Positions 1 through 64,000 of a stretch of DNA of 64,000 bases are shown piece after piece (position 1 is the stretch's first letter; the number at the start of each line of letters is the position of its first letter). The position numbers were made by a program, and so were the translations under genes. The notes beneath the pieces are model-generated. The model was given only the letters and a program-made list of their open reading frames with translations, ran no database searches and had not been told where the DNA came from. Source of the DNA: Bacteroidales bacterium. Lineage in GTDB: Bacteria; Bacteroidota; Bacteroidia; Bacteroidales; WCHB1-69. Location of the stretch: NCBI GenBank assembly GCA_024400635.1, contig JAKSMI010000002.1, forward strand, positions 120,305 to 184,304. Reading direction: 5' to 3'.

Positions 1-206
1 TTGAGTTTTCCAAATATCAAAGAACCCTTGTGCCCCTTAACAGTCGAAATAGGAAAATTGGGAATTTCCTTGTATGGAATTTCGAGTTCTATTTTCAAAT
101 CATCAACTAAGCCACCTAAACCTGTACCTAAAACGATAACGACACGTGGCAATGCAGGCATCCTGCTCTTCAAATATTCTGCAGTTTCTTTAATTTTTTG
201 TATCAT
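1..206 (-). CDS. Purine nucleoside phosphorylase, N-terminal fragment (gene runs off the left edge)
   Basis: Reverse-strand translation from the ATG at 204-206 gives MIQKIKETAEYLKSRMPALPRVVIVLGTGLGGLVDDLKIELEIPYKEIPNFPISTVKGHKGSLIFGKL. This matches the PNP N-terminus pattern (GTGLG ... FP.STV.GH.G.L.FG). It is absent from the ORF track because it is open at the window edge. Confidence 0.8.
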   Translation of the reverse strand, partial: MIQKIKETAEYLKSRMPALPRVVIVLGTGLGGLVDDLKIELEIPYKEIPNFPISTVKGHKGSLIFGKL

Positions 207-314
207 AGTAGGTTATAATTTTATTTCAAAATAATAGGGTTTAAAATTTTTATATTTTTTTACTATGAAGCATCGCTTAACTCGCTTCTTTACTCCTTTA
301 TTATTTGGCAAGTT

Positions 315-998
315 TCAAATAAGTTTGGCTTGACTCTTGCTTTGCTCGCTACCACACAGTTCCAACAAATCTTTCGCGCTCTCAATAATAAACTCGGCAT
401 TCTCACTTTCCAGTTCTTGGCGGTCGCGGAAACCCCACAGGACACCGACGGCACGAACACCAGCATTGTGAGCTGTTTTCATATCAACGGCGGTATCGCC
501 TACATACAACGTTTCTTCAGCTGTCACATTAGCGGCTTGCATAATGTCAAAGACAATCTGAGGATGAGGTTTGATGGGAATACCTTCTCGTTGGCCCAAA
601 AATGTAGTAAAGTGGATGCTTGGAAAATATTGTTCCATTAAAGGTGCCATCGCTTTGTTGACTTTGTTGGATGCTACCGCTAACATAATTCCAGCACCTT
701 GTAGTTTTTCCAAAGTTTCCACAATTCCAGGATAGGGCACAGTCTTGTCCGCTTTATGCAAATCATAATAAGCTACCATTTCTTGAAAAAACTCTTCCAG
801 GAATGGCTCCGTCCGTTTGTCTTCTGGAAGGGCTCTCTCTACCAGTTTTTTTATGCCATTGCCGACAAAATAGCGAAAATTATCCAGCGGATGTGTTGGC
901 AGTTGGTGCTTTAGCAAAATGTGATTACACGAATCTGCCAAATCTTCTAAAGTATAGAGAAGAGTGCCGTCTAAATCAAAAATGATAAGTCTGGTCAT
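315..998 (-). CDS. HAD-superfamily hydrolase (phosphoglycolate phosphatase-like)
   Basis: HAD motifs are present: IIFDLDGTLL, VASNK and YVGDTAVDMKTA. There is a 4-nt ATGA overlap with the upstream rmlC. Confidence 0.8.
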   Translation of the reverse strand: MTRLIIFDLDGTLLYTLEDLADSCNHILLKHQLPTHPLDNFRYFVGNGIKKLVERALPEDKRTEPFLEEFFQEMVAYYDLHKADKTVPYPGIVETLEKLQGAGIMLAVASNKVNKAMAPLMEQYFPSIHFTTFLGQREGIPIKPHPQIVFDIMQAANVTAEETLYVGDTAVDMKTAHNAGVRAVGVLWGFRDRQELESENAEFIIESAKDLLELCGSEQSKSQAKLI

Positions 999-1543
999 AG
1001 GGTGAATGGAGATTTAAAGTCTTGGAAACGAACGCCGACGAGGTCTTTTTCTGAAATTAAGGAAGGGTCAATTTTCCAGTCGATATTCAAATCAGGATCG
1101 TTGAAGAGAATGGACGCTTCGGATGCTTTATTGTAAAAAGCACCGCATTTGTAAGAGAAAATGGTATCGTCTTCGAGGGCGACGAAACCATGGGCGAACC
1201 CGGTAGGAATGTAGAATTGCAGAAAATTGTCGCCAGTCAACTCAACAGAAAAATGTTGGCCATAAGTCGGGCTTCCCTGACGAATGTCCAAGGCAACGTC
1301 AAGTACTGTTCCCTTGATGACGCGTACTAATTTGGACTGGGCAAAAGGCGGGCACTGGAAGTGAAGACCACGTACCACGCCTTTTTGCGAAAACGACTGG
1401 TTATCTTGGACAAAACAATCTTCAATACCTAAATCTTTGAAGCGTTTTTCATTATAATTTTCAAAGAAATAACCTCTTTGATCAAAGTATACATCTGGTT
1501 TGATTACCAATAGACCTTCGATGGGAGTCTTTATTATTTCCAT
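995..1543 (-). CDS. rfbC: dTDP-4-dehydrorhamnose 3,5-epimerase
   Basis: 182 aa with cupin motifs typical of RmlC: IEGLLVIKPDVYFDQRGYFFENYN, RGLHFQ and FYIPTGFAHGF. Confidence 0.9.
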   Translation of the reverse strand: MEIIKTPIEGLLVIKPDVYFDQRGYFFENYNEKRFKDLGIEDCFVQDNQSFSQKGVVRGLHFQCPPFAQSKLVRVIKGTVLDVALDIRQGSPTYGQHFSVELTGDNFLQFYIPTGFAHGFVALEDDTIFSYKCGAFYNKASEASILFNDPDLNIDWKIDPSLISEKDLVGVRFQDFKSPFTL

Positions 1544-1759
1544 AATTAATTAGTTGATGATTTTATTAGTAAAAAGCCTATAAAGTTAGTTCAGACTGCA
1601 AAATTAATAAAAAAAATAAAGTTTGACAATATATTATTGTTGATTATATATTTTAGAAACAATGCACAAAAAGTCTTTTATCATTAATAAAAAATGTACT
1701 TTTGCATTTCAATTAATGCTCAATAATTTATTTTAGTTACATATAAAATTTTATAGACC

Positions 1760-3553
1760 TTGAATTTATTCCAACTATTTAAAAACATCAAACCTTTTGT
1801 AAAACCATATAAATGGTTGGTTTTCATTACGTTAATTTTAACCTTGGTGGGTTCGTTTATGGCGCAGGTGAATGCCATCGTGCTGGACCGAACCGTGGAT
1901 GCCGTCAATTCGTTGGTGGGAGCCCCGGATTTTGCCTGGAGCAAGGCCGCCAAAATTCTTACTATCATCACGATTGTGTTGTTGGGCAAGGAAATCCTTT
2001 CCGCCATCATCACTTTCGCGCAGAACTATTTTGGCGAACGTATGCGCATCTTCGTGTCCAAAGATTTGGCACAGTCGGTCATTGAAAAGGTGCTGACTTT
2101 CAAAATGGCCTTTTTCTCCGCCAGCGACAATGAAACCGGCAAATTGCAAACCCGTATCGATCAGGGTGTGAGCAGTTTGTCGCGAACCGTACAGAATTTC
2201 TTCATCGACTTACTGCCGCTGTTCACCAGTGCATTATTGGCTCTAATCCTGATGTTTATGGCCAATGTCTATGTGGGTTTGGTGGCACTCTTCATCGTGC
2301 CTGTCTATTTCTTTATCACTTATCGTCAGGCCAAGCGGCTAAAGGGGTGGAGACGCGATATGCGTCATTATCTGGAAATGAAAAGTCACGGCATTATGAA
2401 CATCATCGAGTCCATCAATGTCATTAAATCCTTCAACCGTGAGCGTATCGAAGGCGACAAGCAATTGAATATTCAAAACCAGGTTACCGAAAATCAGATG
2501 AAGACTCGTCAAGTTAGTTTCTATTACAACGGACTTAAGAGTTTTGTGAAACAGGTCGGTACCGTGCTCGTCATCATCCTTACGGCCTATTTGGTTCTCA
2601 TCGATTATCCCGGTATGAGTATAGGAAAGATTATGTATCACGTGATGTTGTTCAGCAATGTGGTGGCCCCCATCACGCAGTTGCAGCGCATTTTCGATGA
2701 TATGAACGATGCGCTCATCTATGCCGAAGGATTCTTCAGTATCCTTCATTCTGATAAGGATATTGAGCCGTCAGGTGAATATAAATCAGATAAGATTATT
2801 GGAAATTTTGAGTTGAAGAATGTCGATTTTACTTATCCTAACGGGAAAAAGGCACTTCACGACATCAATATGACCATCGAAAGTGGCAAAATTACGGCTT
2901 TTGTCGGACTTTCGGGCGCCGGTAAGAGTACTATTGTGAACCTTTTGGATAAATTTTACGATCCTGACAGCGGAAGCATTACGTTGGACGGGGTTAGTTT
3001 GCAAGATTATGATACCCAATTTTTACGCGACAATATTGGTATTGTATTGCAAAAGAACCATATTTTTGATGGAACCATTGAGGAAAATATTTTGTACGGT
3101 AATCCCAACGCCACTCACGAACAAGTGGTGGATGCTGCCAAGAAGGCCTATATTTACGATCAGATTATGGGCTTGCCGAAGCAGTTTGAAAGCAGTGCCG
3201 AGGAACTTTCCGGCGGTCAGCAGCAACGCATCGCCATTGCCCGACTGTTTTTGAAGAATCCGCCCATCATTTTCCTTGACGAACCAACCGCCAGTTTGGA
3301 TGCCATTGCTACTGAACAGATTAAGAACAGCATTGATGCAATTAAGCAAAATCGTACCGTGATTATTATTTCCCATAGTATTTCCCAGATTATTGATGCT
3401 GATGTCATTTATGCCCTGAAGGATGGTCACGTGGAGCAAAGCGGCGATCCTGATGAAGTTTATGACAAAGGAGGTATCTACAAAGATATTATTGATGCGT
3501 CGGCACGGTCGTTGAATATCGAAAAAATCGCAAAAACGATAGAAAACGCTTGA
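1760..3553 (+). CDS. ABC transporter, fused permease/ATP-binding protein (MsbA-like exporter)
   Basis: An N-terminal multi-TM domain is followed by Walker A GLSGAGKST, signature LSGGQQQR and Walker B IIFLDEPTASLD. The start is TTG as in the ORF track. A TActTTTG promoter box lies about 60 nt upstream. Confidence 0.88.
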   Translation: MNLFQLFKNIKPFVKPYKWLVFITLILTLVGSFMAQVNAIVLDRTVDAVNSLVGAPDFAWSKAAKILTIITIVLLGKEILSAIITFAQNYFGERMRIFVSKDLAQSVIEKVLTFKMAFFSASDNETGKLQTRIDQGVSSLSRTVQNFFIDLLPLFTSALLALILMFMANVYVGLVALFIVPVYFFITYRQAKRLKGWRRDMRHYLEMKSHGIMNIIESINVIKSFNRERIEGDKQLNIQNQVTENQMKTRQVSFYYNGLKSFVKQVGTVLVIILTAYLVLIDYPGMSIGKIMYHVMLFSNVVAPITQLQRIFDDMNDALIYAEGFFSILHSDKDIEPSGEYKSDKIIGNFELKNVDFTYPNGKKALHDINMTIESGKITAFVGLSGAGKSTIVNLLDKFYDPDSGSITLDGVSLQDYDTQFLRDNIGIVLQKNHIFDGTIEENILYGNPNATHEQVVDAAKKAYIYDQIMGLPKQFESSAEELSGGQQQRIAIARLFLKNPPIIFLDEPTASLDAIATEQIKNSIDAIKQNRTVIIISHSISQIIDADVIYALKDGHVEQSGDPDEVYDKGGIYKDIIDASARSLNIEKIAKTIENA

Positions 3554-3571
3554 TATATTAGGCATTTTTAG

Positions 3572-3579
3572 TATCTTTG
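3572..3579 (+). promoter_or_regulatory. Bacteroidota -7 promoter box (TAtcTTTG) upstream of the TM1266-like/hydG pair
   Basis: TATCTTTG matches the TAnnTTTG consensus of Bacteroides primary-sigma promoters. It lies about 90 nt upstream of the ATG at 3670. Confidence 0.45.
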
Positions 3580-3669
3580 CATCATCATTTTAATCTGCGA
3601 AAAGGATTTATTCTTTTCAAAGAAAATGAGATAAAAATTTTATAAATATCTAATCTAAAGGAAATTCCA

Positions 3670-3951
3670 ATGGAAAAGAGAATAGGGAGTATCAGCATAC
3701 TCATCTCCAATCGTACCATAGTTCCGCAGGTTAATCTGCTCCTTTCGGAGTTTGCCGACCTTATTTTGGCTCGGCAGGGATTGCCGATGCGTGAACACGG
3801 ACTTCATTTCATTTCCCTCATCATTGAAGGAACGACTGAGCAAATCAGTGCCTTGACGGGCAAATTAGGCCGTTTGGCCGATGTCGAAGCCAAGTCGATG
3901 GTGGCCAAGAAAACGATACACTCGGCTTCTGTTACCGCATTATCAGTATAA
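3670..3951 (+). CDS. Small ACT-like protein resembling the TM1266-type putative [FeFe]-hydrogenase system regulator
   Basis: A 93-aa protein directly upstream of hydG. The pattern ISILISNR...LHFISLIIEG fits my memory of this family. The assignment rests on recall plus context. Confidence 0.6.
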   Translation: MEKRIGSISILISNRTIVPQVNLLLSEFADLILARQGLPMREHGLHFISLIIEGTTEQISALTGKLGRLADVEAKSMVAKKTIHSASVTALSV

Positions 3952-3983
3952 AGTCAAATATAAATCATTAAAATATATAGATT

Positions 3984-5438
3984 ATGAAATTTAATCCTGA
4001 AAAATGTCGTATTCCCGACGAAATAGGGAAACCATTCATCGACCCGGAAGAAATCTGGGACTATATCAACAACACGAAAAGCACACCGGAACGCGTCCGT
4101 GCCCTGATTCAAAAATCATTGGACAAACAGCGTTTGACGATGGAGGAAACCGCCGTTCTCATCAACACGACCGATCCTGAGTTGGTAGAGGAAATCAAGG
4201 AAGGTGCCCGCGAGTTGAAACGTCGTATCTATGGAAATCGTATCGTGCTTTTTGCTCCTCTTTATGTGGGCAATTACTGTGTCAACAACTGCAAATATTG
4301 CGGGTTCCGTTCTTCGAATCATGAACAGGTGCGTACCACCCTTACCGATGAGGAGTTCGTACACAATATCGAGGCCTTGGAAGAAGATGGCCAAAAGCGT
4401 CTGATTTTGGTGTATGGCGAATCTCCCAAATATTCACCGGAATTTATTGCCCACACCACTCGTCTGGCCTATTCGGTTCATAAGGGCAATGGTTCTATTC
4501 GTCGTGTCAATATCAATGCCGCTCCTTTGGATGTGGAAGGTTTCCGCACGGTGAAGGAAGCCGGTATCGGAACCTATCAGATTTTCCAGGAAACCTATCA
4601 CCCGGAAGCTTATACCTGGTACCATCCGGCCAATACCATTAAGGGAAATTATGAATGGCGCTTGACTTCTATGGACCGTGCCCAGCAGGCCGGCATCGAC
4701 GACAACGGTCTCGGCATTTTGTTCGGCCTTTACGACTGGCGTTTCGAAGTGTTGGCAATGATTCGTCATACCAATCACTTGGAGGCCTGTTTCAATGTTG
4801 GTCCTCACACGATTTCATTCCCGCGTATCAAGGATGCTTCAGGTTTGAATATCGACACCAAGTATTTTGTTGATGACGAAACTTTTGAAAAGATTATTGC
4901 CATTTTCCGTTTGGCAGTGCCTTATACGGGTATGATTTTGACAGCTCGCGAAACCGCCGAATTCCGTGCTAAGGCCATTCAATACGGAATTTCCCAAATC
5001 GATGGCGGTACCAATTTGCAGATTGGCGACTATAAATATCATCACGAAGAAGAAGAAAAAAATAGCGATAAAGTTGAAAACCAAAACCTGCACCGCGAGC
5101 AGTTCAAGATTGGCGATGACCGTAATTTAGGCGAAATCATCGAAGAATTATTAGATGAAAACTTCATCCCGAGTTTCTGTACGGCTTGCTATCGTTTAGG
5201 ACGTACGGGCGAGCATTTTATGGAATTTAGCGTTCCCGGCTTCATCAAGCGTTATTGTACGCCGAACGCCATTCTGACACTTAGTGAATACTTGGTTGAT
5301 TATGCCACCCCAGAAGTCGCCGCGAAAGGTTGGAAGGTTATCGACAACAATATTGTCAATGTGGATGAAAAGTTCCGTGAAGAATTGCTGAAACGTATCG
5401 AACGTATAAAAAATGGCGAAAGAGATTTGTATTTCTAA
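3984..5438 (+). CDS. hydG: [FeFe]-hydrogenase H-cluster radical SAM maturase HydG (ThiH-like)
   Basis: Radical-SAM CX3CX2C motif (CVNNCKYCGF), a C-terminal auxiliary-cluster region (CTACYRLGRTGEHFMEF), and a length of 484 aa typical of HydG. Confidence 0.85.
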   Translation: MKFNPEKCRIPDEIGKPFIDPEEIWDYINNTKSTPERVRALIQKSLDKQRLTMEETAVLINTTDPELVEEIKEGARELKRRIYGNRIVLFAPLYVGNYCVNNCKYCGFRSSNHEQVRTTLTDEEFVHNIEALEEDGQKRLILVYGESPKYSPEFIAHTTRLAYSVHKGNGSIRRVNINAAPLDVEGFRTVKEAGIGTYQIFQETYHPEAYTWYHPANTIKGNYEWRLTSMDRAQQAGIDDNGLGILFGLYDWRFEVLAMIRHTNHLEACFNVGPHTISFPRIKDASGLNIDTKYFVDDETFEKIIAIFRLAVPYTGMILTARETAEFRAKAIQYGISQIDGGTNLQIGDYKYHHEEEEKNSDKVENQNLHREQFKIGDDRNLGEIIEELLDENFIPSFCTACYRLGRTGEHFMEFSVPGFIKRYCTPNAILTLSEYLVDYATPEVAAKGWKVIDNNIVNVDEKFREELLKRIERIKNGERDLYF

Positions 5439-5661
5439 TCGAAATCAGACTTAATGGTTATTTTTTCTCATAACTTGGCGACAATATTGCAAATTATCCG
5501 TAATGTCTCTGTTCTTTTCTGATACAATTAGTATTTGACTCTGGAAAGTAATAGTTTCTTATATCGTTTTTTTGTAATTTTGCATCGTCAAGTTATGATT
5601 CGTAAAAAAATTTGATATTAAAGGTATCTCATTCTTTTGAGGTTTTAAACACTTACAAGTT

Positions 5662-6732
5662 ATGATTACGCAAAATATGTCCGAACGTATCACTTCATTG
5701 CGTTGGTTGTGTATCATTCTTGTGGTGTTGCAGCATTCTGTACAATGGCCTTATTTCCAGTCATCTATGGCTGATTTTTGTTTTGAGCCAGTGTTTGGGT
5801 GGATATATATGGTGGTTGAGTATGGACTGGGCATTGGAATAGTGCCAGTCTTTTTCATAATGTCGGGCTATCTGTATTTTGAAAAGCCTCGCAAATATAG
5901 GGATACTATCGTGAAAAAGAGCAGGGGACTTCTGCTTCCCATAATACTATGGACAGCTATTGTCTGTATAGAATATCTGGTGCTGAAACGGTGGACAGGA
6001 GAGATTGATAGATTCGCTTTTCTGAACAGTTCTTCTCCATTGGAGTGGTTCAAAGGAATAATCGGAGACTACTCCAATATGATGCATGGCGGAATAGGCG
6101 TTCCTGTGTTATACCAATTTTGGTTCATACGAGACCTGTTTATATTGTCGCTTCTGTCACCAGTGATAAACTGGTTACTGCAAAAGATTCCGTGGATATA
6201 TATGACAGTTTGTTTGGCCTTGATGTTTTTCTTGATTTCTCCGGCTGTTGCGCCCCATGCCCTGTTCTTTTATTCGCTCGGCGGGCTCTGTGCAATCAGA
6301 GAATGGAATTTCTTCGATATTGCAGACAAATATGTACCTTGGCCATTGGTAATCATAGGTGCCGTAGCAGCCGTCATATTTGTTCATACAGAAGGAATAT
6401 ATTGCGGTATTACAACTCATTTTCTTGCTCACATGCCAACATTTTTCCTCTTGCTGAAGCTGTCGAAATTTCTCATTGCCAATAAGAAAGTATATGAATT
6501 CACCAGGAAGATGGCACCTCAGTCCATGTTTCTTTATGGAGCCCATACCTATATGCTGATAAACGTCATTGGCATGATGCTGGTAAGTATCATTGACGTA
6601 ACCAGTACATTTGGCATAATTGTCTTTTTTTTGCTGCTTTTTTTCGTGGATGTGTGTATTTGTACAGCGGCGGGAATTGCGGTACGGAAATATTTGCCTA
6701 AAACATTCGGTTTGCTAAGTGGAGGACGTTAG
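5662..6732 (+). CDS. Membrane O-acyltransferase (acyltransferase family 3)
   Basis: Polytopic membrane protein with an N-terminal LRWLCIILVVLQHS motif typical of acyltransferase_3 proteins. It is the first gene of the glycan cluster. Confidence 0.75.
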   Translation: MITQNMSERITSLRWLCIILVVLQHSVQWPYFQSSMADFCFEPVFGWIYMVVEYGLGIGIVPVFFIMSGYLYFEKPRKYRDTIVKKSRGLLLPIILWTAIVCIEYLVLKRWTGEIDRFAFLNSSSPLEWFKGIIGDYSNMMHGGIGVPVLYQFWFIRDLFILSLLSPVINWLLQKIPWIYMTVCLALMFFLISPAVAPHALFFYSLGGLCAIREWNFFDIADKYVPWPLVIIGAVAAVIFVHTEGIYCGITTHFLAHMPTFFLLLKLSKFLIANKKVYEFTRKMAPQSMFLYGAHTYMLINVIGMMLVSIIDVTSTFGIIVFFLLLFFVDVCICTAAGIAVRKYLPKTFGLLSGGR

Positions 6733-6734
6733 AT

Positions 6735-7907
6735 ATGAATGAAGTATATAAACAGGTGTGCCCGGGATTGTATTTCGTAGAGTACGATGATTTCGACTTT
6801 GACAAGGCCGCTGAATGGGCAAACAAAAGATTCTTTCCCGAAGGACCGTTTTGTTCAGCTGTGAGAAAAGGTAGATATGCTGGACGAAATATGGATATCT
6901 TGTCAGAATTCAAGGCCGCCGTTATTATGCTGATGAAAAGCAGTTGTGCTCGTTTTTCCTCTTTGAACACTTCTGAAATCTCATTATTTCCTGCCATTCA
7001 GGATGCCATCGAGAGTCAAGAAAGGAAAGACGTATATTACAAATTACCGCAAATGACATACGATGGCATTAACGAAAAAGGCGTCACGGCAATATCATTG
7101 ATGACATCAAATGGCAATGCATCGGAAGACAAGTCAAAATGGGGAGGCCGGGAGTGGGGCAAGAGTGCGGCATTTACAAAGCCGGATGCCCTGAAGACCT
7201 ATTCTACAACACTGCTGGTAAGGTACGTACTTGACAATGCGGCAAATGTGGATGAAGCCATCGAACTCATAAAGCAAGTCAACTGGTTCGACCCTGACAG
7301 ATTTACCTGGCGAAATCATGCTGGTGCTCTCAAATGGCTAATATCCGATCCGAAAAAATCTGCTGTAGTGGAATTTATTGACAACGAGATTAAAATTCTT
7401 CTTACAGATGATGTCAATAGGCCTTCGCTAAGAACTCTTGCTGCTAATTTCAGTCAATATCTTATGGAAAAAGGGATTGTCCAATATGACGCAACGGGTT
7501 ACGAACGTTTTGACCTGATGTGCGATCTATATAAGAATGTGGATGATTCCATAGATGGTATCCAGTCTGTTCTGAGGTCAGTAATGATGTCGGAAAAACA
7601 TAAGCGAAACATTTCAGACAAATACTTTTTTGCGACAGAATATATGTGGGACGAATCTCCTACGGGCAGACATTTCAATGCAGAAGAGATTTATCAGGGA
7701 AATGCCAGACACGATCCTGATTTTATTAAAATTGTTGAACTGGAAAAGGAAAGACATTACAACAAGTCGCTGAGACCAAAAAACTATCGGACTCACGTTA
7801 CCGTTTATACAACAGTATATGATATGGCAGAAAAAAAATTATGGATACTGCTCAACGAGGGAGTGTCCGACAGCAAATGGTATGAATTCGAATTTTTAAA
7901 TAAATAG
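6735..7907 (+). CDS. Ntn-hydrolase of the choloylglycine hydrolase / linear amide C-N hydrolase family (putative)
   Basis: FCSAVRKGRYAGRNMDI resembles the nucleophile Cys plus the GRN(L/M)D motif of this family. The Cys is at residue 40, so a propeptide would be needed. Confidence 0.5.
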   Translation: MNEVYKQVCPGLYFVEYDDFDFDKAAEWANKRFFPEGPFCSAVRKGRYAGRNMDILSEFKAAVIMLMKSSCARFSSLNTSEISLFPAIQDAIESQERKDVYYKLPQMTYDGINEKGVTAISLMTSNGNASEDKSKWGGREWGKSAAFTKPDALKTYSTTLLVRYVLDNAANVDEAIELIKQVNWFDPDRFTWRNHAGALKWLISDPKKSAVVEFIDNEIKILLTDDVNRPSLRTLAANFSQYLMEKGIVQYDATGYERFDLMCDLYKNVDDSIDGIQSVLRSVMMSEKHKRNISDKYFFATEYMWDESPTGRHFNAEEIYQGNARHDPDFIKIVELEKERHYNKSLRPKNYRTHVTVYTTVYDMAEKKLWILLNEGVSDSKWYEFEFLNK

Positions 7908-7911
7908 AATT

Positions 7912-9120
7912 TTGAAAAATATAGCAATAATATCGCATGATAATATTATGTCGTGGTCTGTGGCGAAGATTGCGGTTGGGTTGAACGATTATTTGAATAA
8001 CAGGGGATTGGCATCCAAACTGTATGTAGCTGTTGGTGAAGACAATTCGTCAGTTTGTGTTTTCTGCAACAAGGTTGATATGGCCATCCACAAATTTCTT
8101 TTCTGGCTTACCGGGAAAGATGGAAATTACTCTCATTATTCCACACGAAAATTGCTCCGGAAACTTGAAGAACGCAAGGTTGATACGATCTATATCCTGA
8201 TGATGCATTCTTTTTTCATCAATGAGTCAATGCTGTTCAACTACATAAAGAAACGAGGTATTTCTGTGGTGAATATTATGCTTGACGAATATGTTTTTTC
8301 TGGCAAATGCCATTTTAACTTCGGATGTAAGGAGTTGGAAGATGAATGTGTGAATTGTCCGCATCTCAGAAAGCACCCTGTCTGTATGATGAAATCAGGA
8401 CCGCACAAGGTGTTCCTCCGTAAGAAGCGAAACTATGAGGGAACCAATATGGTCTTCGTTGGTCCCGAGATGGCACTGAATGGAGCGCGTCGTTCTCCTT
8501 TGCTGAAGGGACGTGTCTTGATAGAGGCCGATGAATGTATCGACACTCTCCGGTTCCGTCCGCGGGATACATCCGCTCTAAGACGGGAATTGGGTATTTC
8601 CCAAGACAAGATCGTTTGTATGTGTGTGGCAGTGTATGATGGTATTCATCATGAACGCAAGGGTGTGCCATATTATATCGAGTTGGCCAGACGGTTTGAG
8701 CAAGACGACAGATTTGTTTTCGTGCAGGTGGCATATATGGCTGATTATCCCGGTGGACTGCCATCCAATTATATTGCAAAAGGTTTCATCCACGATATTG
8801 ATCTCGTTGCTGAATATCTATCACTTGCAGATCTGTTCATCTTTCCGTCTATGGCAGATACAATGCCAAACACTTGCATTGAGGCTATGTCTTGCGGAAC
8901 TCCTTTGCTCTGCTGGAAGGTGTATGGCAACGAGAAAATGGCTCCTTCAGAGATTGCGACGTTTGTTACTCCCGGAAATCTTGATGAAATGGAAGAAGTG
9001 GTGAATCGGCTTGAAAAGAAAAATGAGAATATGATAAACCGATGTCGCGAATATGCCGTTAAGAGATATGATAATCAGGCATATTTCAACAAACTAATGG
9101 AAATAGGAGAAAATTTATGA
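7912..9120 (+). CDS. Glycosyltransferase (GT-B fold, GT4-like)
   Basis: The C-terminal region LADLFIFPSMADTMPNTCIEAMSCGTPLLC matches the GT1/GT4 donor-binding motif. The start is TTG as in the track (MKNIAIISHD). Confidence 0.7.
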   Translation: MKNIAIISHDNIMSWSVAKIAVGLNDYLNNRGLASKLYVAVGEDNSSVCVFCNKVDMAIHKFLFWLTGKDGNYSHYSTRKLLRKLEERKVDTIYILMMHSFFINESMLFNYIKKRGISVVNIMLDEYVFSGKCHFNFGCKELEDECVNCPHLRKHPVCMMKSGPHKVFLRKKRNYEGTNMVFVGPEMALNGARRSPLLKGRVLIEADECIDTLRFRPRDTSALRRELGISQDKIVCMCVAVYDGIHHERKGVPYYIELARRFEQDDRFVFVQVAYMADYPGGLPSNYIAKGFIHDIDLVAEYLSLADLFIFPSMADTMPNTCIEAMSCGTPLLCWKVYGNEKMAPSEIATFVTPGNLDEMEEVVNRLEKKNENMINRCREYAVKRYDNQAYFNKLMEIGENL

Positions 9121-10295
9121 AAATAAAAAAAGATTTTATTCCGTTTTCTCGTCCTTCAATAGGCGAGGATGCCGTTGAATCCGTTGCGGAATCCATCCGT
9201 GCGGGGTGGGTGGCAATGGGTCCTAAAGTCCTGCAATTTGAAAAGGCCATTGCAGAACGTACGGGCGCTTCGTACGCTATATCAATGAACTCGGCAACAG
9301 CAGGTCTGCATTCGTCAGTCATGGCAATGGGTATAGGGAATGGTGACGAGGTAATCACTACACCGATGACTTTTGCTTCAACAGTGAATGCCATAATCTT
9401 CGCTGGCGCAAAACCTGTACTGGTGGATATTGACAGACGGACATTCAATATTGATACGGCAAAAATAGAACAGGCTATAACAGCTCATACGAAAGGAATC
9501 ATACCCGTTCATTTTGCCGGAATGCCTTGCGATATGGATGAAATCGAACGGATAGCTTCCAAATACAACCTCGTGATAATCGAAGATTCCGCCCATGCTT
9601 TAGGAGCTTCGTACAAGGGTAAGGAAATAGGAGCAGACAAAGGCAAAGGACATGTGGCCGTGTTCAGTTTTCATCCTACAAAAAACATCACAACAGCCGA
9701 AGGTGGAATGGTCTGCACTGAAGATGAGGATATCGCCGAATATCTGTCCGTCTTCAGACAGAACGGGATGTCGAAAGGTGCGTGGAATAGATACTCTTCT
9801 TCCGGCAGTACACATTACGATGTTCCTATGCCTGGATTGAAATACCAGATGTCTGACATTCAGGCCTCCATCGGACTTTCCCAGATAAAGCAGCTTGACG
9901 ACTTCAACTGCCGGCGTAGGGAGCTGTGCGAGATATACGAGAGAGAGCTCTCCGATTGTCCGGGCATCACTTTTCAGAAACCGGCAGAATATAATTATGT
10001 GCATAGCAGACATATATTTCCAGTGCTGGTGGATAGTGACGTTCTCAGGATTGATCGAGACTTGTTTATGCAGCAGATGAAGGATAGAAACATAGGCACT
10101 GCTATACACTACAATGCCATCCATCTGTTCAGTGCTTATGCAAAGATAACAGGAAATACAAGAGGCGATTATCCGGAAGCTGAATATGTGTCGGACAGAA
10201 TAGTTTCAATTCCGATGTTTCCGGCTATGAGCTATGACGATTTGTCATACTGTATCGATGCAATTAAAGAAATATGTAGAAACAATATCAGATAA
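9117..10295 (+). CDS. DegT/DnrJ/EryC1/StrS-family sugar aminotransferase (ArnB-like)
   Basis: PLP-lysine motif FSFHPTKNITTAEGGM, with the family pattern throughout. The start overlaps the upstream gene's stop (ATGA). Confidence 0.85.
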   Translation: MKIKKDFIPFSRPSIGEDAVESVAESIRAGWVAMGPKVLQFEKAIAERTGASYAISMNSATAGLHSSVMAMGIGNGDEVITTPMTFASTVNAIIFAGAKPVLVDIDRRTFNIDTAKIEQAITAHTKGIIPVHFAGMPCDMDEIERIASKYNLVIIEDSAHALGASYKGKEIGADKGKGHVAVFSFHPTKNITTAEGGMVCTEDEDIAEYLSVFRQNGMSKGAWNRYSSSGSTHYDVPMPGLKYQMSDIQASIGLSQIKQLDDFNCRRRELCEIYERELSDCPGITFQKPAEYNYVHSRHIFPVLVDSDVLRIDRDLFMQQMKDRNIGTAIHYNAIHLFSAYAKITGNTRGDYPEAEYVSDRIVSIPMFPAMSYDDLSYCIDAIKEICRNNIR

Positions 10296-10305
10296 TGTTT
10301 TTGAA

Positions 10306-11322
10306 ATGAAAATACTTGTTACTGGTATCAACGGATTTATAGGTTCTCATTTTTTGGATTATGTGATTGCAAATACCGATTGGGAAATATTAGGCGTTGA
10401 TATATCTGACAGTTACGTTAGTCGTTATGCAAGAGAAAACAGATTTTCTTTCCATAAATTGGATATTAGTGAAAATCAGGATTCGATCAGAGAGCTGATT
10501 TTACAATCTGATTTGGCAATCCTTCTTGCTGGTATAGCACGTCCCGCAGAATATGTGCAGCACCCGTTGAAGGTCTTTGAACTGGATTTTGAGTATAATT
10601 ATCAAATGGTGAAGATGTGTGCGGATGCCGGTGTGAGGATTATCTTTCCATCTACTTCTGAAGTCTATGGTCTGGGAAATGACCAGCCGATGAATGAAGA
10701 GAAAACAAATCTCGTCCTTGGTCCAATTTGTGAGACAAGATGGATATACAGTAATGCCAAGCAGATGATGGACCGCATAATCTTTGCGTTAGGGCAGGAA
10801 AGAGGACTTGGATTCACCATCATTCGTCCGTTTAACTGGACGGGACCAAGACTTGATTCTTTTGCACACGCGAAACAACACCAGGCGAGGGCAATTACGC
10901 AGATGGTATATGATTCCTTTCACCATCACGAAATAGTCATTGCGGGGGAAGGAAATCAAAAACGCAGTTTTACGTGGATTGGTGATGGTATCGAAGCTAT
11001 TGTATCCATCATCAAAGCAGGTGATGCCGCCTGTGGCAAAATCTTTAATATCGGGAATCCTGACAACAACTGTTCGATCAAGGAATTTGCCGAATTGCTG
11101 TTGTCTGTCATGAAGGAATTTCCAGAGACGGAAGCAGCCGCACGACAAACAGTACTCAAGGAAGAATCGTATGCGTCATATTATGGTATAAATTATGCCG
11201 ATACCATCAACAGGATACCGGATATCAGCAATATAAAATCCGTGACAGGCTGGAGTCCGGTTACGCCAAATTATGAGATCATCAAAAATACAATTGAGTC
11301 TATAATAAGAAATGATGTATGA
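10306..11322 (+). CDS. NAD-dependent sugar-nucleotide dehydrogenase/decarboxylase (extended SDR, similar to the ArnA C-terminal domain)
   Basis: Starting at the ATG at 10306 gives MKILVTGINGFIGSH (Rossmann GxxGxxG). The catalytic YSNAK (YxxxK) is present. RPAEYVQHPLKVFELDFEYN and IIFPSTSEVYG closely resemble the ArnA decarboxylase domain. Confidence 0.8.
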   Translation: MKILVTGINGFIGSHFLDYVIANTDWEILGVDISDSYVSRYARENRFSFHKLDISENQDSIRELILQSDLAILLAGIARPAEYVQHPLKVFELDFEYNYQMVKMCADAGVRIIFPSTSEVYGLGNDQPMNEEKTNLVLGPICETRWIYSNAKQMMDRIIFALGQERGLGFTIIRPFNWTGPRLDSFAHAKQHQARAITQMVYDSFHHHEIVIAGEGNQKRSFTWIGDGIEAIVSIIKAGDAACGKIFNIGNPDNNCSIKEFAELLLSVMKEFPETEAAARQTVLKEESYASYYGINYADTINRIPDISNIKSVTGWSPVTPNYEIIKNTIESIIRNDV

Positions 11323-13067
11323 ACATCGGCAGAAAAAGAAGTGACATTATCAACAAGATGTTCAGTAGTTACATCTTGTCATCAATACTAATAATGGTAT
11401 CTGTCCCCATTCTTGAGATAACAGATGGCATTATGCTTAATCGTGCGGTTTCGCCAGATGCGTTGTCAATGGTTGCTCTGCTGGCACCTGTCAATATTTT
11501 CTTTTTTGCGATCAAAACCATTTTTGTCACTGGACTTTCAATTCTTTCAGCAAAAGCCTTAGGAGAATGCGATTACCATAAAGGATCGCAGCTGTTTACC
11601 GTGGCCATAACTTCAAATGCCATTGTTATAATCGGGCTTACGGCATTGGCATACTTGTTCTTTCCTCAGTTTGTCCAGCTGTTTTGTGATATTGACAGCC
11701 CAATTCATCCTCTTTTGTACGAATATGTCAAGGTAATACTTTTGCAATTTCCTCTTTTGGCAATTTTGTCATCGCTTGACACATATATGCGTCTGGCAGG
11801 AAAGTCCCGTCTTGTTTCTGTTACCATTATTGTTAGTTGCTTCTTGAATATTGTGCTGACTTGGATTTTCTTGTATGTTTTGCATTTGGGAATTAGGGGA
11901 GCTGCCATTGCCACAATAATCTGTGCCATAATCACAAAGATTCCGTATATACCATATCTGATTTCCGGAAAGTTCCCGTTCCGAATCGTCAAAACAAAGT
12001 TGTCAACTTATTTTGAAATGATATGGTTAGGTGTCAAGAGAGGCAGCCCAAGTGCACTGAATGATATTGTTATGAGTGTTATCTTTTTCGCCACGAATGG
12101 CATCGTACTCAATACTCAGGGAGTACAGGGAATGTTTATATGGTCTGTTACACTGCAACTGCTATCTTTAACAGGAATGATTTCAATGGGTTTCAATGGA
12201 GTAATGCAGCATATTGGAGTAATGCTGTTGGGTGAAAATGATAACGAGGGATTTATGATTCTGTCCAAGAAAATGTTCTGGATTCAACTGTCGTCCATTG
12301 TGGTTGTAGTTGCATTATGTCTGATTTCCCCAAGGGATATCCTGTACTTTTTCACAAACGGAACAGTAACTGTCACCGATCAGTTTATCCATTATTTTAT
12401 ACTCGGAATTTTGATGCTTCTTCCAATGAAAACCTGCATTTCTATTACGGAAATAATAAATATTGGAGGACATACCGGCTTGGCATTAATAGTCAATTTG
12501 TTATCTCTTGTATCAATCTTTATTGCTGCTTTTGCCAGTGTGGCTTTAGGAACGAAATATTTCTGGTGGATGCTGCCAACCCTGCAGATGATAGTACTTG
12601 TGATTTTGATGGCAACAACAATCATTATGCATATAAAAAACAGGTATTATTCCTGGTTCGCACTTGTTCCCACAATGCCTGATGGAGTTTCTATGTTGCT
12701 CACTGCAAAATATGACCCTAAGGAAATCGATCCGATGTTGAAAACTGTGTCTAAGTTTCTTGCCATTGCAGAATTGCCTGAAAATGTTGAGAGAGATGCG
12801 CGATTGATATGTGAAGAACTCGTATATCACGTAATTGCTGAAAAGAATGCAAACCCGGATATTACTTTTGAATTGCGTCTTTCTGACAAACCTGATAAGC
12901 TGATTGTTTTTGTTAAAGAAATCGGGAACCCCAAAAATCTCAATGATTTTTTAAATGCTGAAACTTTGAGTACAAAGATGATAAGCACTACGGTTCCTGA
13001 AGCGAAATACGATTATTTCAACGGGGTCTGTGTTATATCAATCTGCATAGGCAAGACACAGGTTTGA
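11319..13067 (+). CDS. MOP/MATE-superfamily polysaccharide or drug exporter with an extra ~130-aa soluble C-terminal domain
   Basis: About 12 predicted TM helices span the first ~450 aa. These are followed by a hydrophilic tail (LTAKYDPKEIDP...RLICEELVYHVIAEKNANPDITFELRLSDKPDKLIVFVKEIGNP). Confidence 0.7.
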   Translation: MNIGRKRSDIINKMFSSYILSSILIMVSVPILEITDGIMLNRAVSPDALSMVALLAPVNIFFFAIKTIFVTGLSILSAKALGECDYHKGSQLFTVAITSNAIVIIGLTALAYLFFPQFVQLFCDIDSPIHPLLYEYVKVILLQFPLLAILSSLDTYMRLAGKSRLVSVTIIVSCFLNIVLTWIFLYVLHLGIRGAAIATIICAIITKIPYIPYLISGKFPFRIVKTKLSTYFEMIWLGVKRGSPSALNDIVMSVIFFATNGIVLNTQGVQGMFIWSVTLQLLSLTGMISMGFNGVMQHIGVMLLGENDNEGFMILSKKMFWIQLSSIVVVVALCLISPRDILYFFTNGTVTVTDQFIHYFILGILMLLPMKTCISITEIINIGGHTGLALIVNLLSLVSIFIAAFASVALGTKYFWWMLPTLQMIVLVILMATTIIMHIKNRYYSWFALVPTMPDGVSMLLTAKYDPKEIDPMLKTVSKFLAIAELPENVERDARLICEELVYHVIAEKNANPDITFELRLSDKPDKLIVFVKEIGNPKNLNDFLNAETLSTKMISTTVPEAKYDYFNGVCVISICIGKTQV

Positions 13068-13123
13068 TAGACTTTCTGATATTTATTAATTCACTGAACG
13101 TCCTCATCGAAATCAATAAAAAT

Positions 13124-13156
13124 AAAAAAAGGGACGATTTGCAGAAATCGCCCCCC
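13124..13156 (-). terminator. Rho-independent terminator downstream of blc
   Basis: On the minus strand, GGGGCGATTT-ctgc-AAATCGTCCC forms a 10-bp stem including one G-U pair. It is followed by TTTTTTT. Confidence 0.7.
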
Positions 13157-13175
13157 TTTCAATAATAGCTAAGAT

Positions 13176-13715
13176 TTATTTACTATGTTTAACCCAAATT
13201 AATTTATTGGTGTCATAGCCACGGTTTTTAGCTTGCTGGAGTACGAACTCCAAGTCTTTTCCATCCATTTCCGGCGTTCGACTCAAAATCCACAGGTATT
13301 TGTCGCTTTCGCTCCCCACTAACGAGAAACGATAGTCTGGAGCCAATTCCATCACATTGTATTGGGAGTAAAAATTCATAAAGAAGGAAACTTCCAATTG
13401 CCCAGGTACGTTTTCGTTGGGGCGTCGGGCCTTGCCGACACTTTGCTTGAATTTGCCGTCTAAGCTGCCACGATAGCCCGAGTTGGTGACCTTGACGGTA
13501 CCATCGCTCTTCAGTTCGTAATCTGCCGTGCATCCTTCCAAATTTCTTTCGAAAGAATGGTCGAAACGGGCAATTTCGTACCAATGGCCCATGTACTTGT
13601 TGATGTCCAATTCGGAAACCGTCGAATTGTTGATGGTTGTACTTTTGCTGCAAGCACAAGATGATAATCCTACGAAGCTGAGGATTCCGCATAAATAAGT
13701 GAAAAGTTTGCTCAT
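13176..13715 (-). CDS. blc: Bacterial lipocalin (outer-membrane lipoprotein Blc)
   Basis: Lipoprotein signal (LSSC) followed by YMGHWYEIARFDHSFE, the signature lipocalin motif. Confidence 0.85.
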   Translation of the reverse strand: MSKLFTYLCGILSFVGLSSCACSKSTTINNSTVSELDINKYMGHWYEIARFDHSFERNLEGCTADYELKSDGTVKVTNSGYRGSLDGKFKQSVGKARRPNENVPGQLEVSFFMNFYSQYNVMELAPDYRFSLVGSESDKYLWILSRTPEMDGKDLEFVLQQAKNRGYDTNKLIWVKHSK

Positions 13716-14011
13716 GGTTTTTTGTTTTTAATGGTTAATACTAATGGTTGATAAAAATTTTATTTTCATGGTTTTGTTTTCGACGACAAAAATAGACCAA
13801 TTTTTTCATTGAAAAAGCATTGTTTTATGAATGTCTCCATTGAAAAAATAGATAGGTTGGCAGAAATGGAGAAAACAATGTTGGTTGCATGTAACTTTGC
13901 TAGTTGAATCTATTTTTTTGTACAAATAAAAAAAAACAAACAAATATGGAATTTTTTTGTATTTTTGCATTCGATTTCAATCAAAATTATTAACCCAAAA
14001 AAATTAAAATT

Positions 14012-14227
14012 ATGAAGAAAGTATTATGTGTTTTGGCAGCTATCGCCATGGTAGCAGCTGTTACAACATCTTGCAACAAAAAATGCACTTGCAAAACTTA
14101 TGTTGATGGTAAAGAAATGATGTCAGTAACCGTTAACCTCGAAGAATTGAACAAACAGCTTGGTACGAAAGAAACTTGCAAATCAATTAGCGAAGGTGAT
14201 AAAAATTACGGTTATATTTGCAAATAA
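14012..14227 (+). CDS. Small Cys-rich lipoprotein, unknown function
   Basis: Signal peptide with a lipobox (AAVTTSC). A TAttTTTG box lies upstream and a strong terminator downstream. Confidence 0.6.
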   Translation: MKKVLCVLAAIAMVAAVTTSCNKKCTCKTYVDGKEMMSVTVNLEELNKQLGTKETCKSISEGDKNYGYICK

Positions 14228-14251
14228 TTTATTGTAAGATTCACAAAAAAA

Positions 14252-14282
14252 ACAGTGTCCTTACAGGCACTGTTTTTTTTTT
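14252..14282 (+). terminator. Rho-independent terminator
   Basis: ACAGTGtCC-ttaca-GGCACTGT hairpin followed by a run of about 11 T residues. Confidence 0.75.
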
Positions 14283-14340
14283 GATTATTTTTGAGCAAAT
14301 TTTGTAATTTTGCCTTGCCATTTTTATAGAAATTAATAGC

Positions 14341-15786
14341 ATGAAAATGAAAAAATTATCTCTTTTATTAGTGTTGGTTTTTGCCATAAATTTCACTTTT
14401 GCCTACGATTATAATATATTGTTAGACAATGATTTAGTTAAAAAAGAAAAGAAAGCTAAAAAGGAGAAGTCGACAGACAGCGTTCGTAGAGGTTGGACTT
14501 TCGGAATCTTGCCCAGCGTTGCCTATGATGCGGATAAAGGCTTTCAAGGCGGTCTGTTGTCTAATGTTTACTATTTTGGCGATGGCACTCAATATCCCGA
14601 CTATATTCATTCATTTTATTTTGAAGCGGCTTATACAACCAAACATTGCGGTCTTTTCAGATTCAATTATGATTCCAAATACTTGATTCCTAAGCATCGT
14701 TTGACTATTGATGTTTCTTATCTGCCTGATGCTATTTGTGATTTTTATGGTTACAATGGCTACCAAACGGTAATGAATCGCGAATGGATTAACGACAAGA
14801 AATTTCCTGATACATACGCAAGTCGTATTTTCTACAAATCGCGTCGCGACATGTTGCGAATAGCTGCTGATATTTCTGGTAATCTTGCCGGCAATTGGTA
14901 TTGGAACGCCGGTATTGGCGTGCAGTGGTTCACTGTTGGAAGTGTTAATGTTGATATGATTAACAAAGGCAAAAAAGAAGAAAAAAAACTGCCCACCGAT
15001 GTTGATGGTTTGTATGAAAAATATTGCAAATGGGGCATTATCGACGACGCTGAGGCTTTAGGTGGTTGGCATCCTTATTTGCGTGCTGGTATCACATTCG
15101 ACACCCGTGATCGACAGCAGAACCCCAACAAAGGTATTTATGCCGATGCTTTCCTGACCTATACCGCTGCTTTTGGTGCACAGAAAAAATTCAATAACTT
15201 GAAGTTGAATGTGGATTTCCGTCATTATGTGCCCGTCTACAAAGATTATGTTTTGTTCGCTTATCGTTTGTCAATGCAGTTGACGACTGCTGGCCATGCG
15301 ACATTTATGGAAAACAACATCTGGAATACGCTTTACATCCAGCGTGCCACTTACGAAGTTGTTGGTGGTGGCAATACTATTCGTGGTATTGCTCGTAATC
15401 GTGTTACGGCCAATGGTTTCGCCTTCGCTAACATCGAATTTCGTTTCAAACTTTGCAAGTTTACCATTAAAAAAGAACATTTCTATATTGGTCTGAATCC
15501 TTTCTTTGACGCGGGCATGGTGCTTCAACCTTATAAACTCAATAAAGAATCCATCATTGACAATATCAAGGAAAATGATCCCGAATTCGACCTCGATAAA
15601 TTAGATCAATATCTTAATTTTGACAATCCACAGATTTATCGTCCTCACATGGCTGCTGGTTTAGGACTTAAAGTTGCTATGAACGAAAACTTTGTGCTCT
15701 CCGTAGATTGGGCTGTTCCCTTTGACAAGCGTGACAATTCCAACCAGTTCACCAATTTTTATGTCAAAATGAACTATATGTTCTAA
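14341..15786 (+). CDS. Outer-membrane beta-barrel protein (Omp85/surface-antigen-like)
   Basis: Signal peptide, alternating beta-strand-like pattern, and a C-terminal aromatic end (YVKMNYMF) typical of OMP barrels. Confidence 0.62.
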   Translation: MKMKKLSLLLVLVFAINFTFAYDYNILLDNDLVKKEKKAKKEKSTDSVRRGWTFGILPSVAYDADKGFQGGLLSNVYYFGDGTQYPDYIHSFYFEAAYTTKHCGLFRFNYDSKYLIPKHRLTIDVSYLPDAICDFYGYNGYQTVMNREWINDKKFPDTYASRIFYKSRRDMLRIAADISGNLAGNWYWNAGIGVQWFTVGSVNVDMINKGKKEEKKLPTDVDGLYEKYCKWGIIDDAEALGGWHPYLRAGITFDTRDRQQNPNKGIYADAFLTYTAAFGAQKKFNNLKLNVDFRHYVPVYKDYVLFAYRLSMQLTTAGHATFMENNIWNTLYIQRATYEVVGGGNTIRGIARNRVTANGFAFANIEFRFKLCKFTIKKEHFYIGLNPFFDAGMVLQPYKLNKESIIDNIKENDPEFDLDKLDQYLNFDNPQIYRPHMAAGLGLKVAMNENFVLSVDWAVPFDKRDNSNQFTNFYVKMNYMF

Positions 15787-15819
15787 CAATATTATAGTTT
15801 TTTATTCTGAATTTCAAAT

Positions 15820-16224
15820 ATGAATTGTACGAATTTAGATATAGATAAGTTGTCTATCGACACTTGTCCTGATGAACTTTTGTTGCAGGAAATACGCAAT
15901 GGTCAGTGGTGCGGCAATTGCGATAATTGTCTCTTCGTTTACATTTATCTGGCAAACTATCTGTCGGAAGAACAGTTGATAGAAATTTTTGGTGCCGACT
16001 TGCTGGAACAGGAAGCCATGAAGCAAGCGCTGGGACGTTTGGCAGGACTGGTGTTAATGCCCGAACCAAACCGAGTACGCATCAACAGAACGCATGAAAT
16101 AATGCAGCGTATCCAAAATAAAATGGAAAACAAACTTTTGGTGAAGCACTATATCAACGAATGCCTTCGTCAGATTAATGACGATTTATTCGAAGATTAT
16201 TTCAATATGTCTTTGGATGTTTAA
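15820..16224 (+). CDS. Hypothetical protein (Cys cluster CGNCDNC), possibly a remnant
   Basis: An ORF only, with no domain recognised. It overlaps the convergent downstream gene by 4 nt. Confidence 0.35.
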   Translation: MNCTNLDIDKLSIDTCPDELLLQEIRNGQWCGNCDNCLFVYIYLANYLSEEQLIEIFGADLLEQEAMKQALGRLAGLVLMPEPNRVRINRTHEIMQRIQNKMENKLLVKHYINECLRQINDDLFEDYFNMSLDV

Positions 16225-17168
16225 GCAATGAATTTGCTTTCGTTCTCAGCCATCAACTTGTTCATCTTATTGTATTTGTTGATGATGATAATTTCCATTG
16301 CAATGTAGAATGCCCAGAAGCAGATAGCTACGATGGCCATGGTTGTATGGTTCAGTTTGTAGAATGAAGGACCATAACCGAAAAATGTAGCATAAAGAAG
16401 AACGCTCATTACAATAACGGAGATGAGGTTTAATCCCCACCAGAAACCCATTCTGAAATCACCATCGGAAGAATTGTTCTTTTCAATGATTCCTTTGTCT
16501 TGCAGAGCATATTCGGTCTCATCATAGATTTCGTGGAAGAAAGTGTAGGGTTTAATCAAGTGGTAAACTGGGATAATCCAAGCCGCGAAAGCCCAAGCGG
16601 GATGACTTGCTTTTTCCATCCAGGAGCAAGCGTTTCTCAATGTGATGGAGTTTTTATAATTCCAGATAGCCCAAACCACAATTTTTACGATAAAGCATAC
16701 CAAAGTGATAATCAGTACGATGAGAAACGTGTTGAAAGCTTTCTGAGTTTGGTCGCAAATATTGTTATATGCTGTTTCCACGGGTTCGAAATTAGCTTTT
16801 CCTTCAGCAATAGCAGCTTCCGTTTCTGCCAAAGCTTTTTCCTTTTCTGAAAGTGTGTTTTTGGTTCTGTCGATATCTTCTTTCAAAGTTTTTGCCGTTT
16901 TCTTGTCGGCAGTTGCTAAGTGTTTTTGAAGAGTATCCAATTTGAAAGCATAGTATTCAACTTCAGCCTGGTTTTGTTTCAAAGGATGTTCGATGGTATG
17001 TAGATTTTCTTTTGCAGCCAAATATGCAGGTTCTTCGACAACTTTATTGACATTGACCTTATCGAATTTCAATAAAAATACCATTGAAAGGATAAAAAAT
17101 ACTAATAAAAGCAGATTTAAAATCTGAGTGAGTTTGCCAAAAGAACTGTTGTTGGAAATTTTTTTCAT
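16221..17168 (-). CDS. Membrane protein with an N-terminal coiled-coil region and a C-terminal multi-TM domain (DUF4328-like)
   Basis: N-terminal TM helix, a Lys/Glu-rich coiled region, then 4-5 TM helices with a WAFAAWIIPVYHLIKPYTFFHEIY motif. Confidence 0.6.
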   Translation of the reverse strand: MKKISNNSSFGKLTQILNLLLLVFFILSMVFLLKFDKVNVNKVVEEPAYLAAKENLHTIEHPLKQNQAEVEYYAFKLDTLQKHLATADKKTAKTLKEDIDRTKNTLSEKEKALAETEAAIAEGKANFEPVETAYNNICDQTQKAFNTFLIVLIITLVCFIVKIVVWAIWNYKNSITLRNACSWMEKASHPAWAFAAWIIPVYHLIKPYTFFHEIYDETEYALQDKGIIEKNNSSDGDFRMGFWWGLNLISVIVMSVLLYATFFGYGPSFYKLNHTTMAIVAICFWAFYIAMEIIIINKYNKMNKLMAENESKFIA

Positions 17169-17309
17169 ACTATTCCTATTTTTATTTTTCTTATAATCAG
17201 TAATTTAAATCAAAAAATTTTTTTCTTGATTCGTATGCAAAAATATAAAAAAATTGACAATAAAGCAAAGGCGATATTTTTTTTGTACTTTTGCCTTCAA
17301 ATTTAATGG

Positions 17310-20201
17310 ATGATGACTTTTCTCGAACTGCTTACAGATAAAATAATTGCTAACAATTCCAATGATTTTAAGGATACGTTGATTGTGCTCCCAAACAAGC
17401 GGGCACGTCGAATGCTCCAGCAGAATCTGTCGGCAAAAATTACTCATCCCTGCTTTTCTCCAACCATCTATTCTATCGACGAACTGCTCAGGAATCTGTC
17501 ACGCTATCGTTTAGGTGATGATATTGAATTGTTAGGTTTGCTGTATCAGGCTTATCAAAATTTGGGAATGGCAAATCAGCAGAATTTAAGCAAGTTTTTT
17601 TCCTGGGGCTTGACTTTCATTCACGATATCAATGAGATTGACATGCAACTGGCCGATGCCAAAGCTGTTTTCGGCAATTTGTCGGATATCAAAGAGCTTG
17701 AAACGGTTTTCGGCAATGAAAATCTAAGTGAAAATCAGAAAAAGTATATTGATTTCTATAGAAAATTGTATCCGCTATATTCGCAATTTAATCAGCTGCT
17801 GAATGAAAAAGAATTGGCATATGAGGGGAAAATATACAAGGATGTGGCGGAACATTTGGTTGATTATGTTGGCAAGTTGAACTATAAACGTTACGTGTTT
17901 GCCGGCTTCCAGACACTATCGCCATCAGAAATCCTTGTGGCAGAATATTTTCACCACGAGCATCAAGCTGAATTTTATTTCGATACGGATAATTTTTACA
18001 AAGATAATTATACCCCTTTTATTCAAAAGCTACGTGATGGACTCAAACTCAGGGATTTTTGTTGGCAGTTTGATGATTTCGCGCAGCAAGAAAAGACGAT
18101 TTCAGTGGTGGGTGCCCCTAAGTCGATGGGACAAATACAATACGCCATCGAGCAATTGGAAAATATTAAATCAAAAGAAGGCTCATTGAATGACACTGTT
18201 TTGGTCTTTTCTGATGAATCTTTGATAACACCTTTCATTCACAGTTATGACTGCTCTCAGGCAAACCTTACGATGGGCTTTCCGCTGATGGCAACACCAG
18301 CTTATGCTTTGCTTTCGATTCTTATCAATGCAAAAAAGAATGCGCAGCGGCTGAATAATGATTCATCAAAAACCGATTTGCCCTACTATCACCGCGACGT
18401 TTTCAGCTTTTTTAGAAATTCTATCGTGAGCAAGCACTTGTTTTTTAGTCCGCAAAACCAATATGTCTTTCTTCAAAATCTGCTTAAGAGCAACAACATT
18501 TTCTTCGATTGCGAACAATTGAAATGCGATTGGGTCGCTTTCCCAGACTTGAATTGCTCACCCATCGATTTTATCAATAGACTTATCGATTTTTTCGAAT
18601 CGCTACTTTCGCATATTTCAAGACAAGATGACGACTTTGACTTCTATTGTATTTCGCTGATAATTGATAAGTTACGTGTTGCATATGGTCAGATTCAGTT
18701 GTTCGACAGCCAATTGTTGGATTTGGATGCGGTGATTTTCATCCTCACTCAGTTGATGCAGGGAATTTCGTTGCCATTAAAAGGTAATGCTGCTGAAGGA
18801 CTTCAGATTATGGGTTTGCTGGAGACGCGCACACTTGATTTCAAAAATGTGATTATCCTTTCCGTCAACGAAGGTGTTTTGCCAACAGGAAGAAGTAGCA
18901 ATTCGCTTCTGCTTTATGAAGTGAAAAGGCACTTTAATCTTCCTACTTACCAAGAGAAGGACAGCGTTTACGGTTATCACTTTTTCCGTTTGCTCCAACG
19001 TGCCCAAAACATACACATTCTTTATGATAATAATTCAAGCACATCGTTGAGCGAGAAAAGTCGCTTCATTTCGCAGCTTGAATTTGAAATCAAGGCAAGA
19101 AATCTTAATAACATTAAATTCAGCGAAAAATGTCTTTCGGGAGTTCTTCCCGAAAATCCAATTTCAAAAATTATTTGTGTCAAAAAAACAGATGAGGTTG
19201 TCAGGACGTTGAAAGAAAAAGAATATTCTTACTCTCATTTGATAGAATATGTCAATTGCCCATTGCAGTTTTATCTTGAACATGTTGCCAATATCAAGCC
19301 CGATACTACAATTTCCGAGGATGTGGAACAGAAAATTGTCGGGAGTGCCGCGCATGACGTCTTATCACACGTTGCAGAGGAAATCATTAAAAATAAAGAT
19401 TTTAATGCCATCATCAATAAAAACTTAAGGGATGAGGTATTGGAACATAACGTCCATGATGCCATGCAGGATGCCATTTTGAAAGATAAAGGGATCGAAA
19501 ATAAGGATGCAGACTACATAAAGATAGATTTTGACCATGGTAAATTGTACTTGGCATCTGTGGTGACAAAGGAAGCTGTGAAATCTTATTTGCAATTGTT
19601 GAAGAAGGATTTGACAGAGCATTTCAAAGATGCTAACAGTTATAAACTCGTCGCTACCGAAAAGAAATTGAAAGCGATTATTGATGTTGGTGGAAACAAA
19701 ATCAAATTGAAAGGCTATGCAGATCGTATTGATTTGAGAAACAATAAAATAGCAATCCTGGACTACAAAACTGGCAAAGTAGATGAAAAAAATTTGAAAT
19801 GTAATGATGATATTTCGGAAATTTTTGTTGATCCGCAGTACAAACAGATGCTACAATTGTTGATGTATGCTTACCTATACGAAAAAAATATTGATGCAAG
19901 TGCCAAAGATTTGCCGAAAAGCGATGAATATGCCTGCGGAATCATCAGTTTCCAAAAAATGTACATGAAGCAGCCTCATGAGATTTACCCGCTTTTCAAA
20001 TATAAGGATTCCGAAGGACAAGAAATACAAACCTCATTGATATCCAAAGAGTTATTATCAATTTTTGAGGAATACCTGCGAGATTTGCTTTCTGATATTT
20101 TCAATGAAGAGAAAGACTTTACCCAGGCGGAAGACCCCGACCGCTGCAAATACTGTGACTACGCAAACATCTGCTGCAAGCAAAATCATTTGGATGAATA
20201 A
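17310..20201 (+). CDS. PD-(D/E)XK nuclease family protein, AddB-like helicase-nuclease subunit
   Basis: 963 aa. The C-terminal nuclease region has GYADRIDL...ILDYKTGK and a terminal Cys cluster (CKYCDYANICC), typical of AddB-type Fe-S nuclease domains. Confidence 0.72.
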   Translation: MMTFLELLTDKIIANNSNDFKDTLIVLPNKRARRMLQQNLSAKITHPCFSPTIYSIDELLRNLSRYRLGDDIELLGLLYQAYQNLGMANQQNLSKFFSWGLTFIHDINEIDMQLADAKAVFGNLSDIKELETVFGNENLSENQKKYIDFYRKLYPLYSQFNQLLNEKELAYEGKIYKDVAEHLVDYVGKLNYKRYVFAGFQTLSPSEILVAEYFHHEHQAEFYFDTDNFYKDNYTPFIQKLRDGLKLRDFCWQFDDFAQQEKTISVVGAPKSMGQIQYAIEQLENIKSKEGSLNDTVLVFSDESLITPFIHSYDCSQANLTMGFPLMATPAYALLSILINAKKNAQRLNNDSSKTDLPYYHRDVFSFFRNSIVSKHLFFSPQNQYVFLQNLLKSNNIFFDCEQLKCDWVAFPDLNCSPIDFINRLIDFFESLLSHISRQDDDFDFYCISLIIDKLRVAYGQIQLFDSQLLDLDAVIFILTQLMQGISLPLKGNAAEGLQIMGLLETRTLDFKNVIILSVNEGVLPTGRSSNSLLLYEVKRHFNLPTYQEKDSVYGYHFFRLLQRAQNIHILYDNNSSTSLSEKSRFISQLEFEIKARNLNNIKFSEKCLSGVLPENPISKIICVKKTDEVVRTLKEKEYSYSHLIEYVNCPLQFYLEHVANIKPDTTISEDVEQKIVGSAAHDVLSHVAEEIIKNKDFNAIINKNLRDEVLEHNVHDAMQDAILKDKGIENKDADYIKIDFDHGKLYLASVVTKEAVKSYLQLLKKDLTEHFKDANSYKLVATEKKLKAIIDVGGNKIKLKGYADRIDLRNNKIAILDYKTGKVDEKNLKCNDDISEIFVDPQYKQMLQLLMYAYLYEKNIDASAKDLPKSDEYACGIISFQKMYMKQPHEIYPLFKYKDSEGQEIQTSLISKELLSIFEEYLRDLLSDIFNEEKDFTQAEDPDRCKYCDYANICCKQNHLDE

Positions 20202-20243
20202 TTTTCATCACTGACCTTTATTATCATCTAAAAAAAAGTTAAA

Positions 20244-20951
20244 ATGAAATCGTTTTTTCGATTCACGTCAGGTGAATGGATTGCGTCTTCCCTGATGTCG
20301 CTGCTCATTTTGGGTGGCATTCTGTATTATTTTCTGTATCACAATTCCGCCTCAGCGAAACCCGATTATTCACAGTACGCCGATATGATTGAGGATTTTG
20401 AAGCTGAACAAGTCCGTTTGGAAGATTCGGTGGTGGAAGCCCGTAAACGGCAGTATTCGTGGAAAAGCAGAAATTTTGCCAGTAATTATCATCGTGTTTC
20501 AGCATTTTCTGGTGATAGTTTAAAGAAAAAAACAAAAAACAGGCAATATGCCATCGAAAAAGTGGAACTAAACACCGCCGATACGACAGACATTTGTAGA
20601 ATTCCACAGTTTGGCAGCAAAAGAGCTGCAAAAATCGTCGAATATCGTGACAAATTGGGTGGTTTTTATTCATTAGAACAGATAAAAGAGATTTATATTT
20701 TGCAAAATGTGAATATGGAATACTTGCAGGAATATTTTTATGTCGATAAAAATAAAATTAAAAAAATACAAATCAACAGTTGTGATTACAAGACTATCGT
20801 ATCTCATCCGTATTTTGACAATTATCTTGCTAAAACGATAATGAGTTACCGCCGAAAAAGCGGAGAAATCAAAGATATGGAACAGTTGCGTGAACTGACG
20901 CATATTTACGCTGAATTGGAAGAAAAACTCCGTTGGTACATTGAATTTTGA
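20244..20951 (+). CDS. ComEA-like helix-hairpin-helix DNA-binding protein
   Basis: N-terminal TM anchor. Two HhH-type segments are present (ELNTADTTDICRIPQFGSKRAAKIVEYRDKLGGF and a second degenerate copy). Confidence 0.72.
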   Translation: MKSFFRFTSGEWIASSLMSLLILGGILYYFLYHNSASAKPDYSQYADMIEDFEAEQVRLEDSVVEARKRQYSWKSRNFASNYHRVSAFSGDSLKKKTKNRQYAIEKVELNTADTTDICRIPQFGSKRAAKIVEYRDKLGGFYSLEQIKEIYILQNVNMEYLQEYFYVDKNKIKKIQINSCDYKTIVSHPYFDNYLAKTIMSYRRKSGEIKDMEQLRELTHIYAELEEKLRWYIEF

Positions 20952-21096
20952 GTTCTGCTCAAAATAATCTTGCCCTTTGAGGTATTGGCGTGCTGTAGGT
21001 TAAAACCATATTTTTACATTATTTTAAGGTAAAATATATTATACTCCCAAAAAAAATTGTAAATTTGCCGTTTTATTATAACAAGTCAATTTTGCA

Positions 21097-22494
21097 ATGA
21101 AAAAACTATTTCTCATCCCTATTTTAGCCCTCGCAGTTGTGGGTTTGTATGCTCAGAATAATGGCGGAATTTCGTCAGAAATGCTTGGTAAAATAAAACA
21201 AGGTTATGTTGATAATGCAGCCAACAAAGCGCTGCGAAATGCTATTGTGGCAAACGATATCAACAAATTGGCTGTCAATGCGGAAAACAGCACCGCTTTC
21301 GATGCACATTTTTCAAACCAGGTCAATTCGAAAGCTGTAACCGACCAAAAATCTTCAGGTCGCTGCTGGATGTTTACGGGTATGAATGTGATGCGCTCCA
21401 AAGCCATCGCAAAGCATAATTTGCCTTCAGATTTCCAATTTTCCCAGGCATATACTTTCTTTTGGGACCAACTGGAAAAATCCAATCTGTTTTTGCAGGC
21501 TATTCTTGATCACCGTGCAAAACCGATGGATGACAAACATGTAGAATGGCTTTTCAAAAACCCCATCGGTGATGGTGGACAGTTTACCGGCGTTGCCGAT
21601 TTGGTGACCAAATATGGTTTGGTGCCTAAAGATGTAATGCCTGAAACTTTCAGTACCAACAGCACTACCCGAATGTCGAACATCCTTTCGCTCAAATTGC
21701 GCGAATATGCTTTGGAGCTGCGCAAAATGGCTAACAATAAAAGCACAACCGAACAAATGTTGCAAGACAGAAAGGTGGAAATGCTGCAGACCATCTACCG
21801 CATCTTGGCAATGACCATCGGCGAACCTCCAACAGAATTTACCTGGACCCAACGTGATGCTTCCGGCAAGGTGGTTTCCACTGAAAAATACACGCCTCAG
21901 TCATTCTTCAAGAAATTTGTGGATGTTGACTTTTCAAAGTATTATATGCTGATGAATGATCCCACCCGTGAATATTATCAGGTTTATGAAATCGAATATG
22001 ACCGTCATGTCTATGATGGTAAGAACTGGGTCTATTTGAATTTGCCGATGGAAGACATCGCTCCCATTGCCATTGCTTCCATCAAGGACAGCACGATGAT
22101 GTATTTTTCTTGCGATGTGGGTAAATTCCTGGACCGCGATAAAGGCTGGCTCGATGTCAACAACTATGATTACGGTTCATTGTTCGGTACGACTTTCAAT
22201 ATGACCAAAAAGGAACGCGTGGCGACTTTCGCCAGCGGTTCGTCTCATGCAATGACGCTTTGCGCCGTTGACTTGGACGACAAAGGTCAGCCAATCAAAT
22301 GGATGGTGGAAAATAGTTGGGGCAGTTCTTACGGCCATAATGGTTTCCTTATCATGACCAACGAGTGGTTCAACGAATATATGTTCCGTGTTGTTGTGGA
22401 AGAAAAGTATATTCCTGCTAAAATATTGAAAATGACCAAGAAGGAACCTATCATGTTGCCACCTTGGGATCCAATGTTTGCTCCAGAAGAATAA
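21097..22494 (+). CDS. pepC: Aminopeptidase C / bleomycin hydrolase (peptidase C1B)
   Basis: Catalytic-Cys motif QKSSGRCWMF, SHAMTL (His) and ENSWG motifs, with a length of 465 aa. Confidence 0.9.
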   Translation: MKKLFLIPILALAVVGLYAQNNGGISSEMLGKIKQGYVDNAANKALRNAIVANDINKLAVNAENSTAFDAHFSNQVNSKAVTDQKSSGRCWMFTGMNVMRSKAIAKHNLPSDFQFSQAYTFFWDQLEKSNLFLQAILDHRAKPMDDKHVEWLFKNPIGDGGQFTGVADLVTKYGLVPKDVMPETFSTNSTTRMSNILSLKLREYALELRKMANNKSTTEQMLQDRKVEMLQTIYRILAMTIGEPPTEFTWTQRDASGKVVSTEKYTPQSFFKKFVDVDFSKYYMLMNDPTREYYQVYEIEYDRHVYDGKNWVYLNLPMEDIAPIAIASIKDSTMMYFSCDVGKFLDRDKGWLDVNNYDYGSLFGTTFNMTKKERVATFASGSSHAMTLCAVDLDDKGQPIKWMVENSWGSSYGHNGFLIMTNEWFNEYMFRVVVEEKYIPAKILKMTKKEPIMLPPWDPMFAPEE

Positions 22495-22519
22495 TGTTGT
22501 TTTGATCAATATCTGAAAA

Positions 22520-23371
22520 ATGAAAAAAATATTTTTTGCATGCCTGTTAGTGATGGCGATGATGATGAATGCCTTTGCCCAGAAATCTGAAATCGGGGCA
22601 TTTGTAGGCACTTCATTTTATATCGGTGACTTGAGCCACTCGACCATTTTTTCGGAATGTGATATTGCAGGTGGCATTGTTTATCGTTACAATTTTACGC
22701 CTCGTTGGGCATTGAAGGCCAACATCATGTTTGCCAAAGTTCACGCTTCTGATGCTAAAAGTAATGGCAAATTTGAAAGAAATCTGAGTTTTAAATCACC
22801 TATTACCGAACTTTCGGTTCAGGCGGAACTCAACTTTTTGAAATTGTATAATCAGAAGGGTTATAATTGTTTTTCTCCTTATATTTTTGCTGGTGTGGCA
22901 GTCTTTTCTTTTAATCCGCAAGCGGAATATAATGGGAAAACCTATGATTTACAGCCACTGGGCACCGAAGGTCAGGGGCTGGTAAAAGGTAAGGAGGGAT
23001 ACCCACTCTGTAGTTTTGCTGTTCCTTTCGGCATAGGCTTGAAAGTCAACATAGGTCGTTATGTGTCCATTGGTGCTGAATGGGGGATGCGTTTTACCTG
23101 TACCGACTATCTTGACGATATCAGTACCGTCTATTATGACAACGATGATTTGCGCTATCGCCGTGGTGATATTATGGCCGATTTAGCCGACCGTTCGCCC
23201 GAAATCGGTGGTCCGCTTCACGAAGGCGGAAGTCAGCGTGGCAACTTCAATACCACCGACTTTTATTCGTTCTGTGGAGGTACCATTACTTTCAAAATCG
23301 GCAACGAAGATCGTATTTGCGATATTAAACATAAACTGAGTTCACGTCATAAACTGGGAAGAAAAAGATAG
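22520..23371 (+). CDS. Outer-membrane beta-barrel protein (DUF6089-like)
   Basis: Signal peptide and a beta-strand-rich sequence. As I recall, this family characteristically sits just upstream of uppS in Bacteroidota. Confidence 0.6.
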   Translation: MKKIFFACLLVMAMMMNAFAQKSEIGAFVGTSFYIGDLSHSTIFSECDIAGGIVYRYNFTPRWALKANIMFAKVHASDAKSNGKFERNLSFKSPITELSVQAELNFLKLYNQKGYNCFSPYIFAGVAVFSFNPQAEYNGKTYDLQPLGTEGQGLVKGKEGYPLCSFAVPFGIGLKVNIGRYVSIGAEWGMRFTCTDYLDDISTVYYDNDDLRYRRGDIMADLADRSPEIGGPLHEGGSQRGNFNTTDFYSFCGGTITFKIGNEDRICDIKHKLSSRHKLGRKR

Positions 23372-23377
23372 TTCGTC

Positions 23378-24130
23378 ATGTCGGATTTTTTTAATCAGAT
23401 TGATAAAACACGGGTTCCTCAACATATTGCCATTATTATGGATGGCAACGGACGTTGGGCTAAACAACAATCGCAAGAACGTGTTTATGGTCATCAGTTT
23501 GGCGTGGAGGCGGTGCGTCGTGTCATTGAGGCTGCCGCTGAAGTTGGTGTCAAATATTTGACGCTTTATACTTTTTCAACTGAAAATTGGAATCGTCCGA
23601 AAGCTGAAGTTGAGGCTTTGATGGGGCTGTTGGTGAAGGCAGTTCACGATGAATTGGAAAAACTGAAAAAAAACAACGTGCGTCTGAAGGCCATTGGACA
23701 GATATCGGATTTGCCCGATCATTGTCGTGCCGAATTGCAACGTGCTTTGGATGAAACCGCTGAAGATACCGGTTTGACGGTTGTCTTGGCGTTGAGCTAC
23801 GGTAGTCGTCAGGAGATGGTGGAGGTTACGCGTCGTGCTGCGGAAAAGGTGCGGTTGGGCGAATGGCAGCCAGAAGACATTAATGTCCAAAACCTCAGTG
23901 CACTGATGTATGATGGCGAACTTCCCGATCCCGACATTCTTATCCGCACCGGAGGCGAGTGCCGCATCAGCAATTTCCTGCTTTGGCAATTGGCATACAG
24001 CGAACTTTTCTTCTTGCCCGTGATGTGGCCCGATTTCCAGAAACAGGATTTGTGGCAAGTCATTTGCCAATTTCAAAATCGAGAACGCCGTTTTGGTAAA
24101 ACCAGCGAACAAGTTCAAACACATTTATAA
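23378..24130 (+). CDS. uppS: Isoprenyl transferase (undecaprenyl-diphosphate synthase)
   Basis: HIAIIMDGNGRWA and RTGGECRISNFLLWQLAYSELFF motifs. Confidence 0.93.
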   Translation: MSDFFNQIDKTRVPQHIAIIMDGNGRWAKQQSQERVYGHQFGVEAVRRVIEAAAEVGVKYLTLYTFSTENWNRPKAEVEALMGLLVKAVHDELEKLKKNNVRLKAIGQISDLPDHCRAELQRALDETAEDTGLTVVLALSYGSRQEMVEVTRRAAEKVRLGEWQPEDINVQNLSALMYDGELPDPDILIRTGGECRISNFLLWQLAYSELFFLPVMWPDFQKQDLWQVICQFQNRERRFGKTSEQVQTHL

Positions 24131-24140
24131 TTCACCTTTT

Positions 24141-24148
24141 TATCTTTG
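24141..24148 (+). promoter_or_regulatory. Bacteroidota -7 promoter box (TAtcTTTG) upstream of ileS
   Basis: TATCTTTG lies 31 nt upstream of the ileS ATG. Confidence 0.45.
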
Positions 24149-24178
24149 CCAACTATTGTAAAAAAAACATTTTATTCT

Positions 24179-27100
24179 ATGAAATATACTGAATATAAAG
24201 GACTTAATCTTTCTGAAACAGGAAAGGAAATGAAACAATACTGGGAAGAAAACCAGATTTTTGAAAAAACTTTGAAAACCAGCGAAGGTCACCCCGCTTT
24301 CGTTTTTTATGAAGGTCCACCATCTGCCAACGGCAAACCTGGCATTCATCACGTTTTGGCTCGTTCCCTCAAAGATATCGTTTGCCGTTATCAAACCCTT
24401 AAAGGCAAAAGTGTAGGTCGTAAGGGTGGTTGGGATACGCATGGACTTCCTGTTGAACTTGGCGTTGAAAAAACTCTTGGCATCACAAAGGAAGATATTG
24501 GCAAGAAAATTTCTGTCGAAGACTACAATAAAGCTTGTCGTACCGAAGTGATGAAATTTAAGGATATGTGGGACGATATCACCCGCCGTATGGGCTATTG
24601 GGTTGACCTCGAAAATCCATACATTACGTTCGATAATAAGTATATTGAATCTGTATGGTATTTATTATCAGAACTTTATAAAAAAGGATTGTTGTATAAA
24701 GGTTATACGATTCAGCCGTATTCTCCAGCTGCTGGTACTGGTTTAAGTTCTCATGAATTGAATTTGCCCGGCTGCTATCGCGATGTGAAAGATACCACTT
24801 GTGTTGGTCAGTTCCACGTGAAGGCAAGCCAGTTGGGAAAAATTCAGAAATTGTTCCCGAACTTTTCAGAAGATAATCTTGACAATTTCTATTTCATCGC
24901 TTGGACGACTACACCTTGGACTTTGCCATCCAATACTGCTTTGGCCGTTGGGCCCAAGATCGATTACGTTTTGGTAAAATCTTTCAATGCTTATTCAGGA
25001 AATCCTATTTATGTGGTTTTGGCAAAGAAATTGCTCAATGCTCATTTCCCTGAAAAGAATGCTGAATTGTCGTTCGAAGATTATAAACCAGGCGACAAGA
25101 ACATCCCGTTTGCTGTTTTGGGCGAAGTTAAAGGAACAGATTTGGTTGGTATTGAATACGAGCAACTGATTCCTTATGTCAATCCTGGAGAAAATGCTTT
25201 CCGCGTTATCCCCGGCGATTACGTTACCACAGAAGACGGTACGGGTATCGTTCATATTGCTCCAACTTTCGGCGCCGATGATAAACGTGTAGCCGCGGAT
25301 GCGGGCATTGATGGTCTCATGGTCATCGACAGGGCCGGTGTTGCTCAGCCAATGGTTGACAAGACTGGTAAGTTCTTCAAAATCGAAGATTTGGATGAGG
25401 AATTTGTCAAGAAATCCGTCAATGTTGAGCTTTATCAAACTGTGGCGGGTCGCTATGTAAAATCCGATTACGAAAAGCCAGAAGAAAAACATGATGAATC
25501 GTTGGATATCTTCATTTGCTTGTGGTTGAAATCTCAGAATAAGGTTTTCAAAATCGAAAAACATGTTCACAATTATCCTCACTGCTGGCGTACCGATAAG
25601 CCCGTTTTGTACTATCCTTTGGATTCTTGGTTTATTAGAACAACAGCATACAAGGATAGAATGATAGAACTTAACAAGACCATTAACTGGAAGCCTGAAG
25701 CCACTGGTTTGGGTCGTTTCGGTAACTGGCTGGAAAACCTGGTAGACTGGAACTTGTCTCGTTCTCGTTTTTGGGGAACCCCACTTCCCATTTGGGTAAC
25801 CGAAGATAGAAAGGAACAAATCTGTATTGGTTCTATTGAACAGTTGGTTAAGGAAATTGACAAAGCTGTTGCCGCAGGCCTGATGAAAGATAATCCTTAC
25901 AAGGATTTTATTCCTGGCGATTTCAGCAAAGAAAATTACGATAAAATTGATTTGCATCGTCCCTACGTGGATGAGATTTTCCTGGTATCGCCGAGTGGCC
26001 AGAAGATGACGCGCGAACCCGACCTTATTGATGTTTGGTTCGACTCAGGTGCAATGCCTTATTGCCAATTGCACTACCCGTTTGAAAATAAGGAAATCTT
26101 TGAAAAGCGTTTCCCTGCTGATTTCATTGCGGAAGGCGTTGACCAGACTCGTGGCTGGTTTTTCACTTTGCACGCCATTGCTACGATGTTGTTCGATTCT
26201 GTAGCATACAAGGCGGTTGTTTCCAATGGTTTGGTACTTGACAAGCAAGGCAATAAGATGTCAAAACGTCTTGGCAATGCTGTTGACCCATTTGAAACCA
26301 TCGAAAAATACGGTGCTGATGCAACCCGCTGGTATATGATTACCAATGCACAGCCTTGGGACAACCTTAAATTCGATCCGGAAGGCATTGCTGAGGTTCA
26401 GCGCAAGTTCTTTGGCACATTGTATAATACTTATAATTTCTTCGCAATGTATGCCAACATAGACGGTTTTGACTATAAGGAGGCTGACATTCCTAATGCG
26501 GAACGCCCTGAAATCGACCGTTGGATTTTGTCTGAACTTAATACCTTGGTAAAACATTGTGACGAATATTATAGCGAATACGAACCGACTAAGGCAGGTC
26601 GTGAAATCCAGGATTTCGTAAACGAATACCTCAGCAACTGGTATGTTCGCCTCTGCCGTCGCCGTTTCTGGAAGGGTGAAGGGAAAGATAAGATTTCCGC
26701 GTACCAGACACTGTATACCTGTATGGAAACTATTGCAAAAATCGCTTCCCCAATTGCTCCATTCTTTATGGATAAACTCTTCTTGGATTTGAATAATATC
26801 ACTCATCGTGAAGATGTGATTTCGGTTCATCTTTCAACCTATCCAAAGGTTCATGAAGAACTGATTGACAATGAATTGGAAGAACGTATGCGTATGGCTC
26901 AGCAGATTTGCTCAATGGTTTTGTCATTGCGTAAGAAATCGAATCTGCGTGTTCGTCAGCCGTTGGCAAAAATTATGATTCCTGTTACTGAATCTTCAAA
27001 TTTGAAAGAACAGATTGAAAAAGTTCAGAATCTGATTTTGCATGAAGTGAATGTCAAGGGCATTGAATTCGTTAGCGATGAGGCAGGTGTCTTTGTAAAG

Positions 27101-27619
27101 AGAATCAAGCCTGATTTCAAAAAACTGGGTCCCAAGTGCGGTAAAATCATGAAGCAGGTGGCTGCGGCAATTACGGCTTTCAGTCAAGAAGAAATTCGTG
27201 CCATTGAAAAGAATGGCAATGCTTCGTTAAATATTGATGGTCTGGAAGTTGTTATTGATGTTGCCGATGTTGAAATCGTGGCAGAAGATATTCCGGGTTG
27301 GGTTGTTGCCAATCAGGATACACTTACCGTGGCGTTGGATATCGAACTCAATGAAGAATTGCTCAATGAGGGTTATGCTCGCGAATTCGTTAATCGAATT
27401 CAGAACTATCGTAAAGACTCGAATATGGATGTTTCTGACCGCATTTCCATCGAATTGGGAAGCAATGCTCAGTTGGATAAGGCATTTACTGATTTTGCTA
27501 ATTATATTCAGACAGAAACCTTATGTACACATTTTGAAATCAAGCCACAGGTTGATGGTGAAGAATTCGAAATCGCCGAAGGCTTAAATGTGAAAGCAAA
27601 AATTGAAGTGGTAAAATAG
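24179..27619 (+). CDS. ileS: Isoleucine--tRNA ligase (type 2)
   Basis: HIGH-type motif (PPSANGKPGIHH), KMSKS motif (GNKMSKRLGN) and the editing domain. I start at the ATG at 24179 (MKYTEYKGLNLS...) rather than the TTG at 24146. Confidence 0.95.
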   Translation: MKYTEYKGLNLSETGKEMKQYWEENQIFEKTLKTSEGHPAFVFYEGPPSANGKPGIHHVLARSLKDIVCRYQTLKGKSVGRKGGWDTHGLPVELGVEKTLGITKEDIGKKISVEDYNKACRTEVMKFKDMWDDITRRMGYWVDLENPYITFDNKYIESVWYLLSELYKKGLLYKGYTIQPYSPAAGTGLSSHELNLPGCYRDVKDTTCVGQFHVKASQLGKIQKLFPNFSEDNLDNFYFIAWTTTPWTLPSNTALAVGPKIDYVLVKSFNAYSGNPIYVVLAKKLLNAHFPEKNAELSFEDYKPGDKNIPFAVLGEVKGTDLVGIEYEQLIPYVNPGENAFRVIPGDYVTTEDGTGIVHIAPTFGADDKRVAADAGIDGLMVIDRAGVAQPMVDKTGKFFKIEDLDEEFVKKSVNVELYQTVAGRYVKSDYEKPEEKHDESLDIFICLWLKSQNKVFKIEKHVHNYPHCWRTDKPVLYYPLDSWFIRTTAYKDRMIELNKTINWKPEATGLGRFGNWLENLVDWNLSRSRFWGTPLPIWVTEDRKEQICIGSIEQLVKEIDKAVAAGLMKDNPYKDFIPGDFSKENYDKIDLHRPYVDEIFLVSPSGQKMTREPDLIDVWFDSGAMPYCQLHYPFENKEIFEKRFPADFIAEGVDQTRGWFFTLHAIATMLFDSVAYKAVVSNGLVLDKQGNKMSKRLGNAVDPFETIEKYGADATRWYMITNAQPWDNLKFDPEGIAEVQRKFFGTLYNTYNFFAMYANIDGFDYKEADIPNAERPEIDRWILSELNTLVKHCDEYYSEYEPTKAGREIQDFVNEYLSNWYVRLCRRRFWKGEGKDKISAYQTLYTCMETIAKIASPIAPFFMDKLFLDLNNITHREDVISVHLSTYPKVHEELIDNELEERMRMAQQICSMVLSLRKKSNLRVRQPLAKIMIPVTESSNLKEQIEKVQNLILHEVNVKGIEFVSDEAGVFVKRIKPDFKKLGPKCGKIMKQVAAAITAFSQEEIRAIEKNGNASLNIDGLEVVIDVADVEIVAEDIPGWVVANQDTLTVALDIELNEELLNEGYAREFVNRIQNYRKDSNMDVSDRISIELGSNAQLDKAFTDFANYIQTETLCTHFEIKPQVDGEEFEIAEGLNVKAKIEVVK

Positions 27620-27640
27620 GGGAATTGAATATGTTTTCAA

Positions 27641-27669
27641 AAAGGGAAGGCAAAAGCCTTCCCTTTTTA
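27641..27669. terminator. Bidirectional rho-independent terminator between ileS and the convergent repeat-protein gene
   Basis: AGGGAAGGC-aaaa-GCCTTCCCT is a 9-bp perfect stem flanked by an A-run and a T-run. Confidence 0.75.
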
Positions 27670-27696
27670 ATTATTGAAAACTATGACACAAATTTC

Positions 27697-28119
27697 TTAC
27701 AAAATCAAACACGCGATAACCCACTTTTCGGGCACTCCATCGAAATAATAAACTTTATCGCCCCATTTGTCCTTGATGCGGATGGTATTGCCATCAATGT
27801 AGTAGAGAACCGTACCCCATTGGTCTTTCTGGCGAATCTTATTGCCATCAAAATAAAGGAGTTTTTCTCCCCATTGGTCCTTTAGGCGAACCGTATTCCC
27901 ATCTATATACAAAAGTTTTTCTCCCCACCGGTCTCGGTGCTTGACTGTCGTTCCATCAAAATACACCAGCTTTTCACCCCATTGGTCTTTTATTTTCAAA
28001 GTGTGTTTGTCAACATAATAGAGTTTCGCACCCCATTGGTCTTTTTGACGGATTGTGGTTTGTGACATCATATTAAAAAATGTTAAGATGAGGACTACGG
28101 AAAATAAAGCTTTTTTCAT
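27697..28119 (-). CDS. Secreted protein made of six tandem 18-aa repeats (consensus KDQWGEKLLYFDGNT(V/I)R(L/I))
   Basis: A signal peptide is followed by six consecutive units, each containing (K/R)D(Q/R/K)WG..(L/V)(Y/L)Y(F/V/I)DG. The DNA shows the matching 54-nt periodicity. Confidence 0.7.
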   Translation of the reverse strand: MKKALFSVVLILTFFNMMSQTTIRQKDQWGAKLYYVDKHTLKIKDQWGEKLVYFDGTTVKHRDRWGEKLLYIDGNTVRLKDQWGEKLLYFDGNKIRQKDQWGTVLYYIDGNTIRIKDKWGDKVYYFDGVPEKWVIACLIL

Positions 28120-28141
28120 GGTTAATCTGTATAATATTGTT

Positions 28142-29359
28142 TTATAGCATTTTATTAAAACTTGATAAGAATATTTCCCATTTTTGAGATCCTTGCGGCA
28201 TGAAATTGTTGTGCCATAAGGCTACCATTTCACCACCCACTTTTTTCACTTCCGCAAGCAATTCATTCAAGTTATTTTCATATTGTTCGAAAGTAATATC
28301 TCCGCTAAATGCTGCTGAATCCATAAATAATAAGGGATGGATTGTCAGTGTGGTGGTTTTGTTTTGACTTAAGTCAAAGAAAGGGTAGGGAAGTGCCATT
28401 CCGTTGCGAAAACCAATGCGGTCGTAAAAGCCTAAGGAAAAATCGTCACTAATCCCTGTCGAAATAAGATTTTGGAAGGTTTCCGGCATTTTTTCTTTCA
28501 AAAAATGCTGCCGCGAATAATTCACCTTCAAACCAGAAATCTTTTCTAATTTATTTTTTTGATAAATTATATCTTCTTGATTATTAGAATAATAAGATGT
28601 ATGAAGTCCGATAGTGGAAAAAGATTTAAGTTTATCTATCAAAGCTGAAAAATGTGCTGATTTTGGCGAAATGTTGCGGTCGTAACGAGTGCGACGACTT
28701 GTCAGCATAAAATAAATCGGTTTCAAATGGTTACGCTCGCAGAGTTCCTTTTCTTGGTCATAGCCATCGTATGGGTCGTCGAAATCATCATGATGTCTTG
28801 CCTGTAAAATATTCTTTATTTGTGATTTATGAAAACATAAACAGGCTTTGGCTAAGGCGCCGCAAAAGTGGAAAAAGCTTTTCCCTTTGTAGGCATACGC
28901 AATATCGACGTCGAAAGTCGGCAGAAAACGATACTGTGATTCCCTCCATTGAAAATCTGCTTGCTGTTTTGAAAGTAACTCTTTGTATTTCAATGCAATA
29001 TTGTGCACCGTAGGTGTTTTTTCCAAATGATGACGTACGACGAAGGATTTTTCGTGCACGATGCGCTGGTGCTGGTCACGAGGACAATCGGGCAAATATT
29101 CTTCGTAATTGCTCAAAAGATAAAATGCCAAGGCAACTTTATCATTTAAGATTTGATTTTCATCTTGCGGATGGATATTGTCTTCAAAAACTATTTGAGA
29201 TTGAGGAAGATAGCGTAATTTTAATCCCTGATGATTCTGATATTTTGCCGTATCCGTAGTGATGTCGAAATCCAATGACAATATGTTTTTGAAGATGACT
29301 TCGCAAACATACCGCAAACGTGGCGACAGCTGGGGCGACAAAATCAGCAGCGAATTCAT
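28142..29359 (-). CDS. Hypothetical protein (possibly polysaccharide-deacetylase-like)
   Basis: A 405-aa ORF with good coding appearance, immediately downstream of miaB. The family assignment is from weak recall only. Confidence 0.45.
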   Translation of the reverse strand: MNSLLILSPQLSPRLRYVCEVIFKNILSLDFDITTDTAKYQNHQGLKLRYLPQSQIVFEDNIHPQDENQILNDKVALAFYLLSNYEEYLPDCPRDQHQRIVHEKSFVVRHHLEKTPTVHNIALKYKELLSKQQADFQWRESQYRFLPTFDVDIAYAYKGKSFFHFCGALAKACLCFHKSQIKNILQARHHDDFDDPYDGYDQEKELCERNHLKPIYFMLTSRRTRYDRNISPKSAHFSALIDKLKSFSTIGLHTSYYSNNQEDIIYQKNKLEKISGLKVNYSRQHFLKEKMPETFQNLISTGISDDFSLGFYDRIGFRNGMALPYPFFDLSQNKTTTLTIHPLLFMDSAAFSGDITFEQYENNLNELLAEVKKVGGEMVALWHNNFMPQGSQKWEIFLSSFNKML

Positions 29360-29361
29360 AT

Positions 29362-30681
29362 CTATTTGACTATAACACCTTTAAGTGTGGCGGTTGAGCA
29401 GGATTCGACTTTTACTTTTACATAATCTCCGAAATGGCAGTCTTCTTTTGGGAAGACGAGCACTTTGTTTTGGCTGTTGCGTCCAAAATAGTCGTTTTCT
29501 GAGCGTTTAGAGGCACCTTCAACAAGGACTTCAAAGGTTTTGCCAATGTCGTTCTTGTTGCTTTCGAGCGATAGTTCCTGTTGCAAAGCGATGATTTCTT
29601 CTAAACGACGGCCTTTAACCTCATCGGGGATGTCGTCTTTGAAGCGTTTGGCGGCCATGGCGCATTCGCGTTCCGAATATTTGAACATGTAGGCGGCACT
29701 ATAGCCCACTTCGCGCATCAGCGACAACGTTTGCTGGTGGTCTTCTTCGGTTTCGCCGCAGAAACCCGCGATGATGTCGGTGGCGATGGCACAATCGGGA
29801 ATCATCCGCTTGATAGTGGCAATGCGTTCCAAATAGTATTCACGCGTATAAACACGGTTCATGCGTTGTAGCATTACGTTGCTGCCGGCTTGCACGGGCA
29901 GATGTATATATTTACAGCAATTGTCGTATTTGGCAATCGTGGCGATGAGTTCGTCGGAAATGTCCTTGGGGTGTGAGGTGGCAAAGCGAACCCGCACATG
30001 GGGTGACAATAATGCCACTTTTTCGAGTAGACGGGCAAAATTGACCACTTCCCCGTTTTCTTCTGAACGATAGGAATTGACATTCTGACCTAAAAGTGTG
30101 ATTTCTTTATATCCTTGATTTATAAGTTGTTGAGCTTCTCTAATGATGGTTTGTGAACTGCGGCTGCGTTCGCGCCCGCGAGTGTAGGGAACGACGCAGT
30201 AGGTGCAGAAATTGTTGCATCCACGCATAATGGAAATGAAGGCCGAAATGCCGTTCGTGTCGTAACGGATGGGATCAATATCATCGTAGGTTTCTTCCAA
30301 AGACAGCATTACGTTGAAAGTTTTCTTGCCGATGGCGGCCTCTTGAATTAAGGCGGGCAGACTGCGGTAGGCATCGGGCCCGGCGATGAGGTCGAGGGCA
30401 TTTTCTTCATTGAGAAGTTTCTCTTTTACGCGTTCGGCCATGCAGCCCAAAAGTCCAATTTGCAAAAACGGTTTCTTCTTTTTCATAATGCCTAGTTCGG
30501 CCAGGCGTTTGCGTATGCGTTGCTCCGCGTGGTCGCGGACCGAACAGGTGTTGATCAAAATCAAATCCGCTTCATTAATGTCTTTGCTTATCTGATATTC
30601 ATCGGCCAATATTGAAGCAACAACTTCACTATCAGCTACATTCATTTGACAACCGTATGTTTCGATATATAGTTTTTTCAT
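29362..30681 (-). CDS. miaB: tRNA-2-methylthio-N6-dimethylallyladenosine synthase
   Basis: N-terminal YIETYGCQMN, radical-SAM motif GCNNFCTYCVVP, and a C-terminal TRAM domain. Confidence 0.92.
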   Translation of the reverse strand: MKKLYIETYGCQMNVADSEVVASILADEYQISKDINEADLILINTCSVRDHAEQRIRKRLAELGIMKKKKPFLQIGLLGCMAERVKEKLLNEENALDLIAGPDAYRSLPALIQEAAIGKKTFNVMLSLEETYDDIDPIRYDTNGISAFISIMRGCNNFCTYCVVPYTRGRERSRSSQTIIREAQQLINQGYKEITLLGQNVNSYRSEENGEVVNFARLLEKVALLSPHVRVRFATSHPKDISDELIATIAKYDNCCKYIHLPVQAGSNVMLQRMNRVYTREYYLERIATIKRMIPDCAIATDIIAGFCGETEEDHQQTLSLMREVGYSAAYMFKYSERECAMAAKRFKDDIPDEVKGRRLEEIIALQQELSLESNKNDIGKTFEVLVEGASKRSENDYFGRNSQNKVLVFPKEDCHFGDYVKVKVESCSTATLKGVIVK

Positions 30682-30684
30682 GGG

Positions 30685-31554
30685 TTAGTCGTTTTTAAGT
30701 TGATCAAAATTCTTACCGAACACGCCGTAAGTTTTAGAGATGGTGATGAAAGCTGTATCATCCATGGATTTGATGATGCGGGTGATGAGAACCTTATCGG
30801 TTTTATGAGCAATGATGAGCAGAATTTCGCTTTCTTCCTTGGTATAGGAACCATAACTTTTAATCAAGGTGGCTCCGCGGTGAAGGTCATTGTTGATTTT
30901 GTCGGCGATTTCTCGGTTTTTCTTCGAGAAAACCATAATCTGGTAACTTTGTTTGTAACCATCAATGACAACGTCGGAAATAAGGGTGTAGACAAACATC
31001 ACCACCATACTGTAAACTAATTTTTCGACGTCTTGGACGATAAAATAGGAAGAACCAACGATGAATATATTTGTGTAGAAAGATATTCTTCCGTAGGAAA
31101 TGTTGCGGTATTTGCCTATCATCAAAGCGATGATGTCCGTGCCGCCAGTGTTACCGCCGAAATTGATGGCCATTCCAACGCCAAAAGCAGCGAGGCCGGC
31201 ACCAATCATTGAACACATGAATGTGTCATCGACAAGAGGTTGTGTGAATATTGCCTGGCCAATGGAAAAAAATGACGAAAGTATGACGGTGCAAATCATG
31301 GTGTTGACACAAAAACGTTTCCCCAACACTTTCCAAGCGATTGCTACGAGGATGAAGTTGAGAACGAAAGTGGTGATACCAACAGGAATGGTTTGGGTCG
31401 CAAAATAAATAATGGCGGCAATACCGCTGACACCACCACCCGTGAGGTGGTTGGGAATAAGGAAGGCGGTCCACCCAAAAGCAAAAATTGCTAAACCAAT
31501 GGTGATGAATACGAAATTTTTAATCTCTTTGAGCAATTCTTTTTTTGAAATCAT
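30685..31554 (-). CDS. YitT-family membrane protein (with C-terminal DUF2179-like domain)
   Basis: Five to six TM helices followed by a soluble C-terminal domain, with the typical GGTGGTDI motif region (GGNTGGTDIIAL). Confidence 0.78.
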   Translation of the reverse strand: MISKKELLKEIKNFVFITIGLAIFAFGWTAFLIPNHLTGGGVSGIAAIIYFATQTIPVGITTFVLNFILVAIAWKVLGKRFCVNTMICTVILSSFFSIGQAIFTQPLVDDTFMCSMIGAGLAAFGVGMAINFGGNTGGTDIIALMIGKYRNISYGRISFYTNIFIVGSSYFIVQDVEKLVYSMVVMFVYTLISDVVIDGYKQSYQIMVFSKKNREIADKINNDLHRGATLIKSYGSYTKEESEILLIIAHKTDKVLITRIIKSMDDTAFITISKTYGVFGKNFDQLKND

Positions 31555-31702
31555 CGTGAAAAAGTATTATTGTTTTTATGGTTGTAAAATCTTAATATGT
31601 TAATTATCAATTGTTTGTTTTATTATTACAGTGAAATAAAATGCAAAGTTACGAAAAAAATCAAAAAAAGAAAAAAATTGTTGCCAGAAAAGAAAAAAGT
31701 TG

Positions 31703-31710
31703 TATTTTTG
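31703..31710 (+). promoter_or_regulatory. Bacteroidota -7 promoter box (TAttTTTG) upstream of tRNA-Asn
   Basis: TATTTTTG lies 32 nt upstream of the mature tRNA 5' end. Confidence 0.45.
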
Positions 31711-31741
31711 CAGCGTCAAAACGGAAACGTAAGGACGTAAC

Positions 31742-31815
31742 GCTTCCTTAGCTCAGTCGGTTAGAGCATCTGACTGTTAATCAGAGGGTCCTAGGTTCAA
31801 GTCCTAGAGGGAGCG
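31742..31815 (+). tRNA. tRNA-Asn (anticodon GTT)
   Basis: Manual cloverleaf: acceptor GCTTCCT/AGGGAGC; D stem GCTC/GAGC; anticodon stem TCTGA/TCAGA with loop CTGTTAA; T arm CTAGG-TTCAAGT-CCTAG; discriminator G. CCA is not encoded. Confidence 0.93.
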
Positions 31816-31867
31816 CAAAGAAAAGCACCTATTCTCAATGAATTAGGTGCTTTTTTTGTTGCCTTCC
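31773..31867 (+). repeat. Direct repeat 1 (attL-like): tRNA-Asn anticodon loop to 3' end plus terminator
   Basis: It matches 47860-47955. The tRNA portion (ACTGTTAATCAGAGGGTCCTAGGTTCAAGTCCTAGAGGGAGCGCA) is identical, as is ATTCTCAATGAATTAGGTGCTTTTTTTGTTGCCTTCC. The copies differ only in the ~12 nt between these two blocks. Confidence 0.9.
31823..31856 (+). terminator. Rho-independent terminator of tRNA-Asn
   Basis: GCACCTA-ttctcaatgaat-TAGGTGC followed by TTTTTTT. A second copy lies at about 47912-47945 inside the downstream direct repeat. Confidence 0.7.
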
Positions 31868-31971
31868 GGATAGGGGAAAATGTGGCGATTTCAACAGGTT
31901 TTGGGTAAAAAATCTATAATAGTTCACTAATTTTCGGTGAGCTCAACTTGTTGGAAATCAAGATAACAGCA

Positions 31972-33180
31972 ATGGCAACAATAGGATATGAAATCAGCAA
32001 TTATGCAAAGGGAAACGGCTCCATTAGTGTTCGTCTCCGTTTGACACATAACAAGAAGAACAAGTATTTCAGCAGTGGTATCTTCGTCTCAAGAGACGAC
32101 CTGACAAAATGTGGAAAGATACGAAATAAGGAGATTGCTTCACTAATTAGTGAAATGGTTCTGGACTACACCAGACGGATAGCAGAATGTTCAATAGAAA
32201 TCAACCGATGTTCCGATGTAAATGAAGTGTATCGTATTATTACAAAAGAAGATAAACTAATTCACCGAGATATAGATTTCTTTGACTATGCACAAAAGTT
32301 TATGGAAAATAAAGAGAGTGAAAAGACTGCTTCTGGATATAGAACAATGCTATCTTCATTTCAAACATTTATTAAGAAGAAAACAATTGCTTTCAATGAT
32401 ATCACACCAACCGTATTACGTTCATACATAGATTATCTTGACCCAAAGCGGCGACGTTCGTCACAATATCTGACCCTAATAAAGTCAATCTTCAATTCTG
32501 CCATTAAAGAATATAATGACGAAGCAATCGTTATTAAGAACCCATTTTCAAAGATAGATATGCCCAAACCCCCTGTTCCTGAAAAACGTGGACTAACAGT
32601 TGAACAGATACGGGCAATTGCCAATCATAAATCTACGGGCAAACGAGAACAATTTGCCAAAGAAATGTTCCTTTTATCTTTTTGCCTTGTCGGAATAAAT
32701 GCAATTGACCTCTACGATTGTGACCAGATAGAAGGGGATAAAATAACCTACTATCGTCATAAGACCCGTGGACGGAGAGATGATAATGCTAAAATGGTTG
32801 TTGCTATACCTCCTATTGTGAAAAGTGTTGTTGAGAAGCACCGGGATAATACCAATAAAAAGGTTTTCAATCTGCATATCCGTTATGCTGAAAGCGGTAA
32901 TCTAAATGCAAATATCAATAAGGGATTGAAGGTAATTGGTAAAAAGTTGGGTATAGAGAACCTTCAAATGTATTGTGCAAGACATAGTTGGGCAACCATT
33001 GCTGCAAATGACTGTCGTATGGATATATATACAATTCATAAAGCACTGAACCATACCACCAGTAAATTGAAAATAACGGAAACTTATATTAGGGAAAATT
33101 GGGATTGGTTGGAAAGAGCGAATAATCAGGTGCTGGATTATGTCTTTGGTGAAGCAGATATCAATGATTTTCTGCTCTAA
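31972..33180 (+). CDS. Tyrosine recombinase / phage-type integrase (Bacteroidota type)
   Basis: C-terminal catalytic residues lie in ARHSWATIAAN...IHKALNHTT...TETYI (R, H-x-x-R-like, Y). It is adjacent to attL. I start at the ATG at 31972. Confidence 0.85.
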   Translation: MATIGYEISNYAKGNGSISVRLRLTHNKKNKYFSSGIFVSRDDLTKCGKIRNKEIASLISEMVLDYTRRIAECSIEINRCSDVNEVYRIITKEDKLIHRDIDFFDYAQKFMENKESEKTASGYRTMLSSFQTFIKKKTIAFNDITPTVLRSYIDYLDPKRRRSSQYLTLIKSIFNSAIKEYNDEAIVIKNPFSKIDMPKPPVPEKRGLTVEQIRAIANHKSTGKREQFAKEMFLLSFCLVGINAIDLYDCDQIEGDKITYYRHKTRGRRDDNAKMVVAIPPIVKSVVEKHRDNTNKKVFNLHIRYAESGNLNANINKGLKVIGKKLGIENLQMYCARHSWATIAANDCRMDIYTIHKALNHTTSKLKITETYIRENWDWLERANNQVLDYVFGEADINDFLL

Positions 33181-33325
33181 TGTATATCACATGGAAAGCA
33201 AACAGACAGATTCACATGATTCGTTATCATGGACGAAGTAGAGCATGTATTATTCGACAAAAAGCTTTCTCTGTATAATAAATATTGGACAGCGGACTGT
33301 GCCATGTTTTTTCACACCAATTGCT

Positions 33326-33333
33326 TATCTTTG
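33326..33333 (+). promoter_or_regulatory. Bacteroidota -7 promoter box (TAtcTTTG) upstream of the WYL regulator gene
   Basis: TATCTTTG lies 20 nt upstream of the ATG at 33353. Confidence 0.45.
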
Positions 33334-33352
33334 CCGCAAAAAAGAAATTGTC

Positions 33353-34282
33353 ATGAGCAAGAATTTGATTAACAGGTATATTTGGTTGGTAGACACCATT
33401 TACCAAGCTGGTTCTTCGGGAATTACACTCCGAGAAATTTCAGAAAAATGGGAAAGCAACTGGCGAATGTCTGGAAAGGAGGAGTATGCAAGACGCACCT
33501 TCATGCATCACAAAAAGGACATTTGGGACATCTTCGGCATTGAAATAGGATGTCACAAGCACACCAATTGCTACTATATTGTGGATAGCAGGGATATTTC
33601 CGACTCGTCGGGTTTTCGGCGGTGGATGTTCGAGACGTTAGCAGTGAATAACCACGTTAATGAGAGTGCCCAATTGCGCGACCGTATCTTATTGGAGAAC
33701 AACCCCTCTGGAGGTGAGTTCCTTTCCACCACCTTGGAAGCGATGCGCGACGGAAAGATGATCACATTTGATTATCGTCCGTTTTGGTTTGAGGCCGAAA
33801 ACTATTCCAGCTACTACCATGTGGAGCCTTATGCTCTGAAGGTGTTCAAACGCCGCTGGTATCTGTTGGGCAAATACGGCGACTCACCTTTGAAGATATA
33901 TGCACTAGACCGCTTTCTGAATATCGACATCGAATTCGAGGACTTCACAATGCCGCAAGGCTTCAATGCAAATGCCTACTTCTCCACCTGTTTTGGAATC
34001 ATCGTTGGTGATGAAGATCCGCAATTCATCAAACTAAAAGTGGCTTACTATCAGGCAAACTATCTCCGTTCATTGCCGCTTCACCACTCCCAGAAAGAGA
34101 TGGAGATTACCGATAACCATACCATCTTCAGCTATTATTTGCGTCCATCTTTTGACTTTGTGCAGGAGCTGCTTTCCTTGGGAGAAACTGTTGAGGTGCT
34201 TGAACCCGCTTCCTTGCGCTTGGAGATGGAGAGAATCGGGAAGGAGATTGCGAAGAATCATAAAAGGGAGCGACGGAAATAA
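33353..34282 (+). CDS. WYL-domain transcriptional regulator (wHTH + WYL)
   Basis: N-terminal wHTH-like region (INRYIWLVDTIYQAGSSGITLREISEKW). The central motif EPYALKVFKRRWYLLGKY is the hallmark WYL segment. I start at the ATG at 33353. Confidence 0.8.
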   Translation: MSKNLINRYIWLVDTIYQAGSSGITLREISEKWESNWRMSGKEEYARRTFMHHKKDIWDIFGIEIGCHKHTNCYYIVDSRDISDSSGFRRWMFETLAVNNHVNESAQLRDRILLENNPSGGEFLSTTLEAMRDGKMITFDYRPFWFEAENYSSYYHVEPYALKVFKRRWYLLGKYGDSPLKIYALDRFLNIDIEFEDFTMPQGFNANAYFSTCFGIIVGDEDPQFIKLKVAYYQANYLRSLPLHHSQKEMEITDNHTIFSYYLRPSFDFVQELLSLGETVEVLEPASLRLEMERIGKEIAKNHKRERRK

Positions 34283-34305
34283 CATCAGTTGCAAAAGGAA
34301 TCCTT

Positions 34306-34821
34306 TTACACTATCGGATCTGGACACACATTGCGCCGTTGGCACTTTTCGCACTCGCTACCACGCCACACTTTATCGAATTCCTCAATGACAGCGGTTA
34401 CGAGAGCGTGATCATCGGTGAGGACACCTGCTTCGAAATTGCGGCGGAGGGGCGACTTCATCCCCATTCCCGCGCCCGTGAGGTTCGCGCTGCCCACGTA
34501 GCAGACCGTCTGGTCGATGACGATGATTTTGAAATGTACCCGCGGACACATCACCCGTTCCAGCATCTTGGCCAGTCGTGGGTAGCGGTCGAAGTCGGCG
34601 CGGAAGTTCGGTCCTGGTTCCTTTGCGTGGATCAGCCGCACCTCCACGCCCCTTCCCAGCAGTTCCGCCAGCACCCCGAGAAACGGCTTCTCGATTTTAC
34701 CCTGCAACACGTATAGGTCTTTGATGTCAGCGGTACCAATCCACAACGAGTGCTTGGCCTTCATCGCAAGGTCAAGCACGGTGGTGCAGTGGGAGGAGTC
34801 GGAGATGAGGGTAGTGGGCAT
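34306..34821 (-). CDS. Phospholipase D-family (single-HKD, Nuc-like) nuclease
   Basis: HKD motif HFKIIVIDQTVCYVGSANLTG, and a C-terminal Cys pair (CEKCQRRNVC). The gene is visibly GC-richer than its surroundings. Confidence 0.8.
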   Translation of the reverse strand: MPTTLISDSSHCTTVLDLAMKAKHSLWIGTADIKDLYVLQGKIEKPFLGVLAELLGRGVEVRLIHAKEPGPNFRADFDRYPRLAKMLERVMCPRVHFKIIVIDQTVCYVGSANLTGAGMGMKSPLRRNFEAGVLTDDHALVTAVIEEFDKVWRGSECEKCQRRNVCPDPIV

Positions 34822-34865
34822 TATAAATCGATTATTATCAGTTGTTTAGTGAGCTATATTTCGCA

Positions 34866-34873
34866 CAAATATA
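34866..34873 (-). promoter_or_regulatory. Bacteroidota -7 promoter box (TAtaTTTG, minus strand) upstream of the PLD nuclease gene
   Basis: The plus-strand sequence CAAATATA is the reverse complement of TATATTTG. It lies 45 nt upstream of the ATG at 34821. Confidence 0.4.
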
Positions 34874-34951
34874 ATATTGAAAATTGTACGAAACAGAATT
34901 GGAAAATTTTTGGAACTGCATAAATTTTCGTATGAATTTTTATGATTGCCT

Positions 34952-35024
34952 GCAGACCTACGGTCTGCGTCAAATCCTCGTGCTGTTTCGTTGCTACCAA
35001 GCCCGGCAGACCAAACGGCCTGCC
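34952..35024 (-). other. GC-rich structured intergenic element (two strong hairpins), possible terminator or small RNA
   Basis: Hairpin 1 is GCAGACC-tac-GGTCTGC (34952-34968). Hairpin 2 is an 8-bp stem at 35005-35024 whose single non-Watson-Crick pair is A-C on the plus strand but G-U on the minus strand. Confidence 0.35.
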
Positions 35025-35083
35025 TCCTTTGCAGCGGTTGTCTGAACCATTGTTGGAGGTTTGAGTATATGTTAAAAGCTTTT

Positions 35084-36103
35084 TTATATTGTTTCAAGGC
35101 CAGCGATACCTGTTCTTAGCAACATTTCAGCAAACGTTTTGCCATTGATAAGACGGACATTGTTTTCTTCAGCCTTTCTCATGGCTTCGTCCGAAAAATC
35201 ATCACAAGAGGATATCACCCATAGGACAGAATGATATTCAGTATTTTGGTATTTTTCAGAATTCACAACTATTTGCTTAACTGCGTCATCAGAGGTAGTG
35301 TCTTTATGCCATTTAGCTTGAACCCGTATTGCAACTTTCAATTCTTCAAAATAAGCTACAGCATCAGTGTCCCCATCTTCAGTTCGACTTGAATTTTTAG
35401 CTGGAACTTCAACACGAGCACCCAAGTGTTCAAAATAACTTTTTACAAGCTCCTCGAATTTATTATCCCCTGGCATTTTTCTGATTTTTTCGAGAATTAT
35501 TCCACAAGTGTTTTCTTTGATTTCTGAGTACAGATTTAAAGGTTGTCCTGTTTCAGCACGATTGAGAGCGTCTTCAACATTAGAAGACAAAGATGTTATG
35601 TCTGAATTTATTTGCTGAATTTTCATACGTGAAAACAAAGGACCATCAGCATAAACTCTCGGTATCTTAGTCTTGATAGGTTTAACGTTCCAAAAGAAAC
35701 CTATATCAATTATTCTGTTTGTGTCTTTTTGATAGATATACCCTTCCCGGTATTCAACTTCATTTCCATTCCAATCCTTTGCTCCATTTAGGTCAAGTTT
35801 TTCACATGAATATGGTCGTTCGCCCACAATCTCGAAAAGGCTGAATTCATAAGGTGTTGGAACGAGCACAACATCCCCTTTTTTCATTTCTTTTAGAAAT
35901 CGGTACAAACACCATCTGTTGCGAGGATTTCCCCATGCTTCAAATTTCTCATTGAACTCAGTGTCAAAATTATCAATAAAAGATTCTTCCGAGAAATCAG
36001 ACCAACCAATAGAAAGGATGTTTTTTTCAAACAATAATGGGGTTGATAAAACGATTCCTATCTCTCCGCTTTTGATGCGATGTAACCAATAATTTTTACT
36101 CAT
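35084..36103 (-). CDS. Mrr-type restriction endonuclease with an N-terminal PUA/EVE-like domain (candidate modification-dependent, type IV-like)
   Basis: The C-terminal GDTDAVAYFEELKVAIRVQAKWH fits the Mrr-cat D...(E/Q)xK core. The N-terminal MSKNYWLHRI...NPRNRWCLYRFLKEMKKGDVVLV resembles EVE/PUA-like readers. The start is taken at the ATG at 36103; ATGs at 36139 and 36187 are also possible. Confidence 0.65.
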   Translation of the reverse strand: MSKNYWLHRIKSGEIGIVLSTPLLFEKNILSIGWSDFSEESFIDNFDTEFNEKFEAWGNPRNRWCLYRFLKEMKKGDVVLVPTPYEFSLFEIVGERPYSCEKLDLNGAKDWNGNEVEYREGYIYQKDTNRIIDIGFFWNVKPIKTKIPRVYADGPLFSRMKIQQINSDITSLSSNVEDALNRAETGQPLNLYSEIKENTCGIILEKIRKMPGDNKFEELVKSYFEHLGARVEVPAKNSSRTEDGDTDAVAYFEELKVAIRVQAKWHKDTTSDDAVKQIVVNSEKYQNTEYHSVLWVISSCDDFSDEAMRKAEENNVRLINGKTFAEMLLRTGIAGLETI

Positions 36104-36146
36104 AAATTTATTGTTTAATTTATTGCTTATTGTATGCATGTTTTTT

Positions 36147-36812
36147 TTACAAGAAAACTGAAATTTGGGAAAGTACTTCAAAAGCACCGCAATTATATTC
36201 TCTTATACTATCAATAGCAAGCTGCAACCCCAAAAGTTGTAGCTGACATTTTTCTCTAGTATTCTTGCTCATTTCCATAATTTCCTCTCTATCTGGCACA
36301 ACACCAGATAATGTGAGTTCGCTAAAAGCTTTAGTTGTGATTAAATCATCATCGTCTTTTGATAAAATACCGACAAGAATTGTTTCCATAACGCTAACAG
36401 CATTATTATCTTTATTGTTAAAGCCGATTGTTTTTAGCGCACTTCTTGCCACCTCTTTTAGAACGATTGAATATACATCGGATTCGGGTTGTTCGTATAC
36501 ACCGCCATCAACATATTCAATTTGTTCATCATCTTCTTTATAATCATTCAATCCAAATTGTATGCGTACTGAATATATGGCTTCATCTATTTTATCAAAC
36601 AAGTCTTCTATTTGTTCCTTAACAATCAGATTGTAATCTGGATTATTGTCAGAATAGTCAATAGACTTATTGATTTCATCCTTTAGTTGAGGCAAGTCAT
36701 CATATTCAATCTGGTCAATCTGTTCTTCCAGATAGTTAATATCAGCATCCTGCAGCTGTTTTAGACTCTCTAATCGATTTAAAATTGCTGTAAGCTTGTC
36801 AATGATTTCCAT
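36147..36812 (-). CDS. Highly acidic hypothetical protein
   Basis: The ORF is rich in D/E runs (DDLPQLKDE, YKEDDEQIEYVDGG, SKDDDDL). No domain was recognised. I start at the ATG at 36812 (MEIIDKL). Confidence 0.55.
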   Translation of the reverse strand: MEIIDKLTAILNRLESLKQLQDADINYLEEQIDQIEYDDLPQLKDEINKSIDYSDNNPDYNLIVKEQIEDLFDKIDEAIYSVRIQFGLNDYKEDDEQIEYVDGGVYEQPESDVYSIVLKEVARSALKTIGFNNKDNNAVSVMETILVGILSKDDDDLITTKAFSELTLSGVVPDREEIMEMSKNTREKCQLQLLGLQLAIDSIREYNCGAFEVLSQISVFL

Positions 36813-36886
36813 GTCGCTTTTAATTAACAAACACATGTTTTTCCACTCCGCAAAATTACAAAATTATCCCATTCACCATCATTGCC

Positions 36887-37093
36887 TCAAACAACAATTC
36901 CCTCCTCCTTTTCCACCTTTTCAATGCACTCCTCAATGTCAGCAATCAATTCTTTCAAAAACTCTATTTTTGCCGACTTGTCCGGGAAATTGTCAGGATT
37001 TGCTTCAAATTCACTCTCGATCAAGTCGCTGATTGTGAATTCACATCCTAAATCTTCTTCATCTGGGGCTACATAAAAATAATAATCGTTCAT
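36887..37093 (-). CDS. Very acidic 68-aa hypothetical protein
   Basis: Hand count: 21 D/E versus 5 K and no R in 68 residues. It is tightly packed in the minus-strand operon. Confidence 0.5.
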   Translation of the reverse strand: MNDYYFYVAPDEEDLGCEFTISDLIESEFEANPDNFPDKSAKIEFLKELIADIEECIEKVEKEEGIVV

Positions 37094-37099
37094 GTCTAT

Positions 37100-37612
37100 T
37101 CAATTTTTCTTTTGGTTTTTCTCGTTTGGAATGATTATTCGCTCAATATCATTTACAATTTGATTCCATCCTTGACTATTTTGTTCCTCAAAGGTGGTCA
37201 TGATGTCAATGAAGTTAAAAGAGACGATCGGCTGCTGTTTCAGCCACTTGATGGTTTTATATGATTCCGGCACGAAAACATTCGGTGCCAATTCGCAACT
37301 GTAACGATGCCCCCACAGACAAATCACAGACGTGGGAATGCGTGCAGCAAGATGATACTCTATTCTTCCCTTCAAATCTTCGTTTGTATCTTCGAATGGG
37401 TCCATTCAGGCCACAAAACAGCAGAGGGTCTTTTTTTCGTCAATGCTTGTCTCAATCTTGTCCCATCTTTCACTGGAGCAGCATTCGAACGCCTCGCTTT
37501 CTGCGCTTCTTGACATTATGTATTCCATTATCTCCACCGCTTTTGCTCCCAACGGGACAACGATGACTTTTTCAAAATGTGTGTTGGGGTTGTTAATAAT
37601 ATTCTTGATCAT
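37100..37612 (-). pseudogene. Hypothetical gene interrupted by an in-frame TGA that directly abuts an ATG (68-aa and 101-aa ORFs)
   Basis: ORFs 37406-37612 and 37100-37405 share one frame. They are separated only by TGA (37406-37408), which is followed directly by ATG (37403-37405). Both halves weakly resemble successive parts of the 186-aa protein at 39049-39609. Confidence 0.45.
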
Positions 37613-37730
37613 AACGTTTATATTGTTTTGGAACTAGTAGAATCAACCTCTGTCCGATTTTGATGCGGCAAAAACAGCGCATAGCTGTGCAAAAACGTAG
37701 CGCTGTAGGGTTGTCGCAATTCGGCACCCC

Positions 37731-38225
37731 TCACAATAACCGCATCGCAATCCTCGCACACGCCTCCGCGTCGGCGAGGGCGTGGTGGTGATGCTCCAGA
37801 TGATAGCCGCAGGCTGCCGCTACGGTGTGCAGTTGGTGGTCGGGGAGCTGTTGCCCGAAATGATGACGGGAGGCGCTGCAGGTGCAGTGAAATTCGTAAT
37901 CGGGATAGTCCATCTGATAGACTCGGAACACCGCCCGCAGACAGCTTTCGTCAAACGGGCTGTTGTGTGCCACTAAAGGCAATCTCTCAATCAGTGGCTC
38001 AATTTGTTGCCACACTCCTGGGAACACTGGCGCGTTGTCTGTGTCCTCGTGTGTGAGACCATGAACCTCCTGACAGAACCAGACATAGTAGTCGGGCTCA
38101 GGCTTGATGAGACTGTAAAACGTGTTGGCGATGAGACCGTTGCGCACAATCACCACGCCCACGCTGCATACGCTGCTGCGCTGTCCGTTGGCGGTTTCAA
38201 AATCAATGGCGGCGAAATCTTGCAT
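37731..38225 (-). CDS. DEDDh 3'-5' exonuclease (DnaQ/epsilon-like)
   Basis: ExoI AIDFETAN, ExoII HNSPFDESCL and ExoIII HHALADAEACARI motifs. I start at the ATG at 38225. The gene is visibly GC-rich. Confidence 0.85.
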   Translation of the reverse strand: MQDFAAIDFETANGQRSSVCSVGVVIVRNGLIANTFYSLIKPEPDYYVWFCQEVHGLTHEDTDNAPVFPGVWQQIEPLIERLPLVAHNSPFDESCLRAVFRVYQMDYPDYEFHCTCSASRHHFGQQLPDHQLHTVAAACGYHLEHHHHALADAEACARIAMRLL

Positions 38226-38272
38226 GATTGAACATTCTTTGGGTGTATTATAATGATTGCTTTCTTCCACGC

Positions 38273-38974
38273 TCAATCCAAACTTATCAGCTGATCCATA
38301 AACGCTTCTTGGCAGATATGATAGGTGGTCATACGCATGATGTCAGGAATGCTGAAGCACTGACTGTTACAAAGTTCACAGAAAGAGTAGCAAAACGAGA
38401 TTTCATAGGGCAGCGCGAGGTCTATTTCACACGACTCCTTAAGGGGCAAGCCGTTGTGGTAGGAGTCGTAAAAGTCTCCGCTGCAATAATATAAGCTGTC
38501 GGTCATTTCTATGCTATGTATTGTGTCGAGAATCTCTATGATGTCGTTCCATTGCGAACCGTAGAAACCGTCGTCTTCCCTGATGACAAGTTGCGGATTC
38601 TGATTGTCATGGAAGTAAGTCAAACTGGTGTTTAACTTGTAATCTGGGTGGATGGTTATCAGCTGTTGGTGTCTTTGTTTATGGACTTCCAAAACCTTTG
38701 CTTCCATCTGTACAAGCCGCCTGTTGGTCATTTCCAAATCCCGGATGTTGGCCTCTGAATAGCTCAATTCAAACATGCGATTCAGCAGCGCACAACGTAT
38801 CTCGGCTTTTGTCAATATTCTGTCCTGATTGCTGATGATGAACACCTCCTTGTCATTCTCATCGTAAGAGAGCCTCATAATCTCACTTTCACATTGTCTT
38901 ACATACCGCCGCAGATAGTCTGTGTCAGTTTGCTCTTGTATCTTAATGATTTCTAGATTGTTTTGATTAGTCAT
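38273..38974 (-). CDS. Hypothetical protein (233 aa)
   Basis: A long ORF in the operon with no domain recognised. Confidence 0.5.
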   Translation of the reverse strand: MTNQNNLEIIKIQEQTDTDYLRRYVRQCESEIMRLSYDENDKEVFIISNQDRILTKAEIRCALLNRMFELSYSEANIRDLEMTNRRLVQMEAKVLEVHKQRHQQLITIHPDYKLNTSLTYFHDNQNPQLVIREDDGFYGSQWNDIIEILDTIHSIEMTDSLYYCSGDFYDSYHNGLPLKESCEIDLALPYEISFCYSFCELCNSQCFSIPDIMRMTTYHICQEAFMDQLISLD

Positions 38975-39013
38975 ATTAATAATTTGAATTACACTGGCAA
39001 AAATGGAATGTAT

Positions 39014-39032
39014 GTGTGCTAAAATGTGGCAC
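39014..39032. promoter_or_regulatory. Palindromic operator-like site TGTGCtA-N5-TGGCACA
   Basis: Inverted repeat in the 74-nt gap upstream of the gene starting at 38974. It has the same half-sites and spacing as the site at 39652-39670. Confidence 0.4.
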
Positions 39033-39048
39033 AGTAAACTGCTGGCTA

Positions 39049-39609
39049 TTAGCTATTAGCCGTTGGTTCTCTATTCTTTGGTTTCCTCCCCACAATCATC
39101 TCCGCAACTCTTAGTTCCATGCTTGCCAAAAAGTCCACCAATGGCATATTGCCATAAGCTTTAGATAGTTCTTCCTGCATGTCAATCACGTGGATGTCAT
39201 CCACGCCCAAGAAACGGCGGTCGAGGGGACGGTCGTACAGTTTGGAGGCGAATCGTGGCGGCAAGAGGTAGATGAGATGTCGCTTGATGTTGGCGTGATG
39301 CGCTTTGCACCATAAGAGGTTAACCCCTATGGCTGCAATTTGCAGCTCCGTGTTCGAGCAACCGTGATTTACATTCGGATTCGGGTGAGGCTTGGGTACC
39401 ATGTTCGAGGGCGAGTCCCACACGAGGAGCCACACCTCCACGGACGGGTCGTATAGTCCATCCTCCGCACAATAGAGGTTCTCCCTGACAAAATTTTCAC
39501 TTTCCATCCATTCGTATGCGTATGAGGAGGGCAGGTGCTGCATAATACCCTCTTTGCACTGCACGGCGTTGTAGCCCACAGGAATAATGATGTGTTTCGT
39601 TCTATCCAT
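39049..39609 (-). CDS. Hypothetical protein (186 aa), first gene of the minus-strand operon
   Basis: An ORF with no domain recognised. It shows weak similarity to the split gene at 37100-37612 (HIIIPVGYNAVQCKEGIM vs KVIVVPLGAKAVEIMEYIM; LLWCKAHH vs ICLWGHRY). Confidence 0.5.
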   Translation of the reverse strand: MDRTKHIIIPVGYNAVQCKEGIMQHLPSSYAYEWMESENFVRENLYCAEDGLYDPSVEVWLLVWDSPSNMVPKPHPNPNVNHGCSNTELQIAAIGVNLLWCKAHHANIKRHLIYLLPPRFASKLYDRPLDRRFLGVDDIHVIDMQEELSKAYGNMPLVDFLASMELRVAEMIVGRKPKNREPTANS

Positions 39610-39651
39610 TTTCTTTAATGTTTAAATACGCTGACAAAAATAGAACATCGC

Positions 39652-39670
39652 TGTGCCATATTTTGGCACA
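39652..39670. promoter_or_regulatory. Perfect palindromic operator-like site TGTGCCA-N5-TGGCACA in the divergent promoter region
   Basis: A perfect 7-bp inverted repeat in the 100-nt gap between the divergent operons (39609 minus, 39710 plus). It sits 10 nt upstream of the TAttTTTG box at 39680. Confidence 0.45.
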
Positions 39671-39679
39671 CAATCATTC

Positions 39680-39687
39680 TATTTTTG
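39680..39687 (+). promoter_or_regulatory. Bacteroidota -7 promoter box (TAttTTTG) upstream of the AAA+ ATPase operon
   Basis: TATTTTTG lies 23 nt upstream of the ATG at 39710. Confidence 0.45.
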
Positions 39688-39709
39688 CAACGTTCAAAAT
39701 TATAATGCT

Positions 39710-41440
39710 ATGAAAAAAGAAAACATTTTGCAGACATTGAGTTTTCTGGCGCTGAAAATGGAAAACTCCGGAACTGCCTTGTTAGAGGCAATTGCGCCTG
39801 ATTCTATTGCACATTTAGACTACACATTTACACGGCAGAACGAATCCACCATTCATAAAGAGTTTAGCAAAACAGAGATATGTGAGATTGTTAAAAAGTT
39901 GGAGGATGTCGCCAAATTCCTCGGTATCTCAACCATTCAGGCTGTTATTATGATGGTTGCCTTCTGCAATAAATTCCAAGACAATTATATAGATTGGAAC
40001 GATGTCCACAAATTTTTCAATGTAAAGAGTATGGTGCTGCTTCCTTTGAAAAAAGAATTTGACCGTCTGGTATCTGGTAAATTCCTAAAACGAGCTGGTA
40101 AAAGACATTCTGAATATTATGATATTGAGCAAAAAGTGGTGGACTCCGTAATGAATGAACATCCATTTGACCCTTGTATATTGAAAGAAGCACGTCTCGA
40201 TCGATATAAATTTGTCAACGAAATTTCCGATTTGATCGAGCTACGTAGTGATGACGAGATATCCACCTCCGATCTTTTTGAACGTTCATATGAGATGGAA
40301 CAACAGAACAATACTCTTACTTTTGTTCAGAATGTCAAGAAATTGAATCTTGAGACTAAAGACAGAGTCTTATTCTATGAGATTTGCGACGATTTTCTTG
40401 CTCATGGTGAAACGGGAATCAATTGTACGCTGAAGGACATGTATAGTAATCCTAGCACTCGTTTTCGAATTGCAAAGGAGTTGATGGACGAAAAGCAGAT
40501 TCTGCAAAAGTTAGATTTAGTGATCCTCCTTCGTGACACAATTTTCTCTGATAGTAATTTGACCCTGACCGAAAAAGGGAAACAACTCTTTTTAGAGGAA
40601 GATTTCGAGCTTTTTGCCAAATCCAAAAATCGAGACCATAAAACAATATACCCCGAAGACATTCAAGAAAAGTCCTTGTTTTATGATGAAGAACTCTCGC
40701 GACAGCTAAATCTGCTGAAAGAAAATCTCCAAGAAGAGCGTTTCACAGAGCTGCAAAAACGATTGGAAGAACAGTCGCTACCTAAGGGGGTTGCTGCCAT
40801 CTTCCATGGGCAACCTGGCACAGGGAAAACCGAAACTGCGATGCAAATTGCCAAAGCTACAGGTCGTGCAGTGTGTCACGTGGACATTGCAAGTTCCAAA
40901 AGTTGCTGGTTTGGTGAAAGCGAAAAACTTATTAAGCGTATATTTACCGATTATGCTGGACTGTGCAAAAAATCCCCTCTTAAGCCGATTCTACTTTTCA
41001 ACGAAGCAGACGCTCTCTTTTCCAAACGCAAGGATAGCATTTCATCAAACGTGGCGCAAACAGAGAATGCCATCCAAAACATTATCCTTGAAGAAATGGA
41101 AAAACTGGATGGAATACTCATAGCTACCACCAATCTCATAGATAACTTGGACAGAGCTTTTGAACGACGTTTTCTATTCAAAATCCATTTCAACAATCCC
41201 ACGGTGGAAGCAAAACAATCTATCTGGAAGAGCAAACTCTCTTGGTTGTCTGAAAACGAAAGTCGCATACTCGCAGAACGCTACAATTTCTCAGGCGGCG
41301 AAATCGACAACATCGTCCGCAAGGTTATTATGGATGAGGTACTCAACGGAATACACCCTGACATGCAATTCGTTGAAGAACTATGTCGCTATGAAAAGAT
41401 TGGCAACAAGGAGACGAGCTTTATTGGGTTTAGAAAATGA
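39710..41440 (+). CDS. AAA+ ATPase (classical AAA module at the C-terminus, ~350-aa unknown N-terminal region)
   Basis: Walker A GQPGTGKT, Walker B ILLFNEADALF, sensor-1 ATTN and an arginine-finger region ERRF. I start at the ATG at 39710. Confidence 0.8.
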   Translation: MKKENILQTLSFLALKMENSGTALLEAIAPDSIAHLDYTFTRQNESTIHKEFSKTEICEIVKKLEDVAKFLGISTIQAVIMMVAFCNKFQDNYIDWNDVHKFFNVKSMVLLPLKKEFDRLVSGKFLKRAGKRHSEYYDIEQKVVDSVMNEHPFDPCILKEARLDRYKFVNEISDLIELRSDDEISTSDLFERSYEMEQQNNTLTFVQNVKKLNLETKDRVLFYEICDDFLAHGETGINCTLKDMYSNPSTRFRIAKELMDEKQILQKLDLVILLRDTIFSDSNLTLTEKGKQLFLEEDFELFAKSKNRDHKTIYPEDIQEKSLFYDEELSRQLNLLKENLQEERFTELQKRLEEQSLPKGVAAIFHGQPGTGKTETAMQIAKATGRAVCHVDIASSKSCWFGESEKLIKRIFTDYAGLCKKSPLKPILLFNEADALFSKRKDSISSNVAQTENAIQNIILEEMEKLDGILIATTNLIDNLDRAFERRFLFKIHFNNPTVEAKQSIWKSKLSWLSENESRILAERYNFSGGEIDNIVRKVIMDEVLNGIHPDMQFVEELCRYEKIGNKETSFIGFRK

Positions 41441-41517
41441 GTGTCTAATAATTCGCATAGGTCGCACCATTTTCTATCTAATACGTGCGCTGTTTTACCA
41501 TATTAAGACATGCCGTT

Positions 41518-42147
41518 ATGTTAAAATTTTTACGGGAAACACTTTCTATCGGGGACTTTGTGGAGGTAGAAACTTCCACAGGATTAGTGCGTGGCTCCAT
41601 CTTGGAAATACCACCTGATTGTTTGGTGATGCTAACTGATGGCGAACTGCACGAATATTCAGAGGAGCAGTTGTTGAGTATCAAATACTTTTCCGATGAT
41701 CACGATGCCTATCGGGATTGTTATATCCAAAAGTTTATACCAGAAGAAAAGAGTGAGAGATATTTTTGGGCAGAAAACCACAATGGATCGTTGTGTTGCA
41801 CGAATTTCGACAACATCATCACAATTTTTATGGGCTGGAATATGCGTTTCCAACGCGGTCATCTTGACTTGCCCGACTTGATTGATGTGGAGGACGAATA
41901 CTATAATATAGAAGTCTTGAGCAATGATTGTGATGATTGTTTTTCAGACTATATCACTTCCGTCAAGTTACCGAAACATTTGAAGAGTATTGAGCTACTA
42001 TTCATAGGAAGAATCTTCCTCCAGAAAATATATGTTCCCGATACTTTAGTTTATTCGGGAGGGTACAAAATAGGCGGTTGCACCACATGTCAAGTTTTCG
42101 ACATGAATGGAAAACTTTTGGATTGGGAGTTTGAAGAGGATTGGTAA
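41518..42147 (+). CDS. Hypothetical protein (209 aa)
   Basis: An ORF following the ATPase gene with no domain recognised. The start is taken at the ATG at 41518 (MLKFLRETL). Confidence 0.5.
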   Translation: MLKFLRETLSIGDFVEVETSTGLVRGSILEIPPDCLVMLTDGELHEYSEEQLLSIKYFSDDHDAYRDCYIQKFIPEEKSERYFWAENHNGSLCCTNFDNIITIFMGWNMRFQRGHLDLPDLIDVEDEYYNIEVLSNDCDDCFSDYITSVKLPKHLKSIELLFIGRIFLQKIYVPDTLVYSGGYKIGGCTTCQVFDMNGKLLDWEFEEDW

Positions 42148-42177
42148 ACAGTGCCGCACTTTTGCACACTCCCGATA

Positions 42178-42185
42178 TATTTTTG
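42178..42185 (+). promoter_or_regulatory. Bacteroidota -7 promoter box (TAttTTTG) upstream of leader copy A
   Basis: TATTTTTG lies 19 nt upstream of the conserved leader element. Confidence 0.4.
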
Positions 42186-42203
42186 CCGCAGGTTCCATAC
42201 CAT

Positions 42204-42273
42204 ACGCCCTCGCCGAAAAGCGTTCAATAGAGTAGGCATTTTTAAAAGTTGTGCCCGACACGTACTAGGGAGA
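42204..42273 (+). repeat. Conserved leader element, copy A (upstream of the 79-aa ORF)
   Basis: ACGCCC..GCCGAAAAGCGTTCAATAGAGTAGGCA - variable spacer - AGTTGtGCCCGACACGTAcTAGGGA. It ends 0-5 nt before an ATG. Its counterpart lies at 43647-43720. Confidence 0.8.
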
Positions 42274-42513
42274 ATGATTATGCCGCAAATGATAGTCTAT
42301 AATGGGGAACTGATACGTATTAGCCCCAAAAACAAGAGAAAAATAGAGGTGTCTACTAATCATGGTGGATCATGGATGACCCGCTGTGTTGGATCTGCCA
42401 GCACTGGAGAATTCCTTGATTTGGTAAACAATGGATCTGAGATAATTGCCACCACCGAAAAAGGGCTGTTCGTCTCTTCCAACAACGGAGGATCTTGGAT
42501 AAGAAGAAGTTAA
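42274..42513 (+). CDS. Small protein with two degenerate BNR/Asp-box-like motifs (STNHGGSW, SSNNGGSW)
   Basis: A 79-aa ORF starting right after leader copy A. The S-x-N-x-G-G-S-W motif occurs twice. Confidence 0.5.
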   Translation: MIMPQMIVYNGELIRISPKNKRKIEVSTNHGGSWMTRCVGSASTGEFLDLVNNGSEIIATTEKGLFVSSNNGGSWIRRS

Positions 42514-42539
42514 CAATTATCCCTAAAAAATATACCACT

Positions 42540-42818
42540 ATGAGAAATTTAAAAAACAACATGCTGGCACTGATACTTGTGATTTGCAATTTTGCTGTCT
42601 ATGCAGAAACTGCTTCGGAAGCTGCCAACCCTTCAGAATCCAACATTTTCATTGAGATCTTGGTTTACGCTTTGATTTTCGGAATCCCATTGTTGGTGAT
42701 TATCCGAAAAATTAGGCGAAAAATCAGGAACTTCAAGGAGGATGTAAAAAGTGGCGGTTTCGGAGAAGCAACCATGAGCCGTTTGGAAGACCATTTCGAC
42801 AGAAAGAACAAGAAATAG
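42540..42818 (+). CDS. Small secreted/membrane protein (signal peptide + one TM + basic tail)
   Basis: MRNLKNNMLALILVICNFAVYA signal, a TM helix (IFIEILVYALIFGIPLLVII), and then RKIRRKIRNFK. Confidence 0.5.
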   Translation: MRNLKNNMLALILVICNFAVYAETASEAANPSESNIFIEILVYALIFGIPLLVIIRKIRRKIRNFKEDVKSGGFGEATMSRLEDHFDRKNKK

Positions 42819-42838
42819 TAGACTAAACGCTTCTCGTC

Positions 42839-43678
42839 ATGAATCTTAAATTCTTTTTCAGTTCCATTGTTTCGAACCGCTATTTTGAGTGGACGATAAC
42901 GATTGTTATTCTCGTGAACGCGGTACTTATCGGTATCGAACTAAATGTTTGTGATCCCACCATCGAACTGATACAGAGGATTATTTTGCTGATTTTTACC
43001 GTGGAAATCCTGATGCGATTCATGGCGAGAGAAAATGTGAGGGAGTTTTTCTCTAACGGTTGGAACATCTTCGACCTCGCTCTTGTGTTGATTGGTTATA
43101 TTCCAGAGGATCTTTTTGCCAATGCTTCCGCCATGATGGCTATTAGGGTGCTCCGTGTATTGCGCGTACTTCGATTGCTCAGGGCTGGAAAAGAAATCAA
43201 ACTTATCACTACTGTGCTTACCAAATCGATGGTTTCAATGGTGTGGTACGTCATCCTGTTTGCGATTTTCATTTACCTGTTTGCTATAATAGGGGTAAGC
43301 ATGTTCAAGTTGCCCGACCCCGAAAAGCTAACGCAAGAAGACCGCTCAAGATACGAACAGTTTATGCGTGAAGTTCACAACGCCCCCGACAACTCTCCTG
43401 ACCCGTTCGGGTCGTTGTCGGAAGCAATGTTTACTCTATTTCGCGAGCTAACAGGCGAGGATTGGACAGACCTGCGTTACAACACTATCTCCGCCTACGA
43501 GTACGGCGTTATCCGAGTGAATCCTGTGGTCATCACGACCTACCACATACTTTGGTTTTCGCTGTCAGTCTTCCTGTTGCTGAACTTAGTTACAGGATCA
43601 ATCATCAATAACTATCAAAACATAAAGGAAGAGCAAAATAGTCAAAACGCCCCAGCCGAAAAGCGTTCAATAGAGTAG
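42839..43678 (+). CDS. Six-TM voltage-gated-type cation channel (BacNav/ion_trans family) with a TGEDW selectivity-filter motif
   Basis: S1-S6 can be laid out by eye. S4 is RVLRVLRVLRLLR, with Arg at every third position. The pore helix and filter read AMFTLFRELTGEDWTDLRY. Confidence 0.82.
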   Translation: MNLKFFFSSIVSNRYFEWTITIVILVNAVLIGIELNVCDPTIELIQRIILLIFTVEILMRFMARENVREFFSNGWNIFDLALVLIGYIPEDLFANASAMMAIRVLRVLRVLRLLRAGKEIKLITTVLTKSMVSMVWYVILFAIFIYLFAIIGVSMFKLPDPEKLTQEDRSRYEQFMREVHNAPDNSPDPFGSLSEAMFTLFRELTGEDWTDLRYNTISAYEYGVIRVNPVVITTYHILWFSLSVFLLLNLVTGSIINNYQNIKEEQNSQNAPAEKRSIE

Positions 43679-43720
43679 GCAAAAAATTCTAGCAGTTGCG
43701 CCCGACACGTATTAGGGAAA
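43647..43720 (+). repeat. Conserved leader element, copy B (overlaps the channel gene 3' end, upstream of the 73-aa ORF)
   Basis: Same blocks as copy A: a 27-nt identical core GCCGAAAAGCGTTCAATAGAGTAGGCA, then AGTTGcGCCCGACACGTAtTAGGGA. Confidence 0.8.
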
Positions 43721-43725
43721 CGAAA

Positions 43726-43947
43726 ATGAGTAAGGTTTATAGAATCACACCGAAAGCTATTCACAGAACAAACAACACCGTTCTGACTCCTGAGATGGAA
43801 ATCATCGTGACTTTAGAGCGTCACACATCCGATCCATTCTACAATGGTGCAAAAGAAATCAAAGCCATGTATATGGACAGATATGGTTTTGATTATGAGC
43901 GGGCGAATGCTACAAAAGCTTGGTTTGATTATGAGAGATTAGACTAA
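43726..43947 (+). CDS. Small soluble hypothetical protein (73 aa)
   Basis: An ORF starting 5 nt after leader copy B (MSKVYRITPKAIHRTNNTVLTPEMEIIVT...). It resembles small proteins I recall from Bacteroidota mobile elements, but I cannot name a family with certainty. Confidence 0.5.
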   Translation: MSKVYRITPKAIHRTNNTVLTPEMEIIVTLERHTSDPFYNGAKEIKAMYMDRYGFDYERANATKAWFDYERLD

Positions 43948-43971
43948 CCATTTGTTAAACACAAATACTAC

Positions 43972-44003
43972 ATGACGGGCAGGATTTTACTCCTGCCCGT
44001 CAT
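43972..44003. terminator. Perfect 13-bp hairpin between convergent genes (probable terminator, no clear U-tract)
   Basis: ATGACGGGCAGGA-ttttac-TCCTGCCCGTCAT. Confidence 0.5.
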
Positions 44004-44093
44004 ATTGAAAAACCTTTCTTGGTATACTTTTCTATAACATTTACACCAAAGAAGCCATATACCAATCTTATTGATTATCAACAATTCACAAAC

Positions 44094-44173
44094 AAAGTTC
44101 TCTTAAAGTTCTCTTAAAGTTCTCTTAAAGTTCTCTTAAAGTTCTCTTGAAACTCCCCTACTTTAAGAGAACT
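44094..44173. repeat. Iteron-like array: five tandem 11-bp repeats (AAAGTTCTCTT) plus one inverted copy
   Basis: Five perfect head-to-tail units span 44094-44148. The inverted copy TTAAGAGAACT at 44163-44173 overlaps the stop codon of the minus-strand gene. Confidence 0.9.
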
Positions 44174-45860
44174 ATTTTCGTCTCCATAACTTCTTCTCTC
44201 CAAAAACTATTTTGTCTGCTTTTCGTAGAGACGTTAGCAAGTTACCTATCTTGGATACTTTCTGTTTGTCAGTTAAAGCTTCGGGTAATTTCGTCATCAA
44301 CAGCGTATCAATTTCAGGACGACTCATTGTCACATGTTGATCCAATGCTTTTAGGATAAGATCCTTGTAGTAATTATCATCGAATCCCTTGTTACGAGTG
44401 TATTCCGCTTTTTGACCTGTAGCTTTGGCCACACTCTTGGCAAAAAACAATGCATTCTTTCGACCTTCAATCAGTTTGCGCTTTCTCAAGTAAGCAATTT
44501 CCTCATCACTTAGTGGACGATTGGTTTGTAACCTGCTCAACATTTCAATGTCAAGCAAAGTCAGTGTTTTGTCTCTGGTCAAGAGCATGGCATAGTCAAT
44601 GTCCACCACTTTGCCGATAATCGTCACTTTAACCCTATCGTCACTAAATTCATAATCAGGCATAGGGAATAAGCGTTCGCGTTGTTTGTTAAACATCCGT
44701 CTGATACCGCTGCCAATCGTATCCACCATGCCCAATTCCACCATTGCTGTTGCCAGAAACCTGTTACGATAATGTTCCTCAGGAGCATCGTTTATCAACA
44801 CATTCTTAATGCTGTTGGGAATGAAAGTCCCCAAATTGGTAAAGATCAGTCGGTCTTCTTCCTCTATTACGTTAATCATTCCATAACGTCCATAGTCCTG
44901 ATGAGCTATGGCATTATTTAATGCTTCCCGAATGATAAAAGGGTCGTATGTATCCAGCTCGTCTGGCACTAGCGAAAGAAGTTCTGGATTCATATATCTG
45001 TACTTCCAGTTGCGTATTTTCCTGTAAACCGTATTAGCTGCAATAACAAACGGACATGTTTCAATGGAGAAATCTTTCTCTTCACCGTTGGAATCCTTGT
45101 ATATCCATCTGATACGTGCAACAGCTGGCGAAATAAAATGTTCGCTCTCGGTGCGTCCCAACAATAATATTGCGGTATTGGTTATCTGGCCTTGTTTGGT
45201 TATCTTTGCTTTGTTCAGAAACCTCACATCATCCCACGATTTCATCTCCACTATCAGGTCTTCGTGTTTCTTGGCGTACATCTTGCGAGCTTCTTTGATG
45301 GCATCGGGATCAAGATCGTCAAATGTGGCATCTTTTACGATTTCGGCACTCCAGTCTTTCTGTGAGTTGTATATTTGGCGAACATAGTCTGGAAAATCTT
45401 TGAGTTTCGTCAGATTGCTTCCAACCCTCACATAAGCAGCTCCCTTGAAATTTACAGGTTCTCCTGCCGCAGCCTGTATCTCGAAAATAACAATGTGTTT
45501 GTCTTCGTACTCGAACTCCTCTATTTCAAAGGGGGTAATGGGCGAACAGTTTTTTCTAAGCCATAGTTCATAATCCTGATTGCCATATTTAGCTGTCGGC
45601 ATTCTCAGATTAGTTCCAACCACATTCCATGTCCCATCCTCCACTCCTAGAACCAAATAACCGTGTGATTTGTATTTCAAGCAGGCTGAATTGGAAAGAC
45701 CAGAGATGTAGTTTCCAACCCCCTCATACGTAACGCTGCATCGAGACTCGCCAATATTAGTCTTAAACTCCATCCATTCCGTTTCTCCAGCACTTTGGCG
45801 TTGGCGAGCCTGTGCCAACAGATCCTCCAACAGTATATATTGTTCTTCAATTGTTTTCAT
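44172..45860 (-). CDS. AlbA_2/Schlafen-like DNA-binding domain protein with a GHKL-type ATPase-like region and C-terminal wHTH (often annotated RecG-like or putative transcriptional regulator)
   Basis: 562 aa and a paralogue of 55175-56845. Shared blocks include FLNKAKIT..G.IT.TA.LLLG, ARIRW, REALNNAIAHQDY and RMFNKQRERLFPMPDY. The family call is from recall. Confidence 0.65.
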   Translation of the reverse strand: MKTIEEQYILLEDLLAQARQRQSAGETEWMEFKTNIGESRCSVTYEGVGNYISGLSNSACLKYKSHGYLVLGVEDGTWNVVGTNLRMPTAKYGNQDYELWLRKNCSPITPFEIEEFEYEDKHIVIFEIQAAAGEPVNFKGAAYVRVGSNLTKLKDFPDYVRQIYNSQKDWSAEIVKDATFDDLDPDAIKEARKMYAKKHEDLIVEMKSWDDVRFLNKAKITKQGQITNTAILLLGRTESEHFISPAVARIRWIYKDSNGEEKDFSIETCPFVIAANTVYRKIRNWKYRYMNPELLSLVPDELDTYDPFIIREALNNAIAHQDYGRYGMINVIEEEDRLIFTNLGTFIPNSIKNVLINDAPEEHYRNRFLATAMVELGMVDTIGSGIRRMFNKQRERLFPMPDYEFSDDRVKVTIIGKVVDIDYAMLLTRDKTLTLLDIEMLSRLQTNRPLSDEEIAYLRKRKLIEGRKNALFFAKSVAKATGQKAEYTRNKGFDDNYYKDLILKALDQHVTMSRPEIDTLLMTKLPEALTDKQKVSKIGNLLTSLRKADKIVFGEKKLWRRK

Positions 45861-45990
45861 ATAAGCTATCTTCGTTCAAATTCATTCTACAAATAATAGA
45901 AAATTTCAATTTGCAAAAGTACACAATTTCCGCCAATCAAGCTTTGTGCGGAATTCTCAACCGACTCTATATGCCTGCCCACTCCAATGG

Positions 45991-46302
45991 TTAATCCCCG
46001 AAATCACATAAGTCGTCTATAAGATCAAAATCATCCTCCATCATGTCTCTCGTCTGTGCTGGATCCCGATAGTAAACGGCTACGCGTTCCAAAGGCAATT
46101 CCACTCCGAACAATGAAGCCCACGAATGGATTTGATCAAGCACCTCCACGCCGTCGAAGTTATTGGAATCAACCAGACATTGCACACAGAACCTGCCGTC
46201 TTCTTCTATCACTTCAATGGATACGTTTGTTGGCTCCCCGTTAAGAACCATTTTAGTTTCAAGTTCGTTTCTTTTTGCCTTTGTTTCAATACTAGTGGCC
46301 AT
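45991..46302 (-). CDS. Acidic hypothetical protein (~103 aa)
   Basis: An ORF between the integrase and the AlbA_2-like gene. The start is taken at the ATG at 46302 (MATSIETKAK). The C-terminus is MMEDDFDLIDDLCDFGD. Confidence 0.45.
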   Translation of the reverse strand: MATSIETKAKRNELETKMVLNGEPTNVSIEVIEEDGRFCVQCLVDSNNFDGVEVLDQIHSWASLFGVELPLERVAVYYRDPAQTRDMMEDDFDLIDDLCDFGD

Positions 46303-46365
46303 ATTTTTGTTGTTTATATTATTGGTTTTGTTGTTAAATGTCGCAAAACAGGTCAAGAGTACTCT

Positions 46366-47628
46366 CTACATCACCTCTTTGTAGAGTTGTTCTTTTATTG
46401 CTTTGCTCTGCATCATTGCACTTGTCCGTAACGAGTTAATGTATCCTTGCGTGGTTGTGGGGTTGGCGTGTCCCATATCCATTTGTATATCCATTAGAGA
46501 CCTCCCATTCTCACACTGAAAACTCGCATAAGTATGCCTTGCCTGCGCCATAGTGGTGTGCGGTAATCCGAGTTCTTCGGTGACCATACGGAGTCCCATA
46601 TTGGCACGGTAGTTAATATCGTTGATTCTGTCGTTAATTTGTCTCTCTGTATGAGTGTTAGCAAGAAAGGGGAAGATGTAGTCGTTAGGGCACGACTTAT
46701 TCACGCTCCCATATTTCGTGATGAGTTGCATCCCCAAGTCTGTAGGATAGATCGAAACGGGTATCGCGTGGCGTTTTGTTTTGTGTCTAACAAACTCGAT
46801 TTTCCACCCCACTTCCGTCAGACTAATGTTTTTGTTCTTGAGGCGCAAGATGTCACTCAAGTAATGTCCGTTGAGGTCAAATGATAGAACAAAAAAGTCT
46901 CTGCCAAATTGCGCCTTCTCATCAGAACTTCTGTATGCAAGTATTTGCTGGAGGCTATGAACCGTCAAGCCGTAATTAACCTTCCTTGTTGAAGTGAGTG
47001 AAAACTTCTTAAACGGGCGTTTGTCCTCAATGTATCCTTTCTCTACCGCGTAATTATAGACCGCCCTTATGCTCCTAAAATACATATTGACGGTGTTTTG
47101 CGAAATATCAGGTCTGTAGCGGTGCATAAAGGTGTCCAGCCGCGATAGCATTTCTCCCGTGATTTCATCCAATGTGATTCTGTCCTTGAACTTCACTATC
47201 CAATTCAAAGCAGTGTGATATGCTGATATGGTTCTGTCCGATAGTGGTCGAGTTCTATTGGCGTCTGACAAGTACTCTGCAAAAATAGTTCGCATATCGT
47301 AGGCACTGGAAGTTTCTCCGCGAATCATCTTTTTATAGTCTCGGTAGAATGATTCAAAACTAAACGAGTCTCCGAGTTTTCCTATTATCTCAATAGCGGC
47401 GTTGTAGTCAGCGCGAATCTCCTCATAAGCCTCCTTGTACTTCTTGAGGTGCTTGTTCTGGAACTCCGCCGCCGTTAATTGTATTGTGCTATTGGTTGCG
47501 AAATAGCGGGGGATCCGATTATATGTGATCCGCAACTCAAGTGTGCGTTTGTCACTAATTGGTTCGGACATTGTTTTACTCCTCCTGTGATTTCGCACTA
47601 TTTCAACGGCTGGTTTTTTCATACTCAA
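46366..47628 (-). CDS. Tyrosine recombinase / integrase (second, distinct from the one at 31972)
   Basis: The catalytic region is ARHTYASFQCENGRSLMDIQMDMGHANPTTTQGYI. It is adjacent to attR and transcribed into the island. Confidence 0.85.
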   Translation of the reverse strand: MSMKKPAVEIVRNHRRSKTMSEPISDKRTLELRITYNRIPRYFATNSTIQLTAAEFQNKHLKKYKEAYEEIRADYNAAIEIIGKLGDSFSFESFYRDYKKMIRGETSSAYDMRTIFAEYLSDANRTRPLSDRTISAYHTALNWIVKFKDRITLDEITGEMLSRLDTFMHRYRPDISQNTVNMYFRSIRAVYNYAVEKGYIEDKRPFKKFSLTSTRKVNYGLTVHSLQQILAYRSSDEKAQFGRDFFVLSFDLNGHYLSDILRLKNKNISLTEVGWKIEFVRHKTKRHAIPVSIYPTDLGMQLITKYGSVNKSCPNDYIFPFLANTHTERQINDRINDINYRANMGLRMVTEELGLPHTTMAQARHTYASFQCENGRSLMDIQMDMGHANPTTTQGYINSLRTSAMMQSKAIKEQLYKEVM

Positions 47629-47721
47629 AATTTTTCCCTCTTTATAGTAATATAATAAAAAAAATTATAATTTTGCGCCACAATCAAAAAAAGTAATGAA
47701 AGTGTTGTCAACATATATGGT

Positions 47722-47744
47722 ATGGACTAACAAATGGACTAACA
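47722..47744 (+). repeat. Two direct 11-nt repeats (ATGGACTAACA) near attR, candidate arm-type sites
   Basis: ATGGACTAACA occurs at 47722-47732 and 47734-47744, between the integrase start and the att repeat. Confidence 0.5.
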
Positions 47745-47859
47745 TTTGCCACAATCTTCACTAAACAAACAAAAACGTTTTTGTCATAATATACTGATTT
47801 TCTGGCTATTATTAGTGTCTTGCGAAAATAAAAAAAACTATGAAAAAAAACATAACATA

Positions 47860-47955
47860 ACTGTTAATCAGAGGGTCCTAGGTTCAAGTCCTAGAGGGAG
47901 CGCAACCACAAAGCACCAATTCTCAATGAATTAGGTGCTTTTTTTGTTGCCTTCC
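47860..47955 (+). repeat. Direct repeat 2 (attR-like): displaced 3' half of tRNA-Asn plus terminator
   Basis: See repeat 1. It lacks the 5' half of the tRNA, so it is not a functional tRNA gene. Confidence 0.9.
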
Positions 47956-48067
47956 CCGAAGTATCATGTTTTTTTAATTTGATTTACGAACAATCTACTT
48001 GGTTTTTCTGTTGATGCATTCAATGAAGAAAGCGTGAAAATTAAAAGTGTTATTTGCGTGTTTTTTC

Positions 48068-48075
48068 TATATTTG
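48068..48075 (+). promoter_or_regulatory. Bacteroidota -7 promoter box (TAtaTTTG) upstream of hsdM
   Basis: TATATTTG lies 28 nt upstream of the hsdM ATG. Confidence 0.45.
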
Positions 48076-48102
48076 CATTTCGTAATTTTATAATAATATT
48101 CA

Positions 48103-49653
48103 ATGACTAAAGAACAAGAACGTGCGGAACTGCACCGTGCTATATGGCAAATTGCTAACGACCTGCGTGGCAGCGTGGACGGCTGGGATTTCAAGGCATA
48201 CGTCTTGGGTATGCTGTTCTACCGATTCATTTCTGAAAACCTTACCGAATACATTAACAAGGGCGAGCACGAAGCAGGCAATCCCGACTTCAACTATGCC
48301 GAGCTTGATGACGCACAAGCGGAGTATGGTCGTGAGGATACCGTCAAGGAGAAAGGTTTCTACATTCTGCCGAGCGAGTTGTTCGTGAATGTCCGCAAGC
48401 AAGCCAAGAATGATGAGAACCTTAACGAGACTTTGGCAAAGGTTTTTGATAACATTGAGAAATCTGCTATCGGTACGGAATCCGAAGATGACCTGCGTGG
48501 TTTGTTCGATGACATTGATGTCAATTCCAACAAACTGGGTGCCACGGTTGCCAAACGGAATGAGAAGTTGGTGAAGATTTTGGATGCCATTGGCGATTTG
48601 AAGTTGGGTCGTGTTGAGGACAACACCAACGATTTGTTCGGCGATGCCTACGAATACCTTATGACGATGTATGCCAGCAGTGCAGGTAAGAGCGGTGGCG
48701 AGTTTTACACACCGCAGGAGGTTTCGGAGCTGTTGGCGAAGATTACCTTGGTCGGAAGGAAAGAAGTGAACAAGGTTTATGACCCTGCCTGCGGTAGCGG
48801 TTCCCTGTTGTTGAAGTTTGCCAAGGTGTTGGGTAAGGAAAAGGTGCGTCAAGGATTCTATGGTCAAGAGATAAACATTAGCACCTACAATCTGTGCCGA
48901 ATCAATATGTTCCTGCACAATATCAACTATGAGAAGTTTGACATTGCCCACGGCGATACCTTGCTGGAGCCGAAGCATTGGGATGATGAACCCTTTGACT
49001 GCATTGTTTCCAACCCGCCTTATAGCATTAAGTGGGCTGGCGATGACAATCCGTTGCTGATTAACGATGAGCGATTCTTACCCGCAGGGGTGTTGGCTCC
49101 AAAAAGCAAAGCGGACTTGGCTTTCACGATGCATATGCTGGCGTGGTTATCTACAAGCGGAACGGCTGCAATCGTTGAGTTCCCTGGCGTGTTGTATCGT
49201 GGCGGTGCGGAACAAAAAATCAGAAAGTATCTCATTGACAACAACTATGTGGACACCGTGTTCCAGCTGCCACCTGATTTGTTTTTCGGTACAAGCATTG
49301 CCACCTGCATTATCGTTTTGAAGAAGTCTAAAAAAGACAACAGCATTCTGTTCGTGGATGGCAGTGCTGAGTTTGTTCACGAAGGAAATAAGAACAAACT
49401 TTCGCAGGCGAACATTGACAAACTGCTGAACGCATTTAAGGAGCGCAAGGACGTTGACCATTTCTGCAAGTTGGTATCTTGCGAAGATGTGGTGGCCAAC
49501 GACTGCAACCTTTCCGTCAGCAGTTATGTGGAGCAAGAGGACACACGAGAGGAAATCAATATAGTGGAGTTGAACCGCAGCATTGCTGAAATCGTTGCCC
49601 GCCAACAAGTGCTGCGGACGGAAATTGACAAGATAGTTGCGGATTTGGAATAA
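48103..49653 (+). CDS. hsdM: Type I restriction-modification system methyltransferase subunit
   Basis: SAM motif DPACGSGSLL, catalytic motif NPPYSIKW, and an HsdM N-terminal domain. Confidence 0.92.
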   Translation: MTKEQERAELHRAIWQIANDLRGSVDGWDFKAYVLGMLFYRFISENLTEYINKGEHEAGNPDFNYAELDDAQAEYGREDTVKEKGFYILPSELFVNVRKQAKNDENLNETLAKVFDNIEKSAIGTESEDDLRGLFDDIDVNSNKLGATVAKRNEKLVKILDAIGDLKLGRVEDNTNDLFGDAYEYLMTMYASSAGKSGGEFYTPQEVSELLAKITLVGRKEVNKVYDPACGSGSLLLKFAKVLGKEKVRQGFYGQEINISTYNLCRINMFLHNINYEKFDIAHGDTLLEPKHWDDEPFDCIVSNPPYSIKWAGDDNPLLINDERFLPAGVLAPKSKADLAFTMHMLAWLSTSGTAAIVEFPGVLYRGGAEQKIRKYLIDNNYVDTVFQLPPDLFFGTSIATCIIVLKKSKKDNSILFVDGSAEFVHEGNKNKLSQANIDKLLNAFKERKDVDHFCKLVSCEDVVANDCNLSVSSYVEQEDTREEINIVELNRSIAEIVARQQVLRTEIDKIVADLE

Positions 49654-49654
49654 T

Positions 49655-49682
49655 GTAGAATTTAGAATTTAGAATGTAGAAT
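49655..49682 (+). repeat. Heptamer array (GTAGAAT TTAGAAT TTAGAAT GTAGAAT) directly after the hsdM stop
   Basis: Four tandem 7-nt units start 2 nt after the stop codon. Confidence 0.85.
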
Positions 49683-49712
49683 GTTTTACTACAACAGAAG
49701 GAGGGCTGACGT

Positions 49713-50588
49713 ATGAGCAAGATTTCGTTTAGGTTTTATAAAGACCGTGAGGTAAGAGCCGTGTGGGATGACACTACCAGTAAGTGGTTCTTTTCTGTTC
49801 TTGATGTGCTTGGTGCTATCAATGAGCAGGATGACCATACCAAGACAAGGAACTACTGGAAATATCTCAAAAACAAATTGAAGAAGGAAGGTTCTGAGCT
49901 GGTTAGTATCACTACCCAACTGAAGTTAAAGGCTGCTGATGGCAAAAGATACAACACTGATGTGCTGGATGCTTATGGTATTGAAGAATTAGCCAAGAAT
50001 ATTCCCAATAGTAAGGCGATGGAGTTTCTTGACTGGCTTACCTATAGCGACAACACTATCGACGGGAAAAGCAAGAAGAAGGCATACGAGTTGTGGGGAA
50101 GTGGAATGCTGGCGACTCTTGAAGTCGGCACAACCAAAGCACTTCAGCAGATACACGCGTACATCTTTGGCGGCTTGTATGACTTTGCCGGCCAGATTCG
50201 AACAAAGACTATCTCCAAGGGTGGCTTTACCTTCTGTTTGGCTCAATACCTGCCACAACAATTGGACATTATTGAAAAGATGCCCGAAGCAAGCATAGAT
50301 GACATCTTCAACAAATATGTAGAGATGAATGTTGCTCACCCCTTCATGGAGGGTAATGGCAGAAGCACCCGGATATGGCTCGACCTCATGCTGAAAGCAA
50401 GAGTTGCTAAATGTATTGACTGGAGTCAGATAAACAAGAATGACTATCTGCAAGCAATGACACAGAGTGTTGCAGATGCCACTTTCGTCAAGCAGTTGCT
50501 CACTAATGCTCTCACCGACAACATCAACAGCCGCGAGCTCTTTATGAAGGGCATCGATTATTCATATTATTATGAACAGGAGGACTAA
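49713..50588 (+). CDS. Fic/DOC-family protein with an N-terminal Bro-N-like DNA-binding domain
   Basis: Fic motif HPFMEGNGRSTRIW. The N-terminal REVRAVWDDTTSKWFFSVLDVLGAI resembles Bro-N domains. Confidence 0.8.
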   Translation: MSKISFRFYKDREVRAVWDDTTSKWFFSVLDVLGAINEQDDHTKTRNYWKYLKNKLKKEGSELVSITTQLKLKAADGKRYNTDVLDAYGIEELAKNIPNSKAMEFLDWLTYSDNTIDGKSKKKAYELWGSGMLATLEVGTTKALQQIHAYIFGGLYDFAGQIRTKTISKGGFTFCLAQYLPQQLDIIEKMPEASIDDIFNKYVEMNVAHPFMEGNGRSTRIWLDLMLKARVAKCIDWSQINKNDYLQAMTQSVADATFVKQLLTNALTDNINSRELFMKGIDYSYYYEQED

Positions 50589-50590
50589 CA

Positions 50591-51730
50591 ATGAAAAAGA
50601 TTGATAAACCGACGAACGAAGTGAGCGCAGTGCGTACATTGCGATATGTTTGCACGCCTGATTTGGTGAACGATGTCAAGCAGATTATCGGCGAAGCACA
50701 ACGCTTTGCCTACAATGCCGTGAACGTCGCCTTGGTGCAACGCAACTGGCTGTTAGGCAAGCGCATTGCCGAAGAAGAACTGAAAGGAGAAGACCGTGCC
50801 GAATATGGTGCTGCGGTGATTAAGAATCTTTCGACAGAACTGACAGCGGAATATGGCAAAGGGTTTTCGGAACGGAATTTATGGAAATACAAGCAATTTT
50901 ACTTGATGTTCAAGAACTTACCGATAGTGCCGACAGTGTCGGCACTATCGGATGCGCAAAAACTGCCGACAGTGTCGGCACAATTCCAGCAACTGAGCTG
51001 GAGCCACTACGAAAGACTTATGCGTGTCGCAAATGAAGAAGAACGTAATTGGTATTTAAAGGAAACTATCGAACAAATGTGGTCTTACCGAACGCTTGAC
51101 CGCAACATTTCCACACTTTACTACAGACGTTTGCTTTCCTCGTCAGATAAAACGCCGGTAACGGATGAGATGCGGAAGAAAACGGCAGACTTTCAGAACA
51201 ATAAATTTGATTTCATAAAGAATCCCTCCGTGCTCGAATTTTTGGGGCTGCCTGCTAATAAGGTATATACAGAAACAGCATTGGAGCAGGCTATTATTAA
51301 CCAAATGCAATCGTTCCTTCTTGAACTTGGCAAGGGGTTTTCTTTCGTGGCACGCCAACAACTTATACGTACCGACACCCAGAATTTCTTTATCGACTTA
51401 GTGTTTTACAATTATATTCTAAAATGTTTTGTAATTGTAGAACTGAAAAATCACGCACTGACCCACCAGGATATTGGGCAGTTGGATATGTATGTGCGGA
51501 TGTATGATGATTTAAAAAAACGTACCGACGACAATCCGACCATTGGAATTTTGCTATGTACCGAAACCGACAAAACCATTGCCAGATATTCGGTATTGAA
51601 TGAGAACAAACAACTTTTCGCTTCTAAGTACATTGACTATTTGCCAACGGAAAAAGAATTGGAGGAAGAGATAGAACGGCAAAGAATGTTGTTTGACCTA
51701 CAAGCACACCATTACGAACTGGAGGACTAA
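50591..51730 (+). CDS. YhcG-like PD-(D/E)XK nuclease (DUF1016 family), copy 1
   Basis: The C-terminal FIDLVFYNYILKCFVIVELK block (D...E-x-K) and the overall pattern are shared with copy 2. Confidence 0.75.
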   Translation: MKKIDKPTNEVSAVRTLRYVCTPDLVNDVKQIIGEAQRFAYNAVNVALVQRNWLLGKRIAEEELKGEDRAEYGAAVIKNLSTELTAEYGKGFSERNLWKYKQFYLMFKNLPIVPTVSALSDAQKLPTVSAQFQQLSWSHYERLMRVANEEERNWYLKETIEQMWSYRTLDRNISTLYYRRLLSSSDKTPVTDEMRKKTADFQNNKFDFIKNPSVLEFLGLPANKVYTETALEQAIINQMQSFLLELGKGFSFVARQQLIRTDTQNFFIDLVFYNYILKCFVIVELKNHALTHQDIGQLDMYVRMYDDLKKRTDDNPTIGILLCTETDKTIARYSVLNENKQLFASKYIDYLPTEKELEEEIERQRMLFDLQAHHYELED

Positions 51731-51732
51731 CA

Positions 51733-52821
51733 ATGAACAAGATTGATAAACCGACGAACGAAGCCAGAGTGACAGCCGTGTACGATAATGCCGCTGTGGG
51801 AATACATAGTTGCATTGAAGACATCAGACAGATAATAGACAGTGGGCGAAAGGCGGCATACCTTTCCGTCAATGCCGTAATGGTTCAAACCTATTGGAAC
51901 ATTGGCAGGCGTATCGTGGAAGAAGAACAGAATGGAAAAGAACGAGCGGACTATGGCGAATTTTTGATCACCACGCTTGCGGATAGTTTGACACACACAT
52001 TTGGAAATACGTTTAGTAAAAGAAATTTGCAGTATTTTAGAAAATTCTATCAGTTGTTTCCTGATTTTGAGATTGTGAACACGCGTGTTCACAATCTGAC
52101 ATGGTCGCATTATCGGCGACTACTCACAGTGCACGAGTCAGACGCCCGATATTGGTATCTGAACGAAGCCAACGAACAGATGTGGAGCGTACGCACTTTG
52201 GACAGGAATGTCTCGACACAATATTACCATCGTCTTATGCAGTCGCCCAAGAAAGAAAAGGTGATTGCAGAGATGCAGCAGAAGACAGCAGATTTTCAGA
52301 AAAACAAGTACGAACTCATCAAAAGTCCCGTCGTTGCCGAATTCCTTGGTTTCAGTTCTACCGATTACAGCGAAACGGATTTGGAAAAGGCCATCATCAC
52401 ACATCTTCGTGATTTCTTGATGGAACTGGGACGCGGTTTTGCATTCGTGGCGCGACAACAGCATATCGTTACCGAAACCGATGATTATTTTATCGACCTC
52501 GTGTTCTACAATATCGAACTGAAATGCTACGTCCTGATTGATTTGAAAATCGGGAAAATCACGCACCAAGACGTCGGACAGATGGATATGTATGTGCGTA
52601 TGTATGATGATCTTAAACGGAAAAACGACGACAATCCCACAATCGGCATCGTGCTGTGCTCAGAAACAGATAAGGATATTGCAAGATATTCTATTCTTCA
52701 CGATTCAAATCAGATTTTTATGGCTAAATATATGCCATATCTGCCCTCCGAAGACGAACTCCGTGCCGAAATAGAAACGCAGAAACAAATGTTTTACCTG
52801 CAACAAAAAGAAAGACAATAA
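51733..52821 (+). CDS. YhcG-like PD-(D/E)XK nuclease (DUF1016 family), copy 2
   Basis: FIDLVFYNIELKCYVLIDLK, with long conserved blocks shared with copy 1 (for example QDxGQxDMYVRMYDDLK..DDNPTIGI.LC.ETDK.IARYS.L). Confidence 0.75.
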   Translation: MNKIDKPTNEARVTAVYDNAAVGIHSCIEDIRQIIDSGRKAAYLSVNAVMVQTYWNIGRRIVEEEQNGKERADYGEFLITTLADSLTHTFGNTFSKRNLQYFRKFYQLFPDFEIVNTRVHNLTWSHYRRLLTVHESDARYWYLNEANEQMWSVRTLDRNVSTQYYHRLMQSPKKEKVIAEMQQKTADFQKNKYELIKSPVVAEFLGFSSTDYSETDLEKAIITHLRDFLMELGRGFAFVARQQHIVTETDDYFIDLVFYNIELKCYVLIDLKIGKITHQDVGQMDMYVRMYDDLKRKNDDNPTIGIVLCSETDKDIARYSILHDSNQIFMAKYMPYLPSEDELRAEIETQKQMFYLQQKERQ

Positions 52822-52852
52822 TATAATGTAGAACTTTTACAATAACTTGATT

Positions 52853-53325
52853 ATGGATAAGCTAAAAATCACTCGGTATAAAGAATCATTTGATGCGATT
52901 GCAAACTATATAGAAAACGAGCAGAAAGACCAAGTTGAAATCTGGTTTGCCCGCGAATTGCAAACTGTATTGGGATATGCCAGATGGGAAAATTTCGTTG
53001 TGGCGATAAATAGAGCCATCGAGTCGTGTAAAACAATGAATATCAATGTAGAAGACCATTTTCGTGAGGTCACGAAAATGGTCGCTTTAGGAAGCGGTTC
53101 GCAACGGGAAATTTCAGATTTCATGCTCACTCGTTTTGCCTGCTACCTGATTGCACAAAACGGAGACCCGAAAAAATGCTGGGTAAACGTGGAATAAAAC
53201 CCGAAGAACTGCCGCCAGCCGAAGACATAAAGAAAATGGAACGCAAGGCTGCAGGTGATGAGAAGAAAATTGAACAATCAACGAAAAAACTGCCTAAAAC
53301 AGATGCGAATGATGAGCAAGATTGA
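52853..53325 (+). pseudogene. dinD-like (DNA-damage-inducible protein D) gene with an internal deletion or frameshift
   Basis: The N-terminal 115 aa (WFARELQTVLGYARWENF...LTRFACYLIAQNGDPKK) match DinD. The frame then breaks at about 53185. A C-terminal-like segment (GKRGIKPEELPPAEDIKKMERK...) continues in another frame to about 53325, and the middle of the protein is missing. Confidence 0.6.
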
Positions 53326-53446
53326 TAAACCGATGAAACTGGGCGTGATTTTTATTTGACGGTTATTTGATATATGACAGAATGTAAATCTTAACAGGTT
53401 GATTTTCAATATATTTTTATTTGATGACTATTTGATGATTTAGGTT

Positions 53447-54640
53447 ATGAGCAAGATAGAAGAACTAATTAAGAAACATTGTCCAAACGGGGTGGAATAT
53501 ATTCCTATTGGGCAATTGATTTCAAGAGTAAGAGAAAAAGGCAAAAACAATCCTGATATTCAAACAGTGTATGCCATTAGCAACAAATTAGGTGTTGTTA
53601 AATCTTCAGATTATCACGATTTTGAAATACATAGCAGCGACACCTCTAATTATGTTGTATTACGAAAAGGTAATTTCGCATATAATCCTGCACGTTTAAA
53701 TATTGGTTCTATAGCATATTTGCAAACTAACGAAGCAGGATTAGTAAGTCCTATGTATGTTGTATTTCAAATCAATGAAAAACTGATTACGCAAGAATAT
53801 TTGTTTTTGGTAATAAAATCTCAAAGAGTAATATCATTAATAAATGGACTTACAGAAGAAGGAGCAAGGTTCCGTTTTGATTTTGAACGTTGGAATAAAA
53901 TTTCCATCCCCCTCCCGCCGCTCCCCGTGCAGGAGGAAATCGTGCGGATATTGGACAAGTTCACTACGCTGGAAGCAGAGCTGCAAGCAGAGCTGGAAGC
54001 ACGGCGGAAACAGTATGAGTACTATCGGGATAAGCTGCTGAATGTAGATTGTAGAATGCAGAATGTAGAATGGAAGAAGTTGGGAAACATTGGTAAGGTC
54101 TGCATGTGTAAGAGGATATTGAAGCAGCAAACCTCAGCAGAAGGCGATATCCCATTTTTCAAAATAGGAACTTTTGGAGGAGAAGCGGATGCATATATTT
54201 CACGAGAGTTATTTGAATTATACAAATCGAAGTATTCATATCCTAAAAAAGGAGATGTGCTTATATCTGCTGCTGGGACAATTGGAAGAACTATTGTTTT
54301 TGATGGAGAACCAGCGTATTTCCAAGATAGTAATATTGTTTGGTTAAAACATGATGAGACAGTTGTATTAAACTCGTATTTAAGATATTGCTACTCAATG
54401 AATCCTTGGGCGGTTTCTACAGGTGGCACTATCGCTAGATTATATAATGATAATATACTTAATGCTGTTATCCCGGTTCCGCCCCTTCCCGAGCAGGAGC
54501 GCATCGTTTCAATCCTCGACCGCTTCGACACTCTCGTGAACGACATCTCCCAAGGCCTGCCCGCCGAGATAGAGGCACGCAAGAAGCAGTACGAATATTA
54601 TAGGGATAAATTGTTGACGTTTAGAGAATGTAGAATGTAG
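53447..54640 (+). CDS. hsdS: Type I restriction-modification system specificity subunit (two TRDs)
   Basis: There are two target-recognition regions. Each is followed by a conserved region: LPPLPVQEEIVRILDKFTTLEAELQAELEARRKQYEYYRDKLL, and PPLPEQERIVSILDRFDTLVNDISQGLPAEIEARKKQYEYYRDKLLTF. Confidence 0.9.
   Translation: MSKIEELIKKHCPNGVEYIPIGQLISRVREKGKNNPDIQTVYAISNKLGVVKSSDYHDFEIHSSDTSNYVVLRKGNFAYNPARLNIGSIAYLQTNEAGLVSPMYVVFQINEKLITQEYLFLVIKSQRVISLINGLTEEGARFRFDFERWNKISIPLPPLPVQEEIVRILDKFTTLEAELQAELEARRKQYEYYRDKLLNVDCRMQNVEWKKLGNIGKVCMCKRILKQQTSAEGDIPFFKIGTFGGEADAYISRELFELYKSKYSYPKKGDVLISAAGTIGRTIVFDGEPAYFQDSNIVWLKHDETVVLNSYLRYCYSMNPWAVSTGGTIARLYNDNILNAVIPVPPLPEQERIVSILDRFDTLVNDISQGLPAEIEARKKQYEYYRDKLLTFRECRM
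54037..54071 (+). repeat. Heptamer array inside hsdS, directly after the central conserved region
   Basis: GCTGAAT GTAGATT GTAGAAT GCAGAAT GTAGAAT is translated as NVDCRMQNVEW. The GCAGAAT unit supplies CAG at the position where the terminal array supplies the TAG stop. Confidence 0.85.
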
Positions 54641-54678
54641 AATGTAGAATGTAGAATGCAGAATTTAGAATGTAGAAT
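54623..54678 (+). repeat. Heptamer array (8 units) spanning the hsdS stop codon and ending 1 nt before the four-helix-bundle gene ATG
   Basis: AGAGAAT, then GTAGAAT x4, then GCAGAAT TTAGAAT GTAGAAT. The hsdS stop TAG (54638-54640) lies inside the array. Confidence 0.9.
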
Positions 54679-54679
54679 T

Positions 54680-55054
54680 ATGAAGGAGAATATTTTATTG
54701 AATAAAAGTAAGTTGTTGGCGTTAAGGATTATTCGTTTATATCAATATTTGTGCGAGGAGAAGAAGGAGTTTGTTTTGTCGAAGCAAGTGCTTCGTAGCG
54801 GTACAAGTATCGGTGCGAATGTGAGGGAAGCCAATCGTTCCCAATCTAAAAAAGAGTTTATCGCCAAACTGAATATTTCACTAAAAGAAACTGACGAAAC
54901 AATGTATTGGCTTGAATTACTTCACGAAAGCAATTATATCGAAACCGAACCTTATAACAGTATCTATGCCGATACAGAAGAAATACTCAAACTATTAGTA
55001 TCTATTATAAAATCAACAAAGAAGAACGTAAAGAATGCAGAATGCAGAAGGTAG
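54680..55054 (+). CDS. Four-helix-bundle protein (23S rRNA intervening-sequence protein / Avd-like family), copy 1
   Basis: 124 aa with the LRSGTSIGANVREA motif typical of the family. I start at the ATG at 54680. Confidence 0.8.
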   Translation: MKENILLNKSKLLALRIIRLYQYLCEEKKEFVLSKQVLRSGTSIGANVREANRSQSKKEFIAKLNISLKETDETMYWLELLHESNYIETEPYNSIYADTEEILKLLVSIIKSTKKNVKNAECRR

Positions 55055-55106
55055 AATGTAGAATGGATAACCCACCCAATTCTACATTCATAATTCTACA
55101 TTCTAC
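55030..55106. repeat. Forward heptamer array and inverted heptamer array forming a hairpin at the 3' end of cassette 1
   Basis: The forward units are AAAGAAT GCAGAAT GCAGAAG GTAGAAT GTAGAAT (55030-55064). The loop is ATAACCCACCC. The inverted units are ATTCTAC ATTCATA ATTCTAC ATTCTAC (55079-55106). Confidence 0.85.
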
Positions 55107-55174
55107 ATTAATTAAAATGAAGCAGTACGAATATTACCGAAACAAATTGTTGACATTCAAAGAAAAACAGCATA

Positions 55175-56845
55175 ATGACAGAACAAGAAATCAAAGCTTA
55201 TATCAAACAGAATTTCCCATACGAGAACGAATCTTGTGATTGGAAAAACTACGCCAATTTGAAAAATACGTTGTGCGGACACGAAGGAGACGATGTGGTA
55301 TCGTATGTGTCGGCATTATCCAACGTAAACGGTGGCGCATTGGTGATTGGCGTTGAAGATAAGACCCTGGATATTATAGGTATTCAAGATTTTGCCAACT
55401 ATACTCCCGAATCTGCCAAATATCGCATAGTAGAAAAATGCCGAAATCTTAATTCGGAGAATCTTGAAATTTTACCATTGTTTGCCGAAGATTCGCATAA
55501 AACAGTTTGGATTGTAAATGTACCAAAACACTCTCCAAGATTGCCTGTTTATGCCCACAACAAAGCGTGGCAGCGCATTGGCGATTCACTCGTTGAAATG
55601 ACACAAGAAAGGCGTGAGGCTATTCTTTCTGAAATCGTTGTAGAAGAAGATTGGAGTTCTGCCATTATAGAAGATGCTACTATCGATGACTTGGATAGCG
55701 ATGCCATAGAAAAAGCAAAAAAGGAATTTGCGAAACGTAATCCTCACAAAGTGGATGAAATGCAGATTTGGGATGATATTACGTTTCTCAATAAAGCCAA
55801 ACTAACCATACGTGGGAAAATAACCCGCACTGCTTTGATGCTTTTAGGTAAAGAAGAATCAGAATTTCTATTAAATCCATTTGTCGCTAAAATCAGATGG
55901 TCGCTTCGTAGTTTGGGTTCAAATGAAAATAAGGATTACGATGTCTTTTCTATGCCATTACTGCTTAGCGTTGACAAACTGTACAACAAAATTCGCAATG
56001 TCAAATATCGTCTTGTTCGTCCTGATTCTCTCTTCCCTGATGAAATGCTCAGGTATGATATGTTCAACATTCGCGAACCCTTGAATAATGCCATTGCGCA
56101 CCAAGATTACACAAAACGAGCCCGCATTGAAGTGGTTGAATTTGAAGACGACCACCTTGTGTTTCAAAACGCTGGAACATTCCTGCCTAAAAGCGTTGAA
56201 GATGTGATAAATAAAGATTGTCCCGAATCTATTTATAGAAACACATTTCTTGTTGAAGCAATGCGAAACCTGAATATGGTAGAAACCGAAGGCGGCGGAA
56301 TAAAGAAAATGTTCCAAAAACAGAAAATCCGTTTTTTCCCTATGCCAGAATATGACCTTAGCAACAATCTTGTCAAAGTTGAAATTATAGGCAAAGTGGT
56401 AGATGAGGAATTTGCCAAACTTTTGACAAAGAATCCACAACTTTCATTATCAGATATTCTCTTGCTTGACAAAGTTCAAAAACGAAAAGTTTTGAATGAT
56501 GGCGAAATTGCATATTTAAGAAAAAAAGGATTTATCGAAGGTAGGAAACCAAATTTCTTTTTGTCGGAGAATGTTGTAAAACCAATTGACAATAAAAAAC
56601 TGAAGGCCGATTATATTAAAAACCGCAATTTCGATGATTCGCATTATAAGGATATGATTCTTAATTACATTAAGAAATACAAAAAAGCGAGTAAATCAGA
56701 TATAAGCAATCTAATTATAGACAAATTATCTCCTGTGCTTTCGGATAAGCAAAAACAGAGCAAAGTTTCCAATTTGCTTTCTTCTTTAAGAATAGATGGT
56801 AAAATAGAATGCGTTAATCGCTTTTGGGTAATAAAGAAAAATTAA
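55175..56845 (+). CDS. AlbA_2/Schlafen-like DNA-binding domain protein with a GHKL-type ATPase-like region and C-terminal wHTH, copy 2
   Basis: 556 aa and a paralogue of 44172-45860, with the same conserved blocks. Confidence 0.65.
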   Translation: MTEQEIKAYIKQNFPYENESCDWKNYANLKNTLCGHEGDDVVSYVSALSNVNGGALVIGVEDKTLDIIGIQDFANYTPESAKYRIVEKCRNLNSENLEILPLFAEDSHKTVWIVNVPKHSPRLPVYAHNKAWQRIGDSLVEMTQERREAILSEIVVEEDWSSAIIEDATIDDLDSDAIEKAKKEFAKRNPHKVDEMQIWDDITFLNKAKLTIRGKITRTALMLLGKEESEFLLNPFVAKIRWSLRSLGSNENKDYDVFSMPLLLSVDKLYNKIRNVKYRLVRPDSLFPDEMLRYDMFNIREPLNNAIAHQDYTKRARIEVVEFEDDHLVFQNAGTFLPKSVEDVINKDCPESIYRNTFLVEAMRNLNMVETEGGGIKKMFQKQKIRFFPMPEYDLSNNLVKVEIIGKVVDEEFAKLLTKNPQLSLSDILLLDKVQKRKVLNDGEIAYLRKKGFIEGRKPNFFLSENVVKPIDNKKLKADYIKNRNFDDSHYKDMILNYIKKYKKASKSDISNLIIDKLSPVLSDKQKQSKVSNLLSSLRIDGKIECVNRFWVIKKN

Positions 56846-57092
56846 ACGAGTTATTCGGTTATGTGCGATCGGTTGCATTCTATCTATATAACTGTCAATG
56901 ATATGGACAACTAAAATTTAAACGATTTAATTGATTTTGCACTTGATAAAACAATATAAATATTTGATAACCAACGTCATAACTTGTCGAAATTTAAACG
57001 ATTTAAACAAGAACAATGACTAATAATAAAGTGCCGAGATTGAATCCCGCAGAAAACAATACGAATATTACCGCGATAAATTATTGACGTTT

Positions 57093-57155
57093 AGAGAATG
57101 CAGAAGGCAGAATGTAGAATGCAGAATGTAGAATTTAGAATGCAGAATGTAGAAT
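57093..57155 (+). repeat. Heptamer array (9 units) upstream of four-helix-bundle gene copy 2
   Basis: AGAGAAT GCAGAAG GCAGAAT GTAGAAT GCAGAAT GTAGAAT TTAGAAT GCAGAAT GTAGAAT, followed by T and then ATG. Confidence 0.9.
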
Positions 57156-57156
57156 T

Positions 57157-57531
57157 ATGAAGGAAAATGTTTTATTGAATAAAAGTAAGTTGTTGGCTTT
57201 AAGGATTATTCGTTTATATCAATATTTGTGCGAGGAGAAGAAGGAGTTTGTTTTGTCGAAGCAAGTGCTTCGTAGCGGTACAAGTATCGGTGCGAATGTG
57301 AGGGAAGCCAATCGTTCCCAATCTAAAAAAGAGTTTATCGCCAAACTGAATATTTCACTAAAAGAAACTGACGAAACAATGTATTGGCTTGAATTACTTC
57401 ACGAAAGCAATTATATCGAAACCGAACCTTATAACAGTATCTATGCCGATACAGAAGAAATACTCAAACTATTAGTATCTATTATAAAATCAACAAAGAA
57501 GAACGTAAAGAATGCAGAATGCAGAAGGTAG
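57157..57531 (+). CDS. Four-helix-bundle protein (23S rRNA intervening-sequence protein / Avd-like family), copy 2
   Basis: It differs from copy 1 at a single residue (I5V). Confidence 0.8.
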   Translation: MKENVLLNKSKLLALRIIRLYQYLCEEKKEFVLSKQVLRSGTSIGANVREANRSQSKKEFIAKLNISLKETDETMYWLELLHESNYIETEPYNSIYADTEEILKLLVSIIKSTKKNVKNAECRR

Positions 57532-57583
57532 AATGTAGAATGGATAACCCACCCAATTCTACATTCATAATTCTACATTCTAA
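57507..57583. repeat. Forward and inverted heptamer arrays at the 3' end of cassette 2
   Basis: Same arrangement as 55030-55106. The inverted units lie at 57556-57583. Confidence 0.85.
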
Positions 57584-57657
57584 ATTAATTAAAATGAAGC
57601 AATACGAATATTACCGCGATAAATTATTGACATTCAAAAGAAAGGAAGCATAGTCAA

Positions 57658-57745
57658 ATTTGAATCATCGAAAAAATGTTGGTTTTTATGATTTGAATCA
57701 TCGAAAAAATGTTTATTTTTGCAATTTGAATCATCGAAAAAGTGT
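57658..57745 (+). repeat. Three tandem 33-bp repeats (core ATTTGAATCATCGAAAAA) upstream of the DUF4143-type ATPase gene
   Basis: The cores start at 57658, 57691 and 57724. A TAttTTTG box (57714-57721) lies within the second unit. Confidence 0.85.
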
Positions 57746-57771
57746 ATTCTGCAAAAAAATATGTAAACGTC

Positions 57772-59079
57772 ATGTACAGGAAAATCATTGAGAGACTGAA
57801 AGAATGGAAGACCAGTGACGACAGAAAACCGCTTGTTCTTCTCGGAGCGAGGCAGGTTGGAAAGACTTGGCTTATGAAAGAGTTCGGACAGACATGTTAC
57901 GACTCTATGGCATACTTGAATTGCGACAACGAGCCGTTGGCGAAAGATTTGTTCAACGCCGACTACAACATTCCGCGGATTCTGCTTGCCATCCAAGCCA
58001 TAACCGGCGTGAAGGTTGAACCCGGCAGAACACTCATTGTTATCGACGAGATACAAGAAGTTCAGCGCGGCCTGCACAGCCTCAAGTATTTCTGCGAAAA
58101 CGCCCCTGAATATCACGTGGTTGCAGCAGGCTCGCTGCTTGGCGTGACACTCGGACAAAAAGAGTCTTTTCCCGTGGGAAAGGTGAACATGCTTCAGGTA
58201 CAGCCCATGGATTTTGAAGAGTTCATGATAGCGACCGGACATCAAAACCTGCTCGACAGCATGCGCCAAGGCGACTGGTCCTTGCTCGACATGCTTGATG
58301 CAAAATATCAGGAACTGTTGAGGCAGTATTATTTTGTCGGCGGCATGCCCGAAGCAGTAAAGCAGTATGTGCTGCATCAGGATTTGAAACAGGTGAGGAC
58401 CATTCAGAGCGAGATAATGGAATCATACAGAAAGGACATCGCCAAACATGCCACCAAAGCAGAAGCCGTCCGCATCACGCAAGTGCTCGACACCATTGTC
58501 TCCCAGCTGACAAAGGAAAACAAGAAATTCATATATGGGGTAATCAAGAAAGGGGCGAGGGCCGCGCAGTATGAATTAGCCATACAGTGGCTCATTGACG
58601 CGGGTATAGTGTACAAGGTGCCGCGGGTCTCTGCAATCAAAATGCCCCTGAAAGCATACGAGGATGCAGGAGCGTTCAAGCTGTTCCTTCTCGACTGCGG
58701 ACTCTTTGGCCTGCTAGCCGATGCCCCCGCCAATCTGGTGCTGACAAGCAACAACATCTTCAAGGAATATAAAGGGGCTTTCACAGAGCAATATGTCTTC
58801 CAGCAGTTGTCGGCTTTGAATATACATCCTCATTATTGGAGTAATGACGGCACTCCGGCGGAAATAGACTTTGTGATTCAGGCAGAAGGGAGACCCATCC
58901 CCATTGAAGTGAAAGCTGAAGAAAATGTGCGTGCAAAAAGTATGTCGGAATATATCAAAAACCATCCTGATGATCAGTTGAAAGGATTACGTATCTCAAT
59001 GCGAGAATATGTCAATCAGGATTGGATGGAGAACATACCTCTGTATGCCATCGCGAAATATATGTCGAATGTCAAGTGA
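57772..59079 (+). CDS. AAA-family ATPase (AAA_14 + DUF4143-type)
   Basis: Walker A GARQVGKTWL and Walker B LIVIDEIQ. I start at the ATG at 57772 (MYRKIIERL). Confidence 0.75.
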   Translation: MYRKIIERLKEWKTSDDRKPLVLLGARQVGKTWLMKEFGQTCYDSMAYLNCDNEPLAKDLFNADYNIPRILLAIQAITGVKVEPGRTLIVIDEIQEVQRGLHSLKYFCENAPEYHVVAAGSLLGVTLGQKESFPVGKVNMLQVQPMDFEEFMIATGHQNLLDSMRQGDWSLLDMLDAKYQELLRQYYFVGGMPEAVKQYVLHQDLKQVRTIQSEIMESYRKDIAKHATKAEAVRITQVLDTIVSQLTKENKKFIYGVIKKGARAAQYELAIQWLIDAGIVYKVPRVSAIKMPLKAYEDAGAFKLFLLDCGLFGLLADAPANLVLTSNNIFKEYKGAFTEQYVFQQLSALNIHPHYWSNDGTPAEIDFVIQAEGRPIPIEVKAEENVRAKSMSEYIKNHPDDQLKGLRISMREYVNQDWMENIPLYAIAKYMSNVK

Positions 59080-59089
59080 AATCAGCATT

Positions 59090-62000
59090 ATGACCCAATA
59101 TAACATCATCGCCGAAACCCCCGAATGCACGGTGGTCAGCGACTACCAAGCTCCCTACAATTCCCGTTCCACCGCATACCAAAGTGAAGCGGCATTGGAA
59201 ATGGCGTTCATTGAGGAACTGCAAAAGCAGGCATACGACTACCTGCCAATCAAATCGGAGCAGGAGTTGATTTTTAACCTGCGAAACCAGTTGGAAATCC
59301 TCAATGATTATCTGTTCACGCCAACCGAATGGGAACGGTTCTACACCACCATTATCGCCAAGGCCGATAGCGGCATTGTGGAAAAGACAACCCTCATTCA
59401 AGAGGACTGCGTGCAGGTATTGAAAAGGGATGACGGCAGTTTCAAGAACATAAAACTGATAGACAAAGACCATATCCACAACAACCGTCTGCAAGTAATC
59501 AATCAGTATGTTCCGCAAGGCGGTAAGGCCGAAAACCGTTATGACGTGAGCGTGTTGGTCAATGGTCTGCCGTTGGTTCACATAGAACTGAAACGCAGGG
59601 GCGTGGACATTAAGGAAGCGTTCAACCAAATCAACCGTTATCAACGAGAAAGTTTTTGGAGTGGGTGCGGTCTGTTCGAGTTTGTGCAGATATTCGTAAT
59701 CAGCAACGGAACCTACACCAAGTACTATTCCAACACAACCCGTTTCGCCCATATCAAGGAGCAGGCGGGTAAACCGAATCACAAGGGCAAACGCACCAGC
59801 AATTCATTTGAGTTCACTTCGTGGTGGGCAGACGCAAACAACACGCCGATAACCGACTTGATGGACTTTGCCAGGACTTTCTTTGCCAAGCACACCATAC
59901 TGAACATACTGACCAAATACTGCGTGTTCACGGAGGAAAGATTATTATTGGCGATGCGTCCCTATCAAATCGTGGCCACGGAAAGAATCATAAGCAAAAT
60001 CAACATTGCCACCCAATACAAGAAGTTTGCCCCTGCCGAAAGTGGTGGATACATTTGGCATACCACAGGCAGCGGCAAGACTTTAACCAGTTTCAAGACC
60101 GCACAAATCGCAAGCAAACTGCCGTACATTGACAAGGTGCTGTTCGTGGTAGATAGGAAGGATTTGGACTACCAGACAATGAAGGAGTATGACCGCTTTG
60201 AAAAGGGAGCGGCCAATGGCAATACTAGTACGGCGATTCTCAAGAAACAGTTGGAGAATGCTGAATGCAAGATAATCATTACGACCATACAGAAGTTGTC
60301 AATCTTCACTAAGAAGAATACGGGACACGAGGTGTTCAAGAAGCATTTGGTATTGATATTTGACGAATGCCACCGTTCCCAATTTGGCGATATGCACCGC
60401 CTCATTACCAAGCATTTCAAGCAGTGCCATTTGTTCGGATTTACGGGAACACCTATTTTTGCAGTCAACTCCAGCTCCAATGCCGCCGCCGACCTCAAGA
60501 CCACGGCACAGGCATTCGGGGAGAAACTACACACCTACACCATTGTAGATGCCATCAACGACAAGAACGTGCTGCCGTTCCGTGTAGATTACATTAAGAC
60601 AATCAAGGAAGAAGAACATATCATTGACAAGAAAGTCAGCGACATAGATAGAGAAAAGGCACTATTGTCGAAAGAACGAATCAGCAATGTGGTTTCGTAC
60701 ATTTTGGAACATTTCAATCAGAAAACCAAGCGCAACGAATACTACCAACTGAAGGAACGCCGATTGCGCGGATTCAACTCCATATTCTGCGTGCAAAGCA
60801 TTGAGGCCGCAAAACTCTACTACACGGAGTTCAAGAAGCAGATGGCATTGCTTCCACCTGACCAGCAGTTGAAAGTCGCAACCATTTACAGTTATGCCGC
60901 CAACGAAGCCGATGACGAAAACGGCTTTATGGGGGATGAGAACAACGAGGACACCGAGAGTTTGGATATGGTCAGCAAGGACTTTTTGCAGCAGGCGGTT
61001 TACGACTACAACAAAATGTTCAGCACCAACTTTGACATATCTGCCGATAAGTTTCAAAACTACTACAAGAACTTGTCGCAAAGGGTAAAGAATCGTGAGG
61101 TTGATTTGCTGATAGTGGTCAATATGTTCCTCACGGGCTTTGACGCAACAACCCTCAATACTTTGTGGGTAGATAAGAACCTGCGATTGCACGGCTTGTT
61201 GCAAGCATATTCACGCACCAACCGAATCCTCAACTCCGTCAAGACCTTTGGCAATATTGTATGTTTCCGAAACCTTGAAGACGCAACCAACGAGAGCATA
61301 GGGCTGTTTGGCGACAAGGACGCAGGCGGCATTGTACTGCTGAAAACATACGAAGACTACTACGAAGGCTACACTGACAAGAAAGACAAGGAACACAAGG
61401 GATACAAGGTGCTGATAGAGGAATTGCAGGAAAGATTCCCCGTCGGCAAACTGATAGTCAGCGAACAGAATCAAAAGGATTTCGTCAGATTATACAATGC
61501 AATCTTGAAATTGAAAAACATACTGACCGCATTTGACAAGTTTGCGGGCAATGAGATTCTTTCCGACCGAGATTTCCAGGACTACCACAGCACCTACATT
61601 GACATATACAATGCCATTCGTCCGCAAGTTGGACAAAAGGAGAATATCAATGACGACCTTGTCTTTGAAATGGAACTTATCAAGCAGGTCGAAATCAACA
61701 TTGATTACATTCTAATGCTCATTAAGAAGTATCACGAAAGCCATTTGCAAGATAAGGAAATCGTAGTCAATATCAGCAAGGCAATCAGTTCAAGTATGGA
61801 ACTTCGATACAAGAAGCAGTTGATAGAACAGTTCATTGACAGTCTCACCCCAGCAAGCGATGTGGATAGTGATTGGCGGGCATACGTTCAGCGGCAGAAG
61901 GAGGACGAACTGAACGCCATTATCGCAGACGAAAAGTTGAAGGAAGAAGAAACCAAAGCGTTTATGGAAAATGCGTTCAAAGATGGAGAACTACAAACAA

Positions 62001-62131
62001 CGGGTACGGCATTCGCAGGCATTCTGCCACCAGTTTCACGTTTCTCACCTACGCAGGAGCGCACCCAAAAGCGTGAACGCATATTGGAACGAATCAAGGC
62101 ATTTTTTGAGCGGTTCAGAGATTTGGTGTAG
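59090..62131 (+). CDS. hsdR: Type I restriction endonuclease subunit R
   Basis: N-terminal PD-(D/E)xK nuclease (VNGLPLVHIELKRRG), helicase motif I TTGSGKTLT, and motif II FDECHRSQ. I start at the ATG at 59090. Confidence 0.92.
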   Translation: MTQYNIIAETPECTVVSDYQAPYNSRSTAYQSEAALEMAFIEELQKQAYDYLPIKSEQELIFNLRNQLEILNDYLFTPTEWERFYTTIIAKADSGIVEKTTLIQEDCVQVLKRDDGSFKNIKLIDKDHIHNNRLQVINQYVPQGGKAENRYDVSVLVNGLPLVHIELKRRGVDIKEAFNQINRYQRESFWSGCGLFEFVQIFVISNGTYTKYYSNTTRFAHIKEQAGKPNHKGKRTSNSFEFTSWWADANNTPITDLMDFARTFFAKHTILNILTKYCVFTEERLLLAMRPYQIVATERIISKINIATQYKKFAPAESGGYIWHTTGSGKTLTSFKTAQIASKLPYIDKVLFVVDRKDLDYQTMKEYDRFEKGAANGNTSTAILKKQLENAECKIIITTIQKLSIFTKKNTGHEVFKKHLVLIFDECHRSQFGDMHRLITKHFKQCHLFGFTGTPIFAVNSSSNAAADLKTTAQAFGEKLHTYTIVDAINDKNVLPFRVDYIKTIKEEEHIIDKKVSDIDREKALLSKERISNVVSYILEHFNQKTKRNEYYQLKERRLRGFNSIFCVQSIEAAKLYYTEFKKQMALLPPDQQLKVATIYSYAANEADDENGFMGDENNEDTESLDMVSKDFLQQAVYDYNKMFSTNFDISADKFQNYYKNLSQRVKNREVDLLIVVNMFLTGFDATTLNTLWVDKNLRLHGLLQAYSRTNRILNSVKTFGNIVCFRNLEDATNESIGLFGDKDAGGIVLLKTYEDYYEGYTDKKDKEHKGYKVLIEELQERFPVGKLIVSEQNQKDFVRLYNAILKLKNILTAFDKFAGNEILSDRDFQDYHSTYIDIYNAIRPQVGQKENINDDLVFEMELIKQVEINIDYILMLIKKYHESHLQDKEIVVNISKAISSSMELRYKKQLIEQFIDSLTPASDVDSDWRAYVQRQKEDELNAIIADEKLKEEETKAFMENAFKDGELQTTGTAFAGILPPVSRFSPTQERTQKRERILERIKAFFERFRDLV

Positions 62132-62164
62132 AGGAAAGGATGCGGATTAAAAACGATCTCAATT

Positions 62165-63007
62165 TTATCGTTCCCACAAAGCTAACAATTTATATACCAG
62201 CACTGCGGCCAGCACGTCTGACGATTTATCGTAGGCTTGCGGACAAAGTTCCACTATGTCGAAGGCAACGATTTTACGCGAAGCGAACAATTTTTCGAGA
62301 AACGTCAGTAGCGTGTACCAAGACAAACCTCCAGGCAATGGTGTTCCCGTCGAAGGCAAAACTGAAGGATCTAATCCATCAAGGTCGATGGTGAGGTAAA
62401 CGTGGTTGGTAAGCCGAGCAATGGCGGCATCCATCCAATCGGTGTTGTTATGCATCTCATGAGCATAGAAAATGTTTTCTTCCACGATGTTGTGCATTTC
62501 TTCGGTGCAAACGTTGCGAATGCCAACCTGTACCACGCGGGCATAATCCTGTGCCCTACGCATGACGCAGGCATGATTGTAAATGGAATTGTGGTAGTCG
62601 TCGCGCAAGTCGGCATGGGCATCTACCTGCAATACCGACAAGTCGGGATATTTTTCACTGAAAGCTTTGATGGAACCTACGGAAACCGAATGCTCTCCAC
62701 CTAATAAGCCGATGCGTTTTTGTGCTTTAATAAAATGTTTAACACGTTGATATACAGAAGCAACCATTGCATCCGGTGTGCTGAAATCATAGTCAAAATG
62801 ATCCGTATGAATGCCGGCCAGATAAGGTTCTGCCTTGTATTGCACATCGTAAAGTTCAATGCTGTCGGAGGCGTCAATGATAGCTTGCGGGCCTTTGTCG
62901 GCTCCCTTTACAAAAGTGCTGGTGCCATCGTAACCGACGGGAAGAAGCACGTATTTTGCATTTTCCAAGCGAGCATATTGCTCATCCATATCCAAATAGT
63001 ACTCCAT
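62165..63007 (-). CDS. speB: Agmatinase (arginase/ureohydrolase family)
   Basis: Mn-binding motifs GGEHSVS, DAHADLRD and TIDLDGLDPS. Confidence 0.85.
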   Translation of the reverse strand: MEYYLDMDEQYARLENAKYVLLPVGYDGTSTFVKGADKGPQAIIDASDSIELYDVQYKAEPYLAGIHTDHFDYDFSTPDAMVASVYQRVKHFIKAQKRIGLLGGEHSVSVGSIKAFSEKYPDLSVLQVDAHADLRDDYHNSIYNHACVMRRAQDYARVVQVGIRNVCTEEMHNIVEENIFYAHEMHNNTDWMDAAIARLTNHVYLTIDLDGLDPSVLPSTGTPLPGGLSWYTLLTFLEKLFASRKIVAFDIVELCPQAYDKSSDVLAAVLVYKLLALWER

Positions 63008-63030
63008 ATCTTGTTGTTTTCGTTCAAAAA

Positions 63031-63636
63031 TTATTCGTTTTTAGAGTTTTCGCGTTGTTTTATCATCTCATTGTAGCAATGGCGGCAAAGCGGTTCGTAA
63101 CTGTCTTTTTCACCCAACAAAACTTGGCGGTCGTTGGAAACGAGACGGTGCGAATATTGGGCGAGGTCACCGCAGTGCGTGCAAATGGCATGTACTTTCG
63201 ACACGTATTCCGCCGAAGCTAACAAACCTGGCATTGGCCCGAACGGATTACGCAGAAAATCCATATCCAATCCAGCTACGATGACGCGTATTCCACTGTC
63301 AGCAAGTTTGTTACAAACATCAACAATGCCTTCATCAAAAAATTGAACCTCATCAATGCCTACCACTTCAACACTTTCCATATTCACATAAAGCAGAATT
63401 TCAGATGAATTTTGAACGGGCGTCGATACCATCGATGTCGAATCGTGCGAAACCACATCGTTTTCATCGTAGCGTACGTCCACCGCCGGCTTGAACAATT
63501 CCACCTTCTGGTTGGCAAAAGTGGCCCGCCGAATGCGTCGCAGCAATTCTTCCGTTTTACCCGAAAACATCGACCCGCATATAACCTCGATCCATCCCCG
63601 ACTTTTACTCCTGCTTGCTTTACTTTCTAAAAACAT
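63031..63636 (-). CDS. tdk: Thymidine kinase
   Basis: P-loop [14 protein letters not shown] and C-terminal zinc-ribbon cysteines (CTHCG...CRHCY). Confidence 0.92.
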
Positions 63637-63740
63637 TTTTTTTACTCAATTGATTGATAATTTTTGTATTTTTGAACGCTTTTTTAATGTGGCAAAATTA
63701 AGAAAATATCGTCATCATTTTTGAAATTTCTATTCAAATT

Positions 63741-64000
63741 ATGGAAAATAAAAAAGAATTATTAAGTCAAATTATTGATAATCTTACAATTATTAAAAAC
63801 AGTAAAACTGAATTTTCTCCAATCGAAAAAGATATCGTTTTGCAGAATCTTCGTGATGCTTACCTTTTGATTCTTAATGATTTTTCACAGGATTTAGAAC
63901 CTCAAGAAAATGTTAGTGAAGAGGACGGTGATGTAGAAACAATTGATAATCAAGAAAATATCCTACAGGAAGAAACTACAGCCCAGTTCCAAAATGAAGC
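63741..64000 (+). CDS. Hypothetical protein, N-terminal fragment (runs off the right edge)
   Basis: The frame is open from the ATG at 63741 to the window end (MENKKELLSQIIDNLTIIKNSK...). It is not in the ORF track because it is open-ended. Confidence 0.35.
   Translation, partial: MENKKELLSQIIDNLTIIKNSKTEFSPIEKDIVLQNLRDAYLLILNDFSQDLEPQENVSEEDGDVETIDNQENILQEETTAQFQNE

What the first reader, a model, noticed from the sequence alone, without database searches (positions are those of the whole stretch)
31773..47955. ~16-kb island in tRNA-Asn bounded by ~95-nt direct repeats, with a different tyrosine integrase at each end
The sequence from the anticodon loop to the 3' end of tRNA-Asn, plus the tRNA's terminator hairpin (31773-31867), recurs at 47860-47955. 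The tRNA part is identical, as is the block ATTCTCAATGAATTAGGTGCTTTTTTTGTTGCCTTCC. Only about 12 nt between these two blocks differ.

Three things are unusual:
- The repeat runs about 50 nt past the tRNA end.
- Two clearly different integrase genes (31972-33180 plus strand, 46366-47628 minus strand) face inward from the two ends.
- No relaxase, replication or conjugation gene is recognisable.

Base composition is visibly mosaic. The PLD nuclease and exonuclease genes are GC-rich and lie next to AT-rich genes. Together with the two integrases, this suggests two elements fused in tandem with a lost middle att site, or a modular defence island.
Basis: partly seen in the sequence, partly recalled or inferred. 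Interest (0 to 1): 0.6.

Follow-up and report, generated by a model that had tools for sequence, protein, structure and literature searches.

The report
Composite defence island at tRNA-Asn
A 16-kb block inserted in a rumen Bacteroidales asparagine tRNA gene is a 14.7-kb anti-phage gene island with its own integrase, fused to the 1.4-kb stub of a second, unrelated integrase element that targets the same tRNA; this is a tidy example of a known process, not a new kind of element.

Summary
tRNA-Asn(GTT) lies at 31742-31816. Its last 46 nt plus a terminator hairpin (31773-31867) recur at 47860-47955. The two copies differ only by a 3-versus-4-nt linker and one mismatch, not by about 12 nt.

Both integrases are intact and only 26% identical. 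In other metagenomes, each family occurs on its own at tRNA-Asn:
- Int1 relatives always sit just downstream of tRNA-Asn, a terminator and a spacer.
- Int2 relatives sit at the far end of islands, next to a partial tRNA copy and paired arm-type repeats. One complete example is 7.15 kb with a single integrase.

Window 33189-47860 is collinear with an Int2-type island in a buffalo-rumen Bacteroidales MAG, at 78-96% nucleotide identity. Only 31819-33188 (terminator, spacer and int1) is Int1-type. No internal att copy survives.

The cargo is a conserved scaffold: WYL regulator, PLD nuclease, DEDDh exonuclease, AAA ATPase, several unknown proteins and an SLFN-like protein. One slot in it is exchangeable. 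It holds an Mrr-like module here and GmrSD or McrBC elsewhere, which explains the GC mosaic.

Verdict: site-specific accretion followed by a deletion, producing a hybrid island. It is a new member of a known kind. Whether it can still move is untested.

The parts
31742..31816 (+). Intact tRNA-Asn (GTT). Its 3' part is supplied by the inserted DNA.
   Evidence: ARAGORN. Rfam tRNA model, 72.6 bits.
31773..31867 (+). attL-side repeat: a 46-nt core (anticodon loop to tRNA 3' end), the linker AGA, then the terminator hairpin plus GTTGCCTTCC.
31868..31971 (+). Int1-type spacer (candidate arm region) with the motif ATAGTTCACTAAT. It is homologous to the spacers upstream of Int1 homologues, and to a remnant beyond the attR of the L020 island.
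31972..33180 (+). Int1, a 402-aa tyrosine recombinase. It has Arm-DNA-bind_5 and SAM_5 N-terminal domains and a diverged catalytic domain (ARHSW...H...Y).
   Evidence: NCBIfam XerA model aligned over residues 108-380. Homologues at tRNA-Asn.
33176..33189 (.). Fusion junction. Homology to Int1 cassettes ends at about 33175, and homology to the Int2-type island backbone (L068) starts at 33189. The right-hand inverted repeat seen in all six close Int1-homologue contigs that include sequence both upstream and downstream of int1 (L034-L039), and in diverged form in L040, is missing here.
33297..33336 (+). Promoter with a palindromic motif (GTGCCA-N6-TcaCAC ... TAnnTTTG) upstream of the WYL gene. 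One of about six copies of the scaffold's shared promoter/operator.
33353..34282 (+). WYL + WCX domain protein of 309 aa, a putative transcription regulator.
   Evidence: Pfam. PADLOC WYL model, E=4e-30. 94% nt identity to L068.
34306..34821 (-). PLD-family nuclease of 171 aa (DrmC-like). It is a conserved scaffold gene and the last gene of the slot operon. GC 0.576.
34826..37665 (-). Exchangeable slot. Here it holds an 83-aa ORF, an Mrr_cat nuclease fusion (35084-36187, PDC-S02-like), a 229-aa ORF, and ORFs of 68, 101 and 68 aa. GC is 0.367. The same position holds GmrSD in L068, McrBC plus AAA_14 in L071, and two GmrSD genes in L072.
37669..37703 (-). Diverged copy of the shared promoter motif at the head of the slot operon. 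It corresponds to a canonical copy in L071 and L075.
37731..38974 (-). DEDDh 3'-5' exonuclease (37731-38276, PDC-S48-like) and a conserved 233-aa protein of unknown fold (38273-38974). Their promoter motif lies at 38996-39035.
   Evidence: AlphaFold model not usable.
39049..39609 (-). Conserved 186-aa protein with no known domain.
39635..39690 (.). Perfectly placed palindrome GTGCCATATTTTGGCAC, serving two divergent promoters (the 186-aa gene and the AAA ATPase gene).
   Evidence: (I15).
39710..42147 (+). AAA+ ATPase of 576 aa (IetA-like in PADLOC, Cdc48/VCP-like D2 domain) and a conserved 220-aa protein.
42149..43947 (+). Promoter motif (42149-42188); two DUF805b-type RNA motifs (42203-42238 and 43646-43681); ORFs of 77 and 92 aa; an Ion_trans channel protein (42839-43678); and a DUF6140 protein of 83 aa.
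44172..45860 (-). SLFN/AlbA_2 + HATPase_c_4 protein of 562 aa. With Int2 and the 121-aa gene it forms a conserved Int2-121aa-SLFN end module. It is 96-97% identical at the protein level in L020 and L031.
45991..46356 (-). 121-aa acidic protein with no known domain. It is conserved next to Int2 in L020 and L031.
46366..47622 (-). Int2, a 418-aa tyrosine integrase with SAM_5 and Phage_integrase domains and canonical RHTYA...GH...Y motifs. It is the cognate integrase of the 14.7-kb island.
   Evidence: Homologues at tRNA-Asn att sites.
47722..47744 (+). Two direct copies of ATGGACTAACA, the Int2 arm-type candidate repeats. The same pair lies next to Int2 homologues in L026 and L031, and diverged versions of it in L019 and L020. 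L026 has a second pair at its tRNA-proximal end, which the window lacks.
47860..47955 (+). attR-side repeat: the displaced tRNA-Asn 3' part (46 nt), the linker CCAC, then the terminator hairpin plus GTTGCCTTCC.

Best explanation
The block 31819-47904 is a hybrid genomic island. It was built at a tRNA-Asn hot spot by two unrelated families of tyrosine-recombinase elements that both recombine at the same 46-nt core, which runs from the anticodon loop to the 3' end of tRNA-Asn.

The large part:
- Segment 33189-47859 (14.7 kb) is an Int2-type integrative island.
- Its integrase gene sits at the tRNA-distal end, next to paired arm-type repeats and the displaced tRNA 3' part.
- Its cargo is a conserved anti-phage scaffold: WYL regulator, PLD nuclease, an exchangeable nuclease slot, DEDDh exonuclease, the 233-aa and 186-aa proteins, an AAA+ ATPase, a 220-aa protein, a channel module and an SLFN-like protein.
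- The scaffold promoters share one palindromic motif.

The small part:
- Segment 31819-33188 (1.4 kb) is what remains of an Int1-type module.
- It brings its own copy of the tRNA 3' part and a terminator, so the tRNA stays intact. That is why the direct repeat is 95 nt rather than about 50 nt.
- It also carries the int1 gene.

Inferred history:
1. The Int2 island integrated at tRNA-Asn.
2. An Int1 module then integrated into the regenerated tRNA.
3. A deletion removed the far end of the Int1 module, the middle att site and the tRNA-proximal end of the Int2 island, including its proximal arm sites. This joined the int1 stop codon to the WYL promoter.

Shown versus inferred:
- Shown: the anatomy, the separate occurrence of both element types at tRNA-Asn, the collinearity, and the slot variation.
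- Inferred: the order of events, the deletion, the defence function, and that the hybrid attL/attR pair is now a poor substrate for either integrase alone.
For: 1. Int2 relatives at tRNA-Asn:
- L026 (Int2 relative, 91% aa) is a complete 7,151-bp island with a single integrase. It is bounded by 52-nt direct repeats of the tRNA-Asn 3' part, at the same YitT-tRNA-Asn locus. The integrase is at the distal end, and the ATGGACTAACA-type pairs occur at both ends.
- L031, L020 and L019 show Int2 relatives next to a partial tRNA-Asn copy plus terminator.

2. Int1 relatives at tRNA-Asn:
- Relatives of 50-76% identity lie 150-230 nt downstream of an intact tRNA-Asn in L034-L038 and L047. L038 and L047 are at the YitT locus.
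- More distant relatives sit next to tRNA-Arg or tRNA-Gly.

3. Collinearity:
- L068/L020, one MAG contig, carries Int2-121aa-SLFN-DUF6140-channel-AAA-183aa-239aa-DEDDh-GmrSD-PLD-WYL in the window's order.
- Nucleotide identity is 95.8% (45939-39089), 78% (38983-37728) and 94% (34825-33189).
- Homology stops 9 nt after the int1 stop codon.

4. The window lacks the right-hand inverted repeat found after int1 in the relatives whose downstream sequence is available (L034-L040), which fits truncation.

5. There is no third att copy and no Int2 arm pair near attL.

6. In L020, the Int2 island's attR is followed by an Int1-type terminator and spacer without int1. The two element types therefore also meet at this site in the opposite order.

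7. The slot:
- L071-L077 carry the same scaffold at 85-90% nt, with McrBC or GmrSD in the slot.
- The slot is AT-rich and flanked by GC-rich scaffold genes.

8. Tandem accretion by distantly related integrases of like specificity is an established process (PMC5704250).
Against: - The deletion must have left both int1 and the WYL promoter and gene intact. That is possible but convenient.
- The two terminator copies are 45/46 identical, while terminators from different genomes are only about 75-90% alike. This needs an extra assumption, such as an older remnant of the same Int1 lineage at attR, or gene conversion.
- No comparator shows a complete Int1-type element, so its normal far end is unknown.
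- All comparators are metagenome or MAG contigs.
- The only same-species contig without the island (L001) has a different right flank (a GH92 gene), so it is not a clean empty site.
- The defence function rests on domain matches only. No complete known system was recognised.
Confidence: 0.72

Rival explanations
1. A single, purpose-built two-integrase element. In the circular form the attP core would be flanked by divergent int genes (<-int2, arm2, core, terminator, arm1, int1->). Int2 would bind one arm and Int1 the other, and both would be needed for integration and excision.
For: - Both genes are intact, face inward, and each has its own candidate arm motif on its own side of the core.
- The identical 16-kb structure appears in contigs from several sequencing runs.
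Against: - No other locus combines the two. L026 is complete with Int2 alone and has Int2 arm pairs on both arms.
- L031 and L068 show 10-24 kb of Int2 island without an Int1 relative.
- In L034-L039, Int1 relatives lie in a 1.24-kb segment between inverted repeats, with no WYL scaffold in the short stretch seen downstream of int1.
- The window's int1 has lost that repeat.
- The matching contigs are 100% identical, so they are probably one strain.
Confidence: 0.08
2. The segment was not assembled in this genome. It arrived already fused, either by site-specific integration of a pre-formed hybrid circle or by homologous recombination across the conserved tRNA-Asn and terminator region after transfer of donor chromosomal DNA.
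For: - The 95-nt near-identical repeats are what integration of a circle carrying core plus terminator into a like attB would give.
- Transfer of pre-formed accretion products is documented (PMC5704250).
- A same-species contig (L001, 99% identical upstream) has quite different DNA downstream of the tRNA.
Against: Nothing distinguishes this from local assembly. It changes where the fusion happened, not what the island is. No donor with the same junction was found.
Confidence: 0.15
3. The second repeat is a scattered tRNA pseudogene or a chance duplication, and the region between the repeats is ordinary chromosome, not an inserted element.
For: No excision product or clean empty site was observed.
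Against: - There are only two copies in 64 kb, with 0 expected by chance.
- In four other loci the partial tRNA copy lies next to Int2-type arm repeats and an Int2 homologue.
- The orthologous YitT-tRNA-Asn locus holds a different 7-kb island in L026 and Int1 modules in L038 and L047.
Confidence: 0.02

Closest known systems
Tandem accretion of integrative elements at one att site (ICESt1/ICESt3-type accretion, CIME-IME and IME-IME tandems; reviewed in PMC5704250)
   Same: Two elements with distantly related integrases of the same target specificity pile up at the 3' end of one tRNA gene. Decay then leaves a composite bounded by the outer att sites.
   Different: - Here the internal att site is gone entirely, and one partner is reduced to its integrase module.
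- No relaxase, oriT or conjugation genes are recognisable.
- The host is an uncultured rumen Bacteroidales.
- Co-excision has not been shown.
Small integrase-only genomic islands of Bacteroidota in tRNA genes, for example the Riemerella anatipestifer 10K island (53-bp attB in tRNA-Arg; PMC6764341). NBU1 and NBU2 are also relevant, from my own knowledge.
   Same: A tyrosine integrase with an att core of about 50 nt identical to the 3' part of a tRNA gene. The island is 7-16 kb, and in that system the integrase plus attP is sufficient.
   Different: - The target is tRNA-Asn.
- The Int2 gene is at the tRNA-distal end.
- The cargo is a defence scaffold.
- Function of the att sites was not tested here.
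Defence hot spots with conserved flanks and exchangeable content (as in P2/P4-type elements and E. coli defence islands, PMC10121019; relaxase-less 'iOriT' islands, bioRxiv 10.64898/2026.01.13.699239)
   Same: A fixed gene frame has one position where different restriction-type modules (Mrr-like, GmrSD, McrBC) replace each other. The island has an integrase but no transfer genes.
   Different: - The frame itself (AAA ATPase, 186-aa, 233-aa, DEDDh, PLD, DUF6140) is not a described system.
- It also occurs without any integrase (L071-L077).
- No oriT was identified.
WYL-domain repressors of defence systems (BrxR/CapW type; from my own knowledge)
   Same: A WYL plus WCX protein is encoded at the edge of the defence genes. 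A palindrome overlaps its own promoter and those of the cargo operons.
   Different: - No HTH domain was detected by Pfam.
- The same palindrome occurs in L071-L077, where no WYL gene lies within 10 kb. The regulator may therefore be something else.

Membership tests
tRNA-targeting tyrosine-integrase genomic island | An intact tRNA gene at one end and a direct repeat of its 3' part at the other. | tested here: met
   46/46-nt core at 31773-31818 and 47860-47905. The tRNA is intact.
tRNA-targeting tyrosine-integrase genomic island | A tyrosine recombinase gene next to an att site. | tested here: met
   - Int2 has SAM_5 and PF00589 domains, and its box II aligns to IntI4.
- Int1 has SAM_5 and Arm_5 domains and a full-length XerA-model alignment.
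tRNA-targeting tyrosine-integrase genomic island | Presence or absence polymorphism, meaning an empty site in related genomes. | tested here: inconclusive
   - L001 (99% identical upstream) lacks the island but has another right flank.
- The orthologous locus in L026, L038 and L047 has other occupants.
- The Logan contig breaks at 31769-31778 are explained by k=31 and the shared tRNA, so they are not evidence.
tRNA-targeting tyrosine-integrase genomic island | Excision to a circle (attP) with a restored attB. | not testable with these tools
   This needs reads or PCR across the 46-nt core.
Accretion composite (tandem integrative elements) | Two integrases of different families with the same target site, each found alone elsewhere. 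| tested here: met
   - The two share 26% identity.
- Int2 type occurs alone in L026.
- Int1 type occurs at tRNA-Asn in L034-L038 and L047.
Accretion composite (tandem integrative elements) | An internal att site between the two elements. | tested here: not met
   There is no third core or terminator copy. The junction at 33176-33189 is not att-like. This is therefore a fused, decayed composite and not an intact tandem.
ICE / IME | A relaxase, coupling protein, T4SS genes or a recognisable oriT. | tested here: not met
   No such domains were found in any ORF of 31.9-47.6 kb. oriT is not testable.
Prophage or phage satellite | Phage structural, packaging or replication genes, or a match to phage records. 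| tested here: not met
   - The ten cargo ORFs without a Pfam hit that were scanned had no PHROGs hits.
- Neither integrase has a close relative in IMG/VR.
- Only the tRNA matches phage records.
Known anti-phage systems (PADLOC models) | The full gene set of a described system. | tested here: not met
   Only single-component resemblances were found: DrmC-like PLD, PDC-S02 Mrr, PDC-S48 DEDDh, IetA-like AAA and a WYL protein. No partner genes such as IetS or DrmA/B are present.
WYL-regulated defence locus (BrxR/CapW-like) | A WYL-domain regulator that binds a palindromic operator at its own promoter and at the system promoters. | tested here: inconclusive
   WYL and WCX domains are present, and a shared palindrome lies at 5-6 promoters. 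The motif is also present where no WYL gene is nearby. Binding is not testable here.

The most novel reading that the evidence does not exclude
In other genomes, Int1 is not a classical island integrase. It is the single gene of a self-contained 1.24-kb segment bracketed by inverted copies of [tRNA-Asn 3' part + terminator + spacer].

Such a module would regenerate the tRNA and offer spare attB-like cores, in either orientation. It would act as a portable landing pad that recruits Int2-type defence islands.

On this reading, the window and L020 would be two captures of that kind. The shared-operator scaffold with its exchangeable nuclease slot would then be an undescribed multi-gene defence system.
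Probability: 0.1. Interest if true: 0.7.

Novelty: new member of a known kind. Interest (0 to 1): 0.35.

Why it matters
- It gives a worked example from uncultured rumen Bacteroidales, where mobile elements are poorly charted. Two unrelated integrase families compete for one tRNA-Asn site and leave hybrid islands behind.
- It warns against reading 'two integrases plus long repeats' as a new design.
- It defines the 46-nt core and candidate arm sites of two integrase families. These could serve as integration tools for Bacteroidales.
- It flags a conserved gene scaffold whose one slot swaps Mrr-like, GmrSD and McrBC modules. That scaffold is a concrete candidate for defence-system discovery.

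Tried and rejected
- Element-borne terminator idea. From L001 I first thought the terminator in the repeat was purely element-borne and that everything from 31825 to the window end was inserted. I dropped this after L026, L031 and L020 showed homologous terminators on the chromosomal side of attR.
- Contig breaks as evidence. I took the Logan contig breaks at 31769-31778 as evidence for the island. I rejected this because k=31 and a tRNA shared with other genomes or gene copies in those samples (inferred; not tested here) would give the same break point.
- Half-and-half tandem model. I placed the boundary at 39089, where L020 homology first seemed to end. L068 showed that the same MAG island continues with 239aa-DEDDh-PLD-WYL, so I rejected this model.
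- Int2 as a single query on genome contigs found nothing. The alignment query found only two useful MAG loci.
- The metagenome scan with the Int1 alignment gave contigs that stop right after int1, so no complete Int1-type element was obtained.
- IMG/VR scans found no close relatives.
- Plasmid and phage megablast matched only the tRNA.
- An AlphaFold2 model of the 233-aa protein had pLDDT 44, so no fold search was run.
- Single-sequence PDB searches for both integrases gave no hits. Profile searches gave only weak catalytic-domain matches.
- PHROGs, NCBIfam and relaxed Pfam scans left the 83-, 121-, 186-, 220-, 229- and 233-aa proteins unassigned.
- Several inversion-based histories starting from the inverted-repeat Int1 cassette were worked through by hand. 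None gave the window's order without an added deletion.

Full report
**Observation**

ARAGORN and Rfam find one tRNA in the window, tRNA-Asn(GTT), at 31742-31816.

- From the anticodon loop onward, 31773-31818 is repeated exactly at 47860-47905.
- After a linker (AGA versus CCAC), the terminator hairpin plus GTTGCCTTCC (31822-31867) recurs at 47910-47955 with one mismatch.
Everything else in the description stands.
- The core occurs twice only, with 0 expected by chance. No degenerate third copy exists inside the island or elsewhere in the window.

**Gene content**

| Coordinates | Strand | Product |
|---|---|---|
| 31972-33180 | + | Int1, tyrosine recombinase; N-terminal Arm_5 and SAM_5 domains, catalytic part seen only with NCBIfam Xer models |
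| 33353-34282 | + | WYL/WCX protein |
| 34306-34821 | - | PLD nuclease |
| 34846-37612 | - | AT-rich run of six ORFs, including an Mrr_cat fusion |
| 37731-38276 | - | DEDDh exonuclease |
| 38273-38974, 39049-39609 | - | 233-aa and 186-aa proteins of unknown function |
| 39710-41440 | + | AAA+ ATPase (IetA-like in PADLOC, Cdc48-like in PDB) |
| 41485-42147 | + | 220-aa protein |
| 42280-43947 | + | small ORFs, an Ion_trans protein and a DUF6140 protein |
| 44172-45860 | - | SLFN/AlbA_2-HATPase_c_4 protein |
| 45991-46356 | - | 121-aa protein |
| 46366-47622 | - | Int2 (SAM_5 + PF00589) |

- Int1 and Int2 share 26% identity.
- No relaxase, replication, conjugation or phage gene was found.
- Only the tRNA matches plasmid or phage records.
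- Neither integrase has a close relative in IMG/VR.

**What the Int2 family does elsewhere**

The Int2 family is small and almost entirely metagenomic.

- L026 (91% identical integrase) is decisive. At the same YitT-tRNA-Asn locus it holds a 7,151-bp island bounded by 52-nt repeats of the tRNA-Asn 3' part.
  - It has a single integrase at the tRNA-distal end, facing inward.
  - Its cargo is a resolvase, an unknown gene and an MmeI/Type ISP enzyme.
  - The pair TGTTAGTCCAT-TTGTTAGTCCAT occurs near both ends.
  - It carries its own terminator for the rebuilt tRNA.
- L031 (83%), L020 (61%) and L019 (61%) also place the integrase beside a partial tRNA-Asn copy followed by a terminator. The same arm-type pair lies between them in L031, and diverged versions of it in L020 and L019.
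- The window has that pair only beside Int2 (47722-47744), not near attL.

**What the Int1 family does elsewhere**

- Relatives of 50-76% identity always lie 150-230 nt downstream of an intact tRNA-Asn, its terminator and a spacer with TAGTTCAC-type motifs. They face away from the tRNA (L034-L038, L047).
- L038 and L047 are at the YitT locus.
- Relatives of 31-34% identity sit next to tRNA-Arg or tRNA-Gly.
- Int1 is therefore also a tRNA-Asn-specific recombinase, with its gene on the tRNA-proximal side.
- Its module carries a copy of the core and a terminator homologous to those at the Int2-type attR sites. This accounts for the repeat running about 50 nt past the tRNA.

**Where the boundary lies**

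- A homologue of the 233-aa protein led to L068, a further stretch of the same MAG contig as L020 (JAFZKY010000014.1), and to L067, L069 and L070.
- That Int2-type island reads: Int2, 121-aa, RmuC-like, SLFN, DUF6140, Ion_trans, 92-aa, 209-aa, AAA, 183-aa, [170-aa, KAP NTPase, 112-aa], 239-aa, DEDDh, [GmrSD], PLD, WYL. It then continues with methyltransferases and a resolvase.
- This is the window's order and orientation throughout. Nucleotide identity is 95.8% (45939-39089), 78% (38983-37728) and 94% (34825-33189).
- Homology stops at 33189, 9 nt after the int1 stop codon. Homology of the window to Int1 cassettes stops at about 33175.
- Only 31819-33188 is therefore Int1-type. The remaining 14.7 kb is one Int2-type island.

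**The cargo is a scaffold with one exchangeable slot**

- L071-L077 carry DUF6140, 209-aa, AAA, 186-aa, 246-aa, DEDDh, [slot] and PLD at 85-90% nucleotide identity to the window. The setting is chromosomal, with no integrase, WYL, SLFN or tRNA within 10 kb.
- Slot content differs between loci:

| Locus | Slot content |
|---|---|
| L071, L073, L074 | 148-aa ORF + McrBC + AAA_14 |
| L075, L076 | 256-aa and 70-aa ORFs + McrBC + AAA_14 |
| L072, L077 | two GmrSD genes + AAA_14 |
| L068 | one GmrSD gene |
| window (34826-37665) | Mrr-like module |

- GC is 0.367 in the window's slot, against 0.576 (PLD) and 0.542 (DEDDh) on either side.
- Every scaffold promoter carries the same motif, GTGCCA-N6-TGGCAC(A), overlapping the Bacteroidetes -33 TTTG and followed by TAnnTTTG. 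The copies lie at 33297, 37703-37669 (diverged), 39035-38996, 39635-39690 (a palindrome serving two divergent promoters) and 42149.
- The WYL protein is the obvious candidate regulator, because the motif is also at its own promoter. However, the motif persists in L071-L077, where no WYL gene is nearby. This link is an inference of modest strength.

**Most likely history and mechanism**

Shown:
- Two element types target one core.
- Each occurs alone elsewhere.
- They meet at this site in both orders. In L020 the Int2 island's attR is followed by an Int1-type terminator and spacer with no int1 gene.
- The window has no internal att site, no proximal Int2 arm pair, and no right-hand repeat of the Int1 cassette.

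Inferred:
1. An Int2-type island integrated at tRNA-Asn.
2. An Int1 module then integrated into the regenerated tRNA.
3. A deletion from the end of int1 into the proximal part of the Int2 island fused them.

This is site-specific accretion followed by decay, a process described for ICEs and IMEs (PMC5704250).

Consequences for mobility:
- The outer att sites are now hybrid, with Int1-type sequence at attL and an Int2-type arm at attR.
- I therefore expect poor excision by either integrase alone, and I put the chance that the 16-kb unit still moves as such at roughly one in three.
- RecA-mediated loss across the 46-nt identity remains possible.
- The near-identity of the two terminators (45/46) is not explained by the simple model. 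An older remnant of the same Int1 lineage at attR, or gene conversion, would account for it.

**Empty site**

- One same-species contig (L001, 98.6-99.4% identical upstream) has a different terminator and a GH92-like gene right after tRNA-Asn, and no match to window 31825-64000.
- It shows that the locus is variable. It is not a clean empty site, because the window's right flank (type I R-M genes, then arginase and thymidine kinase) is absent from it.

**Comparison and verdict**

- The island works like other integrase-only tRNA islands of Bacteroidota, such as the R. anatipestifer 10K island with its 53-bp attB in tRNA-Arg (PMC6764341). Its two-integrase look is the product of accretion.
- It fails the tests for ICE/IME, prophage or satellite, and any complete PADLOC system.
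- It is a new member of a known kind. Interest is moderate to low for the island as such.
- Two side observations deserve follow-up: the scaffold with its slot and shared operator, and the inverted-repeat Int1 cassettes.

Noticed in passing
L034 9478-10873; L035 2952-4392; L036 2161-3601; L037 2019-3499; L038 9834-11304; L039 1480-2892; L040 1227-1484: In seven contigs from different assemblies, the gene for an Int1 homologue (56-76% identity) is followed by an inverted copy of the upstream spacer and terminator. In L037 and L040 the inverted copy visibly extends into the tRNA-Asn core.
- The central unique segment of 1,237-1,243 nt holds only int1.
- The inverted arm starts within the last codons of int1.
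- In six contigs the arms are 100% identical and run to the contig end, as expected from de Bruijn collapse.
- L040 shows a diverged right arm followed by 1.5 kb more DNA, including a DUF2958 gene.
- The window's int1 lacks this right arm. More distant relatives at tRNA-Arg and tRNA-Gly have none.
   Followed up: partly
window 33297-33336, 37669-37703, 38996-39035, 39635-39690, 42149-42188; also L068, L071, L072, L075, L077: A shared promoter/operator motif, GTGCCA-N6-TGGCAC(A) plus TAnnTTTG, lies at every scaffold promoter. In the window it occurs only inside the island. It is conserved in loci that lack a nearby WYL gene.
   Followed up: partly
window 42203-42238 and 43646-43681: There are two copies of the Rfam DUF805b cis-regulatory RNA motif (RF02914), scoring 32.0 and 37.4 bits against a gathering score of 35.6. 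They are part of a 70-nt direct repeat (42204-42271 and 43647-43718) that precedes small ORFs. A related piece precedes a 69-nt-repeat protein gene in L020, at about 20030-20060.
   Followed up: no
window 44083-44159: An 11-nt tandem repeat, AAAGTTCTCTT, occurs in about five copies between the DUF6140/channel module and the 3' end of the SLFN gene. A short inverted partner lies at 44160-44181. The Logan contig behind L011 (12,286 nt, starting at window 31838) would end at about window 44123, inside this repeat.
   Followed up: no
window 47956-62140: Directly after attR lies a 14-kb type I R-M locus. hsdM (48103-49653), hsdS (53447-54640) and hsdR (59009-62131) are split apart by a Fic/Bro-N gene, two YhcG/DUF1016 nuclease genes, a second SLFN/AlbA_2-HATPase_c_4 gene (55175-56845) and an AAA_14/DUF4143 gene. 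No integrase or att remnant is present. The region is absent downstream of tRNA-Asn in the same-species contig L001.
   Followed up: partly
L001 1-760: A contig 99% identical to the window upstream of tRNA-Asn carries an unrelated terminator and a convergent GH92-like gene immediately after the tRNA. This implies a rearrangement or a different occupancy of this locus within the species.
   Followed up: partly
L035 2897-3005: A tandem duplication of the 54-nt terminator block lies downstream of tRNA-Asn, in front of an Int1 homologue.
   Followed up: no
L071 16120-16383 and 17754-18250 (also L072, L075): A partial second copy of the 5' part of the PLD gene lies upstream of the AAA_14/DUF4143 gene, which sits just before the full PLD gene. 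This suggests cassette insertion with duplication at the slot's PLD-side boundary.
   Followed up: no

Follow-up and report, generated by a model that had tools for sequence, protein, structure and literature searches.

A mobile, modular candidate defence island with a type IV restriction hotspot and a putative WYL regulator in an uncultured rumen Bacteroidales

In the E. coli hsd-mrr-mcrBC ICR a fixed slot holds restriction systems that differ by strain, and accessory nucleases are found within BREX or DISARM loci. In the pEFER island of E. fergusonii, inverted repeats whose arms stand 5 bp apart, R-BOX1 and R-BOX2, are the binding sites of the regulator BrxR, which represses a defence island holding a type IV enzyme (Picton et al. 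2022, PMC9122601). We analyzed a region lying within a 64-kb window (the whole stretch of DNA considered) from an uncultured rumen Bacteroidales and compared it with other loci, designated by L numbers, among them about ten distinct related ones from rumen Bacteroidales. On the sequence evidence, and with a probability of roughly 0.6, the region forms the middle of a mobile, modular anti-phage island, whose units share one promoter/operator module and which carries an exchangeable nuclease slot. The locus as a whole would combine modular defence genes, a hotspot for type IV restriction and putative control by a WYL protein (Table 1).

Table 1. Features of the island and their positions in the window
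Feature	Position	Strand	Remarks
tRNA-Asn	31742-31816		overlapped by attL repeat
attL, 95-nt direct repeat	31773..31867	+	tRNA-Asn 3' half and downstream hairpin; island left end
Tyrosine integrase 1	31948..33180	+	Phage_int_SAM_5 E 1.6e-13, Arm-DNA-bind_5; left island end
Module 1	33298..33339	+	PWM 44.6 bits; 14 nt upstream of WYL start codon
WYL-WCX transcription regulator, 309 aa	33353..34282	+	orthologue-supported start; WYL E 1.7e-9, WCX E 2.8e-10
PLD-family nuclease, single HKD	34306..34821	-	PLDc_2 E 1e-16; right edge of variable slot
Mrr-family (type IV-like) endonuclease, 339 aa	35084..36103	-	slot-A variable cargo
ac229, acidic, 221 aa	36147..36812	-	pI 4.1, 21% D+E; dN/dS 0.23
ac68, very acidic, 68 aa	36887..37093	-	pI 4.05, 31% D+E; dN/dS 0.09
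Split ORF, 170 codons	37100..37612	-	one in-frame TGA at 37406-37408
Module 2, partly degenerate	37663..37704	-	PWM 36.9 bits; start of slot-A cassette
DEDDh 3'-5' exonuclease, 164 aa	37731..38225	-	RNase_T (Pfam) E 2.9e-17; scaffold gene
u233, 233 aa	38273..38974	-	helical N-terminal half; C-terminal half with DxxYGS, YSIPDxxR motifs
Module 3	38992..39033	-	PWM 44.3 bits; upstream of u233, parts u186 from u233-exonuclease unit
u186, alpha/beta protein, 186 aa	39049..39609	-	33 clusters
Modules 4 and 5	39629..39693	.	PWM 48.7 and 48.6 bits; predicted divergent promoters of u186 and AAA+ gene
AAA+ ATPase, 576 aa	39710..41440	+	AAA E 7e-23; N-terminal ~340 aa of no assigned family; scaffold gene
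u220, acidic, 209 aa	41518..42147	+	partner gene of AAA+ ATPase; dN/dS 0.20
Module 6	42150..42191	+	PWM 40.0 bits; then DUF805b RNA motif and small genes
DUF805b RNA motif (Rfam RF02914)	42203-42238		downstream of module 6, with small genes
Tyrosine integrase 2	46366..47628	-	Phage_integrase E 1.2e-11, Phage_int_SAM_5; right island end
attR, second copy of 95-nt repeat	47860..47955	+	direct-repeat comparison

All the ORFs listed in the initial annotation were found on the minus strand in the order proposed, and the gene set is under purifying selection, with dN/dS values of 0.08-0.23; the genes are real. The DEDDh exonuclease was confirmed by its RNase_T match and by the DxE, D and H-x4-D motifs readable in the translation, and PADLOC returned matches to DEDDh (E 2e-25) and PDC-S48 (E 1.4e-28). 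The last gene likewise proved to encode an Mrr nuclease, with an Mrr_cat match (Pfam, E 6.7e-14) over residues 242-356 of a 367-aa ORF and a PADLOC match to PDC-S02 (E 2.4e-17); its start was placed so as to give 339 aa, the length of the 92%-identical orthologue from L024. The PUA/EVE-like domain attributed to this protein was not recovered, since no EVE or PUA Pfam match was detected at E<=0.1. Its N-terminal domain of about 230 aa is uncharacterised, and the 92%-identical orthologue showed only a weak precomputed match to DUF8426, a domain that a McrB of L021 also carries N-terminally. The acidic character of ac68 and ac229 was borne out. None of u186, u233, ac68 and ac229 matched a Pfam, PADLOC, PHROG or PDB family, and no scaffold unknown matched a validated defence family.

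The palindromic region reported to precede the first gene was also found, with arms at 39635-39658 and 39664-39687 and a core, TGTGCCA-N5-TGGCACA, at 39652-39670. It belongs to a 42-nt promoter/operator module, TGTGCCA-N5-TGGCACA-N9-TAnnTTTGC, for which a PWM scan of the window returned exactly six matches of 37-49 bits (best shuffled score, 4), all within the island and each just 5' of a gene start. Palindrome matches with at most 2 mismatches numbered 53 in 309 kb of island loci vs 0.88 +/- 1.0 in shuffles, and the -7 box stood at a constant distance from the palindrome in 42 distinct module instances; the module is island-specific. Modules 4 and 5 consist of a single perfect palindrome, retained exactly in 11 loci, between two outward-facing -7 boxes, and module 3 is kept at the equivalent place in L001, L005, L015, L016, L017 and L019. 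When 77 metagenome loci were retrieved by the DNA pattern alone, the module occurred 124 times in 525 kb, and the genes found behind it elsewhere (Fic/RhuM, AbiEii-like ATPase, HD, Metallophos, HAD_SAK_2) are typical conflict-system genes.

Because modules 2 and 3 lie inside the region, its description as one operon was not confirmed. Three units are predicted, namely u186, u233 with the exonuclease, and the split ORF with ac68, ac229 and Mrr, each headed by a module with a -7 box of Bacteroidetes type (TAnnTTTG). The alternative of several unrelated transcription units agrees with this prediction in the number of units but not in their being unrelated, as they share one operator. The spacing also departs from the 0-75 nt originally given: with the orthologue-supported starts of the exonuclease, ac229 and Mrr, the gaps measure 74, 47, 118, 6, 74 and 43 nt, the 118 nt following the exonuclease exceeding that range.

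The WYL-WCX protein is a candidate repressor of the module-headed units. The window and L001, L012, L024, L027, L043, L096 and L077 all have a module ahead of the WYL start, at a distance of a few to about 50 nt, orthologues with 86-98% identity terminate the island in L001 and L012, and WYL was the commonest known family among the pattern-selected loci (14/77). The occurrence of the module before the AAA+ and WYL/WCX genes as well as before the units points to a putative BrxR-like repression. Pfam did not find an N-terminal HTH in the WYL protein, and a PDB sequence search returned only weak PafBC and DriD matches, BrxR being absent. In the scaffold loci L005-10 and L017 modules are present and no WYL gene was found within 10 kb, so that there the regulator would act in trans, or another protein would bind the palindrome.

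Across the related loci the AAA+ gene with u220, u186, u233, the exonuclease and PLD were kept, and the stretch between exonuclease and PLD varied, making it a replacement hotspot whose nuclease, presumed to act on modified DNA, differs between related genomes. This slot (slot A) contains Mrr in the window and L023-25, McrBC in L005, L007-10 and L015, GmrSD in L006, L011-14, L016 and L017, and PDDEXK_4 in L001; to our knowledge, PDDEXK_4 is not established as a type IV enzyme. The u186-u233-exonuclease linkage was present in every locus retrieved through u233, while independent occurrence in other genomes, which the initial annotation had envisaged, was seen for ac229 and Mrr, replaced by McrBC, GmrSD or PDDEXK_4. 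As the scaffold loci all fall in a single narrow clade (GTDB: five species representatives; u233 identity at least 56%), the conserved linkage may partly reflect shared ancestry. In the comparison with L012, identity reaches 94-96% in the island arms and 78% in u233 and the exonuclease, and the slot contents are not related, a mosaic pattern which argues for replacement by recombination, as in hotspots and ICRs. Homology by blastn to L005, L017 and L004 stops at 37666, coinciding with module 2, and further breakpoints fall at module 3 and at 68-nt repeated leaders around an ion-channel cassette. The component families are recombined otherwise in L004, L020-28 and pattern-selected loci, and the seven genes do not form a fixed system. 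Of the readings first offered (composite restriction, anti-restriction or accretion of independent genes), accretion in an ordered form fits best, as a conserved scaffold carrying an exchangeable restriction cassette. Anti-restriction found no support: no library gave a match, the acidic genes lie in restriction cassettes of islands in the chromosome, and u186 and u233 are missing from IMG/VR viral contigs. The AAA+-u220 pair and the WYL gene, belonging to scaffold and island, fall outside the region initially annotated.

Within the slot, ac68 is found in most scaffold loci 5' of the nuclease genes, and copies with 80-92% identity (L001, L005, L007-10, L015-17) accompany PDDEXK_4, McrBC or GmrSD. 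Relatives of ac229 form 16 clusters of 219-229 aa; the gene adjoins Mrr in L023-25 and McrBC in L020-22, lies near PDDEXK_4 in L026-28, and stands beside other nucleases at 47-50% identity. PLD is 84-92% identical across all scaffold loci, scores 52.7 vs a cut-off of 133 with the DrmC NCBIfam model, and has a predicted promoter of its own with a TAtaTTTG -7 box and no palindrome.

As for the scaffold proteins, the AAA+ ATPase resembles IetA/IteA in the AAA domain only (76.5 bits vs a cut-off of 510), and u220, downstream of it in all scaffold loci at 68-97% identity, gave no match in family searches. The u186 alignment shows invariant H104, H105, H111, H140 and D143; its AF2 model (pLDDT 83, pTM 0.81) has FtsZ as best PDB fold matches (E ~1e-3, TM 0.5), a relation without support at sequence level. 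The split ORF, indeed interrupted by a TGA, probably represents a distant u186 paralogue that has decayed, a kinship proposed initially and weakly supported: only 34 N-terminal residues align by BLASTP (41% identity) and no orthologue occurs in any fetched locus, while hhalign against the u186 profile, with the two same-frame pieces joined and the TGA replaced by W, gave a probability of 51% (E 1.6e-4, 106 columns), the inserted W aligning with invariant W64 of the family. For u233 there are 67 close clusters, and a search of 1.84 billion proteins gave 114 representatives at E<=1e-3; in L004, L020-22 and L026-27 a u233-like domain forms a fusion with a DnaB_C ATPase, and such a domain adjoins the exonuclease down to 32% identity, there as the DnaB_C fusion. 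The exonuclease is frequently doubled, with second copies in L001, L004, L016 and L019.

In the window the island is integrated at tRNA-Asn and bounded by 95-nt att repeats and two integrases; among the direct repeats they make up families D3 and D4, with identities of 100% and 98% to 47860-47955. The AAA-u220/u186/u233-exonuclease/PLD unit also occurs in three further chromosomal settings that lack integrases, and in L001 and L005-10 its neighbours are housekeeping genes, no integrase lying within 10 kb.

Three other explanations were weighed. The scaffold might be a single defence machine in which AAA-u220, u186, u233-exonuclease and PLD work with an interchangeable type IV nuclease as sensor or effector; about ten distinct loci, in four chromosomal contexts, keep its gene order with identities of 68-97%, one operator is common to all units but PLD, the nuclease always sits between exonuclease and PLD, and ac68 accompanies differing nuclease families. 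We consider this unlikely, as its parts are found combined and ordered differently elsewhere: L023-25 carry the exonuclease, WYL, ac229 and Mrr without AAA or u233, L020-22 and L026-28 pair a u186-like gene with a 107-aa gene and have the u233-DnaB_C fusion elsewhere in the island, and in the 77 pattern-selected loci AAA was counted 11 times, the exonuclease 8, PLD 6, and u186 and u233 twice each. Moreover, the exonuclease is duplicated inside islands, KAP NTPase or PDDEXK_4 cassettes are inserted between u186 and u233, and no methyltransferase or other self-marking component is present.

Still less probable is the backbone of an integrative element or satellite, with u233 (initiator-like) and the DnaQ-like exonuclease serving replication, WYL as switch and the nucleases as passengers. 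The att repeats and integrases and the joining of u233-like domains to DnaB_C speak for it, as do distant relatives, which in L109 neighbour FtsK/SpoIIIE and a DnaB_C gene that is not fused and in L112 lie close to primase genes (D5_N/PriCT). In PHROG, moreover, the exonuclease matches 'DNA polymerase exonuclease subunit' best (E 5.7e-38). However, besides the integrase-free settings of L001 and L005-10, the scaffold loci contain no polymerase, primase, origin-like iterons, packaging or transfer genes, IMG/VR viral contigs yielded neither u186 nor u233, the window u233 has no ATPase domain, and the presence of two or three exonucleases in one island fits replication genes poorly. That ac68 and ac229 are DNA mimics like ArdA or Ocr, shielding the island in a new host, would suit their composition and their presence on an integrated element, but appears very improbable: they match no Pfam, PHROG or PADLOC family, hence not the ArdA family in Pfam, and they lie within restriction-enzyme cassettes, co-oriented with the nucleases and behind one promoter module with a nuclease gene, integrase-free islands included.

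If the modular island is the correct reading, a WYL/WCX dimer would bind the palindromes and repress the units until, by likeness to BrxR and CapW, an infection-derived ligand freed it; the Mrr enzyme would next cut modified invader DNA, with the DEDDh exonuclease and the PLD nuclease possibly acting as separate or auxiliary DNA-degrading modules. As a working guess, u186, u233, ac68 and ac229 could be sensor, adaptor or modulator subunits rather than enzymes of a single pathway, and the repeated modules and leaders may supply short homologies for cassette swapping.

Compared with known systems, the locus resembles the BrxR island of pEFER (BREX with BrxU/GmrSD; PMC9122601) in encoding a WYL-WCX regulator, in the inverted repeat with 5-bp spacer upstream of the regulator and further copies before defence operons, and in the presence of a type IV restriction enzyme. 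It differs in that the palindrome is part of a fixed 42-nt promoter module, six per island, that the regulator gene does not head an operon but stands at the far island end, convergent with PLD, and that BREX is absent; the window WYL is only weakly similar to solved WYL proteins and would be a putative palindrome binder. The Mrr protein shares with Mrr type IV enzymes a C-terminal Mrr_cat PD-(D/E)xK domain with the D...QxK signature, a separate N-terminal domain, the absence of a cognate methyltransferase and a defence-island setting, whereas no EVE, PUA or winged-helix match was returned for its N-terminal domain and its gene follows two acidic genes of no known family. The exonuclease domain matches both PADLOC PDC-S48 and CRISPR-associated DEDDh exonucleases; unlike PDC-S48, it stands alone, as a 164-aa domain with u233 as its partner, covering only about 165 aa of the 411-512-position models, and relatives of u233 gave no match to these models. 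Finally, as in E. coli hotspots (PMC10121019) and the Listeria ICR (PMC10059834), a fixed slot with conserved flanks receives strain-specific restriction systems; the present locus differs in that its flanks are conflict-type genes (DEDDh exonuclease, PLD nuclease) rather than housekeeping genes, its entire frame moves among chromosomal sites and its breakpoints coincide with repeated regulatory modules.

The reading frames of the minus-strand stretch 35084-39609, as read in the sequence, follow the order reported in the initial annotation, and the table lists them together with the other features of the island, with gene starts being those backed by orthologues. Pairwise comparison with orthologues returned dN/dS values of 0.08-0.23 for u186, u233, the exonuclease, ac68, ac229, the Mrr protein and u220, thus indicating that these are real genes. 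The intergenic gaps, described as at most 75 nt, include one of 118 nt. The split frame had been regarded as a paralogue of u186; a resemblance was indeed recovered (a 34-residue BLASTP match, hhalign probability 51%), leaving the paralogy tentative. The palindrome reported upstream of u186 (TGTGCCA-N5-TGGCACA) is present at 39652-39670, and further copies exist elsewhere in the island.

The locus lies within a 16-kb island bearing one tyrosine integrase at either end and bounded by direct repeats (attL and attR), the left one at a tRNA-Asn gene; two integrase genes occur, yet only two att copies were found. Between the integrases, the order is a WYL/WCX regulator gene, the single-HKD PLD-family nuclease gene (PLD), the genes under study, a divergent AAA+ ATPase gene with the 209-aa u220, small genes with DUF805b RNA motifs upstream, an ion-channel gene and a Schlafen/AlbA_2 gene. 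Housekeeping genes lie to the left of the tRNA gene and a type I restriction-modification locus to the right of attR, the latter being interrupted by Fic/Bro-N, tandem YhcG/DUF1016 and Schlafen/AlbA_2 genes. In the related locus L012, a 12.75-kb cargo unit corresponding to 33189-45939 is placed between RmuC and methyltransferase/resolvase genes and is devoid of the integrases seen here. The unit was found in four chromosomal contexts, three of them without an integrase within 10 kb.

Coordinates of the island features and of extra exonuclease copies in related loci
Feature	Position	Strand	Details
tRNA-Asn gene	31742-31816		left boundary of the island
Direct repeat, two copies	31773-31867; 47860-47955		95 nt; island boundaries
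Tyrosine integrases	31948-33180; 46366-47628		one per island end, both reading inward
Module	33298-33339		upstream of WYL gene
Mrr_cat nuclease	35084-36103	minus	339 aa
ac229	36147-36812	minus	221 aa, pI 4.1
ac68	36887-37093	minus	pI 4.05
Split ORF	37100-37612	minus	170 codons, single in-frame TGA
Module	37663-37704		upstream of split ORF opening slot A
RNase_T/DEDDh exonuclease	37731-38225	minus	164 aa
u233	38273-38974	minus	233 aa
Module	38992-39033		upstream of u233
u186	39049-39609	minus	186 aa
Modules, paired	39629-39693		u186 and AAA gene; one perfect palindrome, two outward-facing -7 boxes
Module	42150-42191		upstream of small-gene block
DUF805b RNA motif (RF02914), two copies	42203-42238; 43646-43681	plus	32.0 and 37.4 bits; gathering score 35.6
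Ion-channel cassette	42204-43718		79-aa gene, 107-aa membrane protein, Ion_trans (42839-43678)
68-nt repeats	42204-42271; 43647-43718		both sides of the cassette
Small gene behind first DUF805b copy	about 42279-42513		79-aa ORF
Small gene behind second DUF805b copy	43726-47		DUF6140-like
Tandem 11-nt unit	44083-44159		about 6 copies
Type I R-M locus	48103-62131		right of attR; HsdM 48103-49653, HsdS 53447-54640, HsdR 59009-62131
YhcG/DUF1016 PDDEXK nucleases	50591-52821		two in tandem, within R-M locus
Second Schlafen/AlbA_2	55175-56845		within R-M locus
Extra exonuclease copies	L001 6542-7036; L004 4538-5032 and 6969-7463; L016 4083-4577; L019 2876-3376		coordinates of the related loci

Gene maps and tblastn searches of related loci revealed a conserved frame, [u220][AAA] <- -> [u186] (slot B) [u233][exonuclease] (slot A) [PLD], followed in some loci by the WYL gene. 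The frame genes were 68-97% identical to those of the window, while the content of slot A changed from locus to locus: ac68, ac229 and Mrr here, ac68 with a 247-aa protein and PDDEXK_4 in L001, McrBC with differing leader genes in L005, L007-L010 and L015, and GmrSD variants in L006, L011-L014, L016 and L017. Nothing occupies slot B in the window; in other loci it is filled by DUF6140, a KAP NTPase or a PDDEXK_4 nuclease. As to the conserved linkage of the genes, u186, u233 and the exonuclease were therefore kept together, whereas the acidic proteins and Mrr behave as cargo. In uncultured Bacteroidales, and there only in metagenomes and MAGs, were u186 (33 clusters), u233 (67) and ac229 (16) found; the five GTDB species representatives were without exception Bacteroidales/Bacteroidetes MAGs and came, where a source was given, from the rumen. 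The finding is a real locus and not a fixed seven-gene system.

Further rearrangements were observed among these islands. In L005-L010, L016 and L017, a PLD fragment of 77-96 aa is succeeded by an ATPase gene (AAA_14/DUF4143) and then by PLD in intact form (e.g. L005 16119-18254); the ATPase gene seems to have entered by an insertion that duplicated part of PLD. Some single islands have a second or third copy of the 164-aa DEDDh exonuclease gene, 63-82% identical to that of the window; these copies sit at cassette boundaries, often with a promoter module after them.

This 42-nt promoter/operator module consists of the palindrome followed by TAnnTTTG, the Bacteroidetes -7 box according to the consensus of Bacteroides promoters. 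With two mismatches allowed, the 309 kb of related loci contain 53 palindromes, where 0.88 would be expected, and the -7 box lay exactly 9 nt after the palindrome in 42 distinct instances. A weight matrix of the module returned six matches in the 64-kb window, scoring 37-49 bits where the best shuffled sequence reached 4; all lie within the island and each just upstream of a gene start. Upstream of PLD a -7 box is present and the palindrome absent. Because of this placement, three co-regulated units plus PLD are predicted in place of the single operon initially proposed. The palindrome was also considered as a sigma-54 -24/-12 promoter and discarded by inspection, as it reads TGCCAC instead of TGGCAC, its spacing is one off and the sequence that follows, always equally far away, is a canonical Bacteroidetes -7 box. 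A sigma-70 and terminator scan, uninformative for this organism, gave 16 promoter-like sites against 12.8 expected, and two operator-like matches in IMG/VR were judged not to exceed chance for a pattern of such length.

The DNA pattern alone retrieved 77 metagenome loci, among which WYL was the commonest recognisable family (14), followed by AAA (11), exonuclease (8) and PLD (6). Other genes behind the module encode Fic/RhuM, an AbiEii-like ATPase, HD, Metallophos and HAD_SAK_2 proteins, which are typical of conflict systems; a HAD_SAK_2 gene stands behind the module in the separate metagenome locus L065. The gene most common directly behind a perfect module belongs to a 306-353-aa family without Pfam match (19 of 92 downstream ORFs, in L032, L038, L048 and 16 other metagenome loci). 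Amid the same recurrent small families, islands L020-L028 contain genes for RtcB, ADP-ribosylglycohydrolase, YgjP-like and Y1_Tnp-Fic proteins; together with the HAD_SAK_2 gene of L065, this hints that RNA-repair and ADP-ribosylation conflict modules may be under the same regulation.

The WYL/WCX protein is the only regulator in the island (WYL domain E 1.7e-9, WCX domain E 2.8e-10); its residues 1-120 matched no Pfam HTH, and among PDB sequences the protein resembled only PafBC and DriD, weakly. Between the module and the WYL start codon downstream of it there are a few to about 50 nt, both in the window and in seven other loci; in some frame loci a WYL gene is not present close by. The pEFER BREX/GmrSD island is repressed by the WYL protein BrxR, which binds there at two places to inverted repeats of 11 bp separated by a 5-bp spacer (PMC9122601). 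The present island shares the arrangement of an inverted repeat with a spacer of about 5 bp before the regulator gene and the defence units, and by this close analogy the WYL protein may well bind the palindromes.

The Mrr protein aligned with PF04471 (Mrr_cat; E 6.7e-14, positions 7-115 of 115) and its D...QAK motif is legible in the translation; an orthologue matched DUF8426 weakly. The modified-base reader proposed for this protein was not recovered by sequence, as Pfam returned no EVE, PUA or SRA domain at E<=0.1 and a PDB sequence search no relative, only spurious PPR matches. The exonuclease matched PF00929 (RNase_T; E 2.9e-17, positions 2-163 of 164) and displays legible Exo I-III motifs including H-x4-D (DFE, HNSPFD, HHALAD). 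It fell below the NCBIfam cut-offs for a DNA polymerase III epsilon equivalog (PRK06195, the best, 142.9 against 373; dnaQ_proteo 31.2 against 222.7). PLD is not a DISARM DrmC (DrmC_I 52.7 bits, cut-off 133), the island having no DrmA, DrmB or methyltransferase, and AAA-u220 is not IetAS: the IteA match (76.5 bits, cut-off 510) is limited to the AAA domain, and u220, the partner of the AAA+ ATPase, showed no protease or other Pfam match.

Neither PADLOC nor PHROG contained a match to u186, u233, ac68 or ac229. The AF2 model of u186 (pLDDT 83, pTM 0.81) has an alpha/beta fold, and its top 25 Foldseek matches in the PDB were all FtsZ, albeit weak (E about 1e-3, TM 0.5). An identity as FtsZ/tubulin was rejected: the alignment lacks a GGGTGTG-type motif and nucleotide-binding motifs, and comparison with FtsZ of B. 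subtilis by hhalign returned a probability of 0.3%. The u186 profile had no match in the PDB, and its fold none among viral structures at E<=0.001. Related islands repeatedly contain u186 paralogues of shorter length (168-181 aa), behind which a gene of 107 aa usually comes next. For u233 the AF2 model was unusable (pLDDT 45); a profile search collected 114 representatives at E<=1e-3, in which R60, D135, Y138, S140 and D211 are invariant, and found no Pfam, PADLOC or PDB family. A u233-like domain (32% identity) forms the C-terminal half of 450-aa DnaB_C-ATPase fusions, which again lie one or two genes from an exonuclease copy (L004, L020-L022, L026, L027). Of the more distant relatives, some adjoin a DnaB_C gene that is separate, some follow a WYL gene and some lie close to primase genes. 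Among the functional links within the finding, the u233-exonuclease pairing is thus the best supported. Neither u186 nor u233 was found in IMG/VR viral contigs, a scan for which the u233 alignment is too divergent to yield search patterns. As for the acidic proteins, ac68 was found with nucleases of three different families, while ac229 accompanies Mrr at 75% identity and McrBC or a nearby PDDEXK_4 at 47-50%.

Comparison with L012 showed island arms 94-96% identical, u233 and the exonuclease 78% identical and an unrelated slot, so that the island is a recombination mosaic. Homology between loci breaks at the module opening slot A (37666), around the module preceding u233 and at the two copies of the DUF805b motif with its leader beside the ion-channel cassette. 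Behind each DUF805b copy, the island's other repeated element besides the module, come a conserved leader (GTTGYGCCCGACACG...AGGGA) and then a small gene; the same leader lies upstream of ac68 in L001, L015 and L016. The cassette is flanked by 68-nt direct repeats and is precisely missing in L005, L006, L017 and L019, a pattern suggesting that recombination between the repeats added or removed it. Judging from this handful of breakpoints, the junctions at which recombination takes place are probably the repeated regulatory elements and the genes of the conserved frame. The 68-nt repeats are not attC-like cassette sites, corresponding to the Rfam motif plus the leader before small genes, nor is the island an integron-like array, as its repeated element lies 5' of genes with a -7 box and its integrases at the ends beside tRNA att repeats. 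Between the DUF6140-like gene, for whose family a literature search found no paper, and the Schlafen/AlbA_2 3' end, the 11-nt unit AAAGTTCTCTT is repeated in tandem.

Taken together, the reading that fits the locus best is a portion of a modular and mobile defence island of rumen Bacteroidales, putatively regulated by WYL and containing a type IV restriction hotspot. A single integrated system ranks lower, and so does a mobile-element replication backbone. An anti-restriction role also ranks below the modular island; ac68 and ac229, considered as DNA mimics of the ArdA or Ocr kind, matched no known anti-restriction family in Pfam or PHROG. We regard it as unlikely that the scaffold (AAA-u220, FtsZ-fold-like u186, u233-DEDDh exonuclease and PLD) is a new multi-component immune system into which interchangeable type IV nucleases are plugged, the 42-nt WYL-operator/promoter module doubling as cassette-exchange junction. 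If true, gut and rumen Bacteroidales would have, for their defence genes alone, an equivalent of integron cassettes in which each cassette brings its own promoter.

This phylum dominates gut and rumen communities and, to our knowledge, the regulation of its defence genes is almost unstudied. The 19-bp palindrome and the WYL protein offer a sequence-defined, directly testable candidate regulon of Bacteroidales anti-phage genes, and the module can be used to find defence genes in the clade, since the DNA pattern retrieved conflict-system genes and several families without description. The u233 superfamily, with at least 114 representatives, is linked to the exonuclease and to DnaB_C ATPases, and the natural swap of Mrr, McrBC and GmrSD in one frame could reveal any cooperation between type IV restriction and the nucleases encoded next to it. 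The locus resembles BrxR-type regulated islands and immigration-control hotspots, to which it adds a candidate regulon and four uncharacterised families (u186, u233, ac68 and ac229) with a defined genomic setting.

Follow-up and report, generated by a model that had tools for sequence, protein, structure and literature searches.

A known RNA motif joined to a conserved start-proximal box forms a reused leader in Bacteroidales, a probable joint for cassette exchange

Introduction

Bacteroidota make little use of the Shine-Dalgarno sequence, and how start codons are chosen in this phylum without Shine-Dalgarno pairing is only partly understood. Upstream translational enhancers are known as well, such as the epsilon sequence in the leader of T7 gene 10. 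The leader described here ends in a conserved box that resembles Shine-Dalgarno sequences and translational enhancers in that it is short, single-stranded and set at a constant distance from the AUG. The conserved part of the box spans about 25 nt, however, and is far longer than a Shine-Dalgarno sequence, and its 14-nt upstream core has no significant complementarity to rRNA.

Conserved elements of the 5' UTR that are reused before many accessory operons are also represented by JUMPStart/ops and the RfaH-type NusG paralogues. Some phage loops of DUF805b RNA, the motif that makes up the first half of our leader, resemble what we take to be the ops core (GCGGUAGCC and GGCGGUAG, respectively), but the copies described here do not retain this stretch of the loop (CGCCCUCGCC), and the distance from ops elements to the start codon, unlike that from the box, is not fixed. 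The DUF805b motif is grouped with DUF805 in clan CL00115; the original report is that of Weinberg et al. (2017, NAR 45:10811, PMC5737381), whose main text makes no mention of DUF805b. A search of the literature on DUF805 and DUF805b returned no account of the function of the RNA.

The closest described cassette systems are integrons (attC/attI) and the rAID-1 arrays of Bacteroidales, the latter described as having a tyrosine recombinase, short co-oriented genes and conserved intergenic motifs (Ross et al., 2019, bioRxiv 10.1101/471110; PMC12247911). Our locus shares with them a promoterless segment between direct conserved copies, alleles with an empty site, short co-oriented genes and a recurring intergenic motif, but differs in having no adjacent integrase and in that most copies of the motif are single. 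Unlike in integrons, the repeat stands 5' of each gene and contains no attC-like imperfect palindrome. Set beside the description of rAID-1, a XerD-like recombinase and behind it an array of short co-oriented genes that share one intergenic motif, the locus shows just two copies and no adjacent recombinase.

The leader, which is used before genes of gut and rumen Bacteroidales, was found twice in a window of 64,000 nt, the whole stretch of Bacteroidales DNA that was analyzed (contig JAKSMI010000002.1). It consists of the known DUF805b motif joined to an uncatalogued, highly conserved box. Probably it is a portable, two-part, cis-acting mRNA leader that sets the translation start and at the same time supplies homology for the exchange of cassettes. 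The preliminary description of the locus had proposed either a cis-regulatory leader or direct repeats flanking a cassette; both readings are supported by the data below and are not mutually exclusive.

Organization of the locus

Two copies of about 70 nt each had been reported, and both were recovered on the plus strand at 42204-42273 (copy A) and 43647-43720 (copy B). They have in common a core of 27 identical nt and a second block of 25 nt. There are exactly two occurrences of the core, GCCGAAAAGCGTTCAATAGAGTAGGCA, in the window (42212-42238 and 43655-43681) and none in 100 shuffled sequences. The second block, AGTTGYGCCCGACACGTAYTAGGGA (42247-42271 and 43694-43718), likewise found no match in shuffles, and a repeat search recovered both blocks (D14, 94% identity; D15, 84% identity). 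The variable spacer of 8-12 nt that had been noted between them is 8 nt long in copy A (TTTTTAAA, 42239-42246) and 12 nt long in copy B (AAAAATTCTAGC, 43682-43693). Because the two spacers are completely different in sequence, the copies are not the product of a recent simple duplication. Two direct copies 1.44 kb apart could be taken for a neutral, functionless remnant of a local duplication, a reading that deserves next to no weight given that, beside the unrelated spacers, each half is found again in hundreds of independent loci and the leader shows 100% conservation between flanks of 79% identity.

The two leaders would belong to a four-gene operon driven by one promoter. A candidate -7 box of the Bacteroidota type (TAnnTTTG), TATTTTTG at 42178-42185 on the plus strand, was read from the sequence; the hairpin of leader A begins 18 nt downstream, and the same spacing is found in four related loci (L097, L142, L160 and L166). 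Among the 44 long open reading frames of the window, 17 have TAnnTTTG upstream and 8 a Shine-Dalgarno-like tetramer, which are signals of the Bacteroidota type.

Leader A is composed of a DUF805b-type hairpin with its tail (UCAAUAGAGUAGGCA, 42203-42238), the spacer and the start-proximal box (AGTTGTGCCCGACACGTACTAGGGA, 42247-42271), and would head the first cistron (42274-42513), which encodes a protein of 79 aa with weak BNR/Asp-box matches. Both copies had been described as ending 0-5 nt before an ATG. An ATG does follow copy A at 42274, but a second in-frame ATG at 42280, 9 nt after the GGG of the box, is the likelier start, because this distance fits the 7-10 nt seen in about 100 other copies; the protein would then have 77 aa. 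In relatives, this position is occupied by a 44-aa gene (MYTLNFPNG). The second cistron (42540-42818) encodes a single-pass membrane protein of 92 aa, which is 65% identical to the product of a 75-aa gene preceding the channel gene in locus L174, and the third (42839-43678) an ion channel of 279 aa (Pfam Ion_trans PF00520, E = 2.3e-45) with 1,581 homologues at E <= 1e-20.

Leader B lies within the operon (DUF805b hairpin and tail, 43646-43681; box AGTTGCGCCCGACACGTATTAGGGA, 43694-43718) and would head the last cistron, with its DUF805b half overlapping the 3' end of the channel gene. This overlap had been put at 8 codons; it extends over about 10 codons including the stop, a TAG inside GAGTAGGCA with which the channel frame ends at 43678. 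The GGG of box B ends 8 nt before the ATG of the fourth cistron (43726-43947), which, like the other three, is read from the plus strand. Its 73-aa product is DUF6140-like (Pfam PF19637, E = 0.002, below the curated cut-off) and 84% identical to that of the DUF6140 gene of locus L172, a gene that has a promoter and a box. The 79-aa and 73-aa proteins, described from the outset as unrelated, show no mutual similarity by BLASTP. A 15-bp hairpin at 43970-44005, a candidate bidirectional terminator, closes the operon.

The DUF805b half of the leader

Comparison with Rfam, as the preliminary description had suggested, identified the first half of the leader as DUF805b (RF02914), a hairpin of 3-4 bp with a GCCGAAAA loop and a single-stranded tail, AGAGUAGGCA. 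In each copy, the alignment takes in the first 36 nt and spans all 35 positions of the model. The gathering score of the family, 35.6 bits, is exceeded by copy B (37.4 bits) but not reached by copy A (32.0 bits; E = 1e-6 when 1.7 kb were searched). Copy A falls short because the 5' half of the loop, CCUCG or CCCAG in the window copies, differs from the GGAAG of the family. The hairpins of both copies consist of a 4-bp stem, ACGC paired with GCGU, and loops of 12 nt (CCUCGCCGAAAA and CCCAGCCGAAAA) ending in GCCGAAAA; for the conserved 3' tail of the family, AAnAGAGUAGGCA, both copies carry CAAUAGAGUAGGCA. The likeness to the family thus comprises the hairpin, the GCCGAAAAGC loop and stem, the tail and the location before a protein-coding gene in Bacteroidota.

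Covariation, likewise proposed at the outset as a test, was found in the DUF805b stem among 56 distinct instances from Bacteroidota phages and genomes, and the stem of leader A fits this covarying helix. The central pair is AU in 28, CG in 10, GC in 10 and UA in 6 instances, and the covariation score is 0.432 compared to 0.116 in shuffles, none of 500 of which reached the observed value; slid registers collapse. A possible pseudoknot between GCC of the loop and GGC of the tail has both sides invariant, and variants at the neighbouring loop position were, by eye, uncompensated.

Among viral matches to DUF805b, 61 of 63 precede an ATG, as do both window copies, and the phage instances often stand before genes for ParB-like nucleases and DNA methyltransferases. 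The ATG is mostly 17-23 nt away in phage instances but 35-45 nt away in the window, where the motif is fused to the second box. The downstream genes differ as well: the family is named for its association with DUF805, and the DUF805 domain had no match in the downstream proteins of the window or in 104 box-led genes. In one locus (L040), DUF805b lies too near a -7 box for the full hairpin to be transcribed from that box. With these data an orphan Rfam motif gains a setting, the 5' end of mRNAs, and heads defence-island operons in Bacteroidales.

Since it is conserved, lies in the 5' UTR and contains one covarying hairpin, the leader could also be a ligand-sensing riboswitch or another self-folding regulatory RNA. 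The sole supported helix, however, has 3-4 bp, and the genes downstream share no pathway. A riboswitch-like fold was rejected because whole leaders fold no better than shuffles (z +0.8 to +2.2), and this reading is very improbable.

The start-proximal box

The second half of the leader reads GTTGYGCCCGACAC (GUUGYGCCCGACAC), followed by 5-7 A/U-rich nucleotides and AGGG, about 8 nt before the AUG. Neither the 1.7-kb region nor the related loci yielded an Rfam family for the box at E <= 10, BLAST searches of annotated phages and plasmids had no relevant hit, and a full-text literature search by sequence matched only unrelated papers. In other genomes, the box was located in another 99 stretches, which belong to several Bacteroidales families, with two exact matches in viral contigs and about 16 more by a relaxed scan. 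Cultured carriers of the exact box include Parabacteroides acidifaciens 426-9 (L103) and Paludibacter sp. 221 (L093). It is almost always in sense orientation before the ATG of unrelated, mostly small genes.

The distance between GGG and ATG was determined for 112 instances and is 8 nt in 71, 7 nt in 14, 9 nt in 11 and 10 nt in 5 of them, so that 96 of the 112 fall within 8 +/- 1 nt. A strict TAnnTTTG occurs within 150 nt upstream of the box in 34 of the 112, at distances of 18-140 nt (between 18 and 62 nt in 24 of the 34). The variable distance to the -7 box indicates that the position of the box is tied to the start codon and not to the promoter; by the strict -7 criterion, an upstream promoter was identified for a minority of the copies. 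The box lies downstream of ordinary -7 boxes, of DUF805b hairpins or of a third RNA element, a helix with two covarying pairs, which places it in the 5' UTR, and the presence of DUF805b and the third covarying element shows that the adjoining upstream region is transcribed, structured RNA. Orthologous genes retain the box even where the 5' UTR around it has diverged (as in L088, L095, L111 and L149).

The box itself is nearly invariant and therefore offers no covariation, and its sequence alone does not separate a function at the RNA level from one at the DNA level. It might serve as the operator of a sequence-specific regulator or as the promoter of a specialized sigma factor or polymerase that yields leaderless mRNAs or mRNAs with a very short leader, in which case the 8 nt would reflect how far the promoter lies from the transcription start. 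An asymmetric, almost invariant element of about 25 bp in a single orientation would suit this function, TATTAGGG is loosely similar to the TAnnTTTG box and ends 8 nt before the ATG, many copies have no identifiable strict -7 box upstream, and some channel-type loci carrying the box encode WYL-WCX regulators. Yet the linker between GACAC and AGGG varies between 5 and 7 nt, which is poorly tolerated by promoters of fixed geometry, and the -7 boxes, DUF805b hairpins and covarying helix directly upstream would be pointless if transcription began after them. The box, which reads TATTAGGG or variants of it, contains no TAnnTTTG within the element when tested as a Bacteroidota sigma-A promoter, and has no dyad or direct-repeat symmetry. 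A WYL regulator was rejected as its partner, as none of the 104 loci L064-L167, mostly picked via the box, encodes a homologue at E <= 1e-5. The segment CGACACGTATTAGGGA matches 11 of 16 positions of what we take to be the T7 promoter, CGACTCACTATAGGGA; a T7-like promoter was nevertheless discarded in view of the variable linker and because no such polymerase is known in these genomes, and to our knowledge no single-subunit RNA polymerase is encoded by Bacteroidales chromosomes. Taken as a whole, action at the DNA level appears rather unlikely.

Action of the leader on the RNA, in cis, is the reading that we prefer. It agrees with the earlier proposal of a cis-regulatory leader, which the RF02914 match, the covarying stem and the fixed position relative to the start codon at about 100 loci support, and it is this position from which we infer that translation may be the controlled step. 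The leader would act as a largely unfolded recognition sequence beside the start codon and would set or regulate initiation via a trans-acting protein, a small RNA or direct binding of the 30S subunit. AGGGA has the spacing of a Shine-Dalgarno sequence, in a phylum where such sequences are normally not used. In our own comparison, it can form about five pairs (one of them G-U) with UUCCU at the 3' end of the 16S rRNA, with a spacing that is normal for Shine-Dalgarno pairing; this is a weak match. An enhancer that pairs with rRNA was rejected: the complementarity of the box and of DUF805b to the 16S and 23S rRNA of the Segatella copri rRNA operon does not exceed that of shuffled versions, and the longest complementary runs, G-U pairs counted, are 9-11 nt and are matched by 35-98% of shuffled queries. 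One 9-bp match lies in helix 45 beside the anti-Shine-Dalgarno sequence and is neither significant nor accessible, and a scan of the viral contigs found no rRNA. A mini-hairpin in the box (GUUG-YGCC-CGAC) is compatible with the three observed core variants, with a chance estimate of about 9%. The idea of a stop-codon trap in three frames was dropped, since the T of UAGGG varies, with CAGGG and AAGGG both observed.

More tentatively, the box could represent an undescribed class of start-codon-proximal control elements that extends across several Bacteroidales families and phage-like elements, with small genes of the envelope, zinc-ribbon and defence-island kinds, perhaps tens in each genome, as its regulon, one dedicated trans-acting factor and a specialized initiation route without Shine-Dalgarno pairing; its reuse may drive the exchange of promoterless cassettes, including ion-channel modules of defence islands. 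An almost invariant element of 25 nt (parts CCCGACAC and AGGG), held 8 nt ahead of the AUG in many genes that are unrelated to one another, offers a handle that can be tested by mutation.

Cassette exchange at the leader

The proposal that the repeats flank a cassette is supported by three relatives (L142, L160 and L166) that carry a single hybrid leader and lack a 1,447-bp three-gene segment (42265-43711, plus strand), which is present in the window and in L097. The relatives of the window are MAGs of Bacteroidales. The crossover lies inside an identical 12-mer, GCCCGACACGTA (42253-42264 and 43700-43711), within which the ends of the segment can slide. The 115 nt of promoter and leader are 100% identical in the three relatives, compared to 79-98% and 93-95% for the neighbouring genes. 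This comparison shows the 79-aa protein, the membrane protein and the channel to be a cassette that has apparently been swapped in or out at a reused leader. As the same leader stands before many unrelated genes, it supplies the short homology needed for gene exchange. Reused regulatory sequences can thus serve as joints for gene swapping, which bears on the turnover of accessory genes in gut and rumen Bacteroidales.

Several of these features would also be expected if the box were the core site of an integron- or rAID-1-like site-specific recombination that captures promoterless cassettes, and its position before the ATG a by-product of insertion. Leader B is not preceded by a -7 box belonging to the cassette, which lies between two direct copies, with the crossover in the 12-mer and three empty-site alleles. 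At least five other locus pairs lose homology at the box, and box-led genes are short, co-oriented and often clustered (L114, L100, L167 and L171-L176). The rAID-1 arrays are described as combining such genes with conserved intergenic motifs and a tyrosine recombinase (bioRxiv 10.1101/471110; PMC12247911). However, no recombinase gene adjoins the copies, the nearest integrase genes of the window (31948-33180 and 46366-47628) being at the ends of a 16-kb island. The box has no inverted-repeat arms, and the repeat unit, in place of an attC-like inverted repeat, folds like shuffles, with a single helix of 3-4 bp. At most loci, one copy stands before an ordinary chromosomal gene, and the retention of the box by orthologues with diverged flanks points to selection on expression. 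The Bacteroides, Paraprevotella and Parabacteroides species named for rAID-1 are absent among the 80 of 99 exact-box matches listed, in which P. acidifaciens is the only Parabacteroides. A classic rAID or integron array was rejected on the grounds that in L114, L100 and L139 the box occurs in only some intergenic regions. Site-specific capture is improbable as the explanation of the box.

The locus pairs outside the window in which homology is lost at the box include L128/L144, L090/L162, L174/L175 and L168/L171. The segment swapped between L128 and L144 has a conserved promoter at its other end, which is what homologous recombination between regulatory sequences in repeated use would produce.

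A two-part leader present twice in the window

The preliminary description had reported a duplicated leader of about 70 nt, and its layout was confirmed by searches of both strands of the window with up to 3 mismatches allowed. The 27-nt core lies at 42212-42238 (leader A, 42204-42273) and 43655-43681 (leader B, 43647-43720) and nowhere else, and a second conserved block of 25 nt occurs solely at 42247-42271 and 43694-43718; shuffled sequence gave no match to either block under the same settings. The spacer in between is variable as described (8 nt in A, 12 nt in B, with unrelated sequences), the proteins downstream of the two copies are indeed mutually unrelated, and copy B does overlap the channel ORF at its 3' end, the stop codon of this ORF being the TAG within GAGTAGGCA.

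The first half and the DUF805b family

The comparison with Rfam proposed at that stage, run on the whole window at the gathering threshold, returned two matches, one tRNA and RF02914 (DUF805b), the latter at copy B (43646-43681; 37.4 bits, gathering score 35.6). Copy A (42203-42238) is absent from these matches and was recovered only by a sensitive scan, in which it aligned to the full model with 32.0 bits (E = 1e-6). The model comprises a 4-bp hairpin, its 12-nt loop and a tail that is conserved. When viral contigs were scanned for the pattern, 63 loci emerged, 61 of which are clearly the same motif, each with an ATG shortly after it. The likewise proposed covariation test, on 56 distinct viral and genomic hairpins, revealed a covarying stem (central pair AU in 28, CG in 10, GC in 10, UA in 6, unpaired in 2) with a score of 0.432 vs. 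0.116 in shuffles, a value that 0 of 500 shuffles reached; covariation collapses when the helix register is slid by 1-3 columns. Model match and covariation identify the first half of the leader as a member of this known candidate RNA family.

Across 80 DUF805b instances, the majority of them on phage contigs, the GGC of the tail and the ATG are most commonly 17-23 nt apart (42 instances). Frequently a -7-like box, TAnnTTT[AG], has its end 7-11 nt upstream of the hairpin, which places DUF805b at the extreme 5' end of the mRNA. The 51 distinct phage proteins encoded downstream include 18 of a ParB-like family and 16 of a DNA methyltransferase family. The main text of the Rfam source paper (PMC5737381) does not discuss the motif, and no statement on its function was found in the literature searched, this main text included.

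The second half, a start-proximal box

The second half, referred to here as the box, includes an AGGG. A wider genome search found exact TTGYGCCCGACACGTAYTAGGG in 99 genome stretches and two viral contigs, and about 16 further box-bearing viral contigs came from a scan with a relaxed pattern. Carriers among the matches listed include Prevotella, Paraprevotella, Alloprevotella, Paludibacteraceae, Muribaculaceae, Parabacteroides, Culturomica, Dysgonomonadaceae, Candidatus Aphodosoma and many rumen and faecal MAGs. In practically all cases the box is in sense orientation with an ATG immediately downstream. Its position relative to the start codon is fixed: GGG precedes the ATG by 8 nt in 71 of 112 instances, by 7 nt in 14, by 9 nt in 11 and by 10 nt in 5. 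The core GTTGYGCCCGACAC and AGGG are nearly invariant, and they are joined by a linker of variable sequence and variable length (5-7 nt). The sole exact box without an ORF at the usual distance (L075, ~6909-6960, minus strand; L-numbers denote stretches compared with the window) follows a truncated IS5-like transposase fragment and has a terminator-like hairpin directly 3' of it.

Box-led genes encode short proteins, with a median of about 150 aa, and most have no Pfam family, the commonest matches being DUF6567 (6), Lipocalin_4 (5) and zinc ribbons (4). The box had no match in Rfam (window region and related loci) and was not found in annotated phage and plasmid collections or, searched by sequence, in the literature.

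Upstream partners and proposed mode of action

Of 112 box instances, 34 have a strict TAnnTTTG 18-140 nt upstream, the distance being 18-62 nt in 24 of these, and at about 12 loci the DUF805b hairpin lies 7-20 nt upstream. The third partner is a recurring element, GCGTGGGCTGTT...AAGG...ACCTC...CCACGCTTCTT, with a helix around ACGCUUCUU that contains two covarying pairs. The box is a widespread module separate from DUF805b. The variable promoter distance indicates that its position is set relative to the start codon rather than the promoter, and the hairpin or helix partners upstream place it within a transcribed leader RNA. An operator or promoter acting at the DNA level is a less likely reading. 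Leader folding was no better than that of dinucleotide shuffles (z +0.8 to +2.2).

We propose that the leader would act on RNA, setting or regulating initiation. AGGGA occupies the Shine-Dalgarno position, and window genes carry Bacteroidota-type signals, with few Shine-Dalgarno-like motifs, A-rich leaders and common TAnnTTTG. Complementarity of the 14-nt box core to Segatella copri rRNA was no greater than that of shuffled sequence, so that a protein or small RNA is a more likely partner than rRNA. New with respect to the literature and databases searched are the joining of DUF805b and a second box in one leader and the breadth, positional rigidity and gene-exchange junction role of this box. 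The comparison covered motifs given as text; the intergenic motif reported for rAID-1 arrays is published as a figure.

In its fuller form, the third element (GCGTGGGCTGTT...AAGG...ACCTC...GYGCCACGCTTCTT...GGCRC, ~90-130 nt) lies directly upstream of the box, about 40-170 nt from it, in L071, L072, L081, L102, L104, L110, L131, L135, L140, L145, L148, L151, L155 and others. Its P1 candidate, GCGUGG/CCACGC, is invariant. The element matched no Rfam family at E <= 1 and may represent a leader RNA not described before. L-numbers with a shorter relative, GGAGTCC...GGATGGCTCCACTTTCTT, are L078, L084, L117, L128, L138, L144, L146 and L164. Gut viral contigs (L064, L065, L177, L182, L186, L187, L199) have in common a promoter and 5' UTR, G-tract...TTGTTGTACTTTTG-GGTGTTCAAAGTATTAACAATTAGAA, with the box next in line; GTTCAA(A)GTA therein resembles the DUF805b tail region of the window.

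Selection and gene exchange at the box

From promoter region to box (42150-42264), all 115 nt are shared without a difference by the window and L142, L160 and L166, in which the upstream gene is 98%, 79% and 98% and the downstream gene 93-95% identical to the window. In orthologous genes of L088, L095, L111 and L149, the exact box is kept and the remaining 5' UTR has diverged. These comparisons demonstrate purifying selection on the leader at the sequence level.

The heptamer TGCCGCA flanks the window's -7 box on both sides (42152-42158 and 42184-42190), and the stretch 42152-42190 contains a short inverted repeat, GTGC...GCAC. The whole stretch is 100% conserved in L142, L160 and L166, with similar sequences flanking the L172 and L175 promoters, and may serve the regulator of the island as an operator.

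A water-buffalo reticulum MAG (L097, 96% identical to the window) has both leaders. The empty site sought in the preliminary description exists: two genomes (L142, L160) and a metagenome contig (L166) carry a single hybrid leader, composed of the copy A promoter, DUF805b, spacer A and TTGTGCCCGACACGTA, continued by copy B TTAGGGAA...ATG and the 73-aa gene. The alleles differ by 1,447 bp, with the switch point inside the 12-mer GCCCGACACGTA, which establishes a cassette polymorphism from the aligned sequences. By parsimony, the cassette was probably inserted in the lineage leading to the window and L097, the alternative being deletion. In L165 and L167 the same composite leader (~90% identical) precedes yet another gene, the third (MYTLNFPNG...), and an Mrr-like gene with its own box lies upstream.

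Homology is also lost at the box in L128/L144 and L090/L162, alike upstream and different downstream, and in the reverse pattern in L174/L175 and L168/L171. Switches at the box would suit a site-specific recombination site; in L128/L144, however, a conserved promoter forms the other end of the replaced segment, which favours homologous recombination between reused regulatory sequences; the site-specific reading is the less probable one. In L141 (2660-5809; same contig as L097), a 3.1-kb insertion without counterpart in the window (38977-39089) holds one more gene headed by the box, for which a separate -7 promoter box is present.

Island setting and other repeats

Homologues of the channel neighbour defence-island genes (GmrSD, McrBC, WYL-WCX, RNase_T, PLDc_2, Fic, integrase) in operons that open with a leader (DUF805b or promoter, plus box) and continue with a 44-aa gene, then a membrane protein, then the channel; the window has a 79-aa gene in place of the 44-aa gene, directly after the leader. 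The NaChBac-like Ion_trans channels of L168-L176 and the window (42274-43678), in Bacteroidales defence-island neighbourhoods, each occur together with a 44-aa protein and a small protein of membrane or SH3_3 type, a combination that could form a defence or abortive-infection module based on an ion channel. The 3' half and terminator (31773-31867) of a tRNA-Asn gene (31742-31816) are repeated at 47860-47955 with 98-100% identity. These repeats bracket an integrated island of ~16 kb (31742-47955) that includes leaders and cassette, two genes for tyrosine integrases (31948-33180; 46366-47628) and others for WYL-WCX, a PLD-like nuclease, Mrr, an RNase_T exonuclease, an AAA ATPase and a Schlafen/AlbA_2 protein.

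The 11-nt unit AAAGTTCTCTT is repeated five times in tandem at 44083-44159, in the gap that separates the operon terminator from the convergent 562-aa Schlafen/AlbA_2 gene at its 3' end. Arrays of 7 nt (GAATGTA/GAATGCA) occur at six sites within 49647-57547 (49647, 54022, 54608, 55029, 57078, 57506), 54563-54924 is duplicated ~2.47 kb away at 57033-57401 (84-97% identity), and a 33-nt unit occurs three times at 57658-57756. A 54-nt periodic repeat at 27761-28053, with four to five units of 63-80% identity, probably encodes a repeated protein domain on the minus strand.
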